The notes below the pieces were generated by a model, which saw only the letters and a program-made list of their open reading frames with translations, was not told where the DNA came from and did no database searches. The position numbers and the translations under genes were made by a program. Of a stretch of DNA of 64,000 bases, positions 1 through 64,000 are shown one piece after another (within the stretch, counting starts at the first letter, position 1; every line of letters begins with the position of its first letter). Origin of the DNA: an uncultured delta proteobacterium (lineage in GTDB: Bacteria; Desulfobacterota; Syntrophia; Syntrophales; UBA2185). The stretch lies in assembly GCA_963695875.1 (NCBI GenBank), contig CAVOID010000005.1, positions 150,484 to 214,483 of the forward strand. Reading direction: 5' to 3'.

Positions 1-400
1 GCCGGCCGGTATGCCTATTTCAGTTCTTGATGAAGTAATCTTATCCATGGATGAGTTTGAGGCTATCCGGCTGGCCGATTTTGATGGGCTTTACCATGAT
101 AAGGCGGCAGAACAGATGAACGTCTCACGGCAGACTTTCGGAAGGATTATTGAAGCGGCACGGCACAAGGTGGCTCAGGTGCTGGTCAAAGGTCTTGCCC
201 TTCGCATTGAAGGAGGTGAAATTGAAATGGCCGAAACGCGAACTTTTAAATGTATGAAATGTCAGCATACATGGAATGTGCCTTTTGGTACAGGCAGACC
301 CGCAATATGCCCGGCATGCAATGATGCTGATATATGCAGAGCTGAAGGGCAGCGAGGACGAGGGAGACCCAGTTGGGCATGCCCGCGTGGCAGGAGATAG
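1..400 (+). CDS. DUF134 family DNA-binding protein with C-terminal Zn-ribbon; 5' end lies outside the window
   Basis: The frame is open from base 2 (PAG-MP..., the DUF134 KPAG motif). Contains EFEAIRLADFDGL..AAEQMNVSRQTFGRII (HTH) and CxxC...CxxC. Confidence 0.85.
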   Translation, partial: PAGMPISVLDEVILSMDEFEAIRLADFDGLYHDKAAEQMNVSRQTFGRIIEAARHKVAQVLVKGLALRIEGGEIEMAETRTFKCMKCQHTWNVPFGTGRPAICPACNDADICRAEGQRGRGRPSWACPRGRR

Positions 401-557
401 CGAAGGTCTTAAGCAGGATACTCACTATCGAGCAACTGTTTATACTTGTATTTGAACCATTAAGATAATGTCTTTGGCGGAGTGAAATGAAGATCGTGCC
501 GCCATCCAATGGGCGATCTTTTCAGACAGTAATGAAGAATAAAGAGGAGATAATAAA

Positions 558-935
558 ATGAAGGTTTGTTTTCCAACTGAAACATTGCAGGGAATGGACA
601 GCAGAGTGTACGGACATTTCGGGTCCGCACCTGGCTTTGTAATTGTGGATACGGGTAAGATGAGCGTGGAAGAAATCAACAATAACGATCTGCACCATAT
701 CCACGGCATGTGTCAACCTCTCAAGGCTCTGGGAGGATTAAAGGTTGATGCCGTGGTTGTCGCCGGTATCGGCATGGGTGCGCTGGCGAAGCTGCAAGCT
801 CAGGGGATCAAGGTTTACCGTGGTGCACAGGGCACAGTTCAGCAAAATATTGATCTCATTCAGAACAATAAGCTGCCGCAATTTTTGGCTGATAACGCCT
901 GTGCAGGCCATTCAGGCGGTGGGTGCGCCCACTAA
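558..935 (+). CDS. NifB/NifX-family metal-cluster-binding protein
   Basis: HFGSAPGF motif, GIGMGA, C-terminal CAGHSGGGCAH; RBS GAGGAG upstream. Confidence 0.85.
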   Translation: MKVCFPTETLQGMDSRVYGHFGSAPGFVIVDTGKMSVEEINNNDLHHIHGMCQPLKALGGLKVDAVVVAGIGMGALAKLQAQGIKVYRGAQGTVQQNIDLIQNNKLPQFLADNACAGHSGGGCAH

Positions 936-971
936 TTGGCATGACCCAGAGGTTAATAAAGGAGATAGATT

Positions 972-2663
972 ATGTCGTTTAATGTACTTATTATCGGTGG
1001 AGTGGCCTGCGGGCCCAAAGCCGCATCGAGATTAAAACGCCTGCGTCCTGACGCGGACATCACAATTATCGAGAAGGGCAAAATGGTATCTTACGGAGCC
1101 TGCGGACTGCCATATTTTGTGGAGGGGGTGTTTTCCGAAATTGATACACTCATCAAGACACCAGTGGGTGTTCCCAGAACGCCCGCCTTTTTTGAAAAGG
1201 TGAAAGGGGTCAAGGTTCTTACACAAATCGAAGCTCTGAAAATTGATCAGGGTAAAAAGGTGGTGCATGTAAAAAACCTGGAAACCGGTGCCGAAGAGGA
1301 TATGGGCTACGACAAACTTGTTTTGGCCACCGGAGGGTCTCCGTGCCGGCCAAACATTCCAGGCCTTGATCTCAAGAACGTGTGGTTCATGGCGCATCCC
1401 GATCATGCCCTCAGTTTGAAAAAAGAGATTGCGGTGCAGGGTTTGAAAAAGGCCGTCCTGGTCGGGGCCGGGTTTATTGGCATTGAATTAGCGGAAGCTC
1501 TTGTTCGTCAGGGGCTTGAGGTGACAGTTGTCGAGATGTGCGATCAAATTATGCCCGGCGTTCTGGACAAGGATGTAGCCATGTTTGCCGCTAAACATTT
1601 GCGTCAGAAGGGCGTAAACCTTATTCTGGGAGAGTGCGTTACCGGAATTGAAGGCACGGAAAAGGCAGCCGCGGTCAAAACCACCAAGCAAAGCATCCCG
1701 GCGGATGTCGTAGTCGTTGCGGTTGGAACACGCCCCAACGATAAACTGGCAAAGGAAGCCGGGCTTTTGTGTACTCAGCAGGGTGGCATTGTCATTAACG
1801 AATATTGCCAGACGAGCAATAAAGATATTTATGCGGGCGGCGATTGCGTGGTGAACCGGTATGTGAATGGGAGCTTTGGCGCCCTTCTTTATGTACCCTT
1901 GGGGTCGACGGCCAATAAACATGGCAGGGTCATTGCTAACCATATAGCAGGCTTGCCCACTCCGTTCAACGGTATTGCGTGCACCGCCATCGTCAGGGCC
2001 TTTGATATTACCATCGGCAGAACCGGCTTAACGGAAAGACAGGCTCGTGAGTTGAAAATGGATATAGAAACATTTACCCTGACGGGTCCTGATTTACCTC
2101 ATTATATGCCGGACAACAAACCTCTGGTCATCAAAATGATCGCCTCCAGAAGGGATCGAAAACTGATCGGCGTCCAGGTGGCGGGGCCCGGCAATGGCGC
2201 AAAGCGCCTGGATGTGGCAGCGAGTATGATACTAATGGGCGGCACCATGGATCAGCTTGCCGATGTGGATTTTGGTTATGCACCGCCATATAGCACGGCA
2301 CTTGATCCTCTGGCGGCATGCGCGCATATGTTAACCAACAAACTGGATGGTATTGCTGACGGCGTCTCAGCCCTTGAGGCGAAGGAACGTATAGAAAAGG
2401 GCGATGTCCTGTTGTTGGATGTGCGGACTCCCGACGAATTCCAGACTATGCAGTTGCCTTACGATGTTCTCCACATTCCACTGGGCGCGCTAAGAGGCAA
2501 GGCTGCTGAACTGCCCAAAGACAAAGATATCCTCGCTTTCTGCAAGATAAGTCTGCGCGGCTATGAGGCGCAAAGGATTCTAAACGCCGCCGGATTTGAC
2601 AGGGTGCAATTCATCGAAGGGGGCATTGTAGGATGGCCGTTTGAAGTAAAGATGTTGAAATGA
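972..2663 (+). CDS. CoA-disulfide reductase/rhodanese fusion (CoADR-RHD/Npsr-like FAD-dependent oxidoreductase)
   Basis: GGVACG FAD motif, SYGACGLPY redox Cys, GAGFIG NADH motif, YAPPYS, and a C-terminal rhodanese domain (LLDVR...FCKISLRG). Confidence 0.9.
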   Translation: MSFNVLIIGGVACGPKAASRLKRLRPDADITIIEKGKMVSYGACGLPYFVEGVFSEIDTLIKTPVGVPRTPAFFEKVKGVKVLTQIEALKIDQGKKVVHVKNLETGAEEDMGYDKLVLATGGSPCRPNIPGLDLKNVWFMAHPDHALSLKKEIAVQGLKKAVLVGAGFIGIELAEALVRQGLEVTVVEMCDQIMPGVLDKDVAMFAAKHLRQKGVNLILGECVTGIEGTEKAAAVKTTKQSIPADVVVVAVGTRPNDKLAKEAGLLCTQQGGIVINEYCQTSNKDIYAGGDCVVNRYVNGSFGALLYVPLGSTANKHGRVIANHIAGLPTPFNGIACTAIVRAFDITIGRTGLTERQARELKMDIETFTLTGPDLPHYMPDNKPLVIKMIASRRDRKLIGVQVAGPGNGAKRLDVAASMILMGGTMDQLADVDFGYAPPYSTALDPLAACAHMLTNKLDGIADGVSALEAKERIEKGDVLLLDVRTPDEFQTMQLPYDVLHIPLGALRGKAAELPKDKDILAFCKISLRGYEAQRILNAAGFDRVQFIEGGIVGWPFEVKMLK

Positions 2664-2779
2664 CGTTAGAACCGGAGTCCGCCCTCGAATGCCCTTGTCG
2701 GGGACGGGAAATGACTATAAAGAGATGAGGACCAGGAAATTCAACCTTAAGAAAATAAAAAGATTACTTATCGGAGAGT

Positions 2780-3403
2780 ATGGAAAAGAGAGATTTTGAC
2801 AAGAGTGCTGAATCCTATGATCTGAAATCCGGACGGGTCAAACTGGCACAGGACGTGGCGAAAGCCATAATAAATGAAGTCAGGCTTACTCATGATATGG
2901 ACGTCCTTGATTTCGGGTGTGGAACGGGTTTGGTTACATTGCAACTGCAACCTTATGTACGAACTGTTACCGGTGTTGACTCGTCTCACGGCATGCTTGA
3001 TGTTCTTAGATCCAAAATCGATGAGCAGAAGCTGAACAATGTCAAAACCGAATTTATTGATATTGAAAAGGGAGATGTGCTGAAAGGCAGATTTCACATC
3101 GTTGTCAGCAGTATGACACTGCATCATATCCAGGACATCGGATACCTTTTCAAGGAGTTTTACAACTGTCTTTTATCAGGAGGATATTTATGTATCGCGG
3201 ACCTGGATTCCGATGGAGGCGAGTTTCACAGCGATAAAACAGGAGTAGTCCATTTCGGTTTTAACAGATCAGACATTCGCCAGCTTTTTATTCAGGGCGG
3301 ATTTCAGGATGTGCGGGATGTAACAGCGGCCAGAGTTGTAAAGGATTTGTCTGATGGCCGGTCACGAGAATTCACGGTTTTTCTCATGATTGCAAGAAAA
3401 TGA
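2780..3403 (+). CDS. Class I SAM-dependent methyltransferase
   Basis: VLDFGCGTG motif I; SSMTLHHI. Confidence 0.9.
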   Translation: MEKRDFDKSAESYDLKSGRVKLAQDVAKAIINEVRLTHDMDVLDFGCGTGLVTLQLQPYVRTVTGVDSSHGMLDVLRSKIDEQKLNNVKTEFIDIEKGDVLKGRFHIVVSSMTLHHIQDIGYLFKEFYNCLLSGGYLCIADLDSDGGEFHSDKTGVVHFGFNRSDIRQLFIQGGFQDVRDVTAARVVKDLSDGRSREFTVFLMIARK

Positions 3404-3466
3404 TGATTGACTGTATAAAGGAATAACGGGAAAAAGGCCTGCCAATTTCGTTTCACGGAGACATAA

Positions 3467-4030
3467 ATGAAACCAGCAATCGTTATTGTCGACATGCTTA
3501 AGGATTCATTGGAAGCTGAACCGGGGTTTCCGATCACCCCTCTTGCCCGTGGCATCTGCCCGAATATCAACCGGCTGACGGAATTCGCCAGGAACAGGTC
3601 CATTCCGGTGATTTTCTCAATGGACAGTTTCCTGAAGGGAGACTTCATCTTCCGGGGAAAGATGAAAGAGCGATCCATACGAGGTACACGGGATGCGGAG
3701 GTTACGGATCTGCTGTTTCAAGCGGAAACCGATATTTACAGCCCCAAGCGCAGGTTCAGCGCTTTCTACAAGACGGACATGGATCAGATTCTCAGACTGC
3801 ACGGAGTGGACACCGTTGCGATCTGCGGCATAAGCACCCACTGGTGCGTCCTCGTCACGGCCCTTGACGCCCTGGCGAATGACTTTCAGGCCTGTATCCT
3901 TGAAGACTGCTGCGCTGCCTTCACCAGGGAAATGCATGAAACAACCCTGAACCTTTACCGCAACAACCCGCTCTACCCCCTTTTCAGAATTATGACGTCC
4001 GCTGATTTCATGAAGGAAATGCAGCCTTAA
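3467..4030 (+). CDS. Isochorismatase/cysteine hydrolase family protein
   Basis: IVIVDM, KRRFSAF and GISTHWCV catalytic motifs. Confidence 0.88.
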   Translation: MKPAIVIVDMLKDSLEAEPGFPITPLARGICPNINRLTEFARNRSIPVIFSMDSFLKGDFIFRGKMKERSIRGTRDAEVTDLLFQAETDIYSPKRRFSAFYKTDMDQILRLHGVDTVAICGISTHWCVLVTALDALANDFQACILEDCCAAFTREMHETTLNLYRNNPLYPLFRIMTSADFMKEMQP

Positions 4031-4097
4031 ATCTTCAGCTGAACCGGGAACAGTAATTTGGCCTTGCGCCGTGACAGGAATTGATTCCTGAAATCCT

Positions 4098-4130
4098 CCT
4101 CACTCAGACCTGAGCGGGGTTTTATTTTTT
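4098..4130 (+). terminator. Probable intrinsic terminator
   Basis: Imperfect hairpin CCTCACTCA-GACC-TGAGCGGGG followed by a T-rich tract, just after the 5-gene cluster. Confidence 0.55.
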
Positions 4131-4430
4131 TCGACTTTTATCAACGAATCTTATGTAACCAATAGGTCATATGTTTTTTATTGAAAGAAATACTTCGATC
4201 TTTTGAACTACAATGCAAGACTTCCTTTCTCAGAGTGGGGCATTATTACTCAATGGGCGAGGAAAAGTATCTCAGCAGAGGAAGAAAATTCCATACTCGT
4301 CTTTCAATAACTTATTATTATCATGGGGGAGTAATATTATTTTTCGTCCTGGTATAGATAATGCAATATTACAAATAAATGAAATTAAAGCAGGTCAGCT
4401 TTATTTTACAAGTTTCAGGAGGTGTCAGCT

Positions 4431-4987
4431 ATGAAGAAACATATGTTCACTGCGATAGGCATCGGAAGCGTGCTTCTGATGTTTACCTTCTTTTCACCGG
4501 CGATAACTAATGCCGAGGTCAATGTCGACGTTAGGGTTGCATTACCACCCCTCTTTATACCTGCACCTCCTCATTTGGTCGTGGTACCGGACACCTATGT
4601 GTATTATCCGCCTGACCAGAACGTAGATATATTCTTCTATCACGGTTACTGGTATCGCCCGCACCATGGGTACTGGTATAGGGCTCGGAATTATAACGGA
4701 CCGTGGGGTCATATCGTCAGCAATAGGGTGCCCCGTGCTGTGATTGGGGTTCCATCCGGTTTCCGCCATGGCCCTATGTACGAACGTGTACCTTACGGAC
4801 AAGTGAAGAAGAACTGGCGGGGATGGGAGCGTGATCGGCACTGGGACAGAGGCAGACATGAAGGCAAACACGGAGGATGGGAGAAAGGTGAAGGTCGAGG
4901 AGAACAGAAAGGTGAGCAAGAGATAGAAGGGACTTCCGTGAAGGCGAGCATGGGGGAGGAGAAAGGGGCGAACATAGAGGACGGTAA
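4431..4987 (+). CDS. Secreted Pro/Trp/Arg-rich hypothetical protein; probable frameshift near 4919
   Basis: AGGAGG RBS precedes ATG 4431; signal peptide. The low-complexity R/G/E/H tail continues in a shifted frame (RDRRDFREGEHGGGERGEHRGR*, stop at 4985-4987). Confidence 0.65.
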
Positions 4988-5112
4988 GATAAAATCCGCT
5001 CGTATAGACTTCTGCTCCCACGCTTTTAAGTAGAATGTAAACAAAGTTGACAAGCACTTTAATTTATGTTATACGTTGTAAAATATTTACTATTTTGTCG
5101 TGGAGGCCCTAA

Positions 5113-5478
5113 ATGAGAATGCTGGTCGTGGATGATGACCCCGGTATTGTGAATATCTTGTCTTTATCGCTGAAGCAGTCTGGCCATGAAGTGGATGAGG
5201 CGTTTGACGGGTCCGAGGCTGTGACGTGGCTCCAGAGCAATTCATACGACGTTGCTATTATAGATGCCATGATGCCTAAAATGAACGGCGCAGAAGTCTG
5301 CAAATTCATAAAGTCTAGATTTCCAGCTACGTATATCATCGGTACGAGCGGCTACTCTGAGTCTCTTAAAAAGCTTAAAAATGAAGGCGCCGATATATGC
5401 TTCACCAAGCCTTTCACTATAGAACAAATACAAAGAGCCGTAAAAATTCATTTTCATTCTGCCTTGCCCGATTCTTAG
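5113..5478 (+). CDS. Single-domain response regulator receiver
   Basis: VVDDD, IIDAMMP (phospho-Asp), TKPF. Confidence 0.88.
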   Translation: MRMLVVDDDPGIVNILSLSLKQSGHEVDEAFDGSEAVTWLQSNSYDVAIIDAMMPKMNGAEVCKFIKSRFPATYIIGTSGYSESLKKLKNEGADICFTKPFTIEQIQRAVKIHFHSALPDS

Positions 5479-5702
5479 CCCCAATGAATCATACAGTGCA
5501 GATGTGCTTCTTGATAGTTACGCCTTTCAATTCGAAAGCATGTATACTTCCCGAATTTTATCAAATGTAAGTTTCAGAAAGAACTTTGTTTTCTGCTAAG
5601 GCAGGGCGCCTGACCGAAAGAGGTCTTCTATCACCGCATACACCTGCAATCTCCTCAATTTATTTGACGAGATTATACCGATGATTACGCCTTGAAATGC
5701 GC

Positions 5703-5735
5703 AAAAAAAAGGCAGAGCCATCTGACTCTGCCTTT
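5703..5735 (-). terminator. Intrinsic terminator, member of a 3-copy family
   Basis: Minus strand reads GGCAGAGTCA-GA-TGGCTCTGCC-T8. Confidence 0.7.
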
Positions 5736-5979
5736 GATGTTTTACAATTGTAGCTGACGCAAAGACTCTCCCTGCAAGCCGATCCGGTTTTTCCTGCCTT
5801 ACCACTTTGAGATTTTAAGGGTTCACCAGTGCCGGTTTCACTTTTATCGGGAACCCCAGGGGCAGCGGAACGGCAAGTCAGTTCGACTCTGGGATCTTTT
5901 TTCCCAGATGCGAGCATGGGACTCGCGATGGACACCCGCTCCAGGTCTCTCTGCCCCAGCACCGCCACACAGAAGCAGC

Positions 5980-7150
5980 TTAGCGGATCGGCCCGCGCAT
6001 GGATGCCGGGTGGCCAGGCAGTTGAAGTCGCTTGCCGGTATCCGTGACCTTCGTGCCGTCCACCTTCAGGATGGATACGTCGCCGTCAAGGAAGTTGCCG
6101 ACGTAGAGGTACTTTCCGTCCGGGCTGAAAACTGCCCCCTCGGGAAGTCCCCCGCACCACGACCTCGCCGATCTTCGTCACTTTCTTGCCGTTGATCTTT
6201 AGCACCGCCACGCTGCCGTTGCGTTTGTAGAACCAAGCGGTCTTGGCCGAGTTGCCACCCCCGATCAGGAGTGCCACGGCGATCTTGCCCGTGGGGCTGA
6301 TAACGAAGCCCTCCGGCCCATCCCCGACCACGACATGGTCGATGACGCGCGGGGGGGTTGCCTCGAGGTCGATTATACTTACCGTGTCCACCTGCCCGTC
6401 CGCGGCGCCCGCGTTACCGTTGTTCGCAGAGATGGCCAGCTTGCCGTTCGGGGTGACGGCGACGTTGTAGGGCCAGAGGCCGACATTCATGTCATACTTC
6501 TTGTAGGTCACCTTCTGCCCGTCCACCTCCAGCAACGCCACCTTGTGTCCGGGGAACTTCGCCGCCAGAGCGCGCTTCCCGTCCGGAGTGAAGGCCACAG
6601 CGGCCACCTGCTCGCCCATGGGCACCGTGTCCACAAGCTTCACTTCCTTCCCCTCGATGGAAAGCACGCTGATGGAGTTGTCCGCCCGGTTGGTTACCAG
6701 TGCGAGGTTGCCGGCCCGGTTGATGTCGAGGCCGGAGGGCTGCTTGCCCACCTCAACGGTGGCGATGTGGCTGGGCGGGCTTGTCGTGAGATCGATGACG
6801 TAGAGCTTGTTATCGGGCACGAACTTCCACCCCGCCCCATCCGGCACGGAGTTGACGGAGTTCGCCACGATGGCCAGCCGCCGATCCGGCGTGATGGCCA
6901 GGTTCGTGGGCGGGCCGAAAACCGAGTTGGTCAGCGGAAGGTTGGCGATGATCCGCGGCGATTCCCGCTTGGAGATGTCCACGATGGAGACCGTGTCTTT
7001 GCCGGGAGCTGTGGGCACAACCTTTCCGGCGTCGTCCCACGTCGCTTTCTCGTCGTTGCCGATGATCATAAGCTGCGCGCTCGCAGCCAAGGGAAAGACC
7101 AGAAGCAGCATTATGATCGCAATGATTAATCGGATGTTATTATGTTTCAT
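5980..7150 (-). CDS. Secreted YncE/YVTN-type beta-propeller protein; +1 frameshift in the C-run at 6149-6153
   Basis: Signal peptide and repeated (V/I)(T/S)PDG blades. After the shift the repeats continue (GLPEGAVFSPDGKYLYVGNF...MRGPIR*). Confidence 0.8.
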
Positions 7151-7425
7151 GACTTTCTCCTTTCCTTTTTTGATAAAGACTCGCTTTGGGGTCCGATAAG
7201 AATACGGAAAACGGGGTTCAATGTCAAAACAAAACGATAACAGTTATGGAGGAATGTTTTAGGCCAGTATTGCAGCTAACGATTATCAAGTGAAATCTTG
7301 CATCACGGTCGCAATCTGTCAGCCAATGACTTAGGGAAGTTATAGGTAACACCGTCTATCCCCAATCTTACTCATGGTACGCAAGAATGATAAGGATGAA
7401 CTAGAATGTCTAAACCGGAATATCG

Positions 7426-7830
7426 CTAAATGAACGATACCTCTTGTGTCGCTGCCGAGACTACGAAACAGCGTTCATTGTTGGATTGAGAATCAGCTGG
7501 ATGTATGAAGAAGCCGGGGCGGCCCGGCTGATATCCATGGGTCGTGCCTACTAGAACTTCCCCATCCTTAAAAATTACCCGGATCTTGCGCCCAACAACC
7601 GTTTTATCGGCTTCCAACTCTTTTTTATCGTTATACTCCGGATTTCCTTCAAACGTTTTGACAAAAAAAACGGCTTTGAGCTCCTGTATGGACACCTTGA
7701 TAGTCTTGGTTCCTGGCGGTGCATTCACGGGGGAAAGATGGAACAAATCCTTGTTAGGAAAAAAGTCACTGGTCACACCCTTATTAATGCGCCCGTCTTG
7801 ATAGCGAACCACGATCTTATTTTGGATCAT
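7426..7830 (-). CDS. Conserved hypothetical protein with a duplicated beta domain (DUF6982-like)
   Basis: GGAGG RBS before ATG 7830; internal repeat KIVVRYQDGR..KG / KIRVIFKDGE..VG. Confidence 0.65.
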   Translation of the reverse strand: MIQNKIVVRYQDGRINKGVTSDFFPNKDLFHLSPVNAPPGTKTIKVSIQELKAVFFVKTFEGNPEYNDKKELEADKTVVGRKIRVIFKDGEVLVGTTHGYQPGRPGFFIHPADSQSNNERCFVVSAATQEVSFI

Positions 7831-8382
7831 CTGCACCCTCCTTGGATGTAATCTACTTTAACATATAAATAGCAAATTTCAGAAGTAAATACTGCATATC
7901 ATTTAACCTTCACACAAATTTTATACCACATTTTTAATTATAGTTCTGCAATTTTGATAAATTTCAATCTCGGTGCTGGAGTCAAATTTTTCATTTGCTA
8001 CTGAAGGGATTTTTTCTTTTGACAGGCGTCTTTTAAATTGGTGACACTATTACCTATCCTTTTTACCCAATCTTTTGTCCTGCTATTGGTAGGTTATACC
8101 TACAATTGTTCTATACGTTTAACACACATTGTGTTCCGCTGATTGTGGTGCTACTTAACACAAAATGATCTAATAAAAATAACAGGTGTGCGACGAAGAT
8201 TTCCATAGCCGTAGATTTCGAACGGGGATTGGATTAGGGGCGCTCAGCAGATCAAGAAATCCTTCGCATATGAACCAGCGCGGGTACCGGGGCACCTTGT
8301 TCTCTACAATAGTTATTGAGCTGTGGAATGCAAGCGCTGCCATCATGAGGCCAAAAGGGGCACCAATTCTTTATAATTTAAT

Positions 8383-9783
8383 TTGGAGATGGAGAAGCGA
8401 TTATTGTTAAAAATAACCGGTGCCGGCAGAGCGGCTGTGATAACGGTGAGCCTCTTCATAACCCTGCTTGTTGTTGTGCCAAGAGTCACCGGAGACGAAC
8501 GGGCACTTTCCCTGACGGAAGCCATTGCGATTGCGCTGAAGGATAATCATGAGCTGAAGGCTTTCGGTTATGCACTCAGTGCCGAAGGCGAGAATGTCGG
8601 CATAGCCCGAAGCGCACTCCTCCCCCGTCTTTCTTTCGAAGAGCGTTACATGCGGACGAATAACCCGCCGGCTTCGTTTGCCGCAAAGCTCAACCAGCAG
8701 CGCTTCTCGCAGCAGGACTTTGCCATCGATACACTTAATAACCCCAGTCCGATTGACGACTACCAGACTTCTTTCCTTATTCAACAGCCCCTTTTCTCCC
8801 GGAAAGCCATGCTTGGTCTCGATATGTCAAGGGTTCAGCGGGAGGCCAGAGAGAAGGAATTTAGCCGCAAGAAGCAGGAGATCGTCTTCCACGTCGTCAA
8901 GACATTTCTTTCTGTGCAGACGGCGCGGGAGCATGTTTCGGCAGCTGACCGTGGTATAGAGGATGCCCTGGAGCACAAACGGATAGCGCAACTGCGCTAT
9001 GATACCGGTCTGGGTCTCTATTCCGATGTTTTGAGGACATCCACGGCGCTTGCCGAGGCACAGCAGAAACTCATCAGTGCAAATACTTCGCTAAATGTCT
9101 CCAGAAGGGCGCTGGGCTTGCTCCTCGGGCTTTCTGAGCCGGTCGGTGTCTCCACAGAACCAGTTGAACTTCCTGAGAGAACACTCGAGACCCATGTGCA
9201 GTTGTCGTCTTCACGAAATGACGTGAAGGCTGTCGAACTCTATGTTGAGAACGCGCGAAACAATGTCAGACTTACCGAGGCCGGTTATTTCCCGACAGTA
9301 AGCGTGGACGGCTCATACCAGTTCAACGACCACCGGCAGCCATTCGGCTCTGAAGGTGAAAGCTGGGCTGTGCAGGCTTTTCTTCGCTGGGAACTCTTTG
9401 ACGGCTTCAAGCGTGAAAAGGAACGGGCAAAGGCAAAATTCCAGGTTTCCCGTACAGAAGAACAGCTGGCGGCCCTCATAAAAGTTGTGTCATTCCAGGT
9501 CTACGAGGCATACCTTGGCGTGGAGGAGACCAGGAAAAACGTGGATCTTGCCGCATCGGCCCTCCGGACATCAGAAGAGGGTAAGCGCCTGGTGCAGATG
9601 AGATATAATGGCTCCCTCGCCCCGATCGTGGATCTTCTCGATGCCCAGTCAAACCTGGACCGCGCCAGGGCGGCGTATATTGTACGCCTGAACGATCACC
9701 GTCTTGCGCGCGCTCATTTAAGTTACCAGAGCGGCTCGCTGCTTGCGGATCTCGATATCGTACAGGAGAAGCCGGAGGAATGA
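8383..9783 (+). CDS. TolC-family outer membrane efflux protein
   Basis: LSLTEAIAIAL, LLPRLSF and DLLDAQ OEP motifs; first gene of an efflux operon. Confidence 0.9.
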   Translation: MEMEKRLLLKITGAGRAAVITVSLFITLLVVVPRVTGDERALSLTEAIAIALKDNHELKAFGYALSAEGENVGIARSALLPRLSFEERYMRTNNPPASFAAKLNQQRFSQQDFAIDTLNNPSPIDDYQTSFLIQQPLFSRKAMLGLDMSRVQREAREKEFSRKKQEIVFHVVKTFLSVQTAREHVSAADRGIEDALEHKRIAQLRYDTGLGLYSDVLRTSTALAEAQQKLISANTSLNVSRRALGLLLGLSEPVGVSTEPVELPERTLETHVQLSSSRNDVKAVELYVENARNNVRLTEAGYFPTVSVDGSYQFNDHRQPFGSEGESWAVQAFLRWELFDGFKREKERAKAKFQVSRTEEQLAALIKVVSFQVYEAYLGVEETRKNVDLAASALRTSEEGKRLVQMRYNGSLAPIVDLLDAQSNLDRARAAYIVRLNDHRLARAHLSYQSGSLLADLDIVQEKPEE

Positions 9784-9784
9784 A

Positions 9785-10930
9785 ATGAATGACCACATTT
9801 GCTTGAAGGAGAGAATGCAGAAGATGATGTTCCGGGCAGGAAGACGCTATGTCTCATTGTCAATGGCACTCATGAGTTTTATGGCCATGGCGATGTTTGT
9901 CGCGGGATGCGGTGAAAAGGTCTCACCGGGAACGGCAGCAGTGGAGCGCATACCCGTTTCAGGCGTTACCATCGCCGACATCAAGCCTTCACAAGTCGAT
10001 GATTACTATGAGACATCGGGAACGGTCAAAGCAAGGAATATCGGCGTCATTTCAAGCAAGACCATGGGAAGCATCACCTTTATTGCCGTCAAGGAAGGTG
10101 AGCAGGTGAAGAAGGGGCAGGTTCTGCTCACGATTGACGACCGTGATGTGGCCGAAAAGGTCAGGGCGGCTCAGAATGCGGTTGCCTCCGCACAGGAGCA
10201 AAAGAAATTGGCCGATGTAACCCTGGGACGCTACAAAAAGCTATATGATGAAAAAGCCCTCTCACGGCAGGAATTCGACCAGGTAGAAACTCAGAAGAAT
10301 GTGGCAGAAAGCGAGTACGAACGGGCAAAGGCGATTCTGAGGGAAGCGGAGGCCATACAGGGATATACCCGTGTGAGGGCGCCATTCTCAGGTATAGTCA
10401 CGGGCAAGAAGATTGACACTGGAAGCATGGCAGTTCCGGGCATGCAGCTTTTGACCGTCGAAGACACCTCTGCGTTTCTTGTCGAGGCCGCTATGGACGA
10501 AAGGCTTGCCGCGCACATTAAACCCGGTATTCCGGTAAATGTTGCGATTGACTCAATTAACAGGAACATGAATGGTCGGATCTCAGAGGTGGTACCCTCA
10601 ATCGACCCATCGACAAGAACATTCGTCGTCAAGATCACGGTGAGTGGGGCGGGGCTGAAAACAGGTCTCTATGCCAGGGTCAGAATCCCGACCGGCAGAC
10701 GGGAGGCGCTCACTGTGCCCGCCTCTTCAATTGTTGAAAAAGGCCAGCTCACGGGCGTATACGCCGTGGACGCGAAAGGGATCGTCGCTTACCGCCTTGT
10801 GCGCATCGGCAATAATTTCGGCAACAGCGTGGAAGTCCTTTCCGGGCTTGTTCCCGGAGACAGAATCATCGTCGCGGGACTGGAAAAGGCTGTAGACGGG
10901 GGCATCATGACCGAGACACAGGGTAAATGA
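9785..10930 (+). CDS. RND periplasmic adaptor (MFP) lipoprotein; start uncertain
   Basis: Lipobox FVAGC, VKEGEQVKKGQVL, RAPFSGIV, DPSTRTF, VLSGL. Confidence 0.9.
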   Translation: MNDHICLKERMQKMMFRAGRRYVSLSMALMSFMAMAMFVAGCGEKVSPGTAAVERIPVSGVTIADIKPSQVDDYYETSGTVKARNIGVISSKTMGSITFIAVKEGEQVKKGQVLLTIDDRDVAEKVRAAQNAVASAQEQKKLADVTLGRYKKLYDEKALSRQEFDQVETQKNVAESEYERAKAILREAEAIQGYTRVRAPFSGIVTGKKIDTGSMAVPGMQLLTVEDTSAFLVEAAMDERLAAHIKPGIPVNVAIDSINRNMNGRISEVVPSIDPSTRTFVVKITVSGAGLKTGLYARVRIPTGRREALTVPASSIVEKGQLTGVYAVDAKGIVAYRLVRIGNNFGNSVEVLSGLVPGDRIIVAGLEKAVDGGIMTETQGK

Positions 10931-10933
10931 CAA

Positions 10934-13900
10934 ATGGCAGATATCGGTATTTCGGGAAGAATTGCCAGGTCGTTTATCGTCTCCAAGCTGACGCCGCTGA
11001 TCGTTATCGCTTCCATATTGCTCGGCATTTTTTCCGTGATCGCTACACCGCGGGAAGAGGAACCGCAGATCCTTGTACCGATGATAGACGTCATGGTCAA
11101 TTACCCCGGTGCGTCGGCCGGAGAAGTTGAATCGCGCGTCACCCGCCCGATGGAGCAACTGCTCTGGGAAATCAAAGGAGTCGAATACATTTACTCCATT
11201 GCCAGACCCGGCTCGAATCTCACAATAGTAAGGTTCTACGTCGGTGAAAAGATGGAAGACAGCATCGTCAAGGTGTACAACAAGCTTATGTCGCACTATG
11301 ACATCATCCCGCCCGGCGTCTCGCAACCTCTTGTCAAACCAAAATCTATAGACGATGTTCCGATCCTCGCCCTTACCCTCTGGAGTGCGAGTGGCCGCTA
11401 TTCAGGTTATGATTTGCGGCGTATTGCTGCTGAACTTTCAAATGAAATAAAAAAAGACAAGGATGTTTCTGAATTCACACTCATCGGCGGCCAAAAGCGG
11501 CAGGTGCTGATCAGTATTGATCCCACGCGACTCAAGGCATACCGGATGTCGCCTGTGCATATCATCGGAGGTCTCCAAAAAGCAAATTTCATTCTGCCAT
11601 CCGGCTCATTCCCGAGCGGCAATAAAGAGTATCTCGTAGAAACGGGTGCCTTTCTCAAAAATGCCTCTGAAGTCGGCAATGTCGTAGTTGCGGCACAGAA
11701 CGGCAAGCCCGTTTATCTGCGTGATGTCGCGCGTATTACGGATGGACCTGAAGAACCGGACAACTATGTGTTTATGGGTCTCGGTCCCGCCGCCGTCCGG
11801 AAAGGGATTACGGTCTCAACACAGGGAGAGCATGAAGCTGTCACAATCGCCATAGCGAAAAAAAAGGGTGCCAATGCCAGCATTGTCGCACGGGAGGCCC
11901 TGAGAAAAGTTGAAGCCTTGCGCGGCCCGCTCTTACCCTCTGACGTGCAGGTCGCCATTACCCGCAACTATGGAGACACGGCGAAGGAGAAATCGGACGA
12001 ACTCCTCCAGCACATGTTGATCGCGACCATCTCAGTTGTCATACTTATTGCGCTTGCGCTCGGATGGCGCGAATCGGTCGTGGTGGCTGTGGCCGTGCCG
12101 GTAACGCTTGCCCTCACGTTGCTTACTAATTATCTTTACGGCTACACTCTCAACAGGGTAACCCTCTTTGCCCTCATCTTCTCCATCGGCATCCTGGTGG
12201 ATGATGCAATAGTCATCGTCGAAAATATACACCGTCATTTCAAGATGAACGGGGCTTCACCCGGGACAGCTGTGACCGCCGTCGATGAAGTAGGCAACCC
12301 CACGATCCTCGCTACCCTCGCGGTCATCGCCGCCCTTCTGCCCATGGCTTTCGTGTCCGGCCTCATGGGGCCTTACATGAGGCCTATACCTGTCGGGGCT
12401 TCGGCGGCTATGCTCTTTTCGCTCCTCGTGGCCTTTATCGTGAGTCCATGGCTCAGCTACAAGGTGTTGAAGAATGCGCCCATCGTTGATAGCGGAAGCG
12501 AGGGAAGAAGGCTCCACGAATTATACGATAGGGCGCTTCGTCCCCTCCTCGAACATAGGAGGCGCCGGCTCTTTACTTTTGGCGCAGTTATCTGCCTTCT
12601 CGGTCTGGCAGTGCTTCTCGTGCCTCTGAAAATGGTAACTGTCAAGATGCTTCCCTTTGACAACAAGAGCGAGCTGCAAATGATCATCGATATGCCGGAA
12701 GGAGTGGCAATGGAGCAGACTGCCGCACTCGTCCGGGAGCTGGGGGAATACTTGAAGACCGTCCCCGAAGTAACAGACTACCAGTCATACATCGGCACAG
12801 CGGCGCCTTACAATTTCAACGGCCTCGTGCGTCACTATTTTCTGCGCTCCGGCAGCAATGTCGCGGACATCCAGGTGAATTTCGTTGCCAAGGACAAACG
12901 AAAAGCACAGAGTCATGATATAGCAAAGCGCCTTCGCCCCGGGGTCGAGGCAATCGGCGGCCGCTATGGCGCCAGAATAAAGATAGCTGAAATCCCGCCG
13001 GGCCCGCCTGTTCTCGACACGCTCGTAGCCGAGATCTATGGTCCTGATCCGAAACGTCAGATTGGGATCGCCGGAGAGATTATGAATATCTTCCAGAGCA
13101 CGGCGGGCGTGGTGGATGTGGACTGGTATGTCGAGGCCGACCGAAAGAAAATTACGTTGGACGTTGACAGAGAAAAAGCAGCGCTCAACAGCATAAGCAC
13201 GGAGTCTGCGGCGCAGACCCTGATGATAGCGTTGAAAGGAACGGGGGTAGGTCTCGTCCATATGGAGCGCGAAAGGGAACCAGTTGAGCTCTTCATGCGT
13301 ATGCCCATTGCGCTGCGCGCCGACTTCGCATCGTTGAAGGAAGCCGCCGTTTTATCCCCGTCAGGATCGCTCATCCCCCTTTCCGAACTGGTAACCGTAA
13401 AAGAGGGTATCGAGGACAAGACCATTTACCACAAGAACCTGAAAAGAGTCACATACGTGATTGGTGATGTCGCGGGCGTCGAAGAGAGCCCTGTTTATGC
13501 AATCCTCAAGATGAGGGATAAAATCAAAAAACTGCGGCTCCCTGAAGGATATGAATTGCAGCAGTACTCTACCATCCAGCCCCCGCTCGAACAGCGCTAC
13601 TCGATGAAATGGGACGGGGAATGGCACATCACCTACGAAGTCTTCAGGGACCTCGGCGTCGCATTTGCTGCGGTACTCGTCCTCATCTATATACTTGTCG
13701 TCGCCTGGTTCCGGAATTTCTTGATCCCTCTTGTCATCATGGCGCCGATCCCCCTCACCCTGGTGGGCATCCTGCCCGGCCATTGGGCATTCGGTGCATT
13801 TTTCACCGCAACTTCCATGATCGGTTTCATAGCGCTTTCGGGAATAATTGTGAGGAATTCAATCCTGCTTGTCGACTTTGTCCAACTGGAATGTCGTGAA

Positions 13901-14161
13901 GAAGCTGACCTGAAGGATGCCGTAATAAGGGCGGGCGCGGTGCGCTTCAGGCCCATCGCGCTGACTGCGGCAGCGGTTGTTGTCGGCTCCTTCGTCATTC
14001 TCTTTGATCCCATCTTTCAGGGACTGGCTATCGCGATGATGTTCGGTGCTCTGGCGGCAACAGGCCTTACGCTCATCGTCGTGCCGTTGCTCTATTATGA
14101 AATTTTCAAAGACCGTCCTATTTCCGCTAAACAGGCAGGGAAGGACTTGCCGGTGCAGTAA
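10934..14161 (+). CDS. RND efflux transporter permease subunit
   Basis: 1075 aa; [30 protein letters not shown]. Confidence 0.95.
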
Positions 14162-14174
14162 AGGAGGTATCACC

Positions 14175-14399
14175 ATGTATATGGCAAACACCGAAAGCTG
14201 GTATCTTGAACGTGCGGTCTTTCTGATCGCGGGTACATTCACGCTTGCGAGCGCATTTCTCGCGTGGCTCCATAGCCTGTACTGGCTTATCTTCACAGCT
14301 CTGGTCGGCATCAATCTCATTATCCTCGCTCTCACAGGGTTCTGCGCAATGGCAAACCTTTTGTTGAAACTGGGATTTAAGCCGCGCCTGCAAAGATAA
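14175..14399 (+). CDS. DUF2892/YgaP-like small membrane protein
   Basis: AAGGAGG RBS; two TM helices and a GFC motif. Confidence 0.8.
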   Translation: MYMANTESWYLERAVFLIAGTFTLASAFLAWLHSLYWLIFTALVGINLIILALTGFCAMANLLLKLGFKPRLQR

Positions 14400-14719
14400 A
14401 TAGCAAAGGTCCGACTTGCCTATTGTCTTCACAACGGAGCGACTTTGAGGAAAACGATTACGAATAAAAACGTTCGATGACATACCGGTATAATATGTTT
14501 TTGGTTGCTTAAGACACCTCGCCCCTTGGGCATATCAGCCGTTACACACCCACAGGGCCGGAAGTGGCCATTGCAATCGGTGTCTGGGCTATGGGGTTTT
14601 TAATTATCACGGTGCTTTACAAGATTTTTCTCTCCGTCAGAGAGACAGAGGAGATGTAATGGGTTCCACCCTTAAGAATGGAATATTTTGATCGTTTCGA
14701 TTAATAAGGAGGCAGCAAA

Positions 14720-15196
14720 ATGCCAGGCGAAGAGAAGGACTTACTGGGAGAGTCCCTGACGGGCTATAAAGAAAAAATCGTTCCAATCACAAAGGCGACC
14801 CTGAAATGGGATAAGGACCTTATCTTTGTCGGCATGACCCAGCAGGGATATGAGATAGAATTCGATGCCCAGGCCCAATGGGGATGCAAACCGACAGAGG
14901 CGCTTCTTCTAAGTCTCGCTGGTTGCATGGGGATCGATGTGGTGATGTTCTTGCAGAAGATGAGGGTCCAACTGGCAAGTTTTAAGATTGAACTCGCGGG
15001 CGAGAGGAATCCGACACCTCCGCAGTATTTCAAAGCCATTGAAATGGTCTTCTACATCACAGGAAAGAGCCTTAATCCCGAAAAGGTTGATCGCGCCATA
15101 TCCTTGTCTCAGGCTAAGTATTGTTCTGTTTATAACTCCCTCCGCCGGGATCTGGAAATGAAAGTGCGATATGTGATAGAGGAGAAAGAACGTTGA
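14720..15196 (+). CDS. OsmC family protein
   Basis: PTEALLLSLAGCMG and KYCSV. Confidence 0.88.
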   Translation: MPGEEKDLLGESLTGYKEKIVPITKATLKWDKDLIFVGMTQQGYEIEFDAQAQWGCKPTEALLLSLAGCMGIDVVMFLQKMRVQLASFKIELAGERNPTPPQYFKAIEMVFYITGKSLNPEKVDRAISLSQAKYCSVYNSLRRDLEMKVRYVIEEKER

Positions 15197-15314
15197 AAAT
15201 GGTAAGATGACATCCTTCAAGGTAATGCTCAATATCTCATCCAAGGATCGTGAAGGGGCCTTACCAGTTTAGGTTCAAATATTTTGATGATTGGTTCGGG
15301 ATACCAGAGGGATT

Positions 15315-16461
15315 TCAAACTCCATCCTGGATGTAATTGAAATCCAGTTTCATGGAAAGTTCCGCCTTTTCCAGTTCCTTCCCCAGATAGGCAGCATGAG
15401 AGAGCTGAGTAATCCAGCCTTTTTTTATGATTGTACGATACAGGCTCCTGGCATCTTTTCCTTCAACGACCCGAAGAAACCGGTTGTCATTGGTGTAGTG
15501 CTCGACCGAGATGATCCCTTTTCCTCGCATGGGAAGGATGACGAAGTATCCTGCCTTGTCCAGCTCCACCTTTGGTATTTCTTCCGCTTGAATGACTTCA
15601 ATAGGGGCAATGGTCAAAGGTTTCACGACTCGGGCAAATTCTTTCTTACCACAGGAAAGGTGCATCTTCTTGGCAAAGGACCTGACGTTTCCTGCCACAT
15701 GCTTGGCGTCCTCGCATCCGATCATATCGACGACCTTGACCTGGTTGCGGAAGGCCTCCACTTCTTCCCGTGTGACATTCTTCAGGACCGGCCGCCTGCC
15801 CGGCGACCCGATCACTCTCATGCTCTCATCTACACCACTTTCACACAGGGATAGAAGTGTGGCGCCGCTTCGGTGACCCTCGGGGTCTTTGCCGGCGACA
15901 ATCAGGATGTGTATGGAGGGGTTGGTGATTGTATTCTTGATAATCTTGTCAATGCCGATGTTTTCCGTTTCTGTCTTTCCGACGATGCAGAGATCCTTCG
16001 GTGCAAGACGGGCAAGTTCTCCTGCCAGGGAGATGCTTGACAGGGTGGAGACGGCAATATGGCAGGCCTGATTTTCACAGAGAACAAAATATTCGCCGGC
16101 CACGGGGGGCCAGGCAGCGGCCGTTACCTCAAGCTCGGCAACTGAGTGAAGCCGATTCCTCCATTCCGGGAAAGGCCTCAGGAAAAAGGTTCATCGCTAC
16201 CGCCGGGTAGCAGTGCTCGCATCCCAGTCAGGTATACATACTCTCCTCAGTTTTCCCGAGCCAGGCTTCCACCTTCTCCCGAAGATCGCGAGCATCCTGA
16301 TCCTTGGTGGCTGCCAGGTTGTCGCGGATTTCTTCCAATGCACCCTTCATGCAGCCGCACTTCCTGCACTTTGAAAGAGCGATGCCTTTTTCGAATTCGG
16401 ATGTCAGTGTTTCCAGTTTTTCGCCCGTGGATATGTTTGTGTCCTTCTTGTCCTTGCTCAT
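15315..16461 (-). CDS. Putative selenoprotein: Cys/Sec-rich N-domain + MtrA-like corrinoid domain + DUF4346 (UGA at 16230-16228; +1 frameshift at about 16137)
   Basis: Joins ORFs 16228..16461 and 15315..16103 and reads CRKCGC...MYT-U-LGCEHCYPA. MtrA motifs: WPPVAGEY, TENIGIDK, NPSI, GH. DUF4346 motifs: DKAGYF...HAAYLGKEL. Confidence 0.75.
16196..16211 (-). promoter_or_regulatory. Candidate bacterial SECIS hairpin
   Basis: GCTACC-CGGC-GGTAGC; the loop begins 22 nt after the UGA and has G at its second position. Confidence 0.6.
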
Positions 16462-16464
16462 TAT

Positions 16465-16680
16465 TTAGGTTTTCTCTTTCTTTAGCTTTTCAATTTCTTC
16501 CTTGAGTTCCCGCATCTCCTTCCTCAATTCATCCACTTCATCGTAGCTCCTGCCACGGCAAAAGAATCCGCGGCCACCGAAGAACTGGGCGAGAACGAAA
16601 AGTACCACAATCATGAAAATCAGGCCCATCAACGGAAACATGAACCATCCACCCCACATCGGAGGACCATTCCACCACAT
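16465..16680 (-). CDS. Small Trp-rich single-pass membrane protein with C-terminal coiled coil
   Basis: AAGGAGG RBS; TM segment, GGRGFFC, ELRKEMRELKEE; paralog at 38711-38936. Confidence 0.75.
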   Translation of the reverse strand: MWWNGPPMWGGWFMFPLMGLIFMIVVLFVLAQFFGGRGFFCRGRSYDEVDELRKEMRELKEEIEKLKKEKT

Positions 16681-16709
16681 ATTATTTCACCTCCTTGAGC
16701 CAATACCGC

Positions 16710-16738
16710 ATAAACGGGGGCCACATGGGAAAGATGCC
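16710..16738 (-). promoter_or_regulatory. Candidate ECF-sigma promoter
   Basis: GGCATC-N16-CGTTTA, 30 nt upstream of ATG 16680; matches the motif at 39871-39900. Confidence 0.5.
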
Positions 16739-16814
16739 TATCTTCCCTTGAGCTCCTCAATAGGTTTTTCGTCATACATATAATAAGATTTCATTTACAT
16801 AAACATTCACTTAT

Positions 16815-16843
16815 AAATTAAGCTTCGTATAATTGAGTGTCAA
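16815..16843 (-). promoter_or_regulatory. Candidate sigma70 promoter
   Basis: TTGACA-N17-TAATTT on the minus strand. Confidence 0.4.
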
Positions 16844-16944
16844 GAAGAACTTTGACAGAAGAATTTTACAGATGTCAGACAGGTTTGAAAAGGGGTCAGC
16901 AAGCACAAACCCAACAAATGGAACCGGGCGCCTTTCCAGTCCGC

Positions 16945-19900
16945 TTATTCTTCGACTGCGAGGCTCAATTGTCCGTCTAAAGTTCGTGACCGTGGCACCT
17001 TCGGGGCTTCTCGTGCAGAAGCCGGCACAGGGGGAAGTTCCGACGCGGTGAAAAGCTCACTATCAAGAACGGCTTCAAGAAGCCGTTTCTGTTTCGCATA
17101 CCCTGCCGTTGTATGCTCCAGGACCCAGAGCAATTCCAGAAGTTCTCGTGGTAAACTCGCGTGTCCAGACGCGAGGCCGGATATCGTCAAGGGGCGATGA
17201 CTTTCTTCCCGCTCCGCTCCCTCATGCGATAGCCCAGCCATGACTGCAATACTTTCAGACCCGATACTTCAAACTCCCATACCTCGAGACGACACCGGGG
17301 CAAAAACGCCGTCGCCGACATAGAGCTTCTTGCCGGTGTCTTCATAATAAAATTCATTCGGATACTTGTCTTCCTGATCGGAAACGGCCTTTATGCATTG
17401 AGCCTTGCCCTTCGGTATCTGTCCTGCCGGATGGTCGGCGTCGTGCAATCGTTCGCCATAGGTATGCAGCCAGATCAATTCTTTGCCGAACTCCGATACC
17501 TTCGCAAAGAGTTTTTTGTCTTTCGTCAGAGGAACGCGCACTTCCTTGCTTGCAAGCTCGTCTGAGCAAATCGCCGCGTATATTCAGGCTGGGCCAAAAC
17601 ACCGTAAACATAACCAGCAAAATCTTCCGGCGTTACTGTTCGGCCAAATGATGTGCTTAGCATGTCCAAGCAAGCCAGGCAATATGTTCGGCTGTAGTGC
17701 ATTCGCGTCACGATAAAGTGGCATGATCTCTTTAGCTCCAACTGATCCGCGAAAATGATGAAGGTCAGGGATATTTGCACTACACATGTCATTGCTGGAC
17801 CATCGCCAAGTGGATGATTGAACATAGCTTGATAGATATATTTGCTCGTTCACCATGTGCACCTGCCATAGCGGCGGGTCGCGGGCGTCGAAATCAGCGA
17901 TCATCAGCAAGCAATATACTGTCGATCAAAAGAACGATAATGCATATCTGAACGATTTTATGTATTGGTTCATCTTGAGCCAATAACTTTATTGCGCTTG
18001 AGTTCTATACTCATCGTCAAATATGGTCTGCTGCTTCAAAGCAATTGTTCTGATCGCCGACTCTCCTTCATAGAGTTCTGCACGATTCAGTAGACCTCGA
18101 GGAGCGCCTTCCAACGACTCTTCCAGAACATCTTTCGATGGTGCCACTGGCCAAGTACGTTTAGCTTTGAACACCGTTATTTTGCCACGGAAACAAATCT
18201 GTAAAGCTCGGCCACTCGTGCAAAGTCACTTGTTGACAACAGGTCTGAACGGCGCCTGCCAATCATCCGGGTACAGATCTCCCATTTCAGAGCACTACTC
18301 GATTTTACAGAATCAAGGGCTTCGAGCTTTTTCTCTCGTGTCCCTTCAATGCGCGTATATCGGACAACAGCCGGAGTATCGGGATTCGGCTTTGCTTTGC
18401 GCCACGCCACGAAGATTGCCACCGGCGTCTGAATGGCAAAGACATTTTCATCCTTCCGTGTCCCGCGTCCTTCCCCTCCCAGGTCGATGATATCTATATG
18501 ATCGCAGATCCTGCGCATGTGCTCGCGGACGCCGACAAAGGCGTCACCGTCGAGATAGGACGATGCGGTGATGAAGGACAGGATGCCGGGGCCTGTAGCG
18601 GTCTTGTGCTCGAATACTTTCCAGAGGGACCAGCGGATGAAATAGACATAGAGGTTGTAAAGGTTCTTGAGATGGACGCCATAACCGGCTGTGCGGGCAG
18701 GTTTCAAGAAATCTTCAAGAATCGCAGAAGCTTCGTATTTCTCATCACCATAACGCACCCAGCCGCCGGTGATTGCCTTATTATCTCCGCTGCTCGCTTC
18801 ATGCCGACCATAGGGCGGATTACCGAGACACACAAGGACATGTTCTGCGTCCTTGATCTTGAGCGCCCGTTCGTGTTCCTGCGCTATGGGCTTGTGAAAC
18901 AGCGGCGGCGCAGGCGGGTCGTGTGAGGAGATTCAAGGGTGTTCGTGAGATAGATACCAGGACCGGTGGAAGGCAGAGATGATGCCCTGCTTGCTTAGGG
19001 CCTGCGAGAAACGCAGTTGCGCGACGGCGTACGGGCCGACCATCCATTCAAAGCCGTGGAGGTTATGGACCAGCGAACGAGCGCCGCCTTTTACCGCTCC
19101 CGGGCCTTCCTCCTTTTCCACCCGTGCAAGGGCATGATCGACAATACCAAGAAGATAGGTTCCGGTTCCGACCGCCGGATCAAGCGTTGAAACTCCGGCC
19201 TCAACAAATCCCATATCTTTACCAAGGTGCTTTTGCAGGATTTCGTCTATCAGCCGCACCTGACAACGGACGACTTCAAGCGGAGTAAAGTAAATGCCCG
19301 CCTCTTTGCGTAATTTAGGATCGTAGCTTGCAAGAAAGTCCTCATAGAAAAAAAGCCACGGATCTTTTGTCGCCGATGTCGCCTTGAGCAGATCAGGTGG
19401 TATCTCGTGGATAACACGCTGTGTCATGCTGAGGGATGCGCTGATTTCCTTCCTTGCTTCCTTGTCGGTCAGGAATTCGAGCGATCGGGAAAGCAGCGAG
19501 TGATGATGTTCGAGCGTGTCGTAAGTCTTACGAAGGTCAAGAACATCCGCGCCTTCCATCTGCCCCAGCAGCAAGGCAAAGATGACCGTTTGGGCGTAGG
19601 CGTCGGCAAATTGCTCATCGTTTGCGTCAGGGAAAAGGAGCGCCTTGATCTCAGTCTTGAGCGAGTGCATGGGCGAGGCAGTATCTTCGAGAGAGTCCAA
19701 GACCTCCTCGCGGATAAGGCGGCAGAAGGGAGCAAGGAAAGCAGCAAGCTCTTTCGGCTTCCTCGGGTACAATCGGCGTCCAGGTCGTAAAATCAGCAAA
19801 GAGCTGAAAAAGGTCTCTCGCGTTTGCTTCTGAGACAGCGTCCTTTCTGTCTGTGCGGATGTCTCCTGCAAAGCGGATGCGCTTTGCGAACAAGTCTCCA

Positions 19901-20289
19901 TTCCGGTATAACGCCCATTCGTTGCCGTCGGTATAGATAAGGTTTGGTACGTTCCGGAAACGTTTCCACTGGTCCCTGTCATGTCCCTTGAAAAGCTCCG
20001 GGTTCGCTCCCTTTCCGGGCGCCTTCAATTCAATGTAGCCGACAGGCAGGGTATCAATATGAGCCGCGAAATCAGGACGGCCCAACCTGCTGTGAAGGGT
20101 TGACTCTCCTTTCAGAACGATATTGCGGGAAACGATTTTGCCGTAAGCGGCGAAAAGCTGGTCAACGGGAGATTTGAGCTGATCTTCCGGCTCGCCGGAC
20201 GACCTCGCTGAAAACTTGGCCGTCAGCGATTGGGCAAAGACCTGCAAAGGCGCGTACATCTTTTCTTGTGGCGTAATGTTCTTGGGCAT
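16945..20289 (-). pseudogene. Single-polypeptide restriction-modification enzyme (type IIG/ISP-like N6-adenine MTase), multiply frameshifted
   Basis: Collinear fragments: RPDF...YIELKAPG nuclease motif, GIYFTP, LDPAVGTGTY (motif I), GNPPY (motif IV), LKNLYNLYVYF, and C-terminal specificity-domain pieces (ELIWLHTYGER, ELLELLWVLE). Confidence 0.85.
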
Positions 20290-20434
20290 TATCTCACAAT
20301 CAGGAACGTTATTATGGGCTAATCTATGTTATTCCGTATAACTTGTCAATCGGGTGAGTCGAAAAGCTCAAGTGGTTGTTATCATTCAAATTGAAAAAGA
20401 CACTACCCACATTCAATAGAGTATAATCTTGTGT

Positions 20435-20481
20435 GGATACTTATTAGCCAACTGGATAGCATAACTGGATACTTATTATCC
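20435..20481 (+). promoter_or_regulatory. Two palindromic sites, candidate enhancer (UAS) for a sigma54 activator
   Basis: GGATA-CTTAT-TAGCC (20435) and GGATA-CTTAT-TATCC (20467), 32 bp apart, about 90-135 bp upstream of the sigma54 promoter. Confidence 0.6.
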
Positions 20482-20570
20482 GCTTTAGGACAGACGAAAG
20501 ATGGTCATGGATGGTAGATGTATTGCAATTATTGTTTCATTTTAATTGCTTAAATCACATATGAGATGGC

Positions 20571-20586
20571 TGGCACAGCCCTTGCT
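20571..20586 (+). promoter_or_regulatory. Sigma54 -24/-12 promoter
   Basis: TGGCAC-AGCCC-TTGCT, an exact consensus match. Confidence 0.85.
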
Positions 20587-20628
20587 CTATAAAAAAGCAA
20601 AACAAATAATCTAAAGGAGAATAAAACC

Positions 20629-21129
20629 ATGAAAAAAATAATAATGACGTTAGTCACAGTGATTATTGTGACAGCTTTTGCGGTCTCCGCGTTTGCCTTC
20701 GGTCCCGGCTCGGGGAGGGGTCACGGTGGTGGGCCTTATGATGGTTATGACCCAGCAGTCCTTTCGCAATTGAACCTGACCGCGGATCAGACCACTAAAA
20801 TCAATGCCTTTCGAGAGGCATTCTTGAAGGATACCAAACCGCTGCAGGATAAAATGTTCAGCAAACGGGGCGACTTGAAGCTCCTCTGGTTGCAGCAGAA
20901 TCCCGACCAGGAGAAGATCCTCGCCGTGCAGAAAGAGATCAGGGCCTTGAGGGATCAGATTCAGGAAAAGAGAGATGTCTATCGGCTTAACGTTTACAAT
21001 GTACTTACTCCGGAACAGAAGGAAAAGTTAAAGTCCTACGGACCGGGTCGCGGTTTCGGCCACGGCATGAGGGGTGGTGCTGGGTATCCCGGCGGTGGCC
21101 CTGGCACGGGCATGAGAGGCAACCAGTAA
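20629..21129 (+). CDS. Spy/CpxP/ZraP-family periplasmic chaperone/metal sensor
   Basis: Signal peptide, two LTxxQ motifs (LTADQ, LTPEQ), Gly-rich flanks. Confidence 0.85.
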   Translation: MKKIIMTLVTVIIVTAFAVSAFAFGPGSGRGHGGGPYDGYDPAVLSQLNLTADQTTKINAFREAFLKDTKPLQDKMFSKRGDLKLLWLQQNPDQEKILAVQKEIRALRDQIQEKRDVYRLNVYNVLTPEQKEKLKSYGPGRGFGHGMRGGAGYPGGGPGTGMRGNQ

Positions 21130-21150
21130 AGATACATCATACCAAAGAGT

Positions 21151-21182
21151 AGTGCCTCGGCTTTTGTAAATTCCGAGGCACT
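21151..21182 (+). other. Stem-loop after the ZraP-like gene
   Basis: 10-bp inverted repeat AGTGCCTCGG...CCGAGGCACT with no U-tract. Confidence 0.5.
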
Positions 21183-21283
21183 CTGCCTTGACCAAAGGAA
21201 AGAAAGTGAGAAATCAGACCTGGACATTTTTGATAGATGGGATTAGTCTTCACGACAAAAAAACAACCCTACTGAGGCTTGCC

Positions 21284-22087
21284 ATGGCTGGCTTTCCAAT
21301 AAAAAATATCCTGTCTAAAAGCTTCAAGTTGATGTGGCCGGCCATGGTTGTTCTTCTGTTGACGCTTTTCATCTCAGCTTTTTTCACAAAATTTATCTTC
21401 GTAACCGGCATAGTGTCATTTTGGAAAATTCTTCTTCGTTTTTTTCGCCTTACCCTTATCCTAACTCTTCCCATACTCTTTCTTCCTTATGTCAGTATGG
21501 TCATGCAGAATCTTCTGAATCGGGGAAACTATCGCTTAATCCAGATACGTGAGGAGAGAAGTCATGAGTTTAACCGCTGGCAAAGTTGGTTAGTTCGGCC
21601 ATTGCAGTGCATCGGGCTGGCGATGTTGATTGCGGCAAAGTTTATCACAGTTTTGCAAATCTACACGGGGAATACAATTACCGCCGCAACCATCCTTCCA
21701 TCTGGTCAATTTAATCCAGCAAGATTTTTGAGCACCACGGCCATTGCCATGACGACGTCATTGCTGCTTTCTTTCCTCTGGACGTTGGATGATCTGGGAA
21801 TTCGGTATTCCAACACGAAGACGGGGGAAGTCAGAATGATAGGAAAGTATATTGGCATACTGCTGCCAATCATATTTGGCTTTTACGGTATGTTCAGCCT
21901 GTTTGAAAGTCACGAACGCTTATTGGCGGTCCAGTATATTTTCCAGATGATCATCGTTCTCTATCCTCCATTCGTCGTTATGACCGTACTCAACTTTCTT
22001 TATATCGAAAAGTACGAAACCATTTTACTGGAAAAATTAAAGATAGACTCTCGGTTGGTGTTAATGGATAAACAAGAAGTCAGTTAA
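21284..22087 (+). CDS. Hypothetical multi-pass membrane protein
   Basis: Long ORF with about 6 hydrophobic segments; GAGG precedes ATG 21284. Confidence 0.6.
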   Translation: MAGFPIKNILSKSFKLMWPAMVVLLLTLFISAFFTKFIFVTGIVSFWKILLRFFRLTLILTLPILFLPYVSMVMQNLLNRGNYRLIQIREERSHEFNRWQSWLVRPLQCIGLAMLIAAKFITVLQIYTGNTITAATILPSGQFNPARFLSTTAIAMTTSLLLSFLWTLDDLGIRYSNTKTGEVRMIGKYIGILLPIIFGFYGMFSLFESHERLLAVQYIFQMIIVLYPPFVVMTVLNFLYIEKYETILLEKLKIDSRLVLMDKQEVS

Positions 22088-22280
22088 TGAAAAAAATAAA
22101 AAAACCCAGTGTGCCTTTAGCTTCAAGTATAAGATACTGGAATAAGGTGGTAGCTGGCACCTGCCATTGTTTTGTCATTTAGTCATCATTGTGTTCCGCT
22201 ATTAAGAGCATTAATTTGTCGACAGTAAAGAAGTGGCGCTGCCAAGAATGTAGAGCAGCATCTGTGGAAAGGAGAAAGAT

Positions 22281-22985
22281 ATGGAATTGATCGTCGCGGA
22301 AAATATATCTAAAGATTACCAGGTTGGCGAGGTTGTCATACATGCCTTGAAGGATGTCAGTTTTGAAATTGAGCCGGCATCTTTTGTTTCCTTTGTTGGG
22401 CCTTCAGGAAGTGGCAAAACAACCCTTCTGAACCTGATCGGTTGCCTGGATAAACCCACGGAAGGGAAGTTAACGGTTGCAGGCACTGACATTTCCATGC
22501 TCGATCGAAAAGAGAGCGCCGCCTTTCGGGGAAATCACATCGGCTTCATTTTTCAGGATTTTAATCTAATACCCGTTCTCACGGTATACGAAAACATTGA
22601 ATACCCTCTCCTCATGGTTCAAAATGTGCCGGCCACAGAAAGGAGCGACAGGATTCATGGGCTGCTCAAAGCCGTCGACATGCTCGATCAGAAGGACAAA
22701 TACCCGGATCAGATCTCAGGCGGCCAGAAACAGCGGGTGGCGATCGCCAGGGCGCTTGTGACGAATCCAAAACTTGTCCTGGCTGATGAACCTACGGCCA
22801 ATCTCGATTCTCAGACTGCCCATGCCGTCATTGAACTCATGAAGAAGATGAAAGATGAACTCAAGACGACATTTATTTTTTCTACTCATGATCAGAAGAT
22901 CGTGGGGGAGGCAGAGACTGTTTTCACTCTCGGGGATGGTGAATTGATGGATCATAAAGTGAAGGGAGGGATAAAAAATGGGTAA
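22281..22985 (+). CDS. ABC transporter ATP-binding protein (LolD/MacB-like)
   Basis: GPSGSGKT, ISGGQKQR, LADEPT. Confidence 0.95.
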   Translation: MELIVAENISKDYQVGEVVIHALKDVSFEIEPASFVSFVGPSGSGKTTLLNLIGCLDKPTEGKLTVAGTDISMLDRKESAAFRGNHIGFIFQDFNLIPVLTVYENIEYPLLMVQNVPATERSDRIHGLLKAVDMLDQKDKYPDQISGGQKQRVAIARALVTNPKLVLADEPTANLDSQTAHAVIELMKKMKDELKTTFIFSTHDQKIVGEAETVFTLGDGELMDHKVKGGIKNG

Positions 22986-24216
22986 CCTCTTTAAAATTGC
23001 AGTCCGAAACCTCTTGCGATACAAGAGACGGACATTCCTCACAGCATCTCTTATCACCATCGGGGTGATTTTTGTCCTTGTCTTTATCTCCGTTTCCGGT
23101 TCTTTTAAAGCAATGATGATCAGCCAGATAACGGACTCAATGCTGGGACATATCCAGATACATAAAAAGGGATATGTAGCCGCCATTGACAATTTGCCCC
23201 TCAATTTGAATCTCAGGCCACAGGCTGTTGCAAAAATCGAAGATATCCTCAATAATGATGTCGACGTGGAATCATATTCCCCACGGATCAAGTTCGGAGG
23301 GATGTTCAGTAATTTTATAGAAACAACAAATATCCGTCTCAACGGCGTTTATCCGGATCGAGAATTTAAGACAATCCCTCTGCTTGCGTCAAGGATCAGT
23401 GCCGGCAAACAATCCATTGAAAAAGGAGGAATCCTTATCCCTGTCCTGCTGTCAAAAGGGATGGGCGTCAAGATCGGAGATACCGTGGTGATTGTGACTA
23501 CCAATAAAGATGGGTCGGTTAACGGAAAACAATTTACAGTCTCCGGCATCCTCGAAAGCGCCACCGGACCGGGTGGAAGAGATGGTTACGTTCATATCGA
23601 AGACGCCCAGGAACTTCTGAGAATGACGGAGATGGAGATAAGCGAGGTGGCAATCCGTCTCAAGGATTTCGACAGGCTCCATTCTGCCGATCTCAAGCTT
23701 CAAAATCTCCTGGCAGGAGAGTTAAATCAGCAGGGGAAACCCATTTTCGAAATTCACACATGGGAAAAGCTCTCCCCATTTTATCATCTTTCCAGAATGA
23801 TTGATCTGATGACATTCTTTATTAAGCTCATGCTCATCGCCATTGTCCTCATCAGCATCATGAACGTGATGATCATGGCGGTCTATGAAAGAATCCGGGA
23901 GATTGGTACAATTGCAGCTATCGGCACGCCTCCGAAGAAGATCCTTTCCATGTTTGTGATCGAAGGGTTCTGTCTCGGGATTTTTGGTACCGTTGTAGGA
24001 AATATTTTCGGAGCTGTAATTATTTATATAATCAACGCGTCAAAGATTACTTTTGACTTTGCGATGCACCAGGGATTAATTTTGTCGGCCAATATCAGGT
24101 CCTCAGATATAATCTCCATATCTGTCATAGTCATCATTGTCTCTGTGATTGCAAGCCTTCAGCCTGCTTTCAAAGCCTCGCGCATGGAACCGATCACAGC
24201 ATTGAGACATGTCTAA
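22978..24216 (+). CDS. FtsX/LolCE-like ABC permease
   Basis: ERIREIGTIAAIG and PAFKASRMEPITALR. Confidence 0.92.
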   Translation: MGNLFKIAVRNLLRYKRRTFLTASLITIGVIFVLVFISVSGSFKAMMISQITDSMLGHIQIHKKGYVAAIDNLPLNLNLRPQAVAKIEDILNNDVDVESYSPRIKFGGMFSNFIETTNIRLNGVYPDREFKTIPLLASRISAGKQSIEKGGILIPVLLSKGMGVKIGDTVVIVTTNKDGSVNGKQFTVSGILESATGPGGRDGYVHIEDAQELLRMTEMEISEVAIRLKDFDRLHSADLKLQNLLAGELNQQGKPIFEIHTWEKLSPFYHLSRMIDLMTFFIKLMLIAIVLISIMNVMIMAVYERIREIGTIAAIGTPPKKILSMFVIEGFCLGIFGTVVGNIFGAVIIYIINASKITFDFAMHQGLILSANIRSSDIISISVIVIIVSVIASLQPAFKASRMEPITALRHV

Positions 24217-24332
24217 AATTTATTGAGGTTGAAATTTATGAAGCTGAAATCTATTGCTCATGTTTTGGGTTTGGAAAGATGCCCAATGCGCCGGACTGTA
24301 ACCTGCGAACGTCTTACTCACGGAGGTCTGAC

Positions 24333-25067
24333 ATGTATAAATTTCTGATATCATCCGTACTGATCCTGCTTCTTGTCCTCCCGGCATATGCACTTGACGG
24401 TACGCAACTTCTGGAACAGGTGGATAAAAATCTAAACCCGGAATCATACGAAGCCTACAGGAAACTGATTAATGTGGAGCCCGATGGCAAAAGAAAAGAG
24501 TACACTCTTTTTACCATAAAGAAAGGGACTGACAAGATAGCGGCCATCTTCCTTGCCCCGGCAAGTGAAAAGGGAAGAAGCATATTGAGGCTGGGAGAGA
24601 ATATGTGGCTTTATATCCCCAATGTAGGGAAGCCCATTCGCATCACGAGCCTTCAGTCCGTGGTGGGTGGAGTTTTTAATAATGCGGATATTTTGAACCT
24701 TGATTATGTGGCAGAATATAGTGTGGAGTCGCTAAAAGAAGAGGGCAAGGAATATCTTCTTTCCTTAAAAGCCAAAACGAGGGAAGTGGCATATGACCGG
24801 CTGAAGATGTGGGTGGATAAAAACAAACTGCTTCCGACGAAAATCGAATGCCTGACAGAGAAATTCCTGCTTATTAAGACCCTTTATTTCAAGGACCATA
24901 AAGACTTCGGAGGAGGGCTGGTGAGGCCATCGGTCATCGAAACGGACAGTCCTCTCTATAAGGGGTATAAATCCGTTATAATCTATGCCAAAATCAAGAA
25001 GAGGGATTTCAAGGATGAATCCTTTACCCTGACTTTTATGCCTCATATAGAAACCCTGAGGAGATGA
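24333..25067 (+). CDS. Outer-membrane lipoprotein-sorting (LolA-like) protein
   Basis: GGAGG RBS, signal peptide, FLAPASEKG...MWLYIP. Confidence 0.82.
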   Translation: MYKFLISSVLILLLVLPAYALDGTQLLEQVDKNLNPESYEAYRKLINVEPDGKRKEYTLFTIKKGTDKIAAIFLAPASEKGRSILRLGENMWLYIPNVGKPIRITSLQSVVGGVFNNADILNLDYVAEYSVESLKEEGKEYLLSLKAKTREVAYDRLKMWVDKNKLLPTKIECLTEKFLLIKTLYFKDHKDFGGGLVRPSVIETDSPLYKGYKSVIIYAKIKKRDFKDESFTLTFMPHIETLRR

Positions 25068-26359
25068 AAATACTCATCGTTTTGTTGAATCTGCTTATCC
25101 TGTTACCGGCTCTTGCCTATGGAGAGGAGCAGTACAAATTCGAGTTATCCGAAACAGAAAAGAAACCTTACCACTTCGGCGGATACGTGGAGTTCAGGCC
25201 GGTTGTTTTCTGGCCGGACACGGGCTCTGCACTGTATAAGCTGAATTATTACAAACGAGACCCCGGCGGCAATACAGAAGAGTATAATGCGAAGCTGCAA
25301 TTGGAAGGGAGCTACGAGAAGGGGGCTGCACGGCTGTATTTCAAAACCAATACGGACTACAAGAATTCTTATTTCGGCGAATCTGAGCATTCAACTTTCT
25401 ATGAGGGGTATGTTTCTTTAAAACCGTCTGATTCTCTGAAGGTTGACGCCGGAAAGAGAACCTTCAAATGGGGAAAGGGCTATGCCTGGAATCCCGTCGC
25501 CTTTCTCGACAGACCAAAAGACCCGAATGATCCGGAACTGGCACTGGAAGGGTATATCGCTGCCTCAGCAGACTATATCAAGAGCTTTCAAGGCCCTCTG
25601 AAAACCTTTTCCTTCACACCTGTCTTATTTCCCGTTTATGACCATATCAACGACAGTTTTGGTCAGAACAATAAACTCAATTTCGCAGGGAAACTTTATT
25701 TTCTCCTTTATGACACAGATATTGATCTGATCGTCTTTACCGGCGGGAGTAAAACGACCCGGTACGGCCTGGACTTCTCCAGAAATATTACGCCGAATCT
25801 GGAAGTCCATGGTGAATTCGCATATATACGAGATTATCAGGACAACTTCATAGACAGCAACGGGAACACTTATCTCAACGAATACGACGCTAAAAGTTAT
25901 CTCCTGGGCATCAGGTACCTCACCGCAAGCGATACCACTTATATATTTGAGTACTACCACAATGGGACAGGGTACACGGAGGCTGAGCTGAAGAACTACT
26001 ATGCCTTCATAAATAAGGGCTATCAGTCTTACCTCTCCACAGGGAGCGATTCGCTCCTGCAGAAAGCCGCCAATCTGACGGAAAATAATTACGGAAGGGT
26101 CAACCCGATGATCAATTACCTTTATTTGCGGGTAAGCCAGAAAGAGCCCTTCGATATCCTGTACCTTACGCCGGCTATCACGGGCATATGGAATATGGAC
26201 GACAAAAGTCTGACTGTATCCCCTGAAGTCTTATATACACGCTTTACTAATTGGGAGTTGCGTTTGAAGGCTATCTTTCTCGTTGGTGGAGGGGACAGTG
26301 AATTCGGAGAAAAGCAAAACGACTACCGACTGGAATTTAGAGCGGGGTATTACTTTTGA
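25064..26359 (+). CDS. Probable outer-membrane beta-barrel protein
   Basis: Signal peptide, alternating aromatic beta strands, terminal YYF. Confidence 0.7.
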   Translation: MKILIVLLNLLILLPALAYGEEQYKFELSETEKKPYHFGGYVEFRPVVFWPDTGSALYKLNYYKRDPGGNTEEYNAKLQLEGSYEKGAARLYFKTNTDYKNSYFGESEHSTFYEGYVSLKPSDSLKVDAGKRTFKWGKGYAWNPVAFLDRPKDPNDPELALEGYIAASADYIKSFQGPLKTFSFTPVLFPVYDHINDSFGQNNKLNFAGKLYFLLYDTDIDLIVFTGGSKTTRYGLDFSRNITPNLEVHGEFAYIRDYQDNFIDSNGNTYLNEYDAKSYLLGIRYLTASDTTYIFEYYHNGTGYTEAELKNYYAFINKGYQSYLSTGSDSLLQKAANLTENNYGRVNPMINYLYLRVSQKEPFDILYLTPAITGIWNMDDKSLTVSPEVLYTRFTNWELRLKAIFLVGGGDSEFGEKQNDYRLEFRAGYYF

Positions 26360-26364
26360 ATCAA

Positions 26365-26505
26365 ATGCCAATAGTCAAAGGTCTGTTTGCATCCTTTTTC
26401 AGGCTTGGCCTGACTGCCTTCGGAGGCCCTGCAATGGTGGCGCATATCAGGGAACTTTCTACCGAGCGCCATCAATGGTTGGTGGTCTCAGGTTCAAGTA
26501 CATGA
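26365..26505 (+). pseudogene. 5' remnant of a chromate transporter gene
   Basis: LFASFFRLGLTAFGGPAMVAHIRELS closely matches the N-terminus of the gene at 27861. Confidence 0.75.
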
Positions 26506-26541
26506 TAATGGAATGTGAAGTAATGATTAGGAGGAAATTAG

Positions 26542-27822
26542 ATGTTTTTGAAAAATTTAAAAGAGAAGATAATGAGGGTGACGGCATTTACCGGTATATT
26601 TCTATTTATTGTTGTGGCCTTTGAAATTATGATCATGATAAGTCCATTTGCGTTTTTCTTCTATTCTGTCTTTAATCCGGTATTCAATTGGCTGGGCCGG
26701 TTCCCCGCAACAAGTTGGCTTACTTCCTTCTTTTTGCCCCATATGATTTTGCCGCCGACTCTTTTTCTGAAAATCATCCGTATTGCCGGTTCCGCATTTT
26801 TTATAATAGGTGCTGTCGCTTTCATAGTGTGCGCTTTACAGGTCTATCTGGGTAAGCTGTTCAGGTGGGGTGTAGCGGATAAGGGACTGTATAAGCATAT
26901 ACGGCATCCCCAGTATCTTGCACTTGGCATATGGGGTATCGGCATGAGCATCTTATGGCCACGGTTCCTGGTTCTCGCAACCCTTTCCATTATGTTTATC
27001 CTGTACTATTTTCTGGCGAAAGATGAAGAGAAGCGGATGCTGAACCGTTATGGAGAGTCATACGAAAAGTATATGAACAGCACCGGTATGTTTCTCCCAA
27101 AAAAGGTTGGGAGATATTTTTCTTTTATGAATCACATCATCCCGGAAACTTCGCTCAGGTATGCCGTTGTTTCTATGCTGATCATTACCTCAGTCTTGGG
27201 CTCGGGTTTCATTCTGAGGACAATTACTTTAAACTCCCTCCCCTTCGCGTCTAAAACAAATGTGACCATCGTATCCATGTTGCCAGAAGATGCCGGTATG
27301 AATGCAAATACAATACAGGCCATTCTTCATGGCGAGAAATACGGCAAGATAAATTTATCCGATGATAAAGACTATCTCGCGTATTTGATGCCCGCAGATT
27401 ATATCATGCAGGGCATGATAGCAAATACGGGTGGAGAATTTCATCTCTTTAAACAACATAACACATTTGCCATGATAATCGAATGGGTCTTGCATCCTTT
27501 CGAGCATCTCAGGAGTTCACCGTCTTTTCATATGGCCAGGTTGCATAATGTTGATCCGTCAATCGCGAGAAGGCGCCACTGCCCTATCAGCATAGATGAG
27601 CCCGCTTTGGACTGCAATGCCTGCCCGTATAGACGTGTGATTATCGATGAAGTACAGGATGAAACGGGGAAGCATCTGTCGGGAAGTGGTTTGTTCTCGT
27701 TTGGAACGATTAGAACGCCTCGTTATGCCATCGATTTAAATACTCAGACAGGTGCGATCGTCAACATTGTAGCTGTTGAGAAAGCAACGGCGTGGGTGGA
27801 TGTACCTACACCAAGTATCTGA
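26542..27822 (+). CDS. ICMT/PEMT-family membrane methyltransferase with C-terminal Cys/His-containing domain
   Basis: GLYKHIRHPQY and EEKRM..RYGESYEKY. Confidence 0.78.
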   Translation: MFLKNLKEKIMRVTAFTGIFLFIVVAFEIMIMISPFAFFFYSVFNPVFNWLGRFPATSWLTSFFLPHMILPPTLFLKIIRIAGSAFFIIGAVAFIVCALQVYLGKLFRWGVADKGLYKHIRHPQYLALGIWGIGMSILWPRFLVLATLSIMFILYYFLAKDEEKRMLNRYGESYEKYMNSTGMFLPKKVGRYFSFMNHIIPETSLRYAVVSMLIITSVLGSGFILRTITLNSLPFASKTNVTIVSMLPEDAGMNANTIQAILHGEKYGKINLSDDKDYLAYLMPADYIMQGMIANTGGEFHLFKQHNTFAMIIEWVLHPFEHLRSSPSFHMARLHNVDPSIARRRHCPISIDEPALDCNACPYRRVIIDEVQDETGKHLSGSGLFSFGTIRTPRYAIDLNTQTGAIVNIVAVEKATAWVDVPTPSI

Positions 27823-27860
27823 GTAAATATTATTAATTTAATCGGCAATCAGGATAAGTA

Positions 27861-29018
27861 TTGAACGGAAATCCCTCTATTAGATATCTCTTCCTGTCCT
27901 TCCTGCGACTCGGAATTACATCTTTCGGTGGCCCTGCAATGGTGGCTCATATCAGGGAACTCTCTATCCGACGCAATAGATGGCTGGACGAAGCCGATTT
28001 TAAAAACGGCATCGCCCTCTGCCAATCCATACCGGGCGCTACCGTCATGCAGGTAGCCGCGTATGTCGGGCTCAAAGTTCGGGGAATCTTCGGGGCATTA
28101 GCTGCCTATATAGGTTTCGGATTACCGGCTTTTATCCTGATGTTGATTCTCTCGGCTTTATATGCCCGATTCAACAGCCTTCCAAAGTTCATCTCTTTGT
28201 TTAATGGCCTTCAGGTGATCGTCGTTGCTATCATCTTTAACGCAGTCTTATCTTTTGGCAGGAATATCGTAAACGATTACAGGAGCATTATCGTTGCGCT
28301 TTTGTCTGCTCTCTTGTTCTGGCTGGGTATAAGTCCTTTTATAGTTATCGTTGGAGCCGGAATTCTTGGCATGAAGTTGTTTAGAATATCCGCCTCAAGC
28401 ACAGCAGTCAATTCCGAAACAAAGGAAACAAAGTGGCATACCAAGCGAATCATTGTTCTCTTGGTCACTTTTTTTATCTGTCTTACCGGGCTGTATTTCG
28501 TAAACTCCACACTCTTTAGTATAGCGGCGGTCATGCTCAAAATAGACCTCTTCGCCTTCGGTGGCGGGTTTGCCTCTCTTCCGCTCATGCTTCACGAGGT
28601 TGTAATTAACAGGGGATGGCTGGACAGCAAGACCTTTATGGACGGAATAGCCCTCGGCCAGGTGACACCGGGCCCCATCGTTATTACAGCGGCCTTTGTG
28701 GGATATTTGGTCTATGGGATTCTCGGTGCGATTGTTGCGGCAATCGCTATATTTACACCTTCATTCTTCCTTTTGGTTACCATTGCACCATTTTTTGATC
28801 GTCTGAAGAATTCCGTATATTTTATGAGGGCGATAGATGGCATTTTCGCATCCTTCGCAGGACTTCTCTTATATGTTTGTATCAAATTCGCGGTGACTGT
28901 ACCGTGGGACATCGTAAGGATTTTATTGGTTCTTGCGGCATTAGCCGCCCTGCTTCGAAGGATAGACATACTTTATATAGTGCTGGGTGGGGCGCTTATT
29001 TCTATATTCTTTTTGTAA
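27861..29018 (+). CDS. chrA: Chromate efflux transporter (long-chain CHR)
   Basis: Two CHR repeats: SFGGP..CQSIPG and AFGGG..GQVTPGP. Confidence 0.93.
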   Translation: MNGNPSIRYLFLSFLRLGITSFGGPAMVAHIRELSIRRNRWLDEADFKNGIALCQSIPGATVMQVAAYVGLKVRGIFGALAAYIGFGLPAFILMLILSALYARFNSLPKFISLFNGLQVIVVAIIFNAVLSFGRNIVNDYRSIIVALLSALLFWLGISPFIVIVGAGILGMKLFRISASSTAVNSETKETKWHTKRIIVLLVTFFICLTGLYFVNSTLFSIAAVMLKIDLFAFGGGFASLPLMLHEVVINRGWLDSKTFMDGIALGQVTPGPIVITAAFVGYLVYGILGAIVAAIAIFTPSFFLLVTIAPFFDRLKNSVYFMRAIDGIFASFAGLLLYVCIKFAVTVPWDIVRILLVLAALAALLRRIDILYIVLGGALISIFFL

Positions 29019-29191
29019 GTCTGACGAGACAAAATAAATATCATTCTTATTCTTCTTTAGTAAATCAAATTTAATTCAGTATTAAGTGTTTCGAATAGAA
29101 CTACCGCAGCTAAACAGTCAGATATGTCCGTGCAATCTTCCTTATATAATTGAAATGGGATTCGGTTATCGAAAGCAAAATAGAAAAACCC

Positions 29192-29237
29192 TTGACAAAA
29201 ATAATATGACTACATATATTGCCTGTTAGCAATATAT
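29192..29237 (+). promoter_or_regulatory. Sigma70 promoter with overlapping ArsR-type operator
   Basis: TTGACA-N17-TATATT; the inverted repeat ATATATTGC-CTGTTA-GCAATATAT (29214-29237) overlaps the -10. Confidence 0.8.
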
Positions 29238-29244
29238 AGGAGCT

Positions 29245-29598
29245 ATGACCATGAAAGATTTTATTCGGGTCATGAAGGCCCTCTCCGATCCCAACCGGGT
29301 GAAGATCATTAAGATCCTGCAAGAACGTGTTATGTGCGTCTGCGAGATTCAAGCGGCCCTGCGTTTAGCCCAGCCGACCATATCTAAGCACCTGAAGGTC
29401 CTGGAGGATGCGGGACTCGTAAACCACAGTAAAGAGGGATTGTGGGTCAACTATTCCATTACCGATGGCGCACGGAGTTCCTATGCGGCAAGTCTCCTTG
29501 GACAAATGCGCCACTGGCTCTCTGAAGACCCGGGGATCAAGAGGCTTCTCAGCTGCCTTGACGAGATTCAGCGGGAAGACATCTGCAAGAGGCCATGA
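29245..29598 (+). CDS. arsR: ArsR/SmtB metalloregulator
   Basis: KALSDPNR, MCVCEI As(III) site, SKHLKVL HTH. Confidence 0.92.
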   Translation: MTMKDFIRVMKALSDPNRVKIIKILQERVMCVCEIQAALRLAQPTISKHLKVLEDAGLVNHSKEGLWVNYSITDGARSSYAASLLGQMRHWLSEDPGIKRLLSCLDEIQREDICKRP

Positions 29599-29701
29599 AA
29601 GCTTAAGTAAATTACCTTTTGGAAATATGATAATAAGCAGGGGATGCTGACAACAGCATTTTGGGTTGGAATACGACAGACATTGAGAGGAGATGCGTTT
29701 T

Positions 29702-29935
29702 ATGGAAATCAAGATTTTAGGGCCTGGATGCGCGAAATGCCATCAGGTGGAAAAACTAGTCAAAGAAACGCTCGCTGAGACGGGCGCAGATGCAAATGTC
29801 GAACATGTAACTGATTTCAAGAAGATCGCTGAGTACGGAGTTTTTAGCACGCCGTCGGTGGTCGTGGATGGCAAGGTCAAATCAGTGGGCAAGATTCCGA
29901 AAAAAGAAGAAATCAAGACCTGGATCGGGAAGTGA
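29702..29935 (+). CDS. Small redox-active disulfide protein (MTH895-like thioredoxin)
   Basis: MEIKILGPGCAKC...TPSVVVDG. Confidence 0.9.
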   Translation: MEIKILGPGCAKCHQVEKLVKETLAETGADANVEHVTDFKKIAEYGVFSTPSVVVDGKVKSVGKIPKKEEIKTWIGK

Positions 29936-29955
29936 TTATGAGAATCGTTTAACCC

Positions 29956-30042
29956 GTCATTCCTTGCTTGACATGGGATCCATGGCCACAGGGTTGGATT
30001 CCCGCCGGATATCGCCCTCGTTAAAGCGCGGGTGGAAATAAC
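29956..30042. repeat. Degenerate REP-like palindromic element
   Basis: GTCATTCC...GGATCCA...TGGATTCCCG...CGCGGG...GGAAATAAC architecture. Confidence 0.4.
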
Positions 30043-30064
30043 ATTTCTGTTGGAGATTCACTTT

Positions 30065-31015
30065 ATGATTCAAGCTTTTGCCGACTGGCTCACCTATAAC
30101 GTATTCAAGATGACCGCTGGCGCCCATCTTACCGACGCTGTCAATTTCTTCGTCTATGACACCATCAAGATCATCCTGATGCTGACGGTGATCATCTATA
30201 TTGTGTCCATTATCAGGAGCTTTTTTCCACCGGAGAAGGTGAAGAACGTCCTGGCCAGAAAGTCGGAATTTGTGGGAAACATTCTGGCGTCCATGCTGGG
30301 AATTGTCACTCCTTTTTGCTCCTGTTCAGCAGTACCGGTTTTCATCGGTTTCCTGGAGGCGGGCGTCCCCCTGGGTGTAACGCTATCATTTCTGATCGCC
30401 TCGCCGATGATCAATGAAGTAGCCTTGGTACTACTCTGGGGCCTCTTCGGCGCCAAGATTGCCTTGATCTATATAGGGACAGGGATGGCCGTGGCTATCA
30501 CGGCCGGCTTTATCCTGGGACGTATCCCCGCCGTGGAAAAGATGGTCGAGGATTACGTCTGGGAGATACGGATGGGGGTGGTGGAAGTGCCGGAACTGAC
30601 CTGGAAGGACCGCTTCGAGCAGGCTCGCTTTCACACCCAGGATATCCTGAAGCGGGTCACCCTTTACGTCATCCTGGGCATCGGCGTCGGGGCGCTCATT
30701 CACGGTTATGCGCCAATTGACTTCGTGGCGAAATATGCCGGGCGGGACAACCCCTTTGCTGTTCCACTGGCCGTCCTGATCGCCATCCCTCTCTATTCAA
30801 ACGCTGCCGGGACGATCCCCATCGTTCAGGCTTTGATGGGCAAGGGGATGCCGCTGGGTACCGTACTGGCCTTCATGATGGCCATCACGGCCATTTCTTT
30901 CCCGGAAATGGTCATCCTCAGGAAGGTATTGAAAGTCAAACTGCTGGTGATCTTTACTCTCATTATGACGGTAGCCATCATCTTGGTGGGCTACCTTTTC
31001 AATGCAATCATTTAA
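30065..31015 (+). CDS. arsP: DUF318/ArsP-family permease
   Basis: TPFCSCS, FLIASP and SFPEM motifs; ars-cluster context. Confidence 0.85.
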   Translation: MIQAFADWLTYNVFKMTAGAHLTDAVNFFVYDTIKIILMLTVIIYIVSIIRSFFPPEKVKNVLARKSEFVGNILASMLGIVTPFCSCSAVPVFIGFLEAGVPLGVTLSFLIASPMINEVALVLLWGLFGAKIALIYIGTGMAVAITAGFILGRIPAVEKMVEDYVWEIRMGVVEVPELTWKDRFEQARFHTQDILKRVTLYVILGIGVGALIHGYAPIDFVAKYAGRDNPFAVPLAVLIAIPLYSNAAGTIPIVQALMGKGMPLGTVLAFMMAITAISFPEMVILRKVLKVKLLVIFTLIMTVAIILVGYLFNAII

Positions 31016-31030
31016 ACGAGGATGTTATTT

Positions 31031-31264
31031 ATGGAAACTAAAATCTTAGGACCTGGATGTGCCCGGTGCAAACAGGTGGAGAAGATTATCAGAGAAGTAC
31101 TTACCGAAACCGGCGTGGAAGCAATTGTTAATAAGGTGAAGGACTTTGAGTAGATAGCTGTCTATGGCCTCTTCGGCACACCGACGGTGGTCATCGACGG
31201 AGAAGTCAAGTCCGTGGGTAAGATTCCAAAGAAGGAAGATATTCTAAAGTGGATCAAGAAATAG
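31031..31264 (+). pseudogene. Second MTH895-like thioredoxin, with in-frame TAG at 31151
   Basis: METKILGPGCARC...KDFE*IAVYGLFGTP...; full-length paralog of 29702..29935. Confidence 0.8.
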
Positions 31265-31356
31265 GTAAAACCTTATTTACCCGGCAAGCCTCGAAACCCT
31301 GTCTCCTCAGGAGCCTAGAAAAGCATTAGCAAGACACTGCACAAAAGGAGGAAGGT

Positions 31357-31500
31357 ATGTACGAAAAAGTTGTTATTGTTTCGGATCTTTCCGAGGCTAC
31401 AAGCCATGTAATCAACTGCGTCCAGGATCTCAAGAAAATGGGAACGAAAGATGTCATTCTTTTCCATGCGCGAGATTTCGCTGATAATGAGGTGGAATAG
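31357..31500 (+). pseudogene. Truncated universal stress protein (N-terminus only)
   Basis: GGAGG RBS; MYEKVVIVSDLSE...VILFHA, then a stop after 47 aa. Confidence 0.6.
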
Positions 31501-31503
31501 CAC

Positions 31504-32553
31504 ATGGCGATAGCAGCAATGCGGTCGTACTTGGTTCATCATTTTAAGAAATGGTGGGAACTCGAGTGGATGCCCTGGCTTGATTGGATACAGCTTGAGG
31601 TTACCTCGCGGTGTAACGCTACCTGTACATACTGTCCGAGAACCGTCTATCACTCTCAATGGGAGAGCAGGGATATTTCCCTCGATACCTTCGAGAGGCT
31701 TTTACCTGTTTTCACCAAGACGAAGATGGTGCATCTGCAGGGGTGGGGCGAACCGTTGCTGTATAAGCACTTTTTTGACATCGTCGCCCGTGTAAAAAAA
31801 GCAGGATGCGAGGTGGGTATGACCACAAATGGGATGCTGCTCAACCGCCAAGAAATCAACAGGCTAGTCGCTAGCGGCATCGACCATGTTGCGTTCTCCT
31901 TGACCGGTATCGGTGAGAAGAACGACACCGTCCGAAAAGGGACAGACTTCAGAAAGATACTTCAGGCCATCTCCGATCTCAATGCTGAGAAAAAAGCCCT
32001 TCACGTCGAAACCCCGATGGTCAACGTGGCTTATCTGCTTCTCCGTTCTCACCTGTCAGACATCGACGATATCGTCCCAATGATTGCGGGACTTGGGATA
32101 CAACACTTGATCATCAGTACCCTTGATTTCGTCCCGAGCAAAGACCTCCAGAAGGAGCAACTTATGCCACGGGACGAGAGGGAATACCGCGAAATGAAAT
32201 CCTTCCTGGATAGACTGGTGATGGCAGGTAAACAAGCAGGGGTCAGTATCTCTTACCGCCTGGTCTCCCCGGGAAAGAGAAACAGGACCTGCACGGAGAA
32301 CGCCGAGCGAAGCCTGTTTGTGTCAGCAGACGGGACTGTCTCGCCGTGTGTATTCATGAATATCCCTGCCTCTGAAGCATTCCATACGGTACGGGGGTGT
32401 GAGCATGAATACCGCCAGCTCACTTTCGGCACAGTGGCCGAGACATCGACGCCGGCCATCTGGTTGAGCAGGCGCTACACTACGTTCAGAGATTCCTTTG
32501 ATTCGGCGCTTCACCCCTTCTGTCAGGAATGCCCGAAGCTCTATGAGTCCTGA
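31504..32553 (+). CDS. Radical SAM protein with SPASM/twitch domain
   Basis: CNATCTYC, GWGEPL, TTNG, DGTVSPC, terminal CQEC. Confidence 0.9.
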   Translation: MAIAAMRSYLVHHFKKWWELEWMPWLDWIQLEVTSRCNATCTYCPRTVYHSQWESRDISLDTFERLLPVFTKTKMVHLQGWGEPLLYKHFFDIVARVKKAGCEVGMTTNGMLLNRQEINRLVASGIDHVAFSLTGIGEKNDTVRKGTDFRKILQAISDLNAEKKALHVETPMVNVAYLLLRSHLSDIDDIVPMIAGLGIQHLIISTLDFVPSKDLQKEQLMPRDEREYREMKSFLDRLVMAGKQAGVSISYRLVSPGKRNRTCTENAERSLFVSADGTVSPCVFMNIPASEAFHTVRGCEHEYRQLTFGTVAETSTPAIWLSRRYTTFRDSFDSALHPFCQECPKLYES

Positions 32554-32678
32554 GATAGCGATGAAGAAAGGGAAAATAGTTGTGAGTGAAACATGGTGTC
32601 CGGCGAACGATCATGAGAGACAGGCTGATTGAGCATCGGTTTTTTAACGTTCTGAATAATACAGTTGAGGTTTTATCT

Positions 32679-33066
32679 ATGAGTGTAAAACGAGTTTCAG
32701 CGATTATCACTGTAATCCTTTCCATCCTTTTATTCGTCGCTGCGGTTGCGCCATCTTTTTCTGCCGAGTTTAAAAACATCCCCGTAGCAGGGCATGGTGA
32801 CTATGGTGGACCTGGGAGCAACTAAATGCATTCCCTGCAAGATGATGGCCCCCATCCTTAAAAAACTGGAAAATCGTTATGCGGGAAAGGCGGCTATTGT
32901 TTTCCTGGACGTGTGGGAAGACCCAAAGCCGGCGTACCACTTTGGAATTCGGATCATACCTACACAGATTTTCTTCAATAAAAGAGGAGAAGAAGTGTAT
33001 CGCCACGAAGGTTTCATGAGCGAGGAGGAGATCGTGGCCATCCTACAGAAATTGGGTGTGACCTGA
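32679..33066 (+). CDS. Exported thioredoxin-family protein; +1 frameshift near 32791
   Basis: The signal-peptide ORF joins the CIPC thioredoxin ORF (IPVAG/MVTMVDLG) if one G is removed. Confidence 0.8.
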
Positions 33067-33071
33067 GGGAG

Positions 33072-33786
33072 ATGAGCATGCTGGAGACGTTTTTTATTAC
33101 GGTGAATCAATGGCTCACAGGGTCACCCCTGCTGGCTTCTGCGGGAAGCTTCCTCTGGGGGATGATCAGCGTCCTGTTCAGCCCCTGCCATCTGGCCTCG
33201 ATTCCCTTGATCGTCGCCTATGTAGGGGGACAGGAAGCGGCTCTGAAACCCCGGCAGGCTGCACATTACGCCATCGCTTTTACCCTTGGCCTGTTTATCA
33301 CCATCGCTGTGATCGGCATTGTCTGCGCCTTCCTGGGCCGGATGTTAGGCGACGTCGGGAATTACTGGCAGATACTGGTTGGCCTGATCCTTTTCTGGGT
33401 CGCCCTGGGCATGATGGGGGTTGAAGCATGCTCCGCCTCCGGCAGCCTTCTCTACCGTCTCAACCTGCGGGGGATATGGGGTGCCTTTGGACTGGGTCTG
33501 GCTTATGGTGTGCTGTCCGGCTCCTGCACGTTCGGCTTCATCGCGCCCATTCTTGGCGATCATTACCATTCAGCAGAAAGTGACCATCGGCATCCTTTTC
33601 ATCACGCTGTTTGCCCTCGGTCACTGCCTTCCCATCGTGATAGCGGGCAGTTCCACGGCCATGGTGAGAAAACTGATCGAAAATCAGACCTGGCAGGGGG
33701 CGGGTTTGTGGTTCCGCAAAGGCGCCGGGGCACTCATCGCTGTTTTGGGGATCTATTTTATCGGCAATCCTTTTTGGGGAAATTAA
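33072..33786 (+). CDS. ccdA: CcdA/DsbD-type membrane disulfide transporter; +1 frameshift near 33556
   Basis: FSPCHLASIP and SCTFGF; the TM helices continue in the frame that ends at 33786. Confidence 0.82.
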
Positions 33787-34041
33787 ATGAAAGAAAAGAT
33801 CATGATCTACGGAACAGACACCTGACCCTTCTGCAACCAGGCTCGGGCAGCCTACGGCGACAGGGCCATCTATATCAATGTCAATGAAGACCCGAAGAGA
33901 CTTGAGGAAATGCTGGTCTATTCTGGCGGCAAGATGCAGGTACCCGTGATTGTGGAAGGCAACAAGGTCTCTGTCGGTTTCGCCGGGGATATTTCCCTGC
34001 GCGGTGGCATCCCCATTTTCGGAGGCACCTGACCGGTGAAA
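33787..34041 (+). CDS. Glutaredoxin-like selenoprotein (Uxx-star-like) with two in-frame UGA codons; exact stop uncertain
   Basis: MKEKIMIYGTDT-U-PFC...QVPVIV...GF...FGGT-U-PV. UGA codons at 33823 and 34030, each followed by a hairpin. As assembled, the next in-frame TAA is at 34111. Confidence 0.8.
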
Positions 34042-34105
34042 CGGCCCCTCGGTGAGGGGGAAAAAAGCAGAAAAACAAATATATTCAGGAAGGAGGCTTA
34101 TTTGC

Positions 34106-34882
34106 ATGTTTAAATCCATCGGTTTTATCGGGGGCGGAAGGGTTGCCAGGATTATCCTGGGCGGTTTGGAACGGAAGAAGAAGTGGCCCGGCAAGGTGAT
34201 CGTCAGCGACGCCAATGCCGATGTTCTGAAAGATCTGCAAAAGCGATTCCCGAAGATTGAGGCGGCAGGTGATGATCCTAAGAAACCCGCTGCCACCGAT
34301 GTGGTTTTCCTTGCCCTCCATCCACCGGCGATCATGGGAATTCTCGGCGAAGTGAAATCAAAGCTCCGCCGGGACGCGATTGTCGTTTCCCTGGCCCCGA
34401 AAGTATCCATCTCTCAGATTTCCGGTGGACTTGACGGATTTTCCCGTATCGTCCGGATGATTCCCAATGCGCCGGCGGTCGTGAATAAAGGATTCAATCC
34501 GCTGGCGTTCTCCGCCGTATTTCCAAAGGACGAGAAGAAAAAACTGCGCACATGGTTCAATGTCCTGGGAGACTGCCCCGAAGTGGCGGAAGAAAAACTG
34601 GAAGCCTACGCCGTGATCACCGCCATGGGACCGACTTATTTCTGGTTCCAGTTCTATGAACTGGAGGAACTGGGAAAGACCTTCGGTATGACCCCGAAAG
34701 AGGCAAAAGAAGGTCTGGCGAAAATGATGAAGGGCGCTCTCAAGACCATGACCGATTCCGGTTTGTCCCCCAGCGAGGTTATGGATCTGATCCCCGTAAA
34801 ACCCCTCGGTGAGGAAGAGGCAAACATCCGGAACATTTATCGCACAAAGCTCCAGGGATTGTACAGCAAACTGAAAGGATAA
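34106..34882 (+). CDS. Pyrroline-5-carboxylate reductase-like NAD(P)-dependent oxidoreductase
   Basis: GFIGGGR Rossmann motif, RMIPN, AMGPTY; AGGAGG RBS. Confidence 0.8.
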
Positions 34883-34902
34883 ATCATAATAAAGGGTGCA
34901 CC

Positions 34903-35217
34903 ATGAATCCTTCCGATCAGGATCCCTACATGATTCTTGGCCTCTCACCGGGTGCAACGGAAAAACGGAGCAAGAAGGCCTATCGCCGTCTTGCTATGAG
35001 ATTTCATCCGGACAAAAACCAGGATGATCCTGAAGCTGAAAAAAAATTCAAAGAAATACAATGGGCATACGAGAGCCTCCGGAGAAACAAAAGGCCTCAG
35101 TCTGTTCCACCGGATGCCGCCCCGCAAGAGCACCCATTATCTGATTCCACAGATCCGTTTTTCAACTTCTTCACGGCTTTGAGATCGCATTACACGAAGA
35201 AGAAAGATGGTAAATGA
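34903..35217 (+). CDS. Small J-domain protein
   Basis: DPYMILGL...HPDKN...FKEIQWAYE. Confidence 0.85.
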
Positions 35218-35282
35218 GGTTCATCGGATGGCTTCCGTGGCTTACACACAAGTAAAAAAGGTAGATCATGTAGGAGTGATAT

Positions 35283-35711
35283 ATGTCTGTGCCGACAGAA
35301 AAGAAAAGAGTGCTGTTCATCTGCACTCATAACGCTGCCCGCTCCCAGATGGCCGAGGGTCTTCTTCGTGCCCTTCACGGGGACCGTTATGAAGTCTTCA
35401 GCGCCGGCACGGAACCGGACAGGGTGAGCCCGTACGCAATCAGGGTGATGGATGAAATCGGAATAGATATCAGTAATCACCGATCCAAGAATGTGACTGA
35501 ATTCCTGGATCAGAAATTCGACTATGTGGTTCCTGTTTGTGATAGTGCGAACGAGTCCTGCCCCTATTTCCCCGGCGGCAAAAAAATCCTTCACCAGAGC
35601 TTTGAAGATCCTTCCGCCCTGACCGGGACAAAAGAGGAAATCACGGCAGGTTTTCGACGCATCCGCGATGAAATCAGGAGCTGGATAGAATATGAATTCA
35701 TCAAATTGTAA
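35283..35711 (+). CDS. arsC: Thioredoxin-coupled arsenate reductase (LMW-PTP fold)
   Basis: CTHNAARSQMAE P-loop, VCD...CP, FEDP. Confidence 0.9.
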   Translation: MSVPTEKKRVLFICTHNAARSQMAEGLLRALHGDRYEVFSAGTEPDRVSPYAIRVMDEIGIDISNHRSKNVTEFLDQKFDYVVPVCDSANESCPYFPGGKKILHQSFEDPSALTGTKEEITAGFRRIRDEIRSWIEYEFIKL

Positions 35712-35741
35712 TTGAAAAAAATAAGCAGAAAGGATGGATAT

Positions 35742-36835
35742 ATGTCAGATGGTATTGTGAAGAGGTTGTCGTTTCTTGATCGGTTTCTGACTATCTGGAT
35801 TTTTTTGGCGATAGGAGCGGGAATCGCAATCGGTTTTTTTCTCCCGGGAGTATCAACCTTCATTACCGGCATGCAGGTTGGTACAACATCCATCCCTATT
35901 GCTATCGGGCTGATTTTGATGATGTACCCACCATTGGCCAAGGTGAAGTACGAGGAGATGGGCAAGGTATTCCGTCATAAGCGTCTGCTCTGGCATATCG
36001 CTGCTGCAGAACTGGGTCATCGGACCTCTCCTCATGTTTATTCTGCGCCATCATCTTTCTGCGGGACTACCCGGAGTACATGATAGGCGTCATCCTCGTG
36101 GGCCTGGCGCGCTGCATCGCCATGGTGATCGTGTGGAACGAACTGGCCGAGGGCGACCGTGAGCTCGCCGTTGGCCTGGTGGCCTTCAATGCAGTCTTCC
36201 AGGTTCTCTTCTATGCCGTATACATTTTTGTATTCATAACCATCGGCCTCAACTATCTTGGCCTGGTCAAGGGGCTGAACGTGAGCATCTCCATCGCAGA
36301 GGCTGCCAAGACCGTGTTCATCTACCTGGGCATCCCGTTTATCGCAGGGGTCGTCACCCGGTTCAGCCTGCTCAGGGCCAAAGGCAAAGAATGGTATGAG
36401 AACGTTTTTACTCCGACAATCAGCCCGCTGACACTCATTGCCCTTCTCTTCACCATTATCGTCATGTTCTCACTCAAAGGACAATACATCGTACAGCTTC
36501 CACTGGATGTTGTTCGCATAGCTATTCCGCTTACGATCTACTTCTTCCTTATGTGGTTCTCGACCTTCATCATCGCTTACAAGATCCGGGCAAATTATGC
36601 GCAGACCGCCACAGTCTCCTTTACTGCGGCGAGTAATGACTTCGAGCTGGCCATCGCTGTTGCCGTTGCCATCTTCGGGATCCACTCCGACCAGGCCTTT
36701 GCAACGGTCATCGGCCCCTTGCTGGAGGTGCCCGTGCTCATCAGCTTGGTGAACGTCGCCATGTGGCTGCGAAAGAAGTACTTTCCCCACGCTGTAGAGA
36801 CAGCGGAAGGGATCTGCTACCTCAGTTGTAAATGA
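35742..36835 (+). CDS. acr3: Acr3 arsenite efflux transporter; two +1 frameshifts near 35991 and 36046
   Basis: LDRFLTIWI and MMYPPL; the intervening frame reads LLQNWVIGP; then [25 protein letters not shown]. Confidence 0.92.
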
Positions 36836-37009
36836 ATGTTTTTGAAGAAGAGGAAGAAAATGGCAACTTGAATCTTCTTGGTATAGACATTATGAAATGT
36901 AAGGCTAAATAGGTGAAGAAACTTCTGATCGTCGAGGAAGCGATGCGGGTATCAGTGCCAGTTCTGAGGGCCAGGGAAATTGATCTGGATATGAATGTGA
37001 CCGTGTCAG

Positions 37010-37108
37010 GTATTCGTTACGGTCATAGGGCATTTGATTGAAGTGCCGGTGCTTATCATGCTCGTGAACGTGGCCCTTAATTTCAAGAAGAAATTCTTTA
37101 CAGCTTAA
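37010..37108 (+). pseudogene. 3' remnant of a second acr3
   Basis: FVTVIGHLIEVPVLIMLVNVALNFKKKFF* parallels the C-terminus of the upstream Acr3. Confidence 0.75.
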
Positions 37109-37142
37109 AAAATGAAGTAAAATAATTTATGGAGGAAGTAAG

Positions 37143-37580
37143 ATGGCAAAAATGAAAACAATCGGTATTGAGGCAAAGTTGGATGAAAAGTTTAAGATTG
37201 AAGTAAAAGCAGGCGATCATGTCATGTATGTCGACCAGACGAAGGCAGGCGGCGGGACTGATGCGGGCGCGACCCCCCTTGAGTATTTTTTCGCGTCTCT
37301 TGCAGGCTGCATCGGCACAGTATCAAGAATCGTCGCCAATCAGAAGAGAATCAAATTGAACGGCATGGACATAAAAGTCGAAGGTGCATTCGATCTGGAG
37401 ACGTTGCTGGGCAAGAGCAAGGAAAACAGAGCCGGGTTTACCGGTATAAAAGTTACTTTAAATATTGACTCGGACATGTCGAAGGAGGAAAAGGAAGCGT
37501 TTGTTCATGAAGTGGAGAGCAGGTGCCCTGTTTCAGATAATATTACCTGCACGACTCCTGTAGTAGTTGAAATCGTTTGA
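37143..37580 (+). CDS. OsmC family protein
   Basis: GGTDAGATPLE...LAGC and RCPVSD. Confidence 0.9.
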   Translation: MAKMKTIGIEAKLDEKFKIEVKAGDHVMYVDQTKAGGGTDAGATPLEYFFASLAGCIGTVSRIVANQKRIKLNGMDIKVEGAFDLETLLGKSKENRAGFTGIKVTLNIDSDMSKEEKEAFVHEVESRCPVSDNITCTTPVVVEIV

Positions 37581-37595
37581 AATTATTCAGGCAAT

Positions 37596-37712
37596 ATTGA
37601 AGCTCTCCGCAGTAACTGCGGAGAATCTTCGATCCACAAGGAATAATGATGTTCCCCATTCGCTCGCTTACCCCGCAGCAAGCTACGGGGAATGCGCTCG
37701 CTGCCGGATTCA
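37596..37712. repeat. Two-hairpin miniature element of about 117 bp, copy 1
   Basis: Highly similar to 49473..49590; TGAA...TTCA ends. Confidence 0.85.
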
Positions 37713-37771
37713 CTAGAGCGATTTTTCCGGCGGTTGGAGGTTTTTCTTCAACCGCCCTTTTTAACTTTCCA

Positions 37772-38407
37772 TCAATCTTCACTCTTGAAACCGGCTTTCA
37801 TTTCTCCGATCTGGATGAAAGGGGTTTTCCGGTCGCACGCGAACTCATTGCGCTCGTCGCGGTAGAAGACGCAGGCGGTTTTCAATTCTTCTTTGAGCCT
37901 TGTGCGGGCACGGTGCAACCGGATCTTGGTCGCCTGAAGACCTAATCCAAGGATGTCGGCGATTTCCGCGTCTTTAAATCCTTCCAGCTCGCTGAGGATA
38001 ATGACGGATCTGTAGCTTTCTGGCAGAGTTTCGATTATTTCGCGGATGCAGCCGTTCATTTCCTGACGAATAACCCGCTCCTCGGTGGACGGGGTTCGTT
38101 CACCCGTCCAGATTTCTTTATCTTCTTCACTTTCCTCGATGTCCTCTATGTTCATTTGCTTTTCATATCCGGGAAGACTGGAGGAACGGCGCAGTCTATC
38201 CATGGCGACATTTGTCGCAATCTTATAGACCCAGGTAGACAGCTTAGATTCGCCACGGAATGATTTCAAGGCCCGGCTGATCCTGGCAAACACCTCCTGA
38301 GTTAAATCTTCCGCCTCCCCTTCTCCGACCATGCGTGTCAGGTATCGCAGAATCCTGGGGCGAAAATCGTCGTGGACTTTCTGAAAATCAAATTCACAAT
38401 CAGCCAT
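37772..38407 (-). CDS. ECF RNA polymerase sigma factor with Cys-containing C-terminal extension
   Basis: AEDLTQEVF, STWVYKIATN, KIRLHRAR; tail CVFYRDERNEFACD. Confidence 0.92.
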   Translation of the reverse strand: MADCEFDFQKVHDDFRPRILRYLTRMVGEGEAEDLTQEVFARISRALKSFRGESKLSTWVYKIATNVAMDRLRRSSSLPGYEKQMNIEDIEESEEDKEIWTGERTPSTEERVIRQEMNGCIREIIETLPESYRSVIILSELEGFKDAEIADILGLGLQATKIRLHRARTRLKEELKTACVFYRDERNEFACDRKTPFIQIGEMKAGFKSED

Positions 38408-38444
38408 GTCTATGCTCTCGTAGCTTATTAAATATCACGTCTGG

Positions 38445-38705
38445 CTATGAACAGCAACTGCACTTCTCTGTTTCCGGAGACTTAAGGGGAAGCCTGTTCC
38501 CGATAAGCTTCAAGGCGAGTTTGTCCATGCTGGATGCAGCCCCCTGCCTGACTCCATTGGCAATATTGACAGCCTCCATAATTTCATCACAGCCAATTCC
38601 TGCCTCCAGCGCTTTGCTAACAGTATATTCCAGGCAGGGGTGACAATTCGCCCCCACTGATGCTCCCACGGCAATCAATTTTTTCACTCGGTCATCCATG
38701 TGCAT
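38445..38705 (-). CDS. CMD/AhpD-like protein
   Basis: LIAVGASVGANCHPCLEY; C-terminal CSCCS. Confidence 0.82.
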   Translation of the reverse strand: MHMDDRVKKLIAVGASVGANCHPCLEYTVSKALEAGIGCDEIMEAVNIANGVRQGAASSMDKLALKLIGNRLPLKSPETEKCSCCS

Positions 38706-38710
38706 TTTCC

Positions 38711-38936
38711 TTATCTTCCTTTTATTTTGCTGAACTCTTCTTTCAGTTCCCTGATTTCTTTTTTCATCTCTTCAAGATCAGTGGGATGGGTGCTGCCCCA
38801 ACAGCAGAAACGCCCACCGGCAAATCTCGATCTGAAAAAGAGGCACATAATTATGCACAATGCTAGAAGGATTATCGGTACCACCCACCACCAGGCCCAC
38901 ACGGGCCACGAGGCAGTTTCCATACCACCAGCACAT
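38711..38936 (-). CDS. Small Trp-rich membrane protein with coiled coil; probable frameshift near 38918
   Basis: GGAGG RBS precedes ATG 38936 (MCWWYG) in a different frame from the body (TM, GGRFCC, EMKKEIRELKEE). Confidence 0.68.
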
Positions 38937-39035
38937 ATCTTTTATTCCTCCTTGTTATTTTCGATCTCATCTTTGCAGTTACAAGTATACATCAACCGCC
39001 TGTTTCGATAGTTTCTGCGCACTTGACAGATGAGA

Positions 39036-39230
39036 TCATTCCATCTTGCTGCCACAGAAAGACTTCATCTTTTCCATCATAGCCTTCTTATCCTCTTCAG
39101 ACATATCCTTCATGTTACTGCATGGGCACATCGCGGTCATCTTCTCAAAACAGGCCTTCATTTTATTCTTATCCTCCTCTGCCATGCTGCTGAAAAACCC
39201 TTGCATCATTGGACCAAACATCTTTTCCAT
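39036..39230 (-). CDS. Small Met/Cys-rich protein with internal repeat
   Basis: AGGAGG RBS; repeats MAEEDKNKM / MSEEDKKAM. May extend to 38992 if a base is missing near 39040. Confidence 0.7.
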   Translation of the reverse strand: MEKMFGPMMQGFFSSMAEEDKNKMKACFEKMTAMCPCSNMKDMSEEDKKAMMEKMKSFCGSKME

Positions 39231-39312
39231 TTCGTGCCTCCTTATAATTTACTAACTTATGAACCCTTTTGTCACAAATACGCTCTATACGATCGCCTTT
39301 TCCATAAACCGC

Positions 39313-39843
39313 CTATTTTGAACACCCGGTGCACCCACATGCGGCAACGTTTTCTTCGGCTGCTTTCCCTTGTTCCATATCGGCAAGGACTTTGTCCGCG
39401 ACCTGCCGGGCCACCTTTTTTCGCTCTTCTTCGGGTACGTCATCGATATCGAAGATATCCGTGTATTTGTTGTATACCGACAGGGCATCGAACTGGGCGA
39501 TCTTATCCTCATCGAGCAGATTTTTAAGAATCCTGCCGTGGCAATGGAGAAAACACCCATCTATGACCACGACCTTCTCCGCTTCGTTCATCCATCCAGC
39601 GATGGCAGACGTGGGAACTGTGAACATCTCCCCGTGGCAACCGCGGCGGTAAGGTTCTTCCTTCGCAACCAGATTAGCGGCAAGGCGGGCGATTTCCCCA
39701 CGTATACAGGCACCTTCACAGGAAATCACAGGGATTTTCCCCTCATTCCGATTTTGATTACCCACGCGTTCCCCCATGGCACAGACACCCTTCGTTCCAT
39801 CAACAACGATTGAAAATTGCTTCTTTGATTTCTCCATTGTCAT
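39313..39843 (-). CDS. DGC-domain putative zinc-binding protein
   Basis: SCEGACIRGE and IDGCFLHC; AAAGGAG RBS; tail CGCTGC. Confidence 0.85.
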   Translation of the reverse strand: MTMEKSKKQFSIVVDGTKGVCAMGERVGNQNRNEGKIPVISCEGACIRGEIARLAANLVAKEEPYRRGCHGEMFTVPTSAIAGWMNEAEKVVVIDGCFLHCHGRILKNLLDEDKIAQFDALSVYNKYTDIFDIDDVPEEERKKVARQVADKVLADMEQGKAAEENVAACGCTGCSK

Positions 39844-39870
39844 TCTTCTCCTTTGCCTCTTTTTATTCCT

Positions 39871-39900
39871 ATAGACGGAAAAAGAACAAAAAAAGATACA
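39871..39900 (-). promoter_or_regulatory. Candidate autoregulatory ECF-sigma promoter
   Basis: TGTATC-N17-CGTCTA, 28 nt upstream of the first gene of the operon that encodes the ECF sigma. Confidence 0.6.
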
Positions 39901-40005
39901 TTCAAAGTGTAGCAGGCACTTCAAATATAGGAAGGTCATGCTATCGATTCCCCTCACGATGCTGATTAGATTGCCCGGTAAAAACGATATTAAGGTCATT
40001 AATCA

Positions 40006-40034
40006 TTGACATATAATTATCTTTTCTCTATATT
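40006..40034 (+). promoter_or_regulatory. Sigma70 promoter
   Basis: TTGACA-N17-TATATT upstream of the Lon-type gene. Confidence 0.6.
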
Positions 40035-40200
40035 TTTCCATAGAGACAAATCGGGTTGCTTATCAAAGACGATCTCTGATATTCAATTGAAAAAGATTTC
40101 CCAGACCTCAATTCTCATGCCGAATGGCGAGGCTCATTATAGCGGAGGCTGTTTGCAAAGATTGAACATTAAACTGCAGTAAATAGAAGGATTCTATTCT

Positions 40201-42654
40201 ATGGACACAATAAAGGCTGAAGTACCTGTTGAAAAGCTGCGTTGGCAGTGTGACCCCGCCGTTTTCGATTTTGAATGCACGAAAGAACTGGCCCCATTAC
40301 GTGAGTTCATTGGCCAGGACCGCGCCATACGAGCCATACAGTTCGGTCTTTCCATGAATCACGAGGGATACAATGTGTTCGTGGCAGGTTTGACCGGCAC
40401 CGGCAAGACTTCCATGGTGAAAACATACATTGACCGCCTCATAGCAAAGCACCAGATCGGGGATAACTTTTGTCCCCAGGACTGGGCCTATGTCCACAAC
40501 TTCACCGACCCCGATCGTCCCCAAGTCATCGGCATGCCGCAGGGTACCTGCAAGGAGTTTCGTAATAGAATTTCCAATCTGCTAGACCGTCTCAAAGAGG
40601 ATCTGGCCCGTGCATTTTCCAGCGATGAATATAAGAACAGCCGCAAGAAGGTAATCGAAGAAAGCCAGGCGAATCAGCAAAAAATCATGCAGGAAATCGG
40701 GGAATATGCCCAAAAGCATGGCTTTTTTCTGGAAGTGACCCAGGTTGGCCCTGTCCTGGTGCCCCTCATCGAGAGCCGTCCTATGAATCAGGCTGAGTAC
40801 ATGGCCCTTGATGAAAAGGTCCGTAAGGAATTGGACAAGCGCCATGCCGAGCTCCTAAAAAAGGTTCAGGATGCTTCCGAGAAACTCCACGAGTTACAGC
40901 ATCAGACTGTGCAAAAGCTTTCTGACACCGATAAGGCGTTGGCTGATGTAACCGTCACACGCCTCTTCGATGGAGTCCTTACCGATTATAAAGATCAATC
41001 GAAGATCACCCAGTTCCTTAACGACCTGAAAAAATACACGCTTGATAACCTGGATATTTTCAAGGCGGAAGAGGTAAAAACCCCGACCCTCTTCGGCCTG
41101 CCCTCTACACAGATCACGCAGGGCCGCGATCCGTACCTTCCTTTCCAGATAAACGTCTTCATCGATAACAGCGAAACCCAGGGACCACCCGTAATCACGG
41201 AGCCTAACCCGATTTACCCGAACCTGTTCGGCAAATTGGAGAGAAGATTTCTTTTCGGAGGTTATCTCAGCGATCATACCATGCTCAAACCGGGGGCCAT
41301 TCACCGCGCTAATGGAGGCTATCTGCTGCTGAGCGCGGCTGAGGTAATTACGAACATCGGCGTCTGGCCTGCCATCAAGCGGGCGATTCGCACCAAAGAG
41401 GTCAGGGTCGAAGATCCCTTCGAGCAATTCGGATTGATTGCACCGCAGGCGATGAAACCAGAACCGATACCTATTGAGACAAAATTCTTCCTGATCGGTG
41501 ACCCATTTATTTACCAGATGCTGGCTATGTACGATGAGGAGTTCTGGGAGCTGTTCCGTGTAAAAGCCGACTTCGACTATGAGGTGGAGCGCACCGGGAA
41601 GAACATTAGAGAGTTTGCTGCCTTTATCGCCGGCTGCTGTGAGGACTGCAAGCTGCACCACTTTGATCGCACAGGTGTGGCCAAGACTCTTGAATTCGCT
41701 TCCCGCATGGTGAGCGACCAACAGAAACTATCTTCCCGCTTTTCCCAAATAAAGGAGCTCGTCCAGGAGGCCGAGTATTGGGCCCGGCAGGATGGTGCGG
41801 AATTGGTTGGCGCCAGGCATGTGGAGCAGGCTATTGAGGAGCGGCGCTTTCGCCATAACCTGCCAGATGAGAGGATTAAAGAATTAATGGAACGAGGCAC
41901 AATCATGATCGACACGGAGGGCGCCGTTGTCGGCCAGGTCAATGGGCTTAGCGTCTATAGCCTTGGCGATATCACCTTCGGAAAGCCCTCACGCATCACC
42001 TGCCGCACCTTCCTGGGCCGGCATGGCATCATCAATATCGAGCGTGAGAGCCGGCTGAGCGGTCCTCTTCACAATAAAGGTGTGTTGATTCTGAATGGCT
42101 ACCTCGGCTCAAGATTCGCCCAGGACTTCCCGCTCTCTTTATCCGCCAGCCTCTGCTTTGAGCAGTCCTATGAAGGCGTCGAAGGCGATAGCGCCTCATC
42201 CACGGAGCTGTATGCCTTGCTTTCGAGTTTAGCCGATGTACCAATAAAACAGAGCATAGCCGTAACCGGCTCGGTTAATCAGAAGGGCGAAATCCAGCCC
42301 ATCGGCGGAGTTAACCAGAAGATCGAGGGATTCTATGGAATCTGCAAGACCAAGGGTCTGAGCGGTGATCAGGGTGTGATGATACCGCGCCGCAATGTAG
42401 ACAACTTGATGCTGCGTCAAGAAGTAATTGACGCCGTCAAAGCAGGACAATTTCACATCTGGGCGGTCAACACCGTAGATGAGGGGATTGAAATTCTGAC
42501 CGGTATGACAATGGGGCAATTGTCCAAAGGGCAGTTCCAGAAAAATACCATCAGTTTCAAGGTTGACCAGAATCTACGGGAGATGGCCAGGAAGCTCAAG
42601 GAATACAGCGGCGCGGGTGTGAATACACCCGATGAGCATAAAAAGGCAGACTAA
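40201..42654 (+). CDS. Lon-family protease (LonB/LonC-like)
   Basis: IGQDRA, GLTGTGKT, GAIHRANGG; Ser-Lys dyad GDSAS / GGVNQKIE. Confidence 0.92.
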   Translation: MDTIKAEVPVEKLRWQCDPAVFDFECTKELAPLREFIGQDRAIRAIQFGLSMNHEGYNVFVAGLTGTGKTSMVKTYIDRLIAKHQIGDNFCPQDWAYVHNFTDPDRPQVIGMPQGTCKEFRNRISNLLDRLKEDLARAFSSDEYKNSRKKVIEESQANQQKIMQEIGEYAQKHGFFLEVTQVGPVLVPLIESRPMNQAEYMALDEKVRKELDKRHAELLKKVQDASEKLHELQHQTVQKLSDTDKALADVTVTRLFDGVLTDYKDQSKITQFLNDLKKYTLDNLDIFKAEEVKTPTLFGLPSTQITQGRDPYLPFQINVFIDNSETQGPPVITEPNPIYPNLFGKLERRFLFGGYLSDHTMLKPGAIHRANGGYLLLSAAEVITNIGVWPAIKRAIRTKEVRVEDPFEQFGLIAPQAMKPEPIPIETKFFLIGDPFIYQMLAMYDEEFWELFRVKADFDYEVERTGKNIREFAAFIAGCCEDCKLHHFDRTGVAKTLEFASRMVSDQQKLSSRFSQIKELVQEAEYWARQDGAELVGARHVEQAIEERRFRHNLPDERIKELMERGTIMIDTEGAVVGQVNGLSVYSLGDITFGKPSRITCRTFLGRHGIINIERESRLSGPLHNKGVLILNGYLGSRFAQDFPLSLSASLCFEQSYEGVEGDSASSTELYALLSSLADVPIKQSIAVTGSVNQKGEIQPIGGVNQKIEGFYGICKTKGLSGDQGVMIPRRNVDNLMLRQEVIDAVKAGQFHIWAVNTVDEGIEILTGMTMGQLSKGQFQKNTISFKVDQNLREMARKLKEYSGAGVNTPDEHKKAD

Positions 42655-42969
42655 CTTCTTCATGCTTAGTTCCTAGATCTTCTCAGATTGCAAAAAATGC
42701 AGAGAATGGTGAAGATTGGCGGCTATGAATAAAGTGTACTGATCTCCATGTGTTACTGGAGAAGTATAAATAGAATCCGCTTGAATTTTGACGGAAATGA
42801 AGGAAAAATCCATCATATAATAATTATTATATTAAGAATGAATTATCATGATTTAAATTTTTTATTGTAGGATAATCCATTCACTTTTCTGACCAACCCC
42901 GGCTCTTTTGCAGGGGAAAAATAATAAAATACTTTTAACATTAATAACTTAAACATTTTAAACCCTTTC

Positions 42970-42985
42970 TGGAATACCTCTTGCA
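42970..42985 (+). promoter_or_regulatory. Sigma54 promoter
   Basis: TGGAAT-ACCTC-TTGCA in an AT-rich region upstream of 43122. Confidence 0.6.
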
Positions 42986-43121
42986 TTACTACCTGATATA
43001 ATGATTTGGATCCAAGATCATAAAAGCTAACATATTAATATTTAAAAGGTAATGGTAATGGAATATCCCTTCTTAACGCTATGCATAATAATTTCAAAAT
43101 AATGATTTATGGAGGTATACC

Positions 43122-43577
43122 ATGAAATTACTGATCGTAGATGATTATGCGGAGATTGTGGAAATTCTGTCTACCGCCATGGAGCTATCCGGTCATTGGG
43201 TAGATGAGGCATATGATGGGATTGAAGCGATCGAGAGGCTACAGAATGACTCATACGATGTTGTTATAGTAGATGCCGAAATGCCGCGAATGGGTGGTGT
43301 TGAAGTCTGCAAATTCTTAAAATCGCAATTTCCGGATGTTTATATCATCGGAATGAGCGGCTGCTTTCGCGCCCTGAAAGAGCTGAAGAAGGCAGGCGCC
43401 GACGTCTGCCTTTCAAAGCCTTTTCACATTGACGTAGTGGAGGAAATCATAGAGAATCTATATTGGACGTCCATGCCTGATTTTGGCTCTACTACATTCT
43501 ATTGTAATAATAATTTGCTGATAAACTCATTCGCCTTTATTTTTGCGGATTGTCCAAACCAGATTTCACAAGAATAA
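43122..43577 (+). CDS. Response regulator receiver (paralog of 5113..5478)
   Basis: IVDD, IVDAEMP, SKPF. Confidence 0.88.
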   Translation: MKLLIVDDYAEIVEILSTAMELSGHWVDEAYDGIEAIERLQNDSYDVVIVDAEMPRMGGVEVCKFLKSQFPDVYIIGMSGCFRALKELKKAGADVCLSKPFHIDVVEEIIENLYWTSMPDFGSTTFYCNNNLLINSFAFIFADCPNQISQE

Positions 43578-43707
43578 GGTGGGTAGTTCATCAGTAACCA
43601 AATGAGGCTCTTCATTTTAATCGTTTCATCTGTGGTTTGAAGGAATGAACAGCAAATCCCTGTAAATAATATGTAAGCCACTATTCTGCTTTTGAAAGGA
43701 GGGCATT

Positions 43708-44556
43708 ATGCCAGACTATCAAAAATTCAAACTATTCTTCAGAAAAGCCCTTACTCCCGTTACCATCATGTTTATCCCCCATGATAATTCCCGCAGATCA
43801 TTGAATTTAAATGTCCCTGCTATCGGTGTATTTCTATCAGCCATTTGCAGTGTAATCGGTGCTGTTTACCTCTTATCCATGCTTCCCGATGCCATCAGAT
43901 ATCAGGAAATTGAAAACCAGCTCCTTGATTATTCAAAAAAGGTCGTCGATTTCAAGGCCACACTCTTGTCTTTGAAAAAGGCGGAGAAGGATCTCCATCA
44001 ATTGATCTCACTGGGTTCCAGAGAAAAGATCTTTGAAAAGGTCGACACGTCGGACATGGGGTCATTCGACATCGATCAGGTGCAGGACCAGATCGAATCT
44101 TCCATGAAGACCGTCGGCGCCATCAAGGATTATCTGCGATCCCAAAAGGATCTTTATCTCGCTACCCCGAGGGGCTTTCCTGTTCAGGGTACAATCTCTT
44201 CCCCCTTTGGCAGTAGAATCAATCCAATTTCAGGAAGTTCTGAATTTCACCGAGGCCTTGATATTTCCACGACCACAGGTACACCCATAACGGCGACGGC
44301 AGATGGTGTCGTTGTCTTTTCCGGTTGGAACCGAGGTGGAGGTAATGTTGTTGTGATCGCACACAGTCATGGTTTTTCCACCTATTATGCCCACAACCGG
44401 AAGAATGCTGTACAGGTGGGACAGAGTGTCAAGCGGGGAGAGGTCATAGGATACATTGGTTCCACCGGCTCCGCTACAGGAAGCCATGTCCATTATGAAG
44501 TCTGGCATAACGGCAAAAATGAAGATCCAATTAGCTATACAGAGGGAAGATCCTGA
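43708..44556 (+). CDS. M23 family metallopeptidase
   Basis: N-terminal TM; HRGLD, YAH and HVHYEV. Confidence 0.92.
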   Translation: MPDYQKFKLFFRKALTPVTIMFIPHDNSRRSLNLNVPAIGVFLSAICSVIGAVYLLSMLPDAIRYQEIENQLLDYSKKVVDFKATLLSLKKAEKDLHQLISLGSREKIFEKVDTSDMGSFDIDQVQDQIESSMKTVGAIKDYLRSQKDLYLATPRGFPVQGTISSPFGSRINPISGSSEFHRGLDISTTTGTPITATADGVVVFSGWNRGGGNVVVIAHSHGFSTYYAHNRKNAVQVGQSVKRGEVIGYIGSTGSATGSHVHYEVWHNGKNEDPISYTEGRS

Positions 44557-44951
44557 TGTTCAATAGGAAGTCGGATAAACTGGAGCTTATTCTCGGGAAA
44601 AATTCAAAAATCACAGGGGATGTCGAATCCGCAGGGACGATCTTTGTCCAAGGAACTATCATCGGCAACATACATAGCGATAAAGTTATTCTTGGCGAGA
44701 AATCATATGTGAAGGGTGATATCTTTGCCGGCAGTATCTCAATCGCCGGTAAAATCGATGGTTGCCTGGAGGGGAAGGAATGTATCGAAGTCAAAGTAAC
44801 GGGGCATATTTCCGGGGATATTACGGCAAGACGGCTATCCATAATGGAGGGAGCGATTTTTAACGGCATTGCCCATATGGGTGATGCCTGTCAAAATCAA
44901 ACCAATGACACTGATAAGAACATTGTTGAATTTGCAGCCAAAGAACGGTAA
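44556..44951 (+). CDS. Bactofilin (polymer-forming cytoskeletal protein)
   Basis: Beta-helix repeats, GAIFNG; translationally coupled to the M23 gene (TGATG). Confidence 0.9.
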   Translation: MFNRKSDKLELILGKNSKITGDVESAGTIFVQGTIIGNIHSDKVILGEKSYVKGDIFAGSISIAGKIDGCLEGKECIEVKVTGHISGDITARRLSIMEGAIFNGIAHMGDACQNQTNDTDKNIVEFAAKER

Positions 44952-45091
44952 TATATTTTTATATAGCGAAGATCGTCAACAAACATCCTGCCCATAAGGT
45001 TTTTTGAAGCCGTAAATCAGGAAATTCCTGATTGTAAAGCACTGAGCAATTTTTATATAAGTATTCTAAGTTCAAATTTAAGATATAAACT

Positions 45092-45562
45092 ATGAAAAAC
45101 ATTCCAATCGTCAGACAGTCTGTCGCAATTATCTCATTCCTCATGGCTGGGATGTTAGTCATAGGACAAACAGGGTTTGCAGATAGCGACACAGTCCTTC
45201 AGGAAATACAACAAACAAAAGTGTGCCGGAACTGTGATCTGTCCGATATGAATTTTTCCAATGCGGACATTTGGGGTGCAGATCTGACAGGTGCAGACTT
45301 ATCCGGTGCAGACTTGTCCAGCGCTAACCTGACCTTCGTAAAGTTTCGTGATGCAAAACTGAAAGGCGCAAACCTGTCCAACGCGGATCTTACCAATGCA
45401 GACCTGTCCGGAGCAGACCTGACCAAGGCAAATCTATCCGGTGCAAATCTGACTGATGCAACCGTGTATGGTGCATATATGACTGACGCGGACCTGTCAG
45501 GTGCTGTGTGGACTGACGGAATTAAATGCCAAGATGGTTCCATCGGCGGCTGCTTGAAGTAG
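45092..45562 (+). CDS. Secreted pentapeptide-repeat protein
   Basis: Signal peptide, CRNCDL, A(D/N)LSG repeats, terminal C..GSIGGC. Confidence 0.9.
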   Translation: MKNIPIVRQSVAIISFLMAGMLVIGQTGFADSDTVLQEIQQTKVCRNCDLSDMNFSNADIWGADLTGADLSGADLSSANLTFVKFRDAKLKGANLSNADLTNADLSGADLTKANLSGANLTDATVYGAYMTDADLSGAVWTDGIKCQDGSIGGCLK

Positions 45563-45762
45563 AGTGCATCCGATTCGATCCAATTCATAATCTCATACCA
45601 AATACGAAACGATGTATCCATTTGCTCCATCAATAACCACAATACAGAAGATGGTCTCAGCTGAGCGGCTTGACATATGAGGATTCTCAGGAACTCCGCA
45701 TAGACGGCAAATCTATTCAACAGAAGTGAAAGTGTCACGCTCATAATTATCAGTAATGAAAT

Positions 45763-45791
45763 AAAAAAGGCAGACCGTCTGGCTCTGCCTT
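45763..45791 (-). terminator. Intrinsic terminator, 3-copy family
   Basis: Minus strand AAGGCAGAGCCAGACGGTCTGCC-T6, downstream of the MCP gene. Confidence 0.65.
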
Positions 45792-45882
45792 ATATAGATG
45801 CTTGTTGCAATTCACCTAATTATTGCCCTCAAACGGTATGTCTCATAACCGCTCAAGTAATAATTATGCGCATTACTCTATT

Positions 45883-47502
45883 CTAAAAATCCCTGAAATT
45901 CCTTTCTTGCATTGGAATTATCTGTTCAGGATCGACTTCACTGACAAGTTTTGATGCAGCTTCTTTCCGGCCACCCCGTTTCGCCGGAACAGTAGAAGAT
46001 ATAGCCTTCCCGACCCCTTTTTCAAATTTTCTGGCCGATGGCAACTGGGAGCCCTTACCATTCGCACTTCCGCCAACCACTTTCACGAGTTCACTTATCA
46101 CAGCCTTCATCTGCGCAGCCTGTTCATTCATTTCCTTAGATACGTAGGCCGATTTCTCCGCATTGGCTGCCGTTTGCTGCGTTACCTTGTCCATTCCCGC
46201 CACTGACTTGTTGATCTGATCGATCCCCTGAGCCTGCTCCCCCGATGCCGCCGCGATCTCGCCGACAAGTTCCGTCACCTTTTTGGCAACATGACGGTTG
46301 CTGGATAACTCACCGTTAACTTGGTCAAACAGGGCAGACGCCTCTTGGATCTTTGCCGTGGAGTCGGCAATCAGGACTTCCGTATTTTTTGCCGCTTCCG
46401 CCGACCGCATCGCCAGGTTCCGTACTTCATCGGCCACGACCGCGAAGCTGGCTCCCATTTCACCGGCCCTTGCCGCTTCTACGGCAGCATTCAAGGCCAG
46501 CAGATTCGTCTGAAATGCGATTTCATCGATCGTCTTGATGATCTTGGCCGTTTCCTCACTGGCACTTACACTGGCCTTAATAACTTCCTGCATCAAGGTC
46601 ATCTTATCGGAGATTACACGGTAACTCTGTCTGGCGTCATTGGACATCAGCAAACTGGCCTGTTGTGCATTATCGGCATTCTGTTTCGTCATGGAAGACA
46701 TCTCCTCAAGCGATGATGATGTTTCTTCGAGCGATGCTGCCTGTTCTGATGAACCCTCTGCAACTTGCTGGCCTGATGAAAAAACCTGGGAGGATGCCGC
46801 GGCTACCTGCTCGGCGCCATCAGAGAGTTTTGCAATAATGTGGTTGATAGGTTTTGTGATAGATCTGGAGAATAGAATTCCAAAAATCAGCGCGATAGCG
46901 ATGCCCACAATAGTGCCGGCAACAGCCATCAACTTTGCTCTTTGTTCTAAAGTCTTGGCGGCAGTCCTGGCTTCTTCGGCCGCCTTAATGTTTAGGTCGA
47001 TGAGATCCCCGAGGAATTTTTCAACAGTATAGAATGAGTCCGTTGTCTTGCCAATGGAAAGAATCGCAGCTTCATTACGCTTCCCGCTTTTAGCAAGTTC
47101 TATTACGTCACCATGATCTTTTTTCCAGGTCTCCCATGCCGGCCTGAATTTGTTCCAGATTTCTTCTCCTTCTCTGGTCCGGGACACTACCTCGTACATT
47201 TTCCATCCTTTATCAGCACGCTTCCACGCATCGTCAAGATTACGGAATTGAAGGGTCTTCAGGTTTTCATCATCGAGAAATTCCGGGATAATCAGCGATC
47301 TCTCGGCTTTGGAAATGGCTGTCTGCGCCTCTTTAATGATTTCCAGACCGATGATACTTGGAAGACGTACTTCCCCAACCTCCGTCAAGTCGCTGCTAAC
47401 CTTGGAAATTCCATACCATCCCACAAAACCTCCTACTGTAATAAGAAGAGCCATCATCAAAAAGCCGCCAATCAATTTTATATCCAACTTCATGTTCTTC
47501 AT
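45883..47502 (-). CDS. Methyl-accepting chemotaxis protein (four-helix-bundle sensor)
   Basis: Two TMs; IAFQTNLLALNAAVEAARAGE. Confidence 0.95.
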   Translation of the reverse strand: MKNMKLDIKLIGGFLMMALLITVGGFVGWYGISKVSSDLTEVGEVRLPSIIGLEIIKEAQTAISKAERSLIIPEFLDDENLKTLQFRNLDDAWKRADKGWKMYEVVSRTREGEEIWNKFRPAWETWKKDHGDVIELAKSGKRNEAAILSIGKTTDSFYTVEKFLGDLIDLNIKAAEEARTAAKTLEQRAKLMAVAGTIVGIAIALIFGILFSRSITKPINHIIAKLSDGAEQVAAASSQVFSSGQQVAEGSSEQAASLEETSSSLEEMSSMTKQNADNAQQASLLMSNDARQSYRVISDKMTLMQEVIKASVSASEETAKIIKTIDEIAFQTNLLALNAAVEAARAGEMGASFAVVADEVRNLAMRSAEAAKNTEVLIADSTAKIQEASALFDQVNGELSSNRHVAKKVTELVGEIAAASGEQAQGIDQINKSVAGMDKVTQQTAANAEKSAYVSKEMNEQAAQMKAVISELVKVVGGSANGKGSQLPSARKFEKGVGKAISSTVPAKRGGRKEAASKLVSEVDPEQIIPMQERNFRDF

Positions 47503-47672
47503 TTCTCAACTTCCTCTCTTTTTAAAATTATTTAATGAGAAATTTGTGTCAAGAGACACCTTTCAGACTAAATCCGTACGACCCAGTATGAGATCACGAA
47601 ACACTTTCATCACTAACCTGGCCGATATTTTTTAAGCTTGGAATTACTGATTAACAAAGGTAACCTATTACA

Positions 47673-47699
47673 TTATCGGCAATTTAAGAAATATATTTA
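47673..47699 (-). promoter_or_regulatory. Sigma28 (FliA) promoter
   Basis: TAAA-N15-GCCGATAA, an exact consensus match, upstream of the MCP gene. Confidence 0.85.
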
Positions 47700-47884
47700 A
47701 CAAAAAATTAAGTCGTATTTGATGAATGCGCTATTCTGCAAAGACTGTGACACCATGATTTAATGGAAACTAAAACAGCTATTAACCTGATAGTGGTTCA
47801 ACAGGAGAAAGTGGATAGGGCCGCTGTTATGCATGGCCTTTATTGTATCACACGCTGAATCAGCTAACCCGCTATGAACAAAAT

Positions 47885-47916
47885 AAAAAAGGCAAAGCCA
47901 ATCTGGCTCTGCCTTT
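47885..47916 (-). terminator. Intrinsic terminator, 3-copy family
   Basis: Minus strand AAAGGCAGAGCCA-GAT-TGGCTTTGCC-T6. Confidence 0.65.
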
Positions 47917-47983
47917 AATTTATCCTATTTTAAAGTATACTTAATTCTTAAACTTCATAATAACAATTCATAAGGAACAAAGT

Positions 47984-48184
47984 TTATGTTGTCGTCAACA
48001 TGCTAACTACGATGGTGGCCTTTACGATAAGCTCCTGCCCATCAGCCTCGCTTATCATCTTCTTTTCGATGTCTTCGCGTACCTTTTCGGTGAAGGCGTT
48101 CAGCTTTCTGATTACCGGTGTTATCTCTTTTCCTTGAAGATACAAAAATTCTTCAGGTTTTTTCCTCAGCACAGTATTCCTCAA
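47984..48184 (-). pseudogene. Probable C-terminal gene remnant (helical, FIMAH-like)
   Basis: KLNAFTEKV...ISEADGQELI; no good start; lies between a sigma54 promoter and a terminator. Confidence 0.35.
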
Positions 48185-48299
48185 TTTTCAGAATTAGTAT
48201 TTATCTTGATGGAAGATGGCTTATGGTCACCAGGACTCAACTTAAATGAGCAGCGGTAAAATATAAAAAAGTATCAGCCATTTATAGGAATAAAAATTT

Positions 48300-48315
48300 A
48301 GCAAGTAATGTACCA
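48300..48315 (-). promoter_or_regulatory. Sigma54 promoter
   Basis: Minus strand TGGTAC-ATTAC-TTGCT; repeated GTAAA..A..CCGAC motifs upstream at about 48380 and 48472. Confidence 0.65.
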
Positions 48316-48854
48316 TCTTCATAACTTACTGATTTTTAAGAAATTATATATTTTGAAGGCTCTTACGGAAGATTGAATTCGTAAAGAAACCCGACATTTT
48401 CTAATAATTTATTGAATAAAAAATAGAGAAAAGTTTATTATTACAATGTTATACAAATTAATATTATTTTTGTAAAATATTCCGACGATTTTACAATTTT
48501 TTACAAAAATAGATCATTAGGGATTGATCTTGTCTTGAAAATAGATTGCTAAATTATTACTGTAAAAATACTAGTATAAACTAGTACTATCTCATCTTAT
48601 CTCTGATTCCTATACAGGTATTTAGAAGTATGTAATCAGGTTCTTACGTATTGCATTTACTCTCCCATAAGTTTAATAATAAGAAGAAATAAGCAATAAG
48701 TCCCATAAACCTGAAGGATATGAATTGAGGTTGATCAATTCAGCAAGTGACTTTTTCAAGATAGAATTATTGGCCTGGTGGAGTCACTGACGGATAGGAG
48801 GCACATCAGTAGTTTGGGGCGTGTTCATTAGCCATTACCTGAGAGCCGGGCTTA

Positions 48855-49400
48855 ATGCACAAAGATAAGACGGGTTTTGTCGGGTACATGGGATATGTAC
48901 AGAAATGGAGATTAATGAGGAGCGCATCATTGTATAGTTTTAGAAACAGAAGTGAATTTTTACCTGAAACTGAGCCGGATATCCTTCTAATAGAGGATAA
49001 CAGATATAACATAGAGTTTATGCTTGAAGCCCTTGAGAATCATAATCTGGCCGACAGGGTTAAAATTTTAAAGGATGGTGAGAAGGCTCTGGACTATCTT
49101 TTTGCAGCCGGGGAATATTCAGGCCGCGATCCCTGTAAACAACCGAGGATGATTTTACTGGACTTGAGGTTGCCAAAGATAGGAGGGCTTGAGGTTCTTC
49201 GGAGGATCAAATCCAATGAGATGACAAGAATGATCCCCGTAGTGGTTTTTACATCTTCAGCTAAAGATGAGGACAGGGAGGAGAGTTACGAGCTGGGAGC
49301 AAACAGCTATATAGTAAAACCTAATTCGCATGAGAACTTCGTTAAAACGGTTGCCGAAATAGTTTCGTATTGGGCGCTGCAGAACGTGCCTTACTGCTGA
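48855..49400 (+). CDS. Single-domain response regulator (Rcp1-like); start uncertain
   Basis: ILLIEDN, ILLDLRLPK, GANSYIVKP. Confidence 0.85.
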   Translation: MHKDKTGFVGYMGYVQKWRLMRSASLYSFRNRSEFLPETEPDILLIEDNRYNIEFMLEALENHNLADRVKILKDGEKALDYLFAAGEYSGRDPCKQPRMILLDLRLPKIGGLEVLRRIKSNEMTRMIPVVVFTSSAKDEDREESYELGANSYIVKPNSHENFVKTVAEIVSYWALQNVPYC

Positions 49401-49472
49401 AAACGGATCGGGATGCTTTATATAAGCGATACTGACGATACCTCGATAATATAGAAATATAGACTATTCAAA

Positions 49473-49590
49473 ATTGAAGATCTCCGTAGTGAACTACGGA
49501 GAATCTTTGATCCACAAGGAATATTAATGTTCCCCATTCGCTCGCTTACCCCGCAGCAAGCCACGGGGAATGCGCTCGCTGCCGGATTCA
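49473..49590. repeat. Two-hairpin miniature element of about 118 bp, copy 2
   Basis: Direct-orientation copy of 37596..37712. Confidence 0.85.
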
Positions 49591-49768
49591 GTTCACTCAT
49601 ACAGGACCCTGAATATTCCTAGGACGAATACATCCAGGCATAACGCTCTGATGAGATTGTTTGTATTGCCCTTTATGCGGAGGCAACATTCATCTTCTAC
49701 GAGAAAAAGAAGCTCCTGATAGGAGACTCTTCCCCAAGGTATGATTAGATATCATACTGTGAGAAGTT

Positions 49769-51367
49769 CTAGAAATGCTTTTCTTTGCTGGGCATTACCC
49801 GGTCGGACCTCATCATCTTCTTCCTGTGAGTCACGGGCGCTTTTGCTACGACTGTCTTTTCCGGAACAAACGGAACGTTCTTGTGAAAATGAACCAAACT
49901 GGTGAGTTTTTTGCTCAATGGTTCCGATCGACTTTCAGTCACCACATTATTCTCTCTGCCATCAACGAGGACTGATAGATCGTGGACAAAATGCTTCAAC
50001 TTTTCGGCTTGGACATACATTTCTCCTGATGCGCTGGCTGAGTCCTCGGCATTGACAGCTGTCTGCTGGGTTACTCTATCCATTTCAGCGACAGCCTTAT
50101 TGATCTGCTCTATGCCGTGAGACTGCTCCTGTGAAGCAGAGGCAATTTCATCGATGAGGCTTCCAATCTTCATGGAAATCTCTATATTCTCTTTGAAGGT
50201 ATCTTGGGTCAATTTGGTCAGCTCGTTTCCATGGGCCACAGCCTTAATGGTATTCTCAATCAGATCGCTCGTGTTCTTTGCCGCATCCGCCGCCCGCATC
50301 GCAAGGTTTCTCACCTCGTTAGCTACGACAGCAAACCCGGCGCCGGCTTCCCCGGCACGGGCTGCTTCTACAGCCGCATTGAGTGCAAGAAGGTTCGTCT
50401 GGAAGGCAATCTCATCAATCGTCTTAATGATCTTGCCGGTCTCATTACTGGATTCTGTCACATTCGCAATTGCCTCAGCCATATTAAGCATGTTTACATT
50501 TACATTCTCCACTATCCGTTGTACTTCTCCCATCATAGCCTTTGCCTGTTTGGCGCTTTCGGCATTCTGCCTCGTCATGGAAGCGAGTTCCTCCATGGAT
50601 GATGATGTTTCCTCAAGGGAGGCTGCCTGTTCAGATGACCCTTCCGCCAGTTGCTTGCTTGCAGAGGATACCTGGGATGAGGCTGCCGTAATCTGCAGGG
50701 CCCCGTCAGAGATGCCTGCGATTACATTATTTATCGGTTTAACAATTGAATTGGTCAGGGAGATTCCAAGAATAAAGACAATAAGCAGGCCAATTCCACT
50801 TGCTGCAGCAACTTTGATTGAGATATCTTTCACTACCTGATCATATTGGGTGTTTGGTACACCTACATAAAATATTCCAATAATGTCACCCTGAGCATTC
50901 TTAATTGGTTCGTATGCAGTCTGATTCCAGGTTCCGACAACATTTGCTTTTCCAATATAGGTCTGTCCTTTTTTCAGCGTTGCATCTACTACATTTTCCG
51001 CAGCTTTAGTTCCGACTGCTCGATCTCCTTGTGCATTTTTTACATTAGTTGTAACACGCGTATCACCCTGAAAAATTGTAACTGTATCGGAAGTAAACTC
51101 ACCGATCTTGTCCACAATAGAGAAATTATCATTCATCTGTGTTTCGCCTTTGAATAACTTCCCCTCTCTGATAGACCATTCGCCGGCATATTGAGCATTC
51201 AGCAGGGCTCTGCCCATTGCCAAATCTGCCTTAAGCTTTTCATGAGCTGTTGTAATGACCTTGCTGTGAACAGTCATTATTGTAAAAATAGATACGGTCA
51301 AAAAAATCAGTGCAAACACAGCTAATAAAAGAAGAGTTTTTGTTTTTAACTTTAATTTTACCTTCAT
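49769..51367 (-). CDS. Methyl-accepting chemotaxis protein (Cache sensor)
   Basis: TIFQGDTRVTTNV...GDRAVGT Cache motif; MCP signalling hairpin. Confidence 0.95.
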   Translation of the reverse strand: MKVKLKLKTKTLLLLAVFALIFLTVSIFTIMTVHSKVITTAHEKLKADLAMGRALLNAQYAGEWSIREGKLFKGETQMNDNFSIVDKIGEFTSDTVTIFQGDTRVTTNVKNAQGDRAVGTKAAENVVDATLKKGQTYIGKANVVGTWNQTAYEPIKNAQGDIIGIFYVGVPNTQYDQVVKDISIKVAAASGIGLLIVFILGISLTNSIVKPINNVIAGISDGALQITAASSQVSSASKQLAEGSSEQAASLEETSSSMEELASMTRQNAESAKQAKAMMGEVQRIVENVNVNMLNMAEAIANVTESSNETGKIIKTIDEIAFQTNLLALNAAVEAARAGEAGAGFAVVANEVRNLAMRAADAAKNTSDLIENTIKAVAHGNELTKLTQDTFKENIEISMKIGSLIDEIASASQEQSHGIEQINKAVAEMDRVTQQTAVNAEDSASASGEMYVQAEKLKHFVHDLSVLVDGRENNVVTESRSEPLSKKLTSLVHFHKNVPFVPEKTVVAKAPVTHRKKMMRSDRVMPSKEKHF

Positions 51368-51512
51368 CCTTCCGCCCTCCCGTGCTTTCTTTATGATATA
51401 TAAGAGGTCTTGATTGGCAGACCCTAATACCCCACACCTTCTAATAATTTCTCATGGTTTCGATAAATTTTTATGAGGTTGTACGATAAAATTGTGTAAA
51501 TGTCTGATTTTA

Positions 51513-51540
51513 TTATCGACACGAATTTCCTAGTACTTTA
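51513..51540 (-). promoter_or_regulatory. Probable sigma28 promoter
   Basis: TAAA-N16-GTCGATAA upstream of the second MCP gene. Confidence 0.6.
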
Positions 51541-51659
51541 ACAAATTAAATATAAAATTATTGGTAGGTAAATACGAGCATAAAACTAGAATAAATCACG
51601 TCCAAAATGACAATGATTTCAAGAAGTAAAAGCGTTAACTCAAACTAATTTGGATAGCA

Positions 51660-51932
51660 ATGATTGTTGGTTTCACAACCGCGGAAGAGATAATCCCCAC
51701 ATTATTACTGGGTATTGCGAAAACATATTTTGAACTTGATCAGACAATTCGAAATATGGATAAGATTATCTCCGAGCATCCTGAAAGTGATCAGGCGCCC
51801 GAAGCGACCTATGTCCCGGGTGTTTCCTATTATAAAAGTACCCATGATCGGAGCTATCTCAAGCAAGCCTATGAGAAGCTTCGATATGGATACCCACAGA
51901 CTGAGGAGGCGAAGCGGTTAGTACCATTGTAA
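51660..51932 (+). pseudogene. Degraded C-terminal fragment of a thioredoxin/TPR-type protein
   Basis: GF..AEE.IP.LLLGIAK...HPESDQAPEA.Y..GVS.YK.TH TPR-like segment with no N-terminal domain. Confidence 0.5.
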
Positions 51933-52160
51933 AGAGCACCATCAGACTGTTGATATCATTCATTCGTAAGGACTAATCCCTTCATTGTTTTTTCCTGAAA
52001 GGTAGTATTCCAAATTCTGCCCTTCTATGGTACGTTGAAATCCAAAATTAATGGGGTGGAGAAAACTCAAATATATGGAGGTTGGTTATCATGTCACTAG
52101 GAAATGGTGAATGATATCACCGCTGAACTCCGGGAGCCCACTCCGCCAAATAATTAACCC

Positions 52161-52697
52161 ATGGAAGAGGATAAAACCAGCTCAGAGACTAAGGGGTTTT
52201 GCTTTATGAACAGGAAAGAAAGTCTTAAGCATCTGCCGAATAGGAACGACAGCATGTGTTTTGGCTGCAGCCCTGCTAATCCGACAGGCCTTCGTTTGGA
52301 ATTTTTTACAGACGACGAATCAATTTTTTCATGGGTCAAGGTGCCAGGACATCTCAGTGGATGGAAGAACCTAGTCCACGGCGGTGTTATCTCAACTATT
52401 CTGGATGAGGTTATGGGGAGATCGGTCATCTACAAAATGAAATGCCTTGCGATGACCAAGTCCATGACGGTTGACTTCTTAAAGCCTATTCCTATTGACA
52501 AGGAATTAAGAGCTGAAGGAAGGCTGATCGAGATCAAAAATGAACGTGAAGTCCTGGCAGAAGGGCTCATCTTCAGTGAGGCAGGGGAACTTTGTGCGAG
52601 ATCCAGAGGGACTTTCGCATTTTTTAAACCCAATGATGGTGAGAAGTTGGGCATCAAAGACGATGATGCGCTCGTGTGGTTTAACTCGCTCATATAG
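52161..52697 (+). CDS. PaaI/hotdog-fold thioesterase; start may be 52206
   Basis: CFGC...NPTGL and VHGGVISTILDE. Confidence 0.88.
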   Translation: MEEDKTSSETKGFCFMNRKESLKHLPNRNDSMCFGCSPANPTGLRLEFFTDDESIFSWVKVPGHLSGWKNLVHGGVISTILDEVMGRSVIYKMKCLAMTKSMTVDFLKPIPIDKELRAEGRLIEIKNEREVLAEGLIFSEAGELCARSRGTFAFFKPNDGEKLGIKDDDALVWFNSLI

Positions 52698-53119
52698 CTG
52701 TAAAAACAAGTGCCCTTAAAATTGGTTCAGAAGATATTTTCGGGTTACTTTAGAACTTCCTGTTATCCTGACCGCCGCTTTAGATGCTGACACAAAACAT
52801 TTTCTTCTTAAAATCAACAAATTAAGATGTAAGAAATTTGGTTTAGGTATAACCATTAATATATAATAAATAGCTGAATAGTCTGCATCTTTCTCATCGG
52901 ATGTTTTTATAATAATAGTTTTATACTAGCATTACTCATAATATTTTCTAGTATTGCATTTTGTTTAACAATGTATGAAATAAGAGCCATCTTTCTTCTT
53001 AAGAATTCTTAAAGCATATACTTTTTCACATGCAAAGAATGGGAAGGCAACAAAAATGGCACGCAAGATTAATGATGATGAAAGGGCAAGCCTGGCATTT
53101 ATTGAGGCACTGCATCGAA

Positions 53120-54000
53120 CAGTTCCCATGAATACCCTTGACAACCGCATACTGAAAATAGTTCGTGTCATGCTCGGATGCTCGCGATACACAGGTGGAC
53201 AAAACCAGGCCGCTTCCCACATCGATGGATGCATGTTCCTTCATCCCGAAGACGGGCTTGTCATTTTTCACCGTCCAGTCCGAATCCAGGTCCCTCTGAA
53301 ACCGCATCGCTCTCTGAGTCTTCTTTTTCATCTGCAACCGGATCTTCCTCTTCTCTCGAAGCTCTCTGAGTTTCTTGTCGCTGACAGGACGACTGGCCGA
53401 TTTCACTACCCGGGCATCCAGGGCCATGCCGGACTCAATGGAAAAACCCAGGGTATCAAACTGATTCAACAGTTCATGATGAACTTTCTCCAATGTCTCT
53501 TTCCCGGTGCGCTCCCGAAAACGGCAGATAATCGAATGATCCGGGGAAGGCTCACTGAATGGTAAACCGATGAAGGCCTTGAAGGAAAAACGATCGTTGA
53601 TCTGGCTCTCTAGATCAGGGTCAGATTTAATCCCAAACCACTTCTGGATGAGGATTGCTTTTAGTAACATTAATGGTGGATATGCCTTATTACCAAAGTC
53701 TGACTGTCCTACAGGATAGTGCTCCCGTACAATCTTCTCGATGGCATCCCAGTTGATGACGGCACCGATTTCAGATAGGACTTGCTGGTTTCTTGAGTGG
53801 GTGACGGCTCTTTGTATTTCCATATCCAGGAATGTGGGTCTCTTATCGTATTCCTTGAATGCCATGGCGGTCTCCTTCAATGATGAATTTGACCGGAAGA
53901 CTACCATAAAAATAAGTAATTGTCAAGTAATATCAGTATGTTAAATGACATTTTTGTTAAAATATGCATGAAAAACTAATCAGAGTTGTGCAAAGGTTTT
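53120..54000 (-). mobile_element. Truncated IS5-family element (transposase from ATG 53865, cut near 53120)
   Basis: YPPLMLLKA, PDHSIICRFR, DAR, FGMKEH. One end reads AAAACCTTTGCACAAC at about 54000; the C-terminal catalytic region and the second end were not seen. Confidence 0.85.
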
Positions 54001-54576
54001 AAGATATGGACTTTTCCAGAGATGACATTATTATCTCTGAAAAGAAAAAGGTGGGTGACCCTGTGGTTTGTACAATTGAGGCTCGAAAGGGAAACGGAGA
54101 TTCGTCACGCGCCAAGGGGCAAGCATTCATATATTCCGATCTGGTTATTGTCTGTGTAGAAACTGTATGGAAAAAATTGAGGGATCCAATTCATCCTCAC
54201 CATTACGAATATCTAAGTTACTGACCTATGTCAAAGTTGCGATAGGAGTGTCCTTGTTAAATTTGAAGCTGATCCCGCAATAGAAACTGACGAGGTAATG
54301 ACATCGGTAAAAAAATTTGAAGTGTGGTCTGTTGATTTTGCTATCTTGATGTAAAGGTTTGGAAGAGTATTAATTGCGTCATATATTTGTGGCACTAACA
54401 TTTCTGCCCCTCCCATTTTGTGTATATTTCATCAACCAATAGTCGATACCATTCGGAGATACTTTAAAGTAAGGAGTCATAGAATAAATCATTTAAAAAG
54501 ATGTATTGACACACGGAGCTTGATGTTGACGCTTTAAGCGGATCAATACTAATATAAAAAAAGGGAGGACGAAGAA

Positions 54577-54846
54577 ATGAACAAGGGAGATCTCATCAAT
54601 GAAGTTGCAAAAGTCACATGCAGTAAATCTTGTGCAGTACAGGCCGTAGACGCTTTTCTCGGCACGGTCAAGAAAGCGTTAAAGAAGGGGAACAAGGTAA
54701 CTCTCGTCGATTTTGGAACGTTCTCCATTGCGAAAAGATCTGCCAGAACAGGAAGGAATCCCCAGACTGGAGCGCCGATCAAGATTGCAGCCAAGAAGGT
54801 CCCTAAGTTTGCCGCCGGTAAGGCTTTAAAGAATGCTGTGAAATAA
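54577..54846 (+). CDS. hup: HU family DNA-binding protein
   Basis: MNKGDLI...FGTF...RTGRNPQTG...PKFAAGKALK. Confidence 0.95.
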   Translation: MNKGDLINEVAKVTCSKSCAVQAVDAFLGTVKKALKKGNKVTLVDFGTFSIAKRSARTGRNPQTGAPIKIAAKKVPKFAAGKALKNAVK

Positions 54847-55204
54847 TGTTCAGTGATTGTTGACCTCAGTTGCAGAATCCCGTCATTTGCAGTCGTCAGG
54901 ATCTTTTGAATGCGTATGTCATGAACGATCCGGGTTTTTCCAGGTCTTCCCGTAGAGAGCTGATCGTCTCTTTTAAATGACGGTTTTCCATTTGAGTCTG
55001 ATACGGTTCCCCTGATTCAGACTGGAGTTCCATGACCATCACCCTATATTAGGATGAGAAGATAAACCCAGCTCATCCCCACAGGTATCCCTTATCAATC
55101 CGTTCCAAAGTGCAGGCGCTTTCATCTTGCCATATCTTTTGTATCGATATATATTTACAAAAACCCAGATTCGGCAATAAGGAAGAAATAGCTGGAAATT
55201 GTAC

Positions 55205-55306
55205 GTCATTGCGGTGAGCCGAAGTCCCGAGCGGAGCGTGGGGAAGCAGCGGGTGCTCTGCAATCTCGTTGGAAGAGAGAGAACGCCATGCTTCGCTCGC
55301 AATGAC
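55205..55306. repeat. REP/RPE-like palindromic element
   Basis: Terminal inverted repeat GTCATTGCG...CGCAATGAC with an internal GCAATCTC. Confidence 0.6.
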
Positions 55307-55322
55307 ACTTTGGTAGCGCTGA

Positions 55323-56336
<1,014 letters not shown>

Positions 56337-56399
56337 TCTTGATACGTTCTACGAGTCTTTTCTTAACAGGACAAAGCATAAAGGAGGTAGTCACGCCCG

Positions 56400-57908
56400 A
56401 TGAACCTTATCACACTTGCCGATGAAAACCTGAAGAGCTTCGGAGAATATCCGTTCTTGATCTTTGAGAATGAAATATTCACAAACAGGCAAATGCTCCA
56501 ATACTCCAACAGATTGGCGAACGGCCTGGAAAATATCGGCGTCAAAAAGGGTGATAACGTGGTGGTTATGCTGCCTAATTGCCCGGAAGTCCTCATGAGC
56601 TACCAGGGCATTCTCAGGCGGGGTGCGGTTATCGTACCCCTCATTCCCCTGATGAATGAGAGAGAATTGGCCCACATTCTCGGTAATTGTGAAGCTGCCG
56701 CGATGATTGCCACGAGTGATATTTTTATAAAAAACGAACCGATGTTCAGGACAATGGAGAGCCTGAAATACATAATCATTGTGGATCATGACGTCCCTGC
56801 AGGAACCCTTTCATTCCGGTCTCTGATCAATGACCATCCGGAAGCATCAACTCCTTCCCCCGTCGGAGAAGAAGATCTGGCGGTAATCCTTTACACAGCG
56901 GGCACCACATCAACACCAAAAGGTGTCATGCTGACGCACAAGAATCTGCATTCCAACGCTGTGAACGCGTCGCTTGCCCACGGCACCCGGTCAACGGATA
57001 TCACGCTGATCGCACTGCCTCTATCCCACTCTTTCGGAATCACATCCATGAACAAGGCGTACAAGTATGGTAACCTGCATGTCCTGATGCGGAAATTCCA
57101 GGTTGACGAAGCCTTTAAACTTATTGAGAAGCACAAGGTGACCGATTTCCCAGGGGTTCCCGCCATGTTCATCGCCATGTTGAACAGTCCCGAAGCAGGA
57201 AGCCACGATCTGTCTTCATTGAAAAGCTGCCTCAGCGGCGCAGCGCCCTTTCCGGTGGCAAACCTCATCGCGTTTCAGAAGAAATTCAACTGCACAGTTT
57301 TTGAAGCCTACGGACTCTCCGAGGCATCGCCCGCAGTCAGCACGAATTACTGTAACCGCCCGACAAAGCCCGGATCTATTGGCCAGCCTATTCCCGAAGT
57401 CGAGGTGCGGATCGTGGATGACCATGATCAGGATGTACTTCAAGGTGATGTCGGGGAATTACTTGTAAAAGGACCCAATGTCTCAGCGGGCTATTACAAA
57501 TTGTCCGAAGAAACCGCGAAGACATTCAGAAACGGCTGGCTCCGCACCGGCGACATGGCAAGAATGGACGAGGACGGTTACCTTTATATTGTGGAAAGAA
57601 AGAAGGACCTCATCATCCGTGGTGGTTTTAATATCTACCCAAGGGACATTGAGGAAATCCTTTATCAACATCCTGCCATCAAGGAGGCTGTAGCCATCGG
57701 CATCCCCGATCCTGTCATGGGGGAGGAGGTCAAGGTTTATGTCGTCCTGAAAGAGGGCATGACGGCAGTCGCTGAAGAAATTCTGCATTACTGTCAGAGT
57801 CAGCTAGCCAAATACAAGTGGCCAAAATTCATCGAATTGGCGGAGAGCCTGCCCAGAAATCCCATGGGAAAGATATTACGCAAAGACCTACGAAAGCTCA
57901 ATACATGA
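56400..57908 (+). CDS. Long-chain fatty acid--CoA ligase
   Basis: YTAGTTSTPKG, YGLSE, TGD, GKILRK. Confidence 0.92.
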   Translation: MNLITLADENLKSFGEYPFLIFENEIFTNRQMLQYSNRLANGLENIGVKKGDNVVVMLPNCPEVLMSYQGILRRGAVIVPLIPLMNERELAHILGNCEAAAMIATSDIFIKNEPMFRTMESLKYIIIVDHDVPAGTLSFRSLINDHPEASTPSPVGEEDLAVILYTAGTTSTPKGVMLTHKNLHSNAVNASLAHGTRSTDITLIALPLSHSFGITSMNKAYKYGNLHVLMRKFQVDEAFKLIEKHKVTDFPGVPAMFIAMLNSPEAGSHDLSSLKSCLSGAAPFPVANLIAFQKKFNCTVFEAYGLSEASPAVSTNYCNRPTKPGSIGQPIPEVEVRIVDDHDQDVLQGDVGELLVKGPNVSAGYYKLSEETAKTFRNGWLRTGDMARMDEDGYLYIVERKKDLIIRGGFNIYPRDIEEILYQHPAIKEAVAIGIPDPVMGEEVKVYVVLKEGMTAVAEEILHYCQSQLAKYKWPKFIELAESLPRNPMGKILRKDLRKLNT

Positions 57909-58266
57909 GCACTTTATTTGAAATTAACAAAGTGCTCGCCCAACCAACTCATCTGCAATGCCTGCATACCAAATACCTGCGATCAAGTTCAGCAAATCAA
58001 GCATATCTTCCGAAGTCTTGATTTTCTAATTCAGCCAATATATACATTATTTCATATAGTAATCATTATTTATTCCGCATTGATTGCTCACACCTCTTAA
58101 AGAGGTATCGGGAAAGGGTCGGAAAAGGAGAAGGACTTGATTCTCGCTGCCATTTATAACTGATTAATATCGAGTAGTAAAACACTTAAGAATTACTGGT
58201 AGAAATATGCATAAAAGGGCGGTTTCCCAGCCTGATCTGATGGCATAACTTGCCTTTGCTAATCCT

Positions 58267-59588
58267 CCTGTTGACTCATAAATAAATGTTACCGAAGGAT
58301 AGAAGTAAGTAAGGATCGTTGACTCATAAAACATGTTACTCAGCGGGAGAAGATTTTTTTAAGTTTTGTTTCCATAGCATTTCTTAGCAGAAATGGGTTA
58401 CGGTTTTCAAGCTGTTTGGAGAGCGAGAGTTTTACTGATTCAGATATATGGGGAGATTCCATGACTCTCTGACAAGGGGTTTTCGGCGAGTCATGTTGTT
58501 TGGTGGTTTTAGAACCGATGCGTTCTTTGGCAATGAGTTTCACGGACGGGCAGAAGAAGTTGTGGAAGAGTCTCCATTCATTGCGGTAGAGGTTATTAAG
58601 AAGGGCGATGACCCTGGGATTATCTAATCTCTGGTAACCGAGCCATTGGCGTACGTGCGTCCAGTTTTTCTGTTCTACATGTGCGTTATCATCTTTGTGG
58701 TACGGTCTGCTGCGGGTAAATTTTACGGGGTGTTTTCGTCGGGTAAAATGTCTCACGAGGTGATAATTTAAGAACTCTGATCCGTTATCGCAATCGAAGC
58801 CAAGGAGTGGAAAGGGGAGCATTTTTTCTATGTTTTTGATTTGTTTGAGGACGCCTGTTTCTCCTTTACCCCACACAGCTCTTTGTTCCGTCCATCCCGT
58901 GGCAATGTCCACGCAGTCTATGGTATATGCGTACATTCCCAGCAATGACTCTCCACAATGGGCTACGGTATCGGCTTCAAGGAATCCCGGTTTTGATTCA
59001 TCCCATTGGTTTGTTTGTATAGGTATTTGTTTCCTTAAGAGAGTTCCCGGTTTTGTTGTAGATCTGCCGCGTTTTTTATAGTGGATGCGGGTGGGTTTAA
59101 GAAGTCTATCTATGGTAGCTGGTGAGATTTTTACCAGAGCTTCTGTGATCGGTGGAAGGAGTTCACCGTAGAGTTGAATATATCCTGGCAACCAGATAGG
59201 TAAAATGGCTTTTAGACGCTTTGAACAGGGGAGATTTGCTGCCAGCCATATCTGTTTTAAGGGCTTCAGAATCTCCTCATTTTGATAAACGGGAGGCTTC
59301 CCTCGTTTCTTCGGTCTTGGCTTCGTGAAGCGTTTAAATCTCCTGAGAAGGCGTATGGCATGTTTTCTATGGTATCCGCACGTTGTGCAGAACTCGTTCA
59401 GGATAATTGTTTTTTCATAGCGGGAAGCATTTTTATAGCGTAAATGGATTGCCTTAGTGTACTCTTTTTTCGATCGTGGACTCATAGATTATCCTCCTTT
59501 TTGGAGTCGGTGTTCGGTAACACCTATTTATGAGTCAACGATCCTTTTTTAAACACCTCTTGGGTAACATTTAATTTGAGGCAATTCG
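58267..59588 (-). mobile_element. Intact IS with integrase-core (DDE) transposase (58340..59485) and doubled terminal repeats
   Basis: EADTVAH, DCDNGSEF, NAHVEQKN. Two TTG(A/C)CTCA...TGTTAC repeats at each end in inverted orientation; tentative TCCT flanking duplication. Confidence 0.85.
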
Positions 59589-59604
59589 TCCTTTCACAAA
59601 AGTA

Positions 59605-59633
59605 TTGACTGACTCTTTCTAAAGGCGTATAAT
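59605..59633 (+). promoter_or_regulatory. Sigma70 promoter
   Basis: TTGACT-N17-TATAAT. Confidence 0.65.
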
Positions 59634-60031
59634 CAAGTTACCTTTTTTTCATGCCTCCTCGTTCTTTGAGGCCGGTCGTTTCCAGAGAAGCCCGAAGCCA
59701 ATTTTGCCAACTCAATCGCTTCGGGCTTTTCCGTTCCTATATATGCAACATTGGACGATTAATGCAGGATTTTCGAAGCCACAAATCAGTCTATATCTGA
59801 TTATAAACTGTTGCATGATGCAGCATTTAGAGATTGACAGTAATAGCAGACAAAGTATATTATCTGCACCGGAGCGATCCATGCAGATTGCACAAAAAAG
59901 AGTAGAGTGTTGGACAGGATCATCACCCCATCGGGGAGACAAGATGATGGCACGAGGTATGGAAGGTTCATTTTTTAAATCTTTAAGCTCGAAATCGGGT
60001 GGGTCAAAACAATAATACTAAGGAGGAAAGT

Positions 60032-60517
60032 ATGAGAAAGGTAGCAATATGGATTGTGGTAGTTGCGGCAAGTTTTATGCTGCAAATGATGTTTGCTCAG
60101 CAGTCATTTGCTCAGGCATCACAAGCAGGTGGGTCCAGCGTGACGAGGGGTGCATGGACTTTGGGAGTGCCGAGTCTTGATGCCGAGACATCATTTACGG
60201 GACAGGAAGCTATAGTTGTCGAATCCGGTAAGGTAACGAAAGTAGAGCCGATGAAAGGTGTGAAAGACGGTCAGCAGATGAGAGTTACGACGGACCAGGG
60301 TAATAAGTATGTTGTCTATATGGGACCCAAGTGGTTCATTGAAAATCAGAAGATTAAATTTATGGCCGGTGACAGTGTTGAAGTAAGGGGCAAGAAGTTT
60401 GGTAGCGCTATCATTGCCACGGAAGTGAGCAAGGGCGATTTTACCATGAAGCTTCGCAACGAAGAAGATGGTATGCCGAGCTGGGAATGCTGTTTCCCTC
60501 GGTCAGTAAAAAAGTAA
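60032..60517 (+). CDS. Secreted OB-fold-like hypothetical protein
   Basis: AAGGAGG RBS, signal peptide, VYMGPKWF...GDSVEVRG, terminal WECC. Confidence 0.7.
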   Translation: MRKVAIWIVVVAASFMLQMMFAQQSFAQASQAGGSSVTRGAWTLGVPSLDAETSFTGQEAIVVESGKVTKVEPMKGVKDGQQMRVTTDQGNKYVVYMGPKWFIENQKIKFMAGDSVEVRGKKFGSAIIATEVSKGDFTMKLRNEEDGMPSWECCFPRSVKK

Positions 60518-60674
60518 AAAAGCAATAATAAACAAGCGACCCACGACCCACCCAATTTTTGAGCTGGCTCAAATGTATTATAATAAAGATTTGATCTCGA
60601 CTTTTTTGATCAGTGAGTTTTAGACATACTAATTGTAAAACATTTTACACCTGAAGTATATAATAAGGTTGACG

Positions 60675-60894
60675 ATGCGACGGTTACTAGAAGCTCTGTT
60701 TCTTTCTCTGCTTTTCGTTGTACTGAGTCAGCTGATTGTGCCGGTTGTATTTTCTGCAACTGATAATGTTCCAAGAATTACAGTGCAGGAACTGAAAGCT
60801 AAGATGGATAAAGGTGAGGACGTAGTGATTATTGATGTCCGCGCGTGGGTTTCATGCCTGGACAGATGCAGGGTATCCAATCGAGCCTAAATAA
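60675..60894 (+). pseudogene. Secreted rhodanese-like protein with internal deletion
   Basis: VPRITVQELK...IIDVR directly abuts, out of frame, the rhodanese C-terminus GFHAWTDAGYPIEPK*. Confidence 0.7.
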
Positions 60895-61091
60895 CTGCAA
60901 CTTCCAACCGGTAATCGTCGAATGCCACAGAGACCTGATATTGAAGAGTAGTAGGTGGAGACTAGGAAGTCGAATCAGAGCCAAATTTGGTGCTGTCCAT
61001 CCGACTGCATTTGTCTTTTGCAACTAATCCTATCTCTTCGTGAAAACTCCTTTTTGATCCAATCTCGATGACATGTGAGATTGTAAAGGGC

Positions 61092-64000
61092 TTAATCTTT
61101 CGCCAAACTCCGACCTCGCCAGATCATGTAGATTGCAGGATAGATAATCAATTCGAGGATGGTTGAAGTAATTACGCCGCCGACCATGGGCGCGGCAATC
61201 CGCTTCATCACGTCGGCACCGGTGCCATGGCTGAACATGATGGGGATAAGACCCGCCAGAATGACGCTTACCGTCATGATCTTGGGGCGGATTCTCTTCA
61301 CGGCACCATACATGATGGCCTCTTTCAGATCGGCCGCAGTTGCCATCTTTCCCTCTTTCTTCCATTTCTCATAGGCAAGGTCAAGATAGAGGAGCATGAC
61401 CACGCCCGTTTCCGCATCGAGCCCCGCGAGGGCGATGATACCAACCCATACGGCGATGCTCATGTTGTAATTGAGCAGATAAAGAAGCCAGAAGGAACCG
61501 ACGAGGGAAAAGGGAACGGCAAGAAGGACAATCGCCGTTTTCGTAACCGACTTTGTATTGAAGTAAAGCAGCACAAAAATAATAAAGAGCGTAAGAGGAA
61601 TGACCAGCTTCAACCTCTCATGGGTCTTGACCAGGTATTCATATTCGCCGCTCCAGGAAAGACGGTAGCCTTCGGGAATCTTCAGAGAGGCCACTTTCTT
61701 CCTGGCTTCATCAACATAACCACCCATATCTCCACCCGAGTAATCGATATAGACATAGGCGGTCAAAAGCCCTTCTTCACTTTTTATCGCTGTCGGTCCC
61801 TTGACAATCTTGATATCCGCAAGTTCACCCAGAGGTATCTGGAGAGGACCGGGTGAGCCGACATGCCTGCAGCCGATGCGGCAACCGGGCGGTTTGCCAT
61901 CATCACCGGCACAAGCACCCTTCTTGAGTTTTTCCACGTCATTTCGTAATTCCCTTGAGTACCGGACATTGACGGGATAGCGCGCCCGCCCTTCGACCGT
62001 CGTCGTCAGGTTCATCCCCCCGATGGCCGCCTGGATCACTTCCCCAACATCATCCACGGTCAGGCCATACCGTGCCACCTCATCCTTCTTAACGGCGATA
62101 TCCAGAAAGTAACCGGTCGTGACCCTCTCCGCATAGACACTGCGGGTCCCCGGAATATCCTTGATTTGTTGCTCCAGTGCGAGTCCTATCTTTTCTATCT
62201 CTTCGAGGTTCGGCCCCAGAATCTTAATCCCCACAGGCGTCCTGATCCCCGTGGCAAGCATGTCGATGCGGGCCTTGATGGGCATGGTGAAGGAATTCGA
62301 AACACCCGGTATGGATCAGGGCGTCGTTCATCTCGTCTTTGAGTTTTTCCACCGTCATCCCTTCACGCCACTCGCGATTCAGGCTTCAGGTTGATCACCG
62401 TCTCGAACATCTCCAGGGGCGCCGGGTCAGTCGCGGTCTCCGCCCGTCCCGGCCTTTCCGAACACCTGGGCAACTTCCGGGATCTTTTTCAGGATTTTGT
62501 CCTGTATCTGCAACAATTTGGAGACCTCGGAAATGGATGCTCCGGGCATGGTCACCGGCATGTAAAAGAGGGTCCCTTCGTAAAGAGGGGGCATAAATTC
62601 CGAACCAAGCTTCATAAAAGGGTAAATAGTCAGTATCAGAATAACGGCGGCAACAATAATCACCGTCTTTCTGAATCTCAGGGCAAGCCTGGCGACGGGT
62701 TCATAGAGTTTGTGCAGGACGATGCTGATGGGATTTTTTTCTTCCGGCCGGATTTTCCCCCGAATAAAAAGCGTCATCAATACCGGCGTCAGGGTAATGG
62801 CGAGGAATGATGAGAAGAGCATGGCAAACGTCTTCGTGTATGCCAGCGGTTTGAACAGTCTCCCTGCCTGCGCCTGGAGCGTGAACACGGGAAGGAATCC
62901 CACGGTGATCACCAGGAGGGAGAAGAAAAGAGAAGGGCCCGACCTCTTTGGCCGCCTCGATGATCACATCCGTCCTGTTTCCCGGCTTCCCCTCCGCTTC
63001 CCATTCTTCCAGCTTCTTGTGGGAGTTTTCCACCATGATGATGGCGGCATCGACCATGGCGCCAATGGCAATGGCGATACCGCTGAGACTCATGATATTG
63101 GACGTGACGCCCAGATAGTACATGCAGATAAAGGACATGATGATCGCTATGGGCAGGGTGAGGATCACCACCAGGGCGCTGGGCAGGTGAAACAGGAAGA
63201 TGAGACAGACAACGCTGACAGCCACGGCCAGTTTGATGATCTCATCTTTCAGGGTGTCGATAGAGCGCTTGATCAGGTCTGAGCGGTCATAGGTGGTGAT
63301 AATCTTCACACCTTGGGGAAGGCTCGGCGCAATGTCTTTTTGGATCTTTTCCTTGACCCGTTCAATGACATTAAGGACATTTTCACCGAAGCGGACAACG
63401 ACAATACCCCCGGCAACCTCTCCCCTGCCGTCCAGTTCCGCCAGTCCCCTCCGGATTTCCGGCCCGAACTGAATACGGGCTACATCCTTCAAAAAGATCG
63501 GCGTCCCCGCATTGTTCGTGCCCACGGAAACATCTTCCAGGTCTTTGAGGTTTTTGATGTATCCCCTGCCCCTCACCATGTATTCCACGCCGGACATCTC
63601 CAGCACCCTGCCTTCCACATCCCGGTTGCTCTTCCGGATCACCTCCATTACTTTTGTGATCGGAATATTGTAGGCAAGGAGGCGGTTGGGATCGATGGTC
63701 ACCTGATACTGCTTCACAAACCCGCCGACACTCGCAACCTGTGAAACTCCGGGAACGCTTTCCAGTCCCAGCTTGATGGTATAGTCCTGGATGGAGCGGA
63801 GTTCGGAAAGATCATGCCCGCCCGTCTCATCAACGACGGCATAGGTAAATCCCCATCCCAGGCTTGTCGCATCGGGACCAAGGACGGGATTAACATCGGC
63901 AGGTATCTTGTTTTTGACGGCCTGGAGATACTCCAGCACCCGGCTTCTTGCCCAGTAGATATTCGTTCCCTCTTTGAAAATGACGTAGATAAAGGAACTG
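61092..64000 (-). CDS. cusA: CusA-type heavy-metal RND permease; several frameshifts; 5' end outside the window
   Basis: [46 protein letters not shown] and KRIRPKIMT occur in successive frames. Confidence 0.92.

Follow-up and report, generated by a model that had tools for sequence, protein, structure and literature searches.

Bacterial selenoproteins that carry a SECIS element within the open reading frame, and that have homologs with cysteine in place of selenocysteine (Sec), are a well-known kind of feature; the family described here is an added member of that kind. A 2026 review (PMC13188914) lists 119 prokaryotic selenoprotein families or subfamilies in its Table 1. HgcA, for which Sec forms are given, is the sole corrinoid protein in that table, which also includes an experimentally verified Sec form of ArsM. 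The bacterial SECIS model in the legend to Fig. 2 of the same review has a loop of 3-9 nt with a G within its first two nucleotides, a stem of 4-16 bp, a distance of 16-37 nt from the UGA and a minimum free energy (MFE) of -7.5 kcal/mol or lower. [quoted passage not shown] According to PMC4915002, the cobalt ligand in MtrA is His84, which is in turn held by Glu54, and bacterial MtrA homologues mostly keep His84.

We analyzed a gene in a 64,000-nt stretch of DNA from an uncultured Syntrophales bacterium (hereafter the window, with positions counted from its first nucleotide). An initial annotation, made from the letters of this stretch, had proposed a hidden selenoprotein beginning with a 77-aa ORF that ends at TGA 16230-16228; this ORF lies on the minus strand at 16461..16228, with its ATG at 16461 (Table 1). 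The frame is indeed open beyond the TGA, where the translation continues LGCEHCYPAVAMN. Read through, it gives ...MYT-U-LGCEHCYPAVAMNLFPEAFPGMEESASLSC, then RA and a second TGA, a stop 33 codons past U, and the product contains the motifs C32-x2-C35-x-C37 and U78-x2-C81-x2-C84. A second frame, +1 relative to the first, is open from 16178 to a stop at 15317-15315 and holds the MtrA and DUF4346 domains, with Pfam scores of 115.4 bits for PF04208 (cut-off 25) and 79.1 bits for PF14251 (cut-off 29.6). An intact counterpart of the window gene, 92% identical, is present in a metagenome locus (L003:61-1203), and in this locus and another (L082) the end of the gene for a 71-aa protein precedes the target as it does in the window. 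The product would be one cytoplasmic selenoprotein of about 381 residues.

Table 1. Features of the selenoprotein candidate gene and its neighbours in the window.
Feature	Position	Strand	Basis or remark
Whole gene	15315..16461	-	about 381 codons with UGA decoded as Sec, leaving out the extra base at 16136-16138
N-domain start, 77 codons	16231..16461	-	holds first Cys triad KCRKCGC (C32, C35, C37)
In-frame UGA, proposed U78 of U-x-x-C-x-x-C	16228..16230	-	TGA/Cys alternation among homologs
SECIS-like hairpin with two outer pairs	16192..16215	-	folding and comparison with relatives
Hairpin parts	5' arm 16212-16206; loop CGGC 16205-16202; 3' arm 16201-16195	-	folding
One-base insertion site, tgCCGag, shifting the frame	16136..16138	-	L003, L082 and public contigs
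MtrA-type corrinoid-binding domain	15666..16121	-	Pfam PF04208, E 2.8e-33; PDB 5l8x/5laa, E ~1e-36
His codon equivalent to MtrA His84	15875-15873	-	alignment with solved MtrA
DUF4346 domain, C-terminal	15324..15563	-	PF14251, E 4.2e-22
71-aa membrane/coiled-coil protein, upstream	16465..16680	-	stop 3 nt before target ATG
RND efflux operon (OEP, HlyD/CusB-type, AcrB-type)	8383..14161	+	convergent with target
OsmC-like protein	14720..15196	+	convergent neighbour

Homologs alternate between Cys and TGA at this codon, and the fused homologs that the initial annotation had proposed to look for occur in metagenome and genome loci alike. We retrieved 80 metagenome loci containing a relative of the gene and translated them in frame upstream of the match. 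The motif was present in 74, with TGA in 10 and Cys in 64, and the remaining six had no readable N-domain. Among 79 species-genome loci, 73 contained the motif and 10 of these carried TGA: three Syntrophaceae MAGs and seven Bacillota, including Sedimentibacter saalensis DSM 13558. The flanks are conserved across the alternation (...WLGKTEESLYT-U-LGC[EKR]HC[YH]PAVA in the Sec form versus ...MEPIKYA-C-LGCEYCFPAVA in the Cys form), and the stop at the Sec site is TGA in all 20 stop-bearing loci from the two sets. Reads with TGC or TGT at this codon had been named as a refuting observation; the contigs of two public runs that cover the codon (X1 and X3) list no difference at the TGA.

Databases present the Sec form as two genes. 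At the S. saalensis locus, GenBank and RefSeq give a 66-aa hypothetical protein and a DUF4346 protein of 258-303 aa. When we searched 1.84 billion cluster representatives with the N-domain (HMMER), we obtained 156 matches; among the best 150 of these, 19 end exactly one residue before the Sec codon, two end just after the Cys, 118 extend past the Sec codon and the remaining 11 are fragments of other kinds. In one database product of 370 aa the Sec site is W, as would result from TGA read as Trp. Annotation pipelines thus routinely cut the Sec-form gene in two.

These annotations correspond to a reading in which the UGA is a true stop between two genes, one for a 77-aa Cys-rich peptide and one for an MtrA/DUF4346 protein of about 290 aa; the split at the S. 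saalensis locus agrees with it, as do the 292-aa products that gene callers report for the nearest relatives. We consider a true stop highly improbable, because conservation extends over the codons from the TGA to the first ATG (LGC..C.PAVA), which can be aligned with the Cys forms, the TGA itself aligns with a Cys that is invariant among 62 aligned sequences, no other stop codon is used in the 20 loci, a structured hairpin follows the codon and the genome uses Sec. On this comparative evidence, the window TGA almost certainly encodes selenocysteine, which would mean that catalogues and annotators have overlooked a selenoprotein in this MtrA/DUF4346 corrinoid-type protein.

We built a quick FastTree tree from 118 distinct rows to see how the Sec forms are distributed. 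All 15 Sec rows fall into two clades supported at 100 apiece, which group together with two Cys rows at a node with support 89; this quick tree would be compatible with either one or two origins of the Sec form. Among 60 relatives, a search with the read-through N-domain gave no match and a PF04208 search found the gene in just one. Close kin are therefore unusable for comparison.

The hairpin GCTACC-CGGC-GGTAGC, described earlier with its loop 22 nt past the UGA, was recovered as a 7-bp stem at a spacing of 22 nt. With a 4-nt loop, a G within the first two loop nucleotides and an energy of -10.7 to -12.8 kcal/mol, it falls within the SECIS model of PMC13188914 (Fig. 2 legend) in loop, stem, spacing and MFE. 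Its energy is no better than chance in this G+C-rich stretch (z = -0.45, with 62 of 200 shuffles folding at least as well), and the weight of the hairpin therefore rests on comparison with relatives. All seven stem pairs are kept in 13 of 14 Syntrophales-type Sec sequences, and six of seven in the other, versus seven of seven in just one of 113 distinct Cys-form sequences. The codons for C-Y-P-A-V-A are almost palindromic by themselves, so the peptide dictates part of the hairpin; even among the 45 Cys forms that share this peptide (C[YFH]PAVA), just one has the full stem and 15 have six of the seven pairs.

One stem pair varies among the Sec forms: the window has U-A, L086 and L088 have U.G, and L004-L007 have C-G. 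An exception to intact pairing is an A.G stem mismatch in L003 and in the X1 and X3 contigs (16199 A>C), all of which keep the TGA. The Bacillota Sec forms have another hairpin, CUGCU-GGUC-AGCAG, located 19 nt past the UGA over a different peptide (CWSAD...), with four or five of its five pairs kept in all seven sequences. A scan of the window hairpin region against Rfam reached no family's gathering score and returned chance-level matches only (best JUMPstart, E 1.3). At the level of sequence, the comparison among Sec and Cys forms settles the hairpin as a SECIS-like element.

Whether the genome contains sel genes had been posed as a check, and selA, selB, a Sec-type selD and tRNA-Sec were all found. 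The selB match consists of two adjacent pieces, neither of which reaches the cut-off of 242 bits (207 and 164 bits), and an extra G in a GGGG run splits the gene into two frames (G000:C9:79843-81742, outside the window). The selD gene has one in-frame TGA (G000:C5:126708-127637, about 23 kb before the window), and the selenophosphate synthetase is therefore itself a selenoprotein. Taken with the comparative evidence, we infer that the UGA of the target would be decoded as Sec by SelB and tRNA-Sec, with the hairpin downstream as guide.

The initial annotation had also noted that removing one base near 16137 rejoins the frame of the MtrA domain. Comparison with relatives bears this out: the window reads TGCCGAG where L003 reads TGCCAG and L082 reads TGCGAG, so that it has one base too many exactly where two alleles differ (CAG vs GAG). 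Sequence data at this position, which had been proposed as a check, were available as contigs from three public runs (X1, X2 and X3, from three studies); one base is missing at 16136 from all three contigs that span the site, and the X2 contig (record 10) is apart from this base identical to the window over 257 nt. The nearest database proteins are 292 aa long, 65-89% identical and start MNLF... at the ATG that comes shortly after the TGA; in them the first frame runs directly into the second (...SLSC-ELE...). The frameshift is probably an assembly error, and would otherwise reflect strain-specific inactivation. Since the contigs come from other samples, they place the natural gene in frame, yet leave room for a frameshift of the source strain's own.

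Such a true pseudogene, in which the family is a selenoprotein and this copy was inactivated by a real one-base insertion, would account for the presence of the extra base in the assembly, and it would suit an accessory gene (just one of the 60 relatives searched has it) that adjoins a broken restriction-modification gene. We judge it unlikely given that the base is absent from every public contig over the site, one of them otherwise identical, and that the insertion falls at an allele difference, as expected of a consensus error. The same assembly also frameshifts selB, a gene required by the organism given the TGA in its selD, and no further damage is visible across the 1.1-kb gene. Programmed frameshifting was rejected because relatives and public contigs are plainly in frame. 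The earlier claim of a Cys/Sec domain fused to MtrA and DUF4346 domains thus holds as a description of the architecture; the 'fusion' requires no special event, as the frameshift is likely an assembly error.

The genome assembly comprises 16 contigs and is 82.6% complete. The selB indel is the second indel seen in it, and indels of this kind may partly account for that completeness value.

The read-through protein would consist of three parts: a helical N-domain of about 100 residues with two thiol triads, C-x2-C-x-C and U-x2-C-x2-C; a middle MtrA-type Rossmann domain with the His/Glu pair that in MtrA holds the cobalamin cobalt; and the C-terminal DUF4346 domain. Across 62 aligned sequences, namely the intact Sec form (L003:61-1203) and 61 full-length Cys forms, the invariant positions are C32, C37, C78 (the Sec site), C81, C84, C128, C133, C158, E166 and G195-H196, and C35 is conserved in at least 90%. 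A profile of the family matched MtrA structures in the PDB (5L8X, 5LAA) over residues 107-253 (E ~1e-36; PDB E 2e-36). The GH histidine, which had been reported as retained, is H196; it aligns with the GH of solved MtrA, and E166 aligns with TEN of 5l8x, residues that by count along the 5l8x chain are His84 and Glu54. Invariance of this His and Glu pair in 62 sequences suggests working corrinoid chemistry.

Consistent with these assignments, the predicted structure of the whole protein (pLDDT 70) had MtrA as its sole match, at a Foldseek probability of 1.00. Predicted alone, the N-domain is a small helical bundle (pLDDT 92.3). Structure searches with it found no solved relative, the best hits being generic helical bundles (best Foldseek E 1.9, best VIA Z 6.0), and an ESM Atlas look-up gave no usable match; this lack of a structural match to a predicted model does not show that the fold is new. 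The N-domain occurs almost exclusively with MtrA. The membrane anchor of MtrA is absent, with the DUF4346 domain in its place. The genome has one MtrA-like copy. These results uphold, on sequence grounds, the view of a Sec/Cys-alternating corrinoid-type protein with a Cys-rich N-domain, an MtrA-type domain and DUF4346.

Some family members carry additional N-terminal domains. One variant (P0128) has an ArsR-type HTH fused to the family protein, and three others (P0123, P0127 and P0174) have a 4-TM Cys-rich domain that contains a GCCGSP motif, together with a CC-rich linker.

The gene had been placed in a metal(loid)-resistance region, and within 15 kb of it we identified a Metal_resist/LTXXQ protein, a chromate transporter, an ArsR regulator and an ArsP-type permease. 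The initial annotation had seen no other mtr genes in the window; MtrH was not found in the genome as sequenced. We examined the neighbours of 41 genome loci, two ORFs on each side. At least one of ArsR, P-type ATPase, CDF, RND, ACR3, ArsM, ArsP and ArsD lies within two ORFs in 20 of the 41, a raw tally without a background frequency; ArsR was found at 10 loci, P-type ATPases at six, and CDF, RND parts, ACR3 and ArsM at two each. The ArsM matches, in L116 and L137, score above the NCBIfam cut-off. Gene order is arsR, Sec-form gene, arsM, arsD, arsA, acr3, arsR in L137 and arsR, gene, acr3 in L144. Some of 14 metagenome loci have RND parts, P-type ATPases, CDF or a MacB-type ABC exporter. We read the gene as an accessory one, patchily distributed and probably belonging to ArsR-linked metal(loid)-resistance clusters.

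Two observations count against a metal role. In a large Nitrospirota-type clade the gene sits before parA-parB instead, and some neighbours suggest sulfur and not metal (rhodanese, TauE and PLP-dependent enzymes of the PALP family). OsmC is close to homologs in L013 and L105 as well as in the window.

Several further features of these neighbourhoods deserve mention in their own right. The L137 locus (L137:2231-9278, a Clostridium sp. MAG) is a complete ars operon in which the Sec-form gene comes second; its arsM ORF ends at 210 aa, covering profile positions 4-203 of 272, and possibly corresponds to the Sec-containing ArsM already known. The gene immediately downstream of a Cys form (L087:7125-7808) matches the NCBIfam model for the MduS selenoprotein methyltransferase at 299.5 bits, below its cut-off of 380; by this match, other selenoprotein-prone families therefore share these operons. 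The window itself encodes a CoA-disulfide-reductase-like protein fused to rhodanese (972-2663) and a YgaP-like membrane protein (14046-14399), which hint that the island handles reactive sulfur as well as metals. Directly upstream of the gene for the 71-aa protein (16465-16680), five ORF pieces on the minus strand at 16945-19982 (98, 90, 108, 218 and 349 aa), with Eco57I and N6_Mtase matches, represent a broken type IIG-like restriction-modification gene.

Overall, it is quite probable that the gene encodes one cytoplasmic, Sec-decoded MtrA/DUF4346 protein, whose likely role is linked to metal(loid)s. What that role consists of can be proposed more tentatively. From the domains and the gene neighbourhood, the ligand of the Sec/Cys triads could be either a thiol or a soft metal(loid) (As(III), for example), to or from which the neighbouring corrinoid would move a methyl group. 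Counter to methyl transfer, no methyl-donor enzyme was identified, and MtrH was not found in the 82.6% complete genome; counter to arsenic methylation, arsM adjoins the gene in L116 and L137, where a second arsenite methylase would be redundant. A more specific proposal, by analogy, is that the family is a cobalamin-dependent, SAM-independent methylase or demethylase acting on As or another soft metal(loid) held on the Sec/Cys triad, an ArsR-controlled counterpart of HgcA built on the MtrA fold. This is doubtful as it stands. Such an enzyme might for example serve as an anaerobic methylarsenite demethylase, of which we know of no description.

Corrinoid methyl carriers require reductive reactivation, and in the corrinoid iron-sulfur protein an N-terminal [4Fe-4S] domain keeps the corrinoid in its active Co(I) state. 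By the same logic, the N-domain could be a metal-cluster (e.g., Fe-S) module for electron entry that keeps the corrinoid as Co(I), with a small molecule bound elsewhere as the acceptor. Six conserved Cys/Sec residues in two clusters within a compact helical domain would suit such a module, as would the need of methyl carriers for reactivation, and Table 1 of PMC13188914 includes predicted selenoproteins with Sec in Fe-S-type motifs. We nevertheless think this role rather unlikely: the spacing C-x2-C-x-C ... C-x2-C-x2-C fits no Pfam Fe-S model at E <= 1, the structure searches yielded no solved relative for the domain, and the metal-resistance context and ArsR fusion suit a metal-binding site at least equally well.

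The ArsR association also bears on whether the protein is an enzyme at all. Metallochaperones with thiol triads (ArsD) are found in ars operons, and the protein could be a sensor or buffer that binds metal(loid) or corrinoid and signals or sequesters, for example as a partner of ArsR. The fusion to an ArsR-type HTH in P0128, the ArsR genes directly upstream at several loci, the ArsD precedent and the arsD gene in L137 are all in keeping with this. Against these stand the invariance of the cobalamin-holding His and Glu in 62 sequences and the fact that a lone ArsR fusion may represent a lost stop between adjacent genes, and a sensor or buffer appears improbable to us.

The initial annotation held that this is not a described selenoprotein family. 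In agreement, Table 1 of PMC13188914 has no MtrA, DUF4346 or methanopterin entry, although the supplements of the review could list the family. The text of BSepDB and one of its supplements, a 2022 selenoprotein review and deep-Sep, in the parts available to us, do not mention it. Literature searches combining selenoprotein or selenocysteine with MtrA, MtrA-like corrinoid proteins, or MtrA and the ars operon returned nothing relevant in the text covered, and we found no paper on DUF4346 in the literature searched.

The family would add to the catalogue of selenoproteins, where it would be the second corrinoid selenoprotein in the table of PMC13188914 after HgcA. Its distribution is wide: the scan of species genomes yielded 577 confirmed stretches. 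The Sec form is present in a cultured and non-pathogenic anaerobe, S. saalensis DSM 13558, so selenium incorporation, B12 binding and an arsenic or metal role are directly testable. If the metal link is true, the family would represent a B12-based branch of metal(loid) biochemistry beyond mercury methylation.

The locus shares with known bacterial selenoproteins that have an in-ORF SECIS a UGA aligned to Cys, a U-x-x-C motif, a 3' hairpin and the sel genes; it differs in that Sec insertion is here proposed from sequence and in that the family lies outside Table 1 of PMC13188914. With MtrA and the cytoplasmic MtrA homologues of methanogens (PF04208; 5L8X, 5LAA) it has in common the corrinoid Rossmann domain and the equivalents of His84 and Glu54. 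Methanogen MtrA has a membrane anchor and MtrH as its partner, whereas the window protein is unanchored, adds the Cys/Sec N-domain and DUF4346, and is encoded in a bacterial genome in which MtrH was not found, beside metal-resistance instead of methanogenesis genes. An existing NCBIfam model, NF002128 (PRK00964.1-6, 'tetrahydromethanopterin S-methyltransferase subunit A'), spans all three domains (positions 10-370 of 390). It scores 387.5 bits for L003 and 433.6 bits for P0043, both below its curated cut-off of 568; its name reflects homology only, and it is silent on Sec.

HgcA, the mercury-methylating corrinoid protein, resembles the family in its corrinoid role, Sec variants, ArsR-type regulators and link to arsenic or metal stress. 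For the likeness to HgcA drawn in the initial annotation, the ArsR genes beside the family and the hgcAB preprint lend support of an indirect kind only. The corrinoid fold of HgcA is of the CFeSP type, unrelated to the MtrA type here, and the proposed Sec position differs. HgcA has HgcB as its partner, whereas no HgcB-like partner was seen for the window gene, for whose product methylation is a proposal only. ArsM provides a precedent for Sec in a metalloid-handling methyltransferase. It is SAM-dependent, with a Rossmann methyltransferase fold and no sequence relation to the window protein, in which the methyl carrier would be a corrinoid, not SAM.

Follow-up and report, generated by a model that had tools for sequence, protein, structure and literature searches.

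Does the ECF sigma factor encoded in this 64,000-nucleotide stretch of DNA (the window) act on its own operon only, or does it also control the operon of an MtrA-like corrinoid selenoprotein preceded by a similar motif? The original prediction had both operons in one ECF regulon. Its letters and coordinates for the two motifs were right: GCATCTTTCCCATGTGGCCCCCGTTTAT lies on the minus strand at 16737-16710 (28 nt; site P1), and GTATCTTTTTTTGTTCTTTTTCCGTCTAT, also on the minus strand, at 39899-39871 (29 nt; the region of site P2). The distances of 30 and 28 nt given to the first ATG are correct when the count begins at the end of the -10 hexamer; measured from the final T of each quoted motif, they are 29 and 27 nt. 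A strict joint pattern, derived from the same two sites whose uniqueness it measured, matched these two alone in the 2.86 Mb genome (0.026 expected); by mismatch count against the consensus of relatives (allowing each box one mismatch and a spacer of 16-17 nt), 547 genome positions equal the 16737 site. Judged from the letters and their conservation, the sites are not equivalent: P2 is a real, conserved site and P1 a chance resemblance. We put the probability at about 85% that two unrelated modules, an ECF regulon and a TM1/MtrA-like operon, share one island, P1 being a chance look-alike.

The ECF sigma operon and its candidate promoter

The operon comprises the following features.
39872..39900, minus strand: P2, probable ECF promoter, with TGTATC (39900-39895), a 17-nt pyrimidine-rich spacer and CGTCTA (39877-39872)
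39313..39843, minus strand: DGC-domain Cys-rich protein, 176 aa (PF08859, E 1.7e-13), first gene behind P2
39036..39230, minus strand: Met/Cys-rich protein, 64 aa, no Pfam family
38711..38936, minus strand: TM2, small Trp/Cys-rich membrane and coiled-coil protein (true start 38936, from an alignment with three relatives)
38445..38705, minus strand: CMD/AhpD-like protein with CxxC, 86 aa (PF02627, E 3e-07)
37772..38407, minus strand: ECF sigma factor, 211 aa (Sigma70_r2 and r4_2; invariant C120, C179 and C191)

Sites were scored with a matrix trained on 35 sites, all from other genomes; because these were exact matches near sigma genes, the matrix is blind to weak regulon members. P2 scored 35.6 bits, ranking first among 5,714,566 genome positions, and true sites scored 28-39 bits. 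GTATC-N17-CGTCTA was present exactly in 34 of 38 homologous ECF loci, and an unbiased count of 4-mer pairs also ranked GTAT/CGTC at fixed spacing first (34/38 loci). The spacer was 17 nt in 34 of the 35 exact sites and 16 nt in one (L006). Sites with one mismatch numbered only two in the 38 loci, and in four of these loci the 1.5 kb flank lacked any site. Loci of other orders were held out of the training: there, all eight sigmas of at least 45% identity came with a site of 22-36 bits and 17-nt spacing, and seven of the eight more distant sigmas had GTAAC-N17-CGTC instead.

P2-type sites also occurred in L002, L003, L179 and others, and the motif was kept while the first gene behind it varied (DGC, Met/Cys-rich, TM2, CMD, tandem CMD or OsmC). 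The DGC gene came first in L002, L003, L179 and L195 as it does here, the Met/Cys-rich gene in eight scored rows and the TM2 gene in six loci. In 27 of 38 loci the fixed promoter stood ahead of the operon that holds the sigma itself; autoregulation is not universal, since in 7 of 34 loci the site lay 3' of the sigma gene, before OsmC. OsmC was a target in six related loci, and in this genome the OsmC gene at 37143 had no site among the top 25. A second true site precedes a tandem CMD-like gene (G000:C9:169512) on a different contig, and a further genome (G109) had a 31-bit site before a Met/Cys-rich gene, with no sigma found at E 1e-35. The bare pattern GTATC-N16/17-CGTCTA occurred 0-6 times per genome, as did a reversed control, and because it also arises by chance, site calls need flanks and position. 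These data support the predicted autoregulation: the 39899 site is very probably the ECF's own promoter, driving the DGC, Met/Cys-rich, small membrane, CMD and sigma genes.

The sigma factor consists of sigma2 and sigma4 domains only, with a short C-terminal beta-hairpin extension in its structure model. Its best NCBIfam match was SigZ (TIGR02959; 115.8 bits, below the cut-off of 168.65). C179 and C191 were invariant in 35/35 rows of an alignment from which a linker CxC was absent. No recognisable anti-sigma gene was seen in the window, small upstream proteins being left aside, and the downstream gene is a convergent OsmC. Metal-resistance genes surround the sigma gene, with ArsP-type permease, thioredoxin-like and acr3 genes in several loci. 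What emerges is a lineage of SigZ/CorE-like sigmas in which three cysteines are invariant and the promoter is defined and mostly autoregulatory. AhpD-type NCBIfam matches of the CMD/AhpD-like protein were weak and below cut-off. In the TM2 gene, alignment with three relatives revealed one extra base near 38916 in the assembly; this base, like another at 16136-16137, had been missed earlier.

The operon of a probable MtrA-like selenoprotein

The second operon and its upstream region contain the following features.
16815..16857, minus strand: candidate sigma70-like site TTGACA-N17-TAATTT (16843-16815), overlapped by the inverted repeat TGTCAA-N8-TTGACA
16710..16737, minus strand: P1, GCATC-N16-CGTTTA, judged to be no promoter of the ECF sigma
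16465..16680, minus strand: TM1, small membrane and coiled-coil protein, 71 aa, in a separate 9-row clade
15315..16461, minus strand: MtrA-like corrinoid protein (PF04208, PF14251)
16195..16212, minus strand: SECIS-like hairpin, its start 18 nt beyond the first base of an in-frame TGA

The MtrA-like protein combines a Cys/Sec-rich helical N-domain with an MtrA domain and a PterinBD-DUF4346 domain. Its gene carries the in-frame TGA at 16230-16228 and one extra base at 16136-16137; homologues were in one frame in 151 of 153 loci, and an assembly error is the most likely cause of the frameshift at 16136. A TGA stood at the site Y-x-C/U-x-G-C, aligned to Cys, in 32/153 loci, and Sec occurred in two separate clades of the tree. 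L049, whose TGA is off the conserved site, was left out of the Sec count, and L008 was removed because it duplicates L014. The codons CCG GCG GT were found at the hairpin in 7/7 Sec groups, which are kin and not independent, versus 5/37 Cys groups. The genome encodes SelA and tRNA-Sec above cut-off, and SelB as two adjoining pieces below cut-off. As predicted, the TGA very probably encodes selenocysteine, given its place at a Cys site, the hairpin and the Sec machinery.

The predicted model matched the MtrA-cobalamin structure 5laa (Z 23.8, rmsd 1.8 over 153 residues) in whole-model fold searches that barely tested its N- and C-domains, and an Atlas search with a Cys-bearing homologue returned MtrA/DUF4346 clusters only. 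The protein scored below the family cut-offs (NF002128, 385 versus 568 bits; TIGR01111, 105 versus 249). The Sec-containing family is absent from the 2026 selenoprotein inventory of 119 families and so looks uncatalogued; no function of bacterial stand-alone MtrA homologues was found in the literature. For this operon, the sigma70-like site at 16843-16815 is probably a likelier promoter than P1. It is absent from the list of a sigma70 consensus scanner because its -10 matches at only 3/6 positions.

Weighing P1 as a target of the sigma

P1 has GCATC where the -35 consensus is GTATC, CGTTTA where the -10 consensus is CGTCTA, and a spacer of 16 nt versus 17 nt in 34/35 true sites, whose spacing is not loose. 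GCATC occurred in none of the 35 training sites, and GCATC, CGTT and a 16-nt spacer were all absent from the 16 best held-out sites. P1 has a plausible distance to the ATG and, like true sites, a T-run after the -35; it scored 0.3 bits, rank 630 in the genome. The three bases at 16712 that make its -10 box were left out in contigs from 4/4 near-identical populations (runs X1-X4), in X1 at 19.4 of 28.7 depth with another indel variant as the remainder; three of the runs reached a depth of no more than 5-6, and, 58 differences being unprinted, the letters of the relatives at P1 were deduced. In the 3 kb upstream of 147 MtrA-like loci, no site exceeded 13.3 bits. TM1 stands before the MtrA-like gene in L019, L035, L107, L108, L119 and L170; in 6/6 such loci a cation-efflux gene ends about 30-35 nt ahead of TM1, and these six orthologous operons are without room for P1. 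With its -10 broken in all four populations and no site at the 147 loci, the motif is not conserved in relatives, an outcome named in advance as refuting the shared regulon. We judge from these comparisons that the -10 box of P1 exists only through three bases peculiar to the assembly or strain.

Gene content pointed the same way. Among 300 genomes, the sigma was found in 44, the MtrA-like gene in 11 and both in three (p=0.21); these three carry them on different contigs, with no exact site on the MtrA contig. An ECF match within the locus was seen in only 2/109 MtrA groups. In L061 the MtrA gene has the sites on its 3' side, ahead of CMD and behind the sigma, and about 32 groups adjoin parA/parB without metal genes. 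The score and rank of P1, its broken -10, the lack of room in orthologues and the lack of co-occurrence together lead us to reject joint control; of the predicted regulon, the five-gene operon behind P2 stands and the MtrA-like operon falls away.

That P1 nevertheless lets the ECF drive the MtrA-like operon, which would then be a weak or recently acquired member of the regulon in this strain, is very unlikely on this evidence, to which the 547 equally good sites by mismatch count add, even though 9/11 core bases match, a T-run lies near the -35, the strict pattern is unique to P1 and P2, one true site has a 16-nt spacer and both operons lie in the same island. Alternatively, P1 could be a decayed relic, an ancestral TM1 having belonged to the ECF regulon and carried its promoter to the MtrA-like gene. 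TM1 and TM2, described originally as a paralogous pair, are indeed homologous (44% over 48 aa, pairwise E 1e-10), and TM2 can stand first behind the promoter; they nonetheless form two separate, deeply split subfamilies (support 99/99), the 20-row TM2 clade being drawn from ECF loci, and no site above 10 bits lies near any of the eight other rows in the TM1 clade. The relic account is weakened further because the -10 likeness rests on bases absent in near relatives, the reverse of decay, and we regard it as the least credible of the alternatives.

A rather improbable reading, though one we hold less remote than those two, is that 16689-16757 acts in cis on its own account, as an RNA leader or another factor's promoter, travels with TM1 and resembles P2 as a by-product. 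In X1 this stretch is covered several times more deeply than the MtrA gene and is joined to other flanks, and GGGAAGAT-AGGC-ATCTTTCCC forms a hairpin with the variable bases in its loop. Against this, the fold of the leader was not significantly more stable than that of shuffled sequences (z -0.30 and 0.26), and Rfam gave no match at 16689-16757, with one chance eukaryotic match elsewhere in 14500-18000. Nor did the stretch match in 338 other genomes of the order, where matches begin only at the ribosome site; 400 genomes of the phylum gave only six matches of 19-31 nt (E 0.002-0.007). A DNA search with the P1 stretch gave no match in five chosen genomes or in plasmids.

Two proposed modules in one island, and comparison with known systems

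Our preferred reading places both modules in one mosaic metal/metalloid-resistance island. In the first, the sigma would recognise TGTATC-N17-CGTCTA and transcribe its own five-gene operon and the tandem CMD-like gene (G000:C9:169512), site conservation being the observation and transcription the inferred step. Given that no anti-sigma gene came to light and that three cysteines are invariant, the most likely trigger would be a thiol-reactive metal, metalloid or oxidant acting directly on the sigma, in the way of CorE; the activated sigma would then amplify itself and make small thiol-rich binding or repair proteins. We give this proposal even odds. In the second module, TM1 and the MtrA-like selenoprotein would be transcribed independently, probably from the sigma70-like site at 16843-16815. 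Because the cobalamin site of MtrA is kept, the protein is most likely a soluble methyl-carrying corrinoid protein, the site being observed and the chemistry presumed; its Cys/Sec-rich N-domain may bind a metal or Fe-S centre, or accept a methyl group.

SigZ/CorE-type sigmas have been described without a conserved promoter, and the lineage here supplies an exact one. That promoter, a two-site regulon and three mutable cysteines offer a way to ask what activates an anti-sigma-free ECF. The exchange of Sec for Cys marks the probable reactive site of the MtrA-like protein, which is an extra candidate family for the selenoproteome of sediment syntrophs.

Group ECF238 includes SigZ of Bacillus subtilis and CorE2 of Myxococcus xanthus; its target motifs are given as not conserved and the group as not autoregulated (supplement), and the signal for SigZ is described as an open question (PMC7826278). 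The sigma here resembles ECF238 in its short C-terminal extension with conserved cysteines, its metal-resistance neighbourhood and its top NCBIfam match; the want of an anti-sigma gene may be a further likeness. It differs in the fixed promoter before its own operon in most loci, in having three cysteines (M-x2-C, C-x11-C) and no Cys-rich tract or linker CxC, and in falling below the SigZ cut-off. In CorE (former ECF44), the Cys-rich domain is 38 residues long and the linker carries a CXC; CorE regulates itself only partly, CorE2 not at all (PMC4937300, PMC8999054). As for CorE, activation is proposed through cysteines of the C-terminal extension without an anti-sigma; unlike CorE, the sigma here has no linker CxC.

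The MtrA-like protein is modelled with the same cobalamin-binding fold as MtrA of the methanogen Mtr complex (5laa, 5l8x; PMC4915002), whose cobalt-ligand His and Tyr, Thr-Glu, Gly and Asn pocket align with the invariant Y124, T165-N167, G169, N176 and H196. Unlike methanogen MtrA, it is bacterial, lacks a membrane anchor and has the extra Cys/Sec N-domain and DUF4346 C-domain; no mtr operon genes were among the common annotated neighbours of the MtrA-like loci. HgcA, the mercury-methylating corrinoid protein, is listed as a selenoprotein (PMC13188914 Table 1). The MtrA-like protein is likewise a corrinoid protein with Cys/Sec variants in Desulfobacterota; unlike HgcA, it has no membrane domain, no HgcB-like partner was seen, and its Sec lies in the separate N-domain, not at the cobalt. 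ArsR-type neighbours, seen in 12/109 MtrA groups, also accompany HgcA, whose corrinoid fold is CFeSP-like and different from that of MtrA. Speculatively, and we think it unlikely, the MtrA-like protein could be an analogue of HgcA with an unrelated B12 fold, in which the Cys/Sec domain would load methyl groups onto a toxic metal or metalloid or remove them; it would share an island, not a promoter, with a self-amplifying, ion-sensing three-cysteine sigma.

A promoter that accompanies the ECF sigma factor

Both upstream motifs of the original prediction were found exactly as it had written them, each on the minus strand ahead of its operon. The strict pattern common to the two, itself built from both, occurs at only these two places in the genome (0.026 expected), and a looser genome scan returned a third site, on another contig of the source genome (G000:C9:169512; the C9 site), whose resemblance to the 39899 site far exceeds that of the 16737 site.

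16737-16710, minus strand: site before the MtrA-like operon (the 16737 site)
39899-39871, minus strand: site before the ECF operon (the 39899 site)
37772-38407: ECF sigma factor (sigma)
L266:892-1431, minus strand: tandem CMD/AhpD-like gene, 180 aa, with CxxC, behind the second strong sigma site (G000:C9:169512)

Promoter discovery, in which every pair of 4-mers at a constant distance was tallied, was conducted on 38 sigma loci from 300 genomes of the order (including the best 30 matches, one duplicate left out). The top pair was GTAT...CGTC, present in 34 of the 38 loci, and exact GTATC/CGTCTA sites numbered 35, with a spacer of 17 nt in 34 and 16 nt in one, a T ahead of the -35 element in 31, and a run of T following that element; four loci had no GTATC/CGTCTA site within 1.5 kb. 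The motif headed the sigma-containing operon in 27 loci and lay after sigma, before OsmC, in seven. Since the first gene downstream differed (DGC, Met/Cys-rich, the small membrane protein TM2, CMD, tandem CMD or OsmC), the motif tracks sigma and not any one gene.

When the source genome was scored with a matrix trained on these exact sites, none of them its own, the 39899 site reached 35.6 bits, the C9 site 35.0 bits and the next best position 17.6. In a held-out set of 16 sigma loci from other orders, a 17-nt site was present at 8/8 loci with sigma identity of at least 45% (five exact, three with one change), and GTAAC-N17-CGTC at 7/8 with a more distant sigma, so that promoter and sigma subgroup change together. 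The C9 site lies 54 nt upstream of the tandem CMD-like gene, homologues of which are the first gene of the sigma operon in L012 and L197-L201; in L255 one stands separately behind its own site. Taken together, this ECF, with its three cysteines and defined promoter, has a two-site regulon in this genome (the 39899 and C9 sites), responding to a signal that we infer.

The 16737 site and the leader of the MtrA-like operon

The original prediction held that the ECF drives the MtrA-like operon from the 16737 site as a joint regulon with its own operon. This site lies at a plausible distance from the ATG and carries a T-run, which the relevant portion of PMC5758882 describes for several ECF promoter groups, and one true site does exist with a 16-nt spacer like its own. 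Against this, its letters are GCATC and CGTTTA with G ahead of the -35, and its score of 0.3 bits places it 630th among 5,714,566 positions, with 547 genome positions equal to it by mismatch count. Three bases at 16712, the TTT of its -10 box, were missing from contigs of 4/4 public sequencing runs (four studies), a comparison made at the level of gaps rather than letters, with three runs represented by single contigs at depth 5-6; one run, X1, held a further contig with a different indel at 16712.

Nor did other genomes favour it. Across 147 of 160 MtrA-like loci (those with at least 200 nt upstream), no position within 3 kb upstream exceeded a matrix score of 13.3, and no promoter motif was found at TM1, the small membrane protein of this operon, in the six loci where it precedes the MtrA-like gene, closely behind a cation-efflux gene. 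Among 300 genomes, sigma occurred in 44, the MtrA-like gene in 11 and both in three (against 1.6 expected; p 0.21, with related genomes not independent of one another); these three had no exact site on the MtrA contig. In G175, the 10 kb around the MtrA-like gene score 2.4 at most, and in L061 a distant sigma lies 4 kb from the MtrA gene, with promoter sites downstream of the latter. On its score and rank, its -10 box broken in relatives, the lack of any site at the 147 loci or motif at orthologues, and the lack of co-occurrence, the 16737 site was rejected as sigma-driven; joint control is thus very improbable, and we consider the joint regulon not real, with about 6% left for it. The supposed paralogy of the Trp-rich TM/coiled-coil proteins held as homology of TM1 and TM2, yet these form separate clades of 9 and 20 rows (support 99/99).

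In X1, 16689-16757 and the TM1 3' end (16465-16470) join other flanks at several times the MtrA gene depth, indicating that TM1 and its leader occur in other settings. Within the 16689-16757/TM1 end stretch are a short hairpin and a frame of 13 codons whose last residues, IEELKGR, resemble the tail of TM2. At 16838-16880, an inverted repeat (TGTCAA-N8-TTGACA) spans the sigma70 -35, with TGACA-TC-TGTAA just upstream; these repeats presumably resemble boxes of metal-responsive response regulators.

The probable MtrA-like selenoprotein and its genomic setting

In 151 of 153 homologous loci, a single frame encodes the N- and C-parts of the MtrA-like protein. One base at 16136-16137 is missing from L097 (98% identical) and from all four runs, so the frame split is specific to the present assembly or strain. 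In 32/153 loci (10/101 groups), TGA stands in place of the Cys codon at Y-x-C/U-x-G-C; these fall in two clades (FastTree, midpoint root), eight groups with the present protein and two from Sedimentibacter and Negativicutes. Downstream of the TGA comes a hairpin, where the codons are fixed in 7/7 Sec groups versus 5/37 Cys groups, and the source genome encodes SelA and tRNA-Sec. The L097 model predicts an N-domain that is helical and rich in Cys, followed by an MtrA domain and DUF4346; its MtrA domain matches the cobalamin complex 5laa (Z 23.8). H196 aligns with His84, given as the cobalt ligand in a passage of PMC4915002. Neither MtrA nor DUF4346 appears among the 119 selenoprotein families in Table 1 of PMC13188914; the main text of PMC13326102 contains neither term, and that paper's family list may bear on the point. 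Literature listings yielded nothing on a Sec form. The protein probably represents a new family of selenoproteins built on the MtrA fold, with an inferred chemistry.

Across 109 groups, its neighbours include parA/parB (~32), ArsR (12), P-type ATPase (8), cation efflux (6) and methyltransferase (5). In Nitrospirae (L059, L065-L069, L081-L092 and others), the Cys form stably precedes parA/parB and adjoins a histidine kinase, which resembles the context of a housekeeping gene.

For both sigma and the MtrA-like protein, the nearest named relatives are Syntrophales/Syntrophaceae genomes. The two operons are separated by a mosaic island of resistance to metals and metalloids, with broken type ISP restriction genes, an ABC exporter, a chromate transporter, ArsR, ArsP, thioredoxins, DsbD, ArsC, Acr3 and OsmC. 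A fragmented type ISP restriction-modification gene (16945-20289) adjoins the MtrA-like operon upstream. OsmC (14720-15196) borders that operon here and directly precedes the ECF promoter in G015 (L008), so the island seemingly sits at the same location there but differs in what it contains and in its orientation. The start of the chromate transporter gene has a 91-nt copy (75%; 26392-26482 and 27897-27987), and chrA with a PEMT/ICMT-like gene also flanks the MtrA operon in L035, L107, L119 and L170. Immediately before arsR, an inverted repeat at 29219-29244, ATATATTGC-CTGTTA-GCAATATAT, is a likely ArsR operator; it was not found in the MtrA operon leader.

The source genome (83% complete, 16 contigs) looks indel-prone: selB is split in two pieces (G000:C9:79843-81742), dsbD and acr3 are out of frame (33072-33887, 35712-36835), and TM2 has one base more (38916) than 3/3 relatives. 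The frame breaks in these four genes and the MtrA-like gene suggest assembly indel errors rather than decay.

The sigma factor and its known kin

Sigma comprises sigma2 and sigma4 domains and a short tail, with C120, C179 and C191 invariant in 35 rows; the tail is modelled with moderate confidence as a two-strand hairpin bearing C179 and C191. A sister clade (L061, L275-L280, L283; 32-38% identity) has the same three cysteines and uses GTAAC-N17-CGTC(T/A), making the two a natural pair for mapping residues that set promoter letters.

Literature listings showed no publication on this lineage, and no group with this -35/-10 pair appears in the portion of the PMC7826278 supplement that was covered. 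Passages of that paper and part 23 of its supplement ascribe to ECF238 a short extension bearing Cys, and neither an anti-sigma nor a conserved promoter nor autoregulation; excerpts of PMC8999054 and PMC4937300 set out how CorE works and describe the CXC in its linker. The present sigma departs from SigZ/ECF238, described as not autoregulated, in this feature, and from CorE, whose linker carries CxC, in having no CxC. Given its Cys-bearing short tail, as in ECF238, and the CorE mechanism, sigma would work in the manner of the SigZ/CorE type, a likeness of described features rather than a formal group placement.
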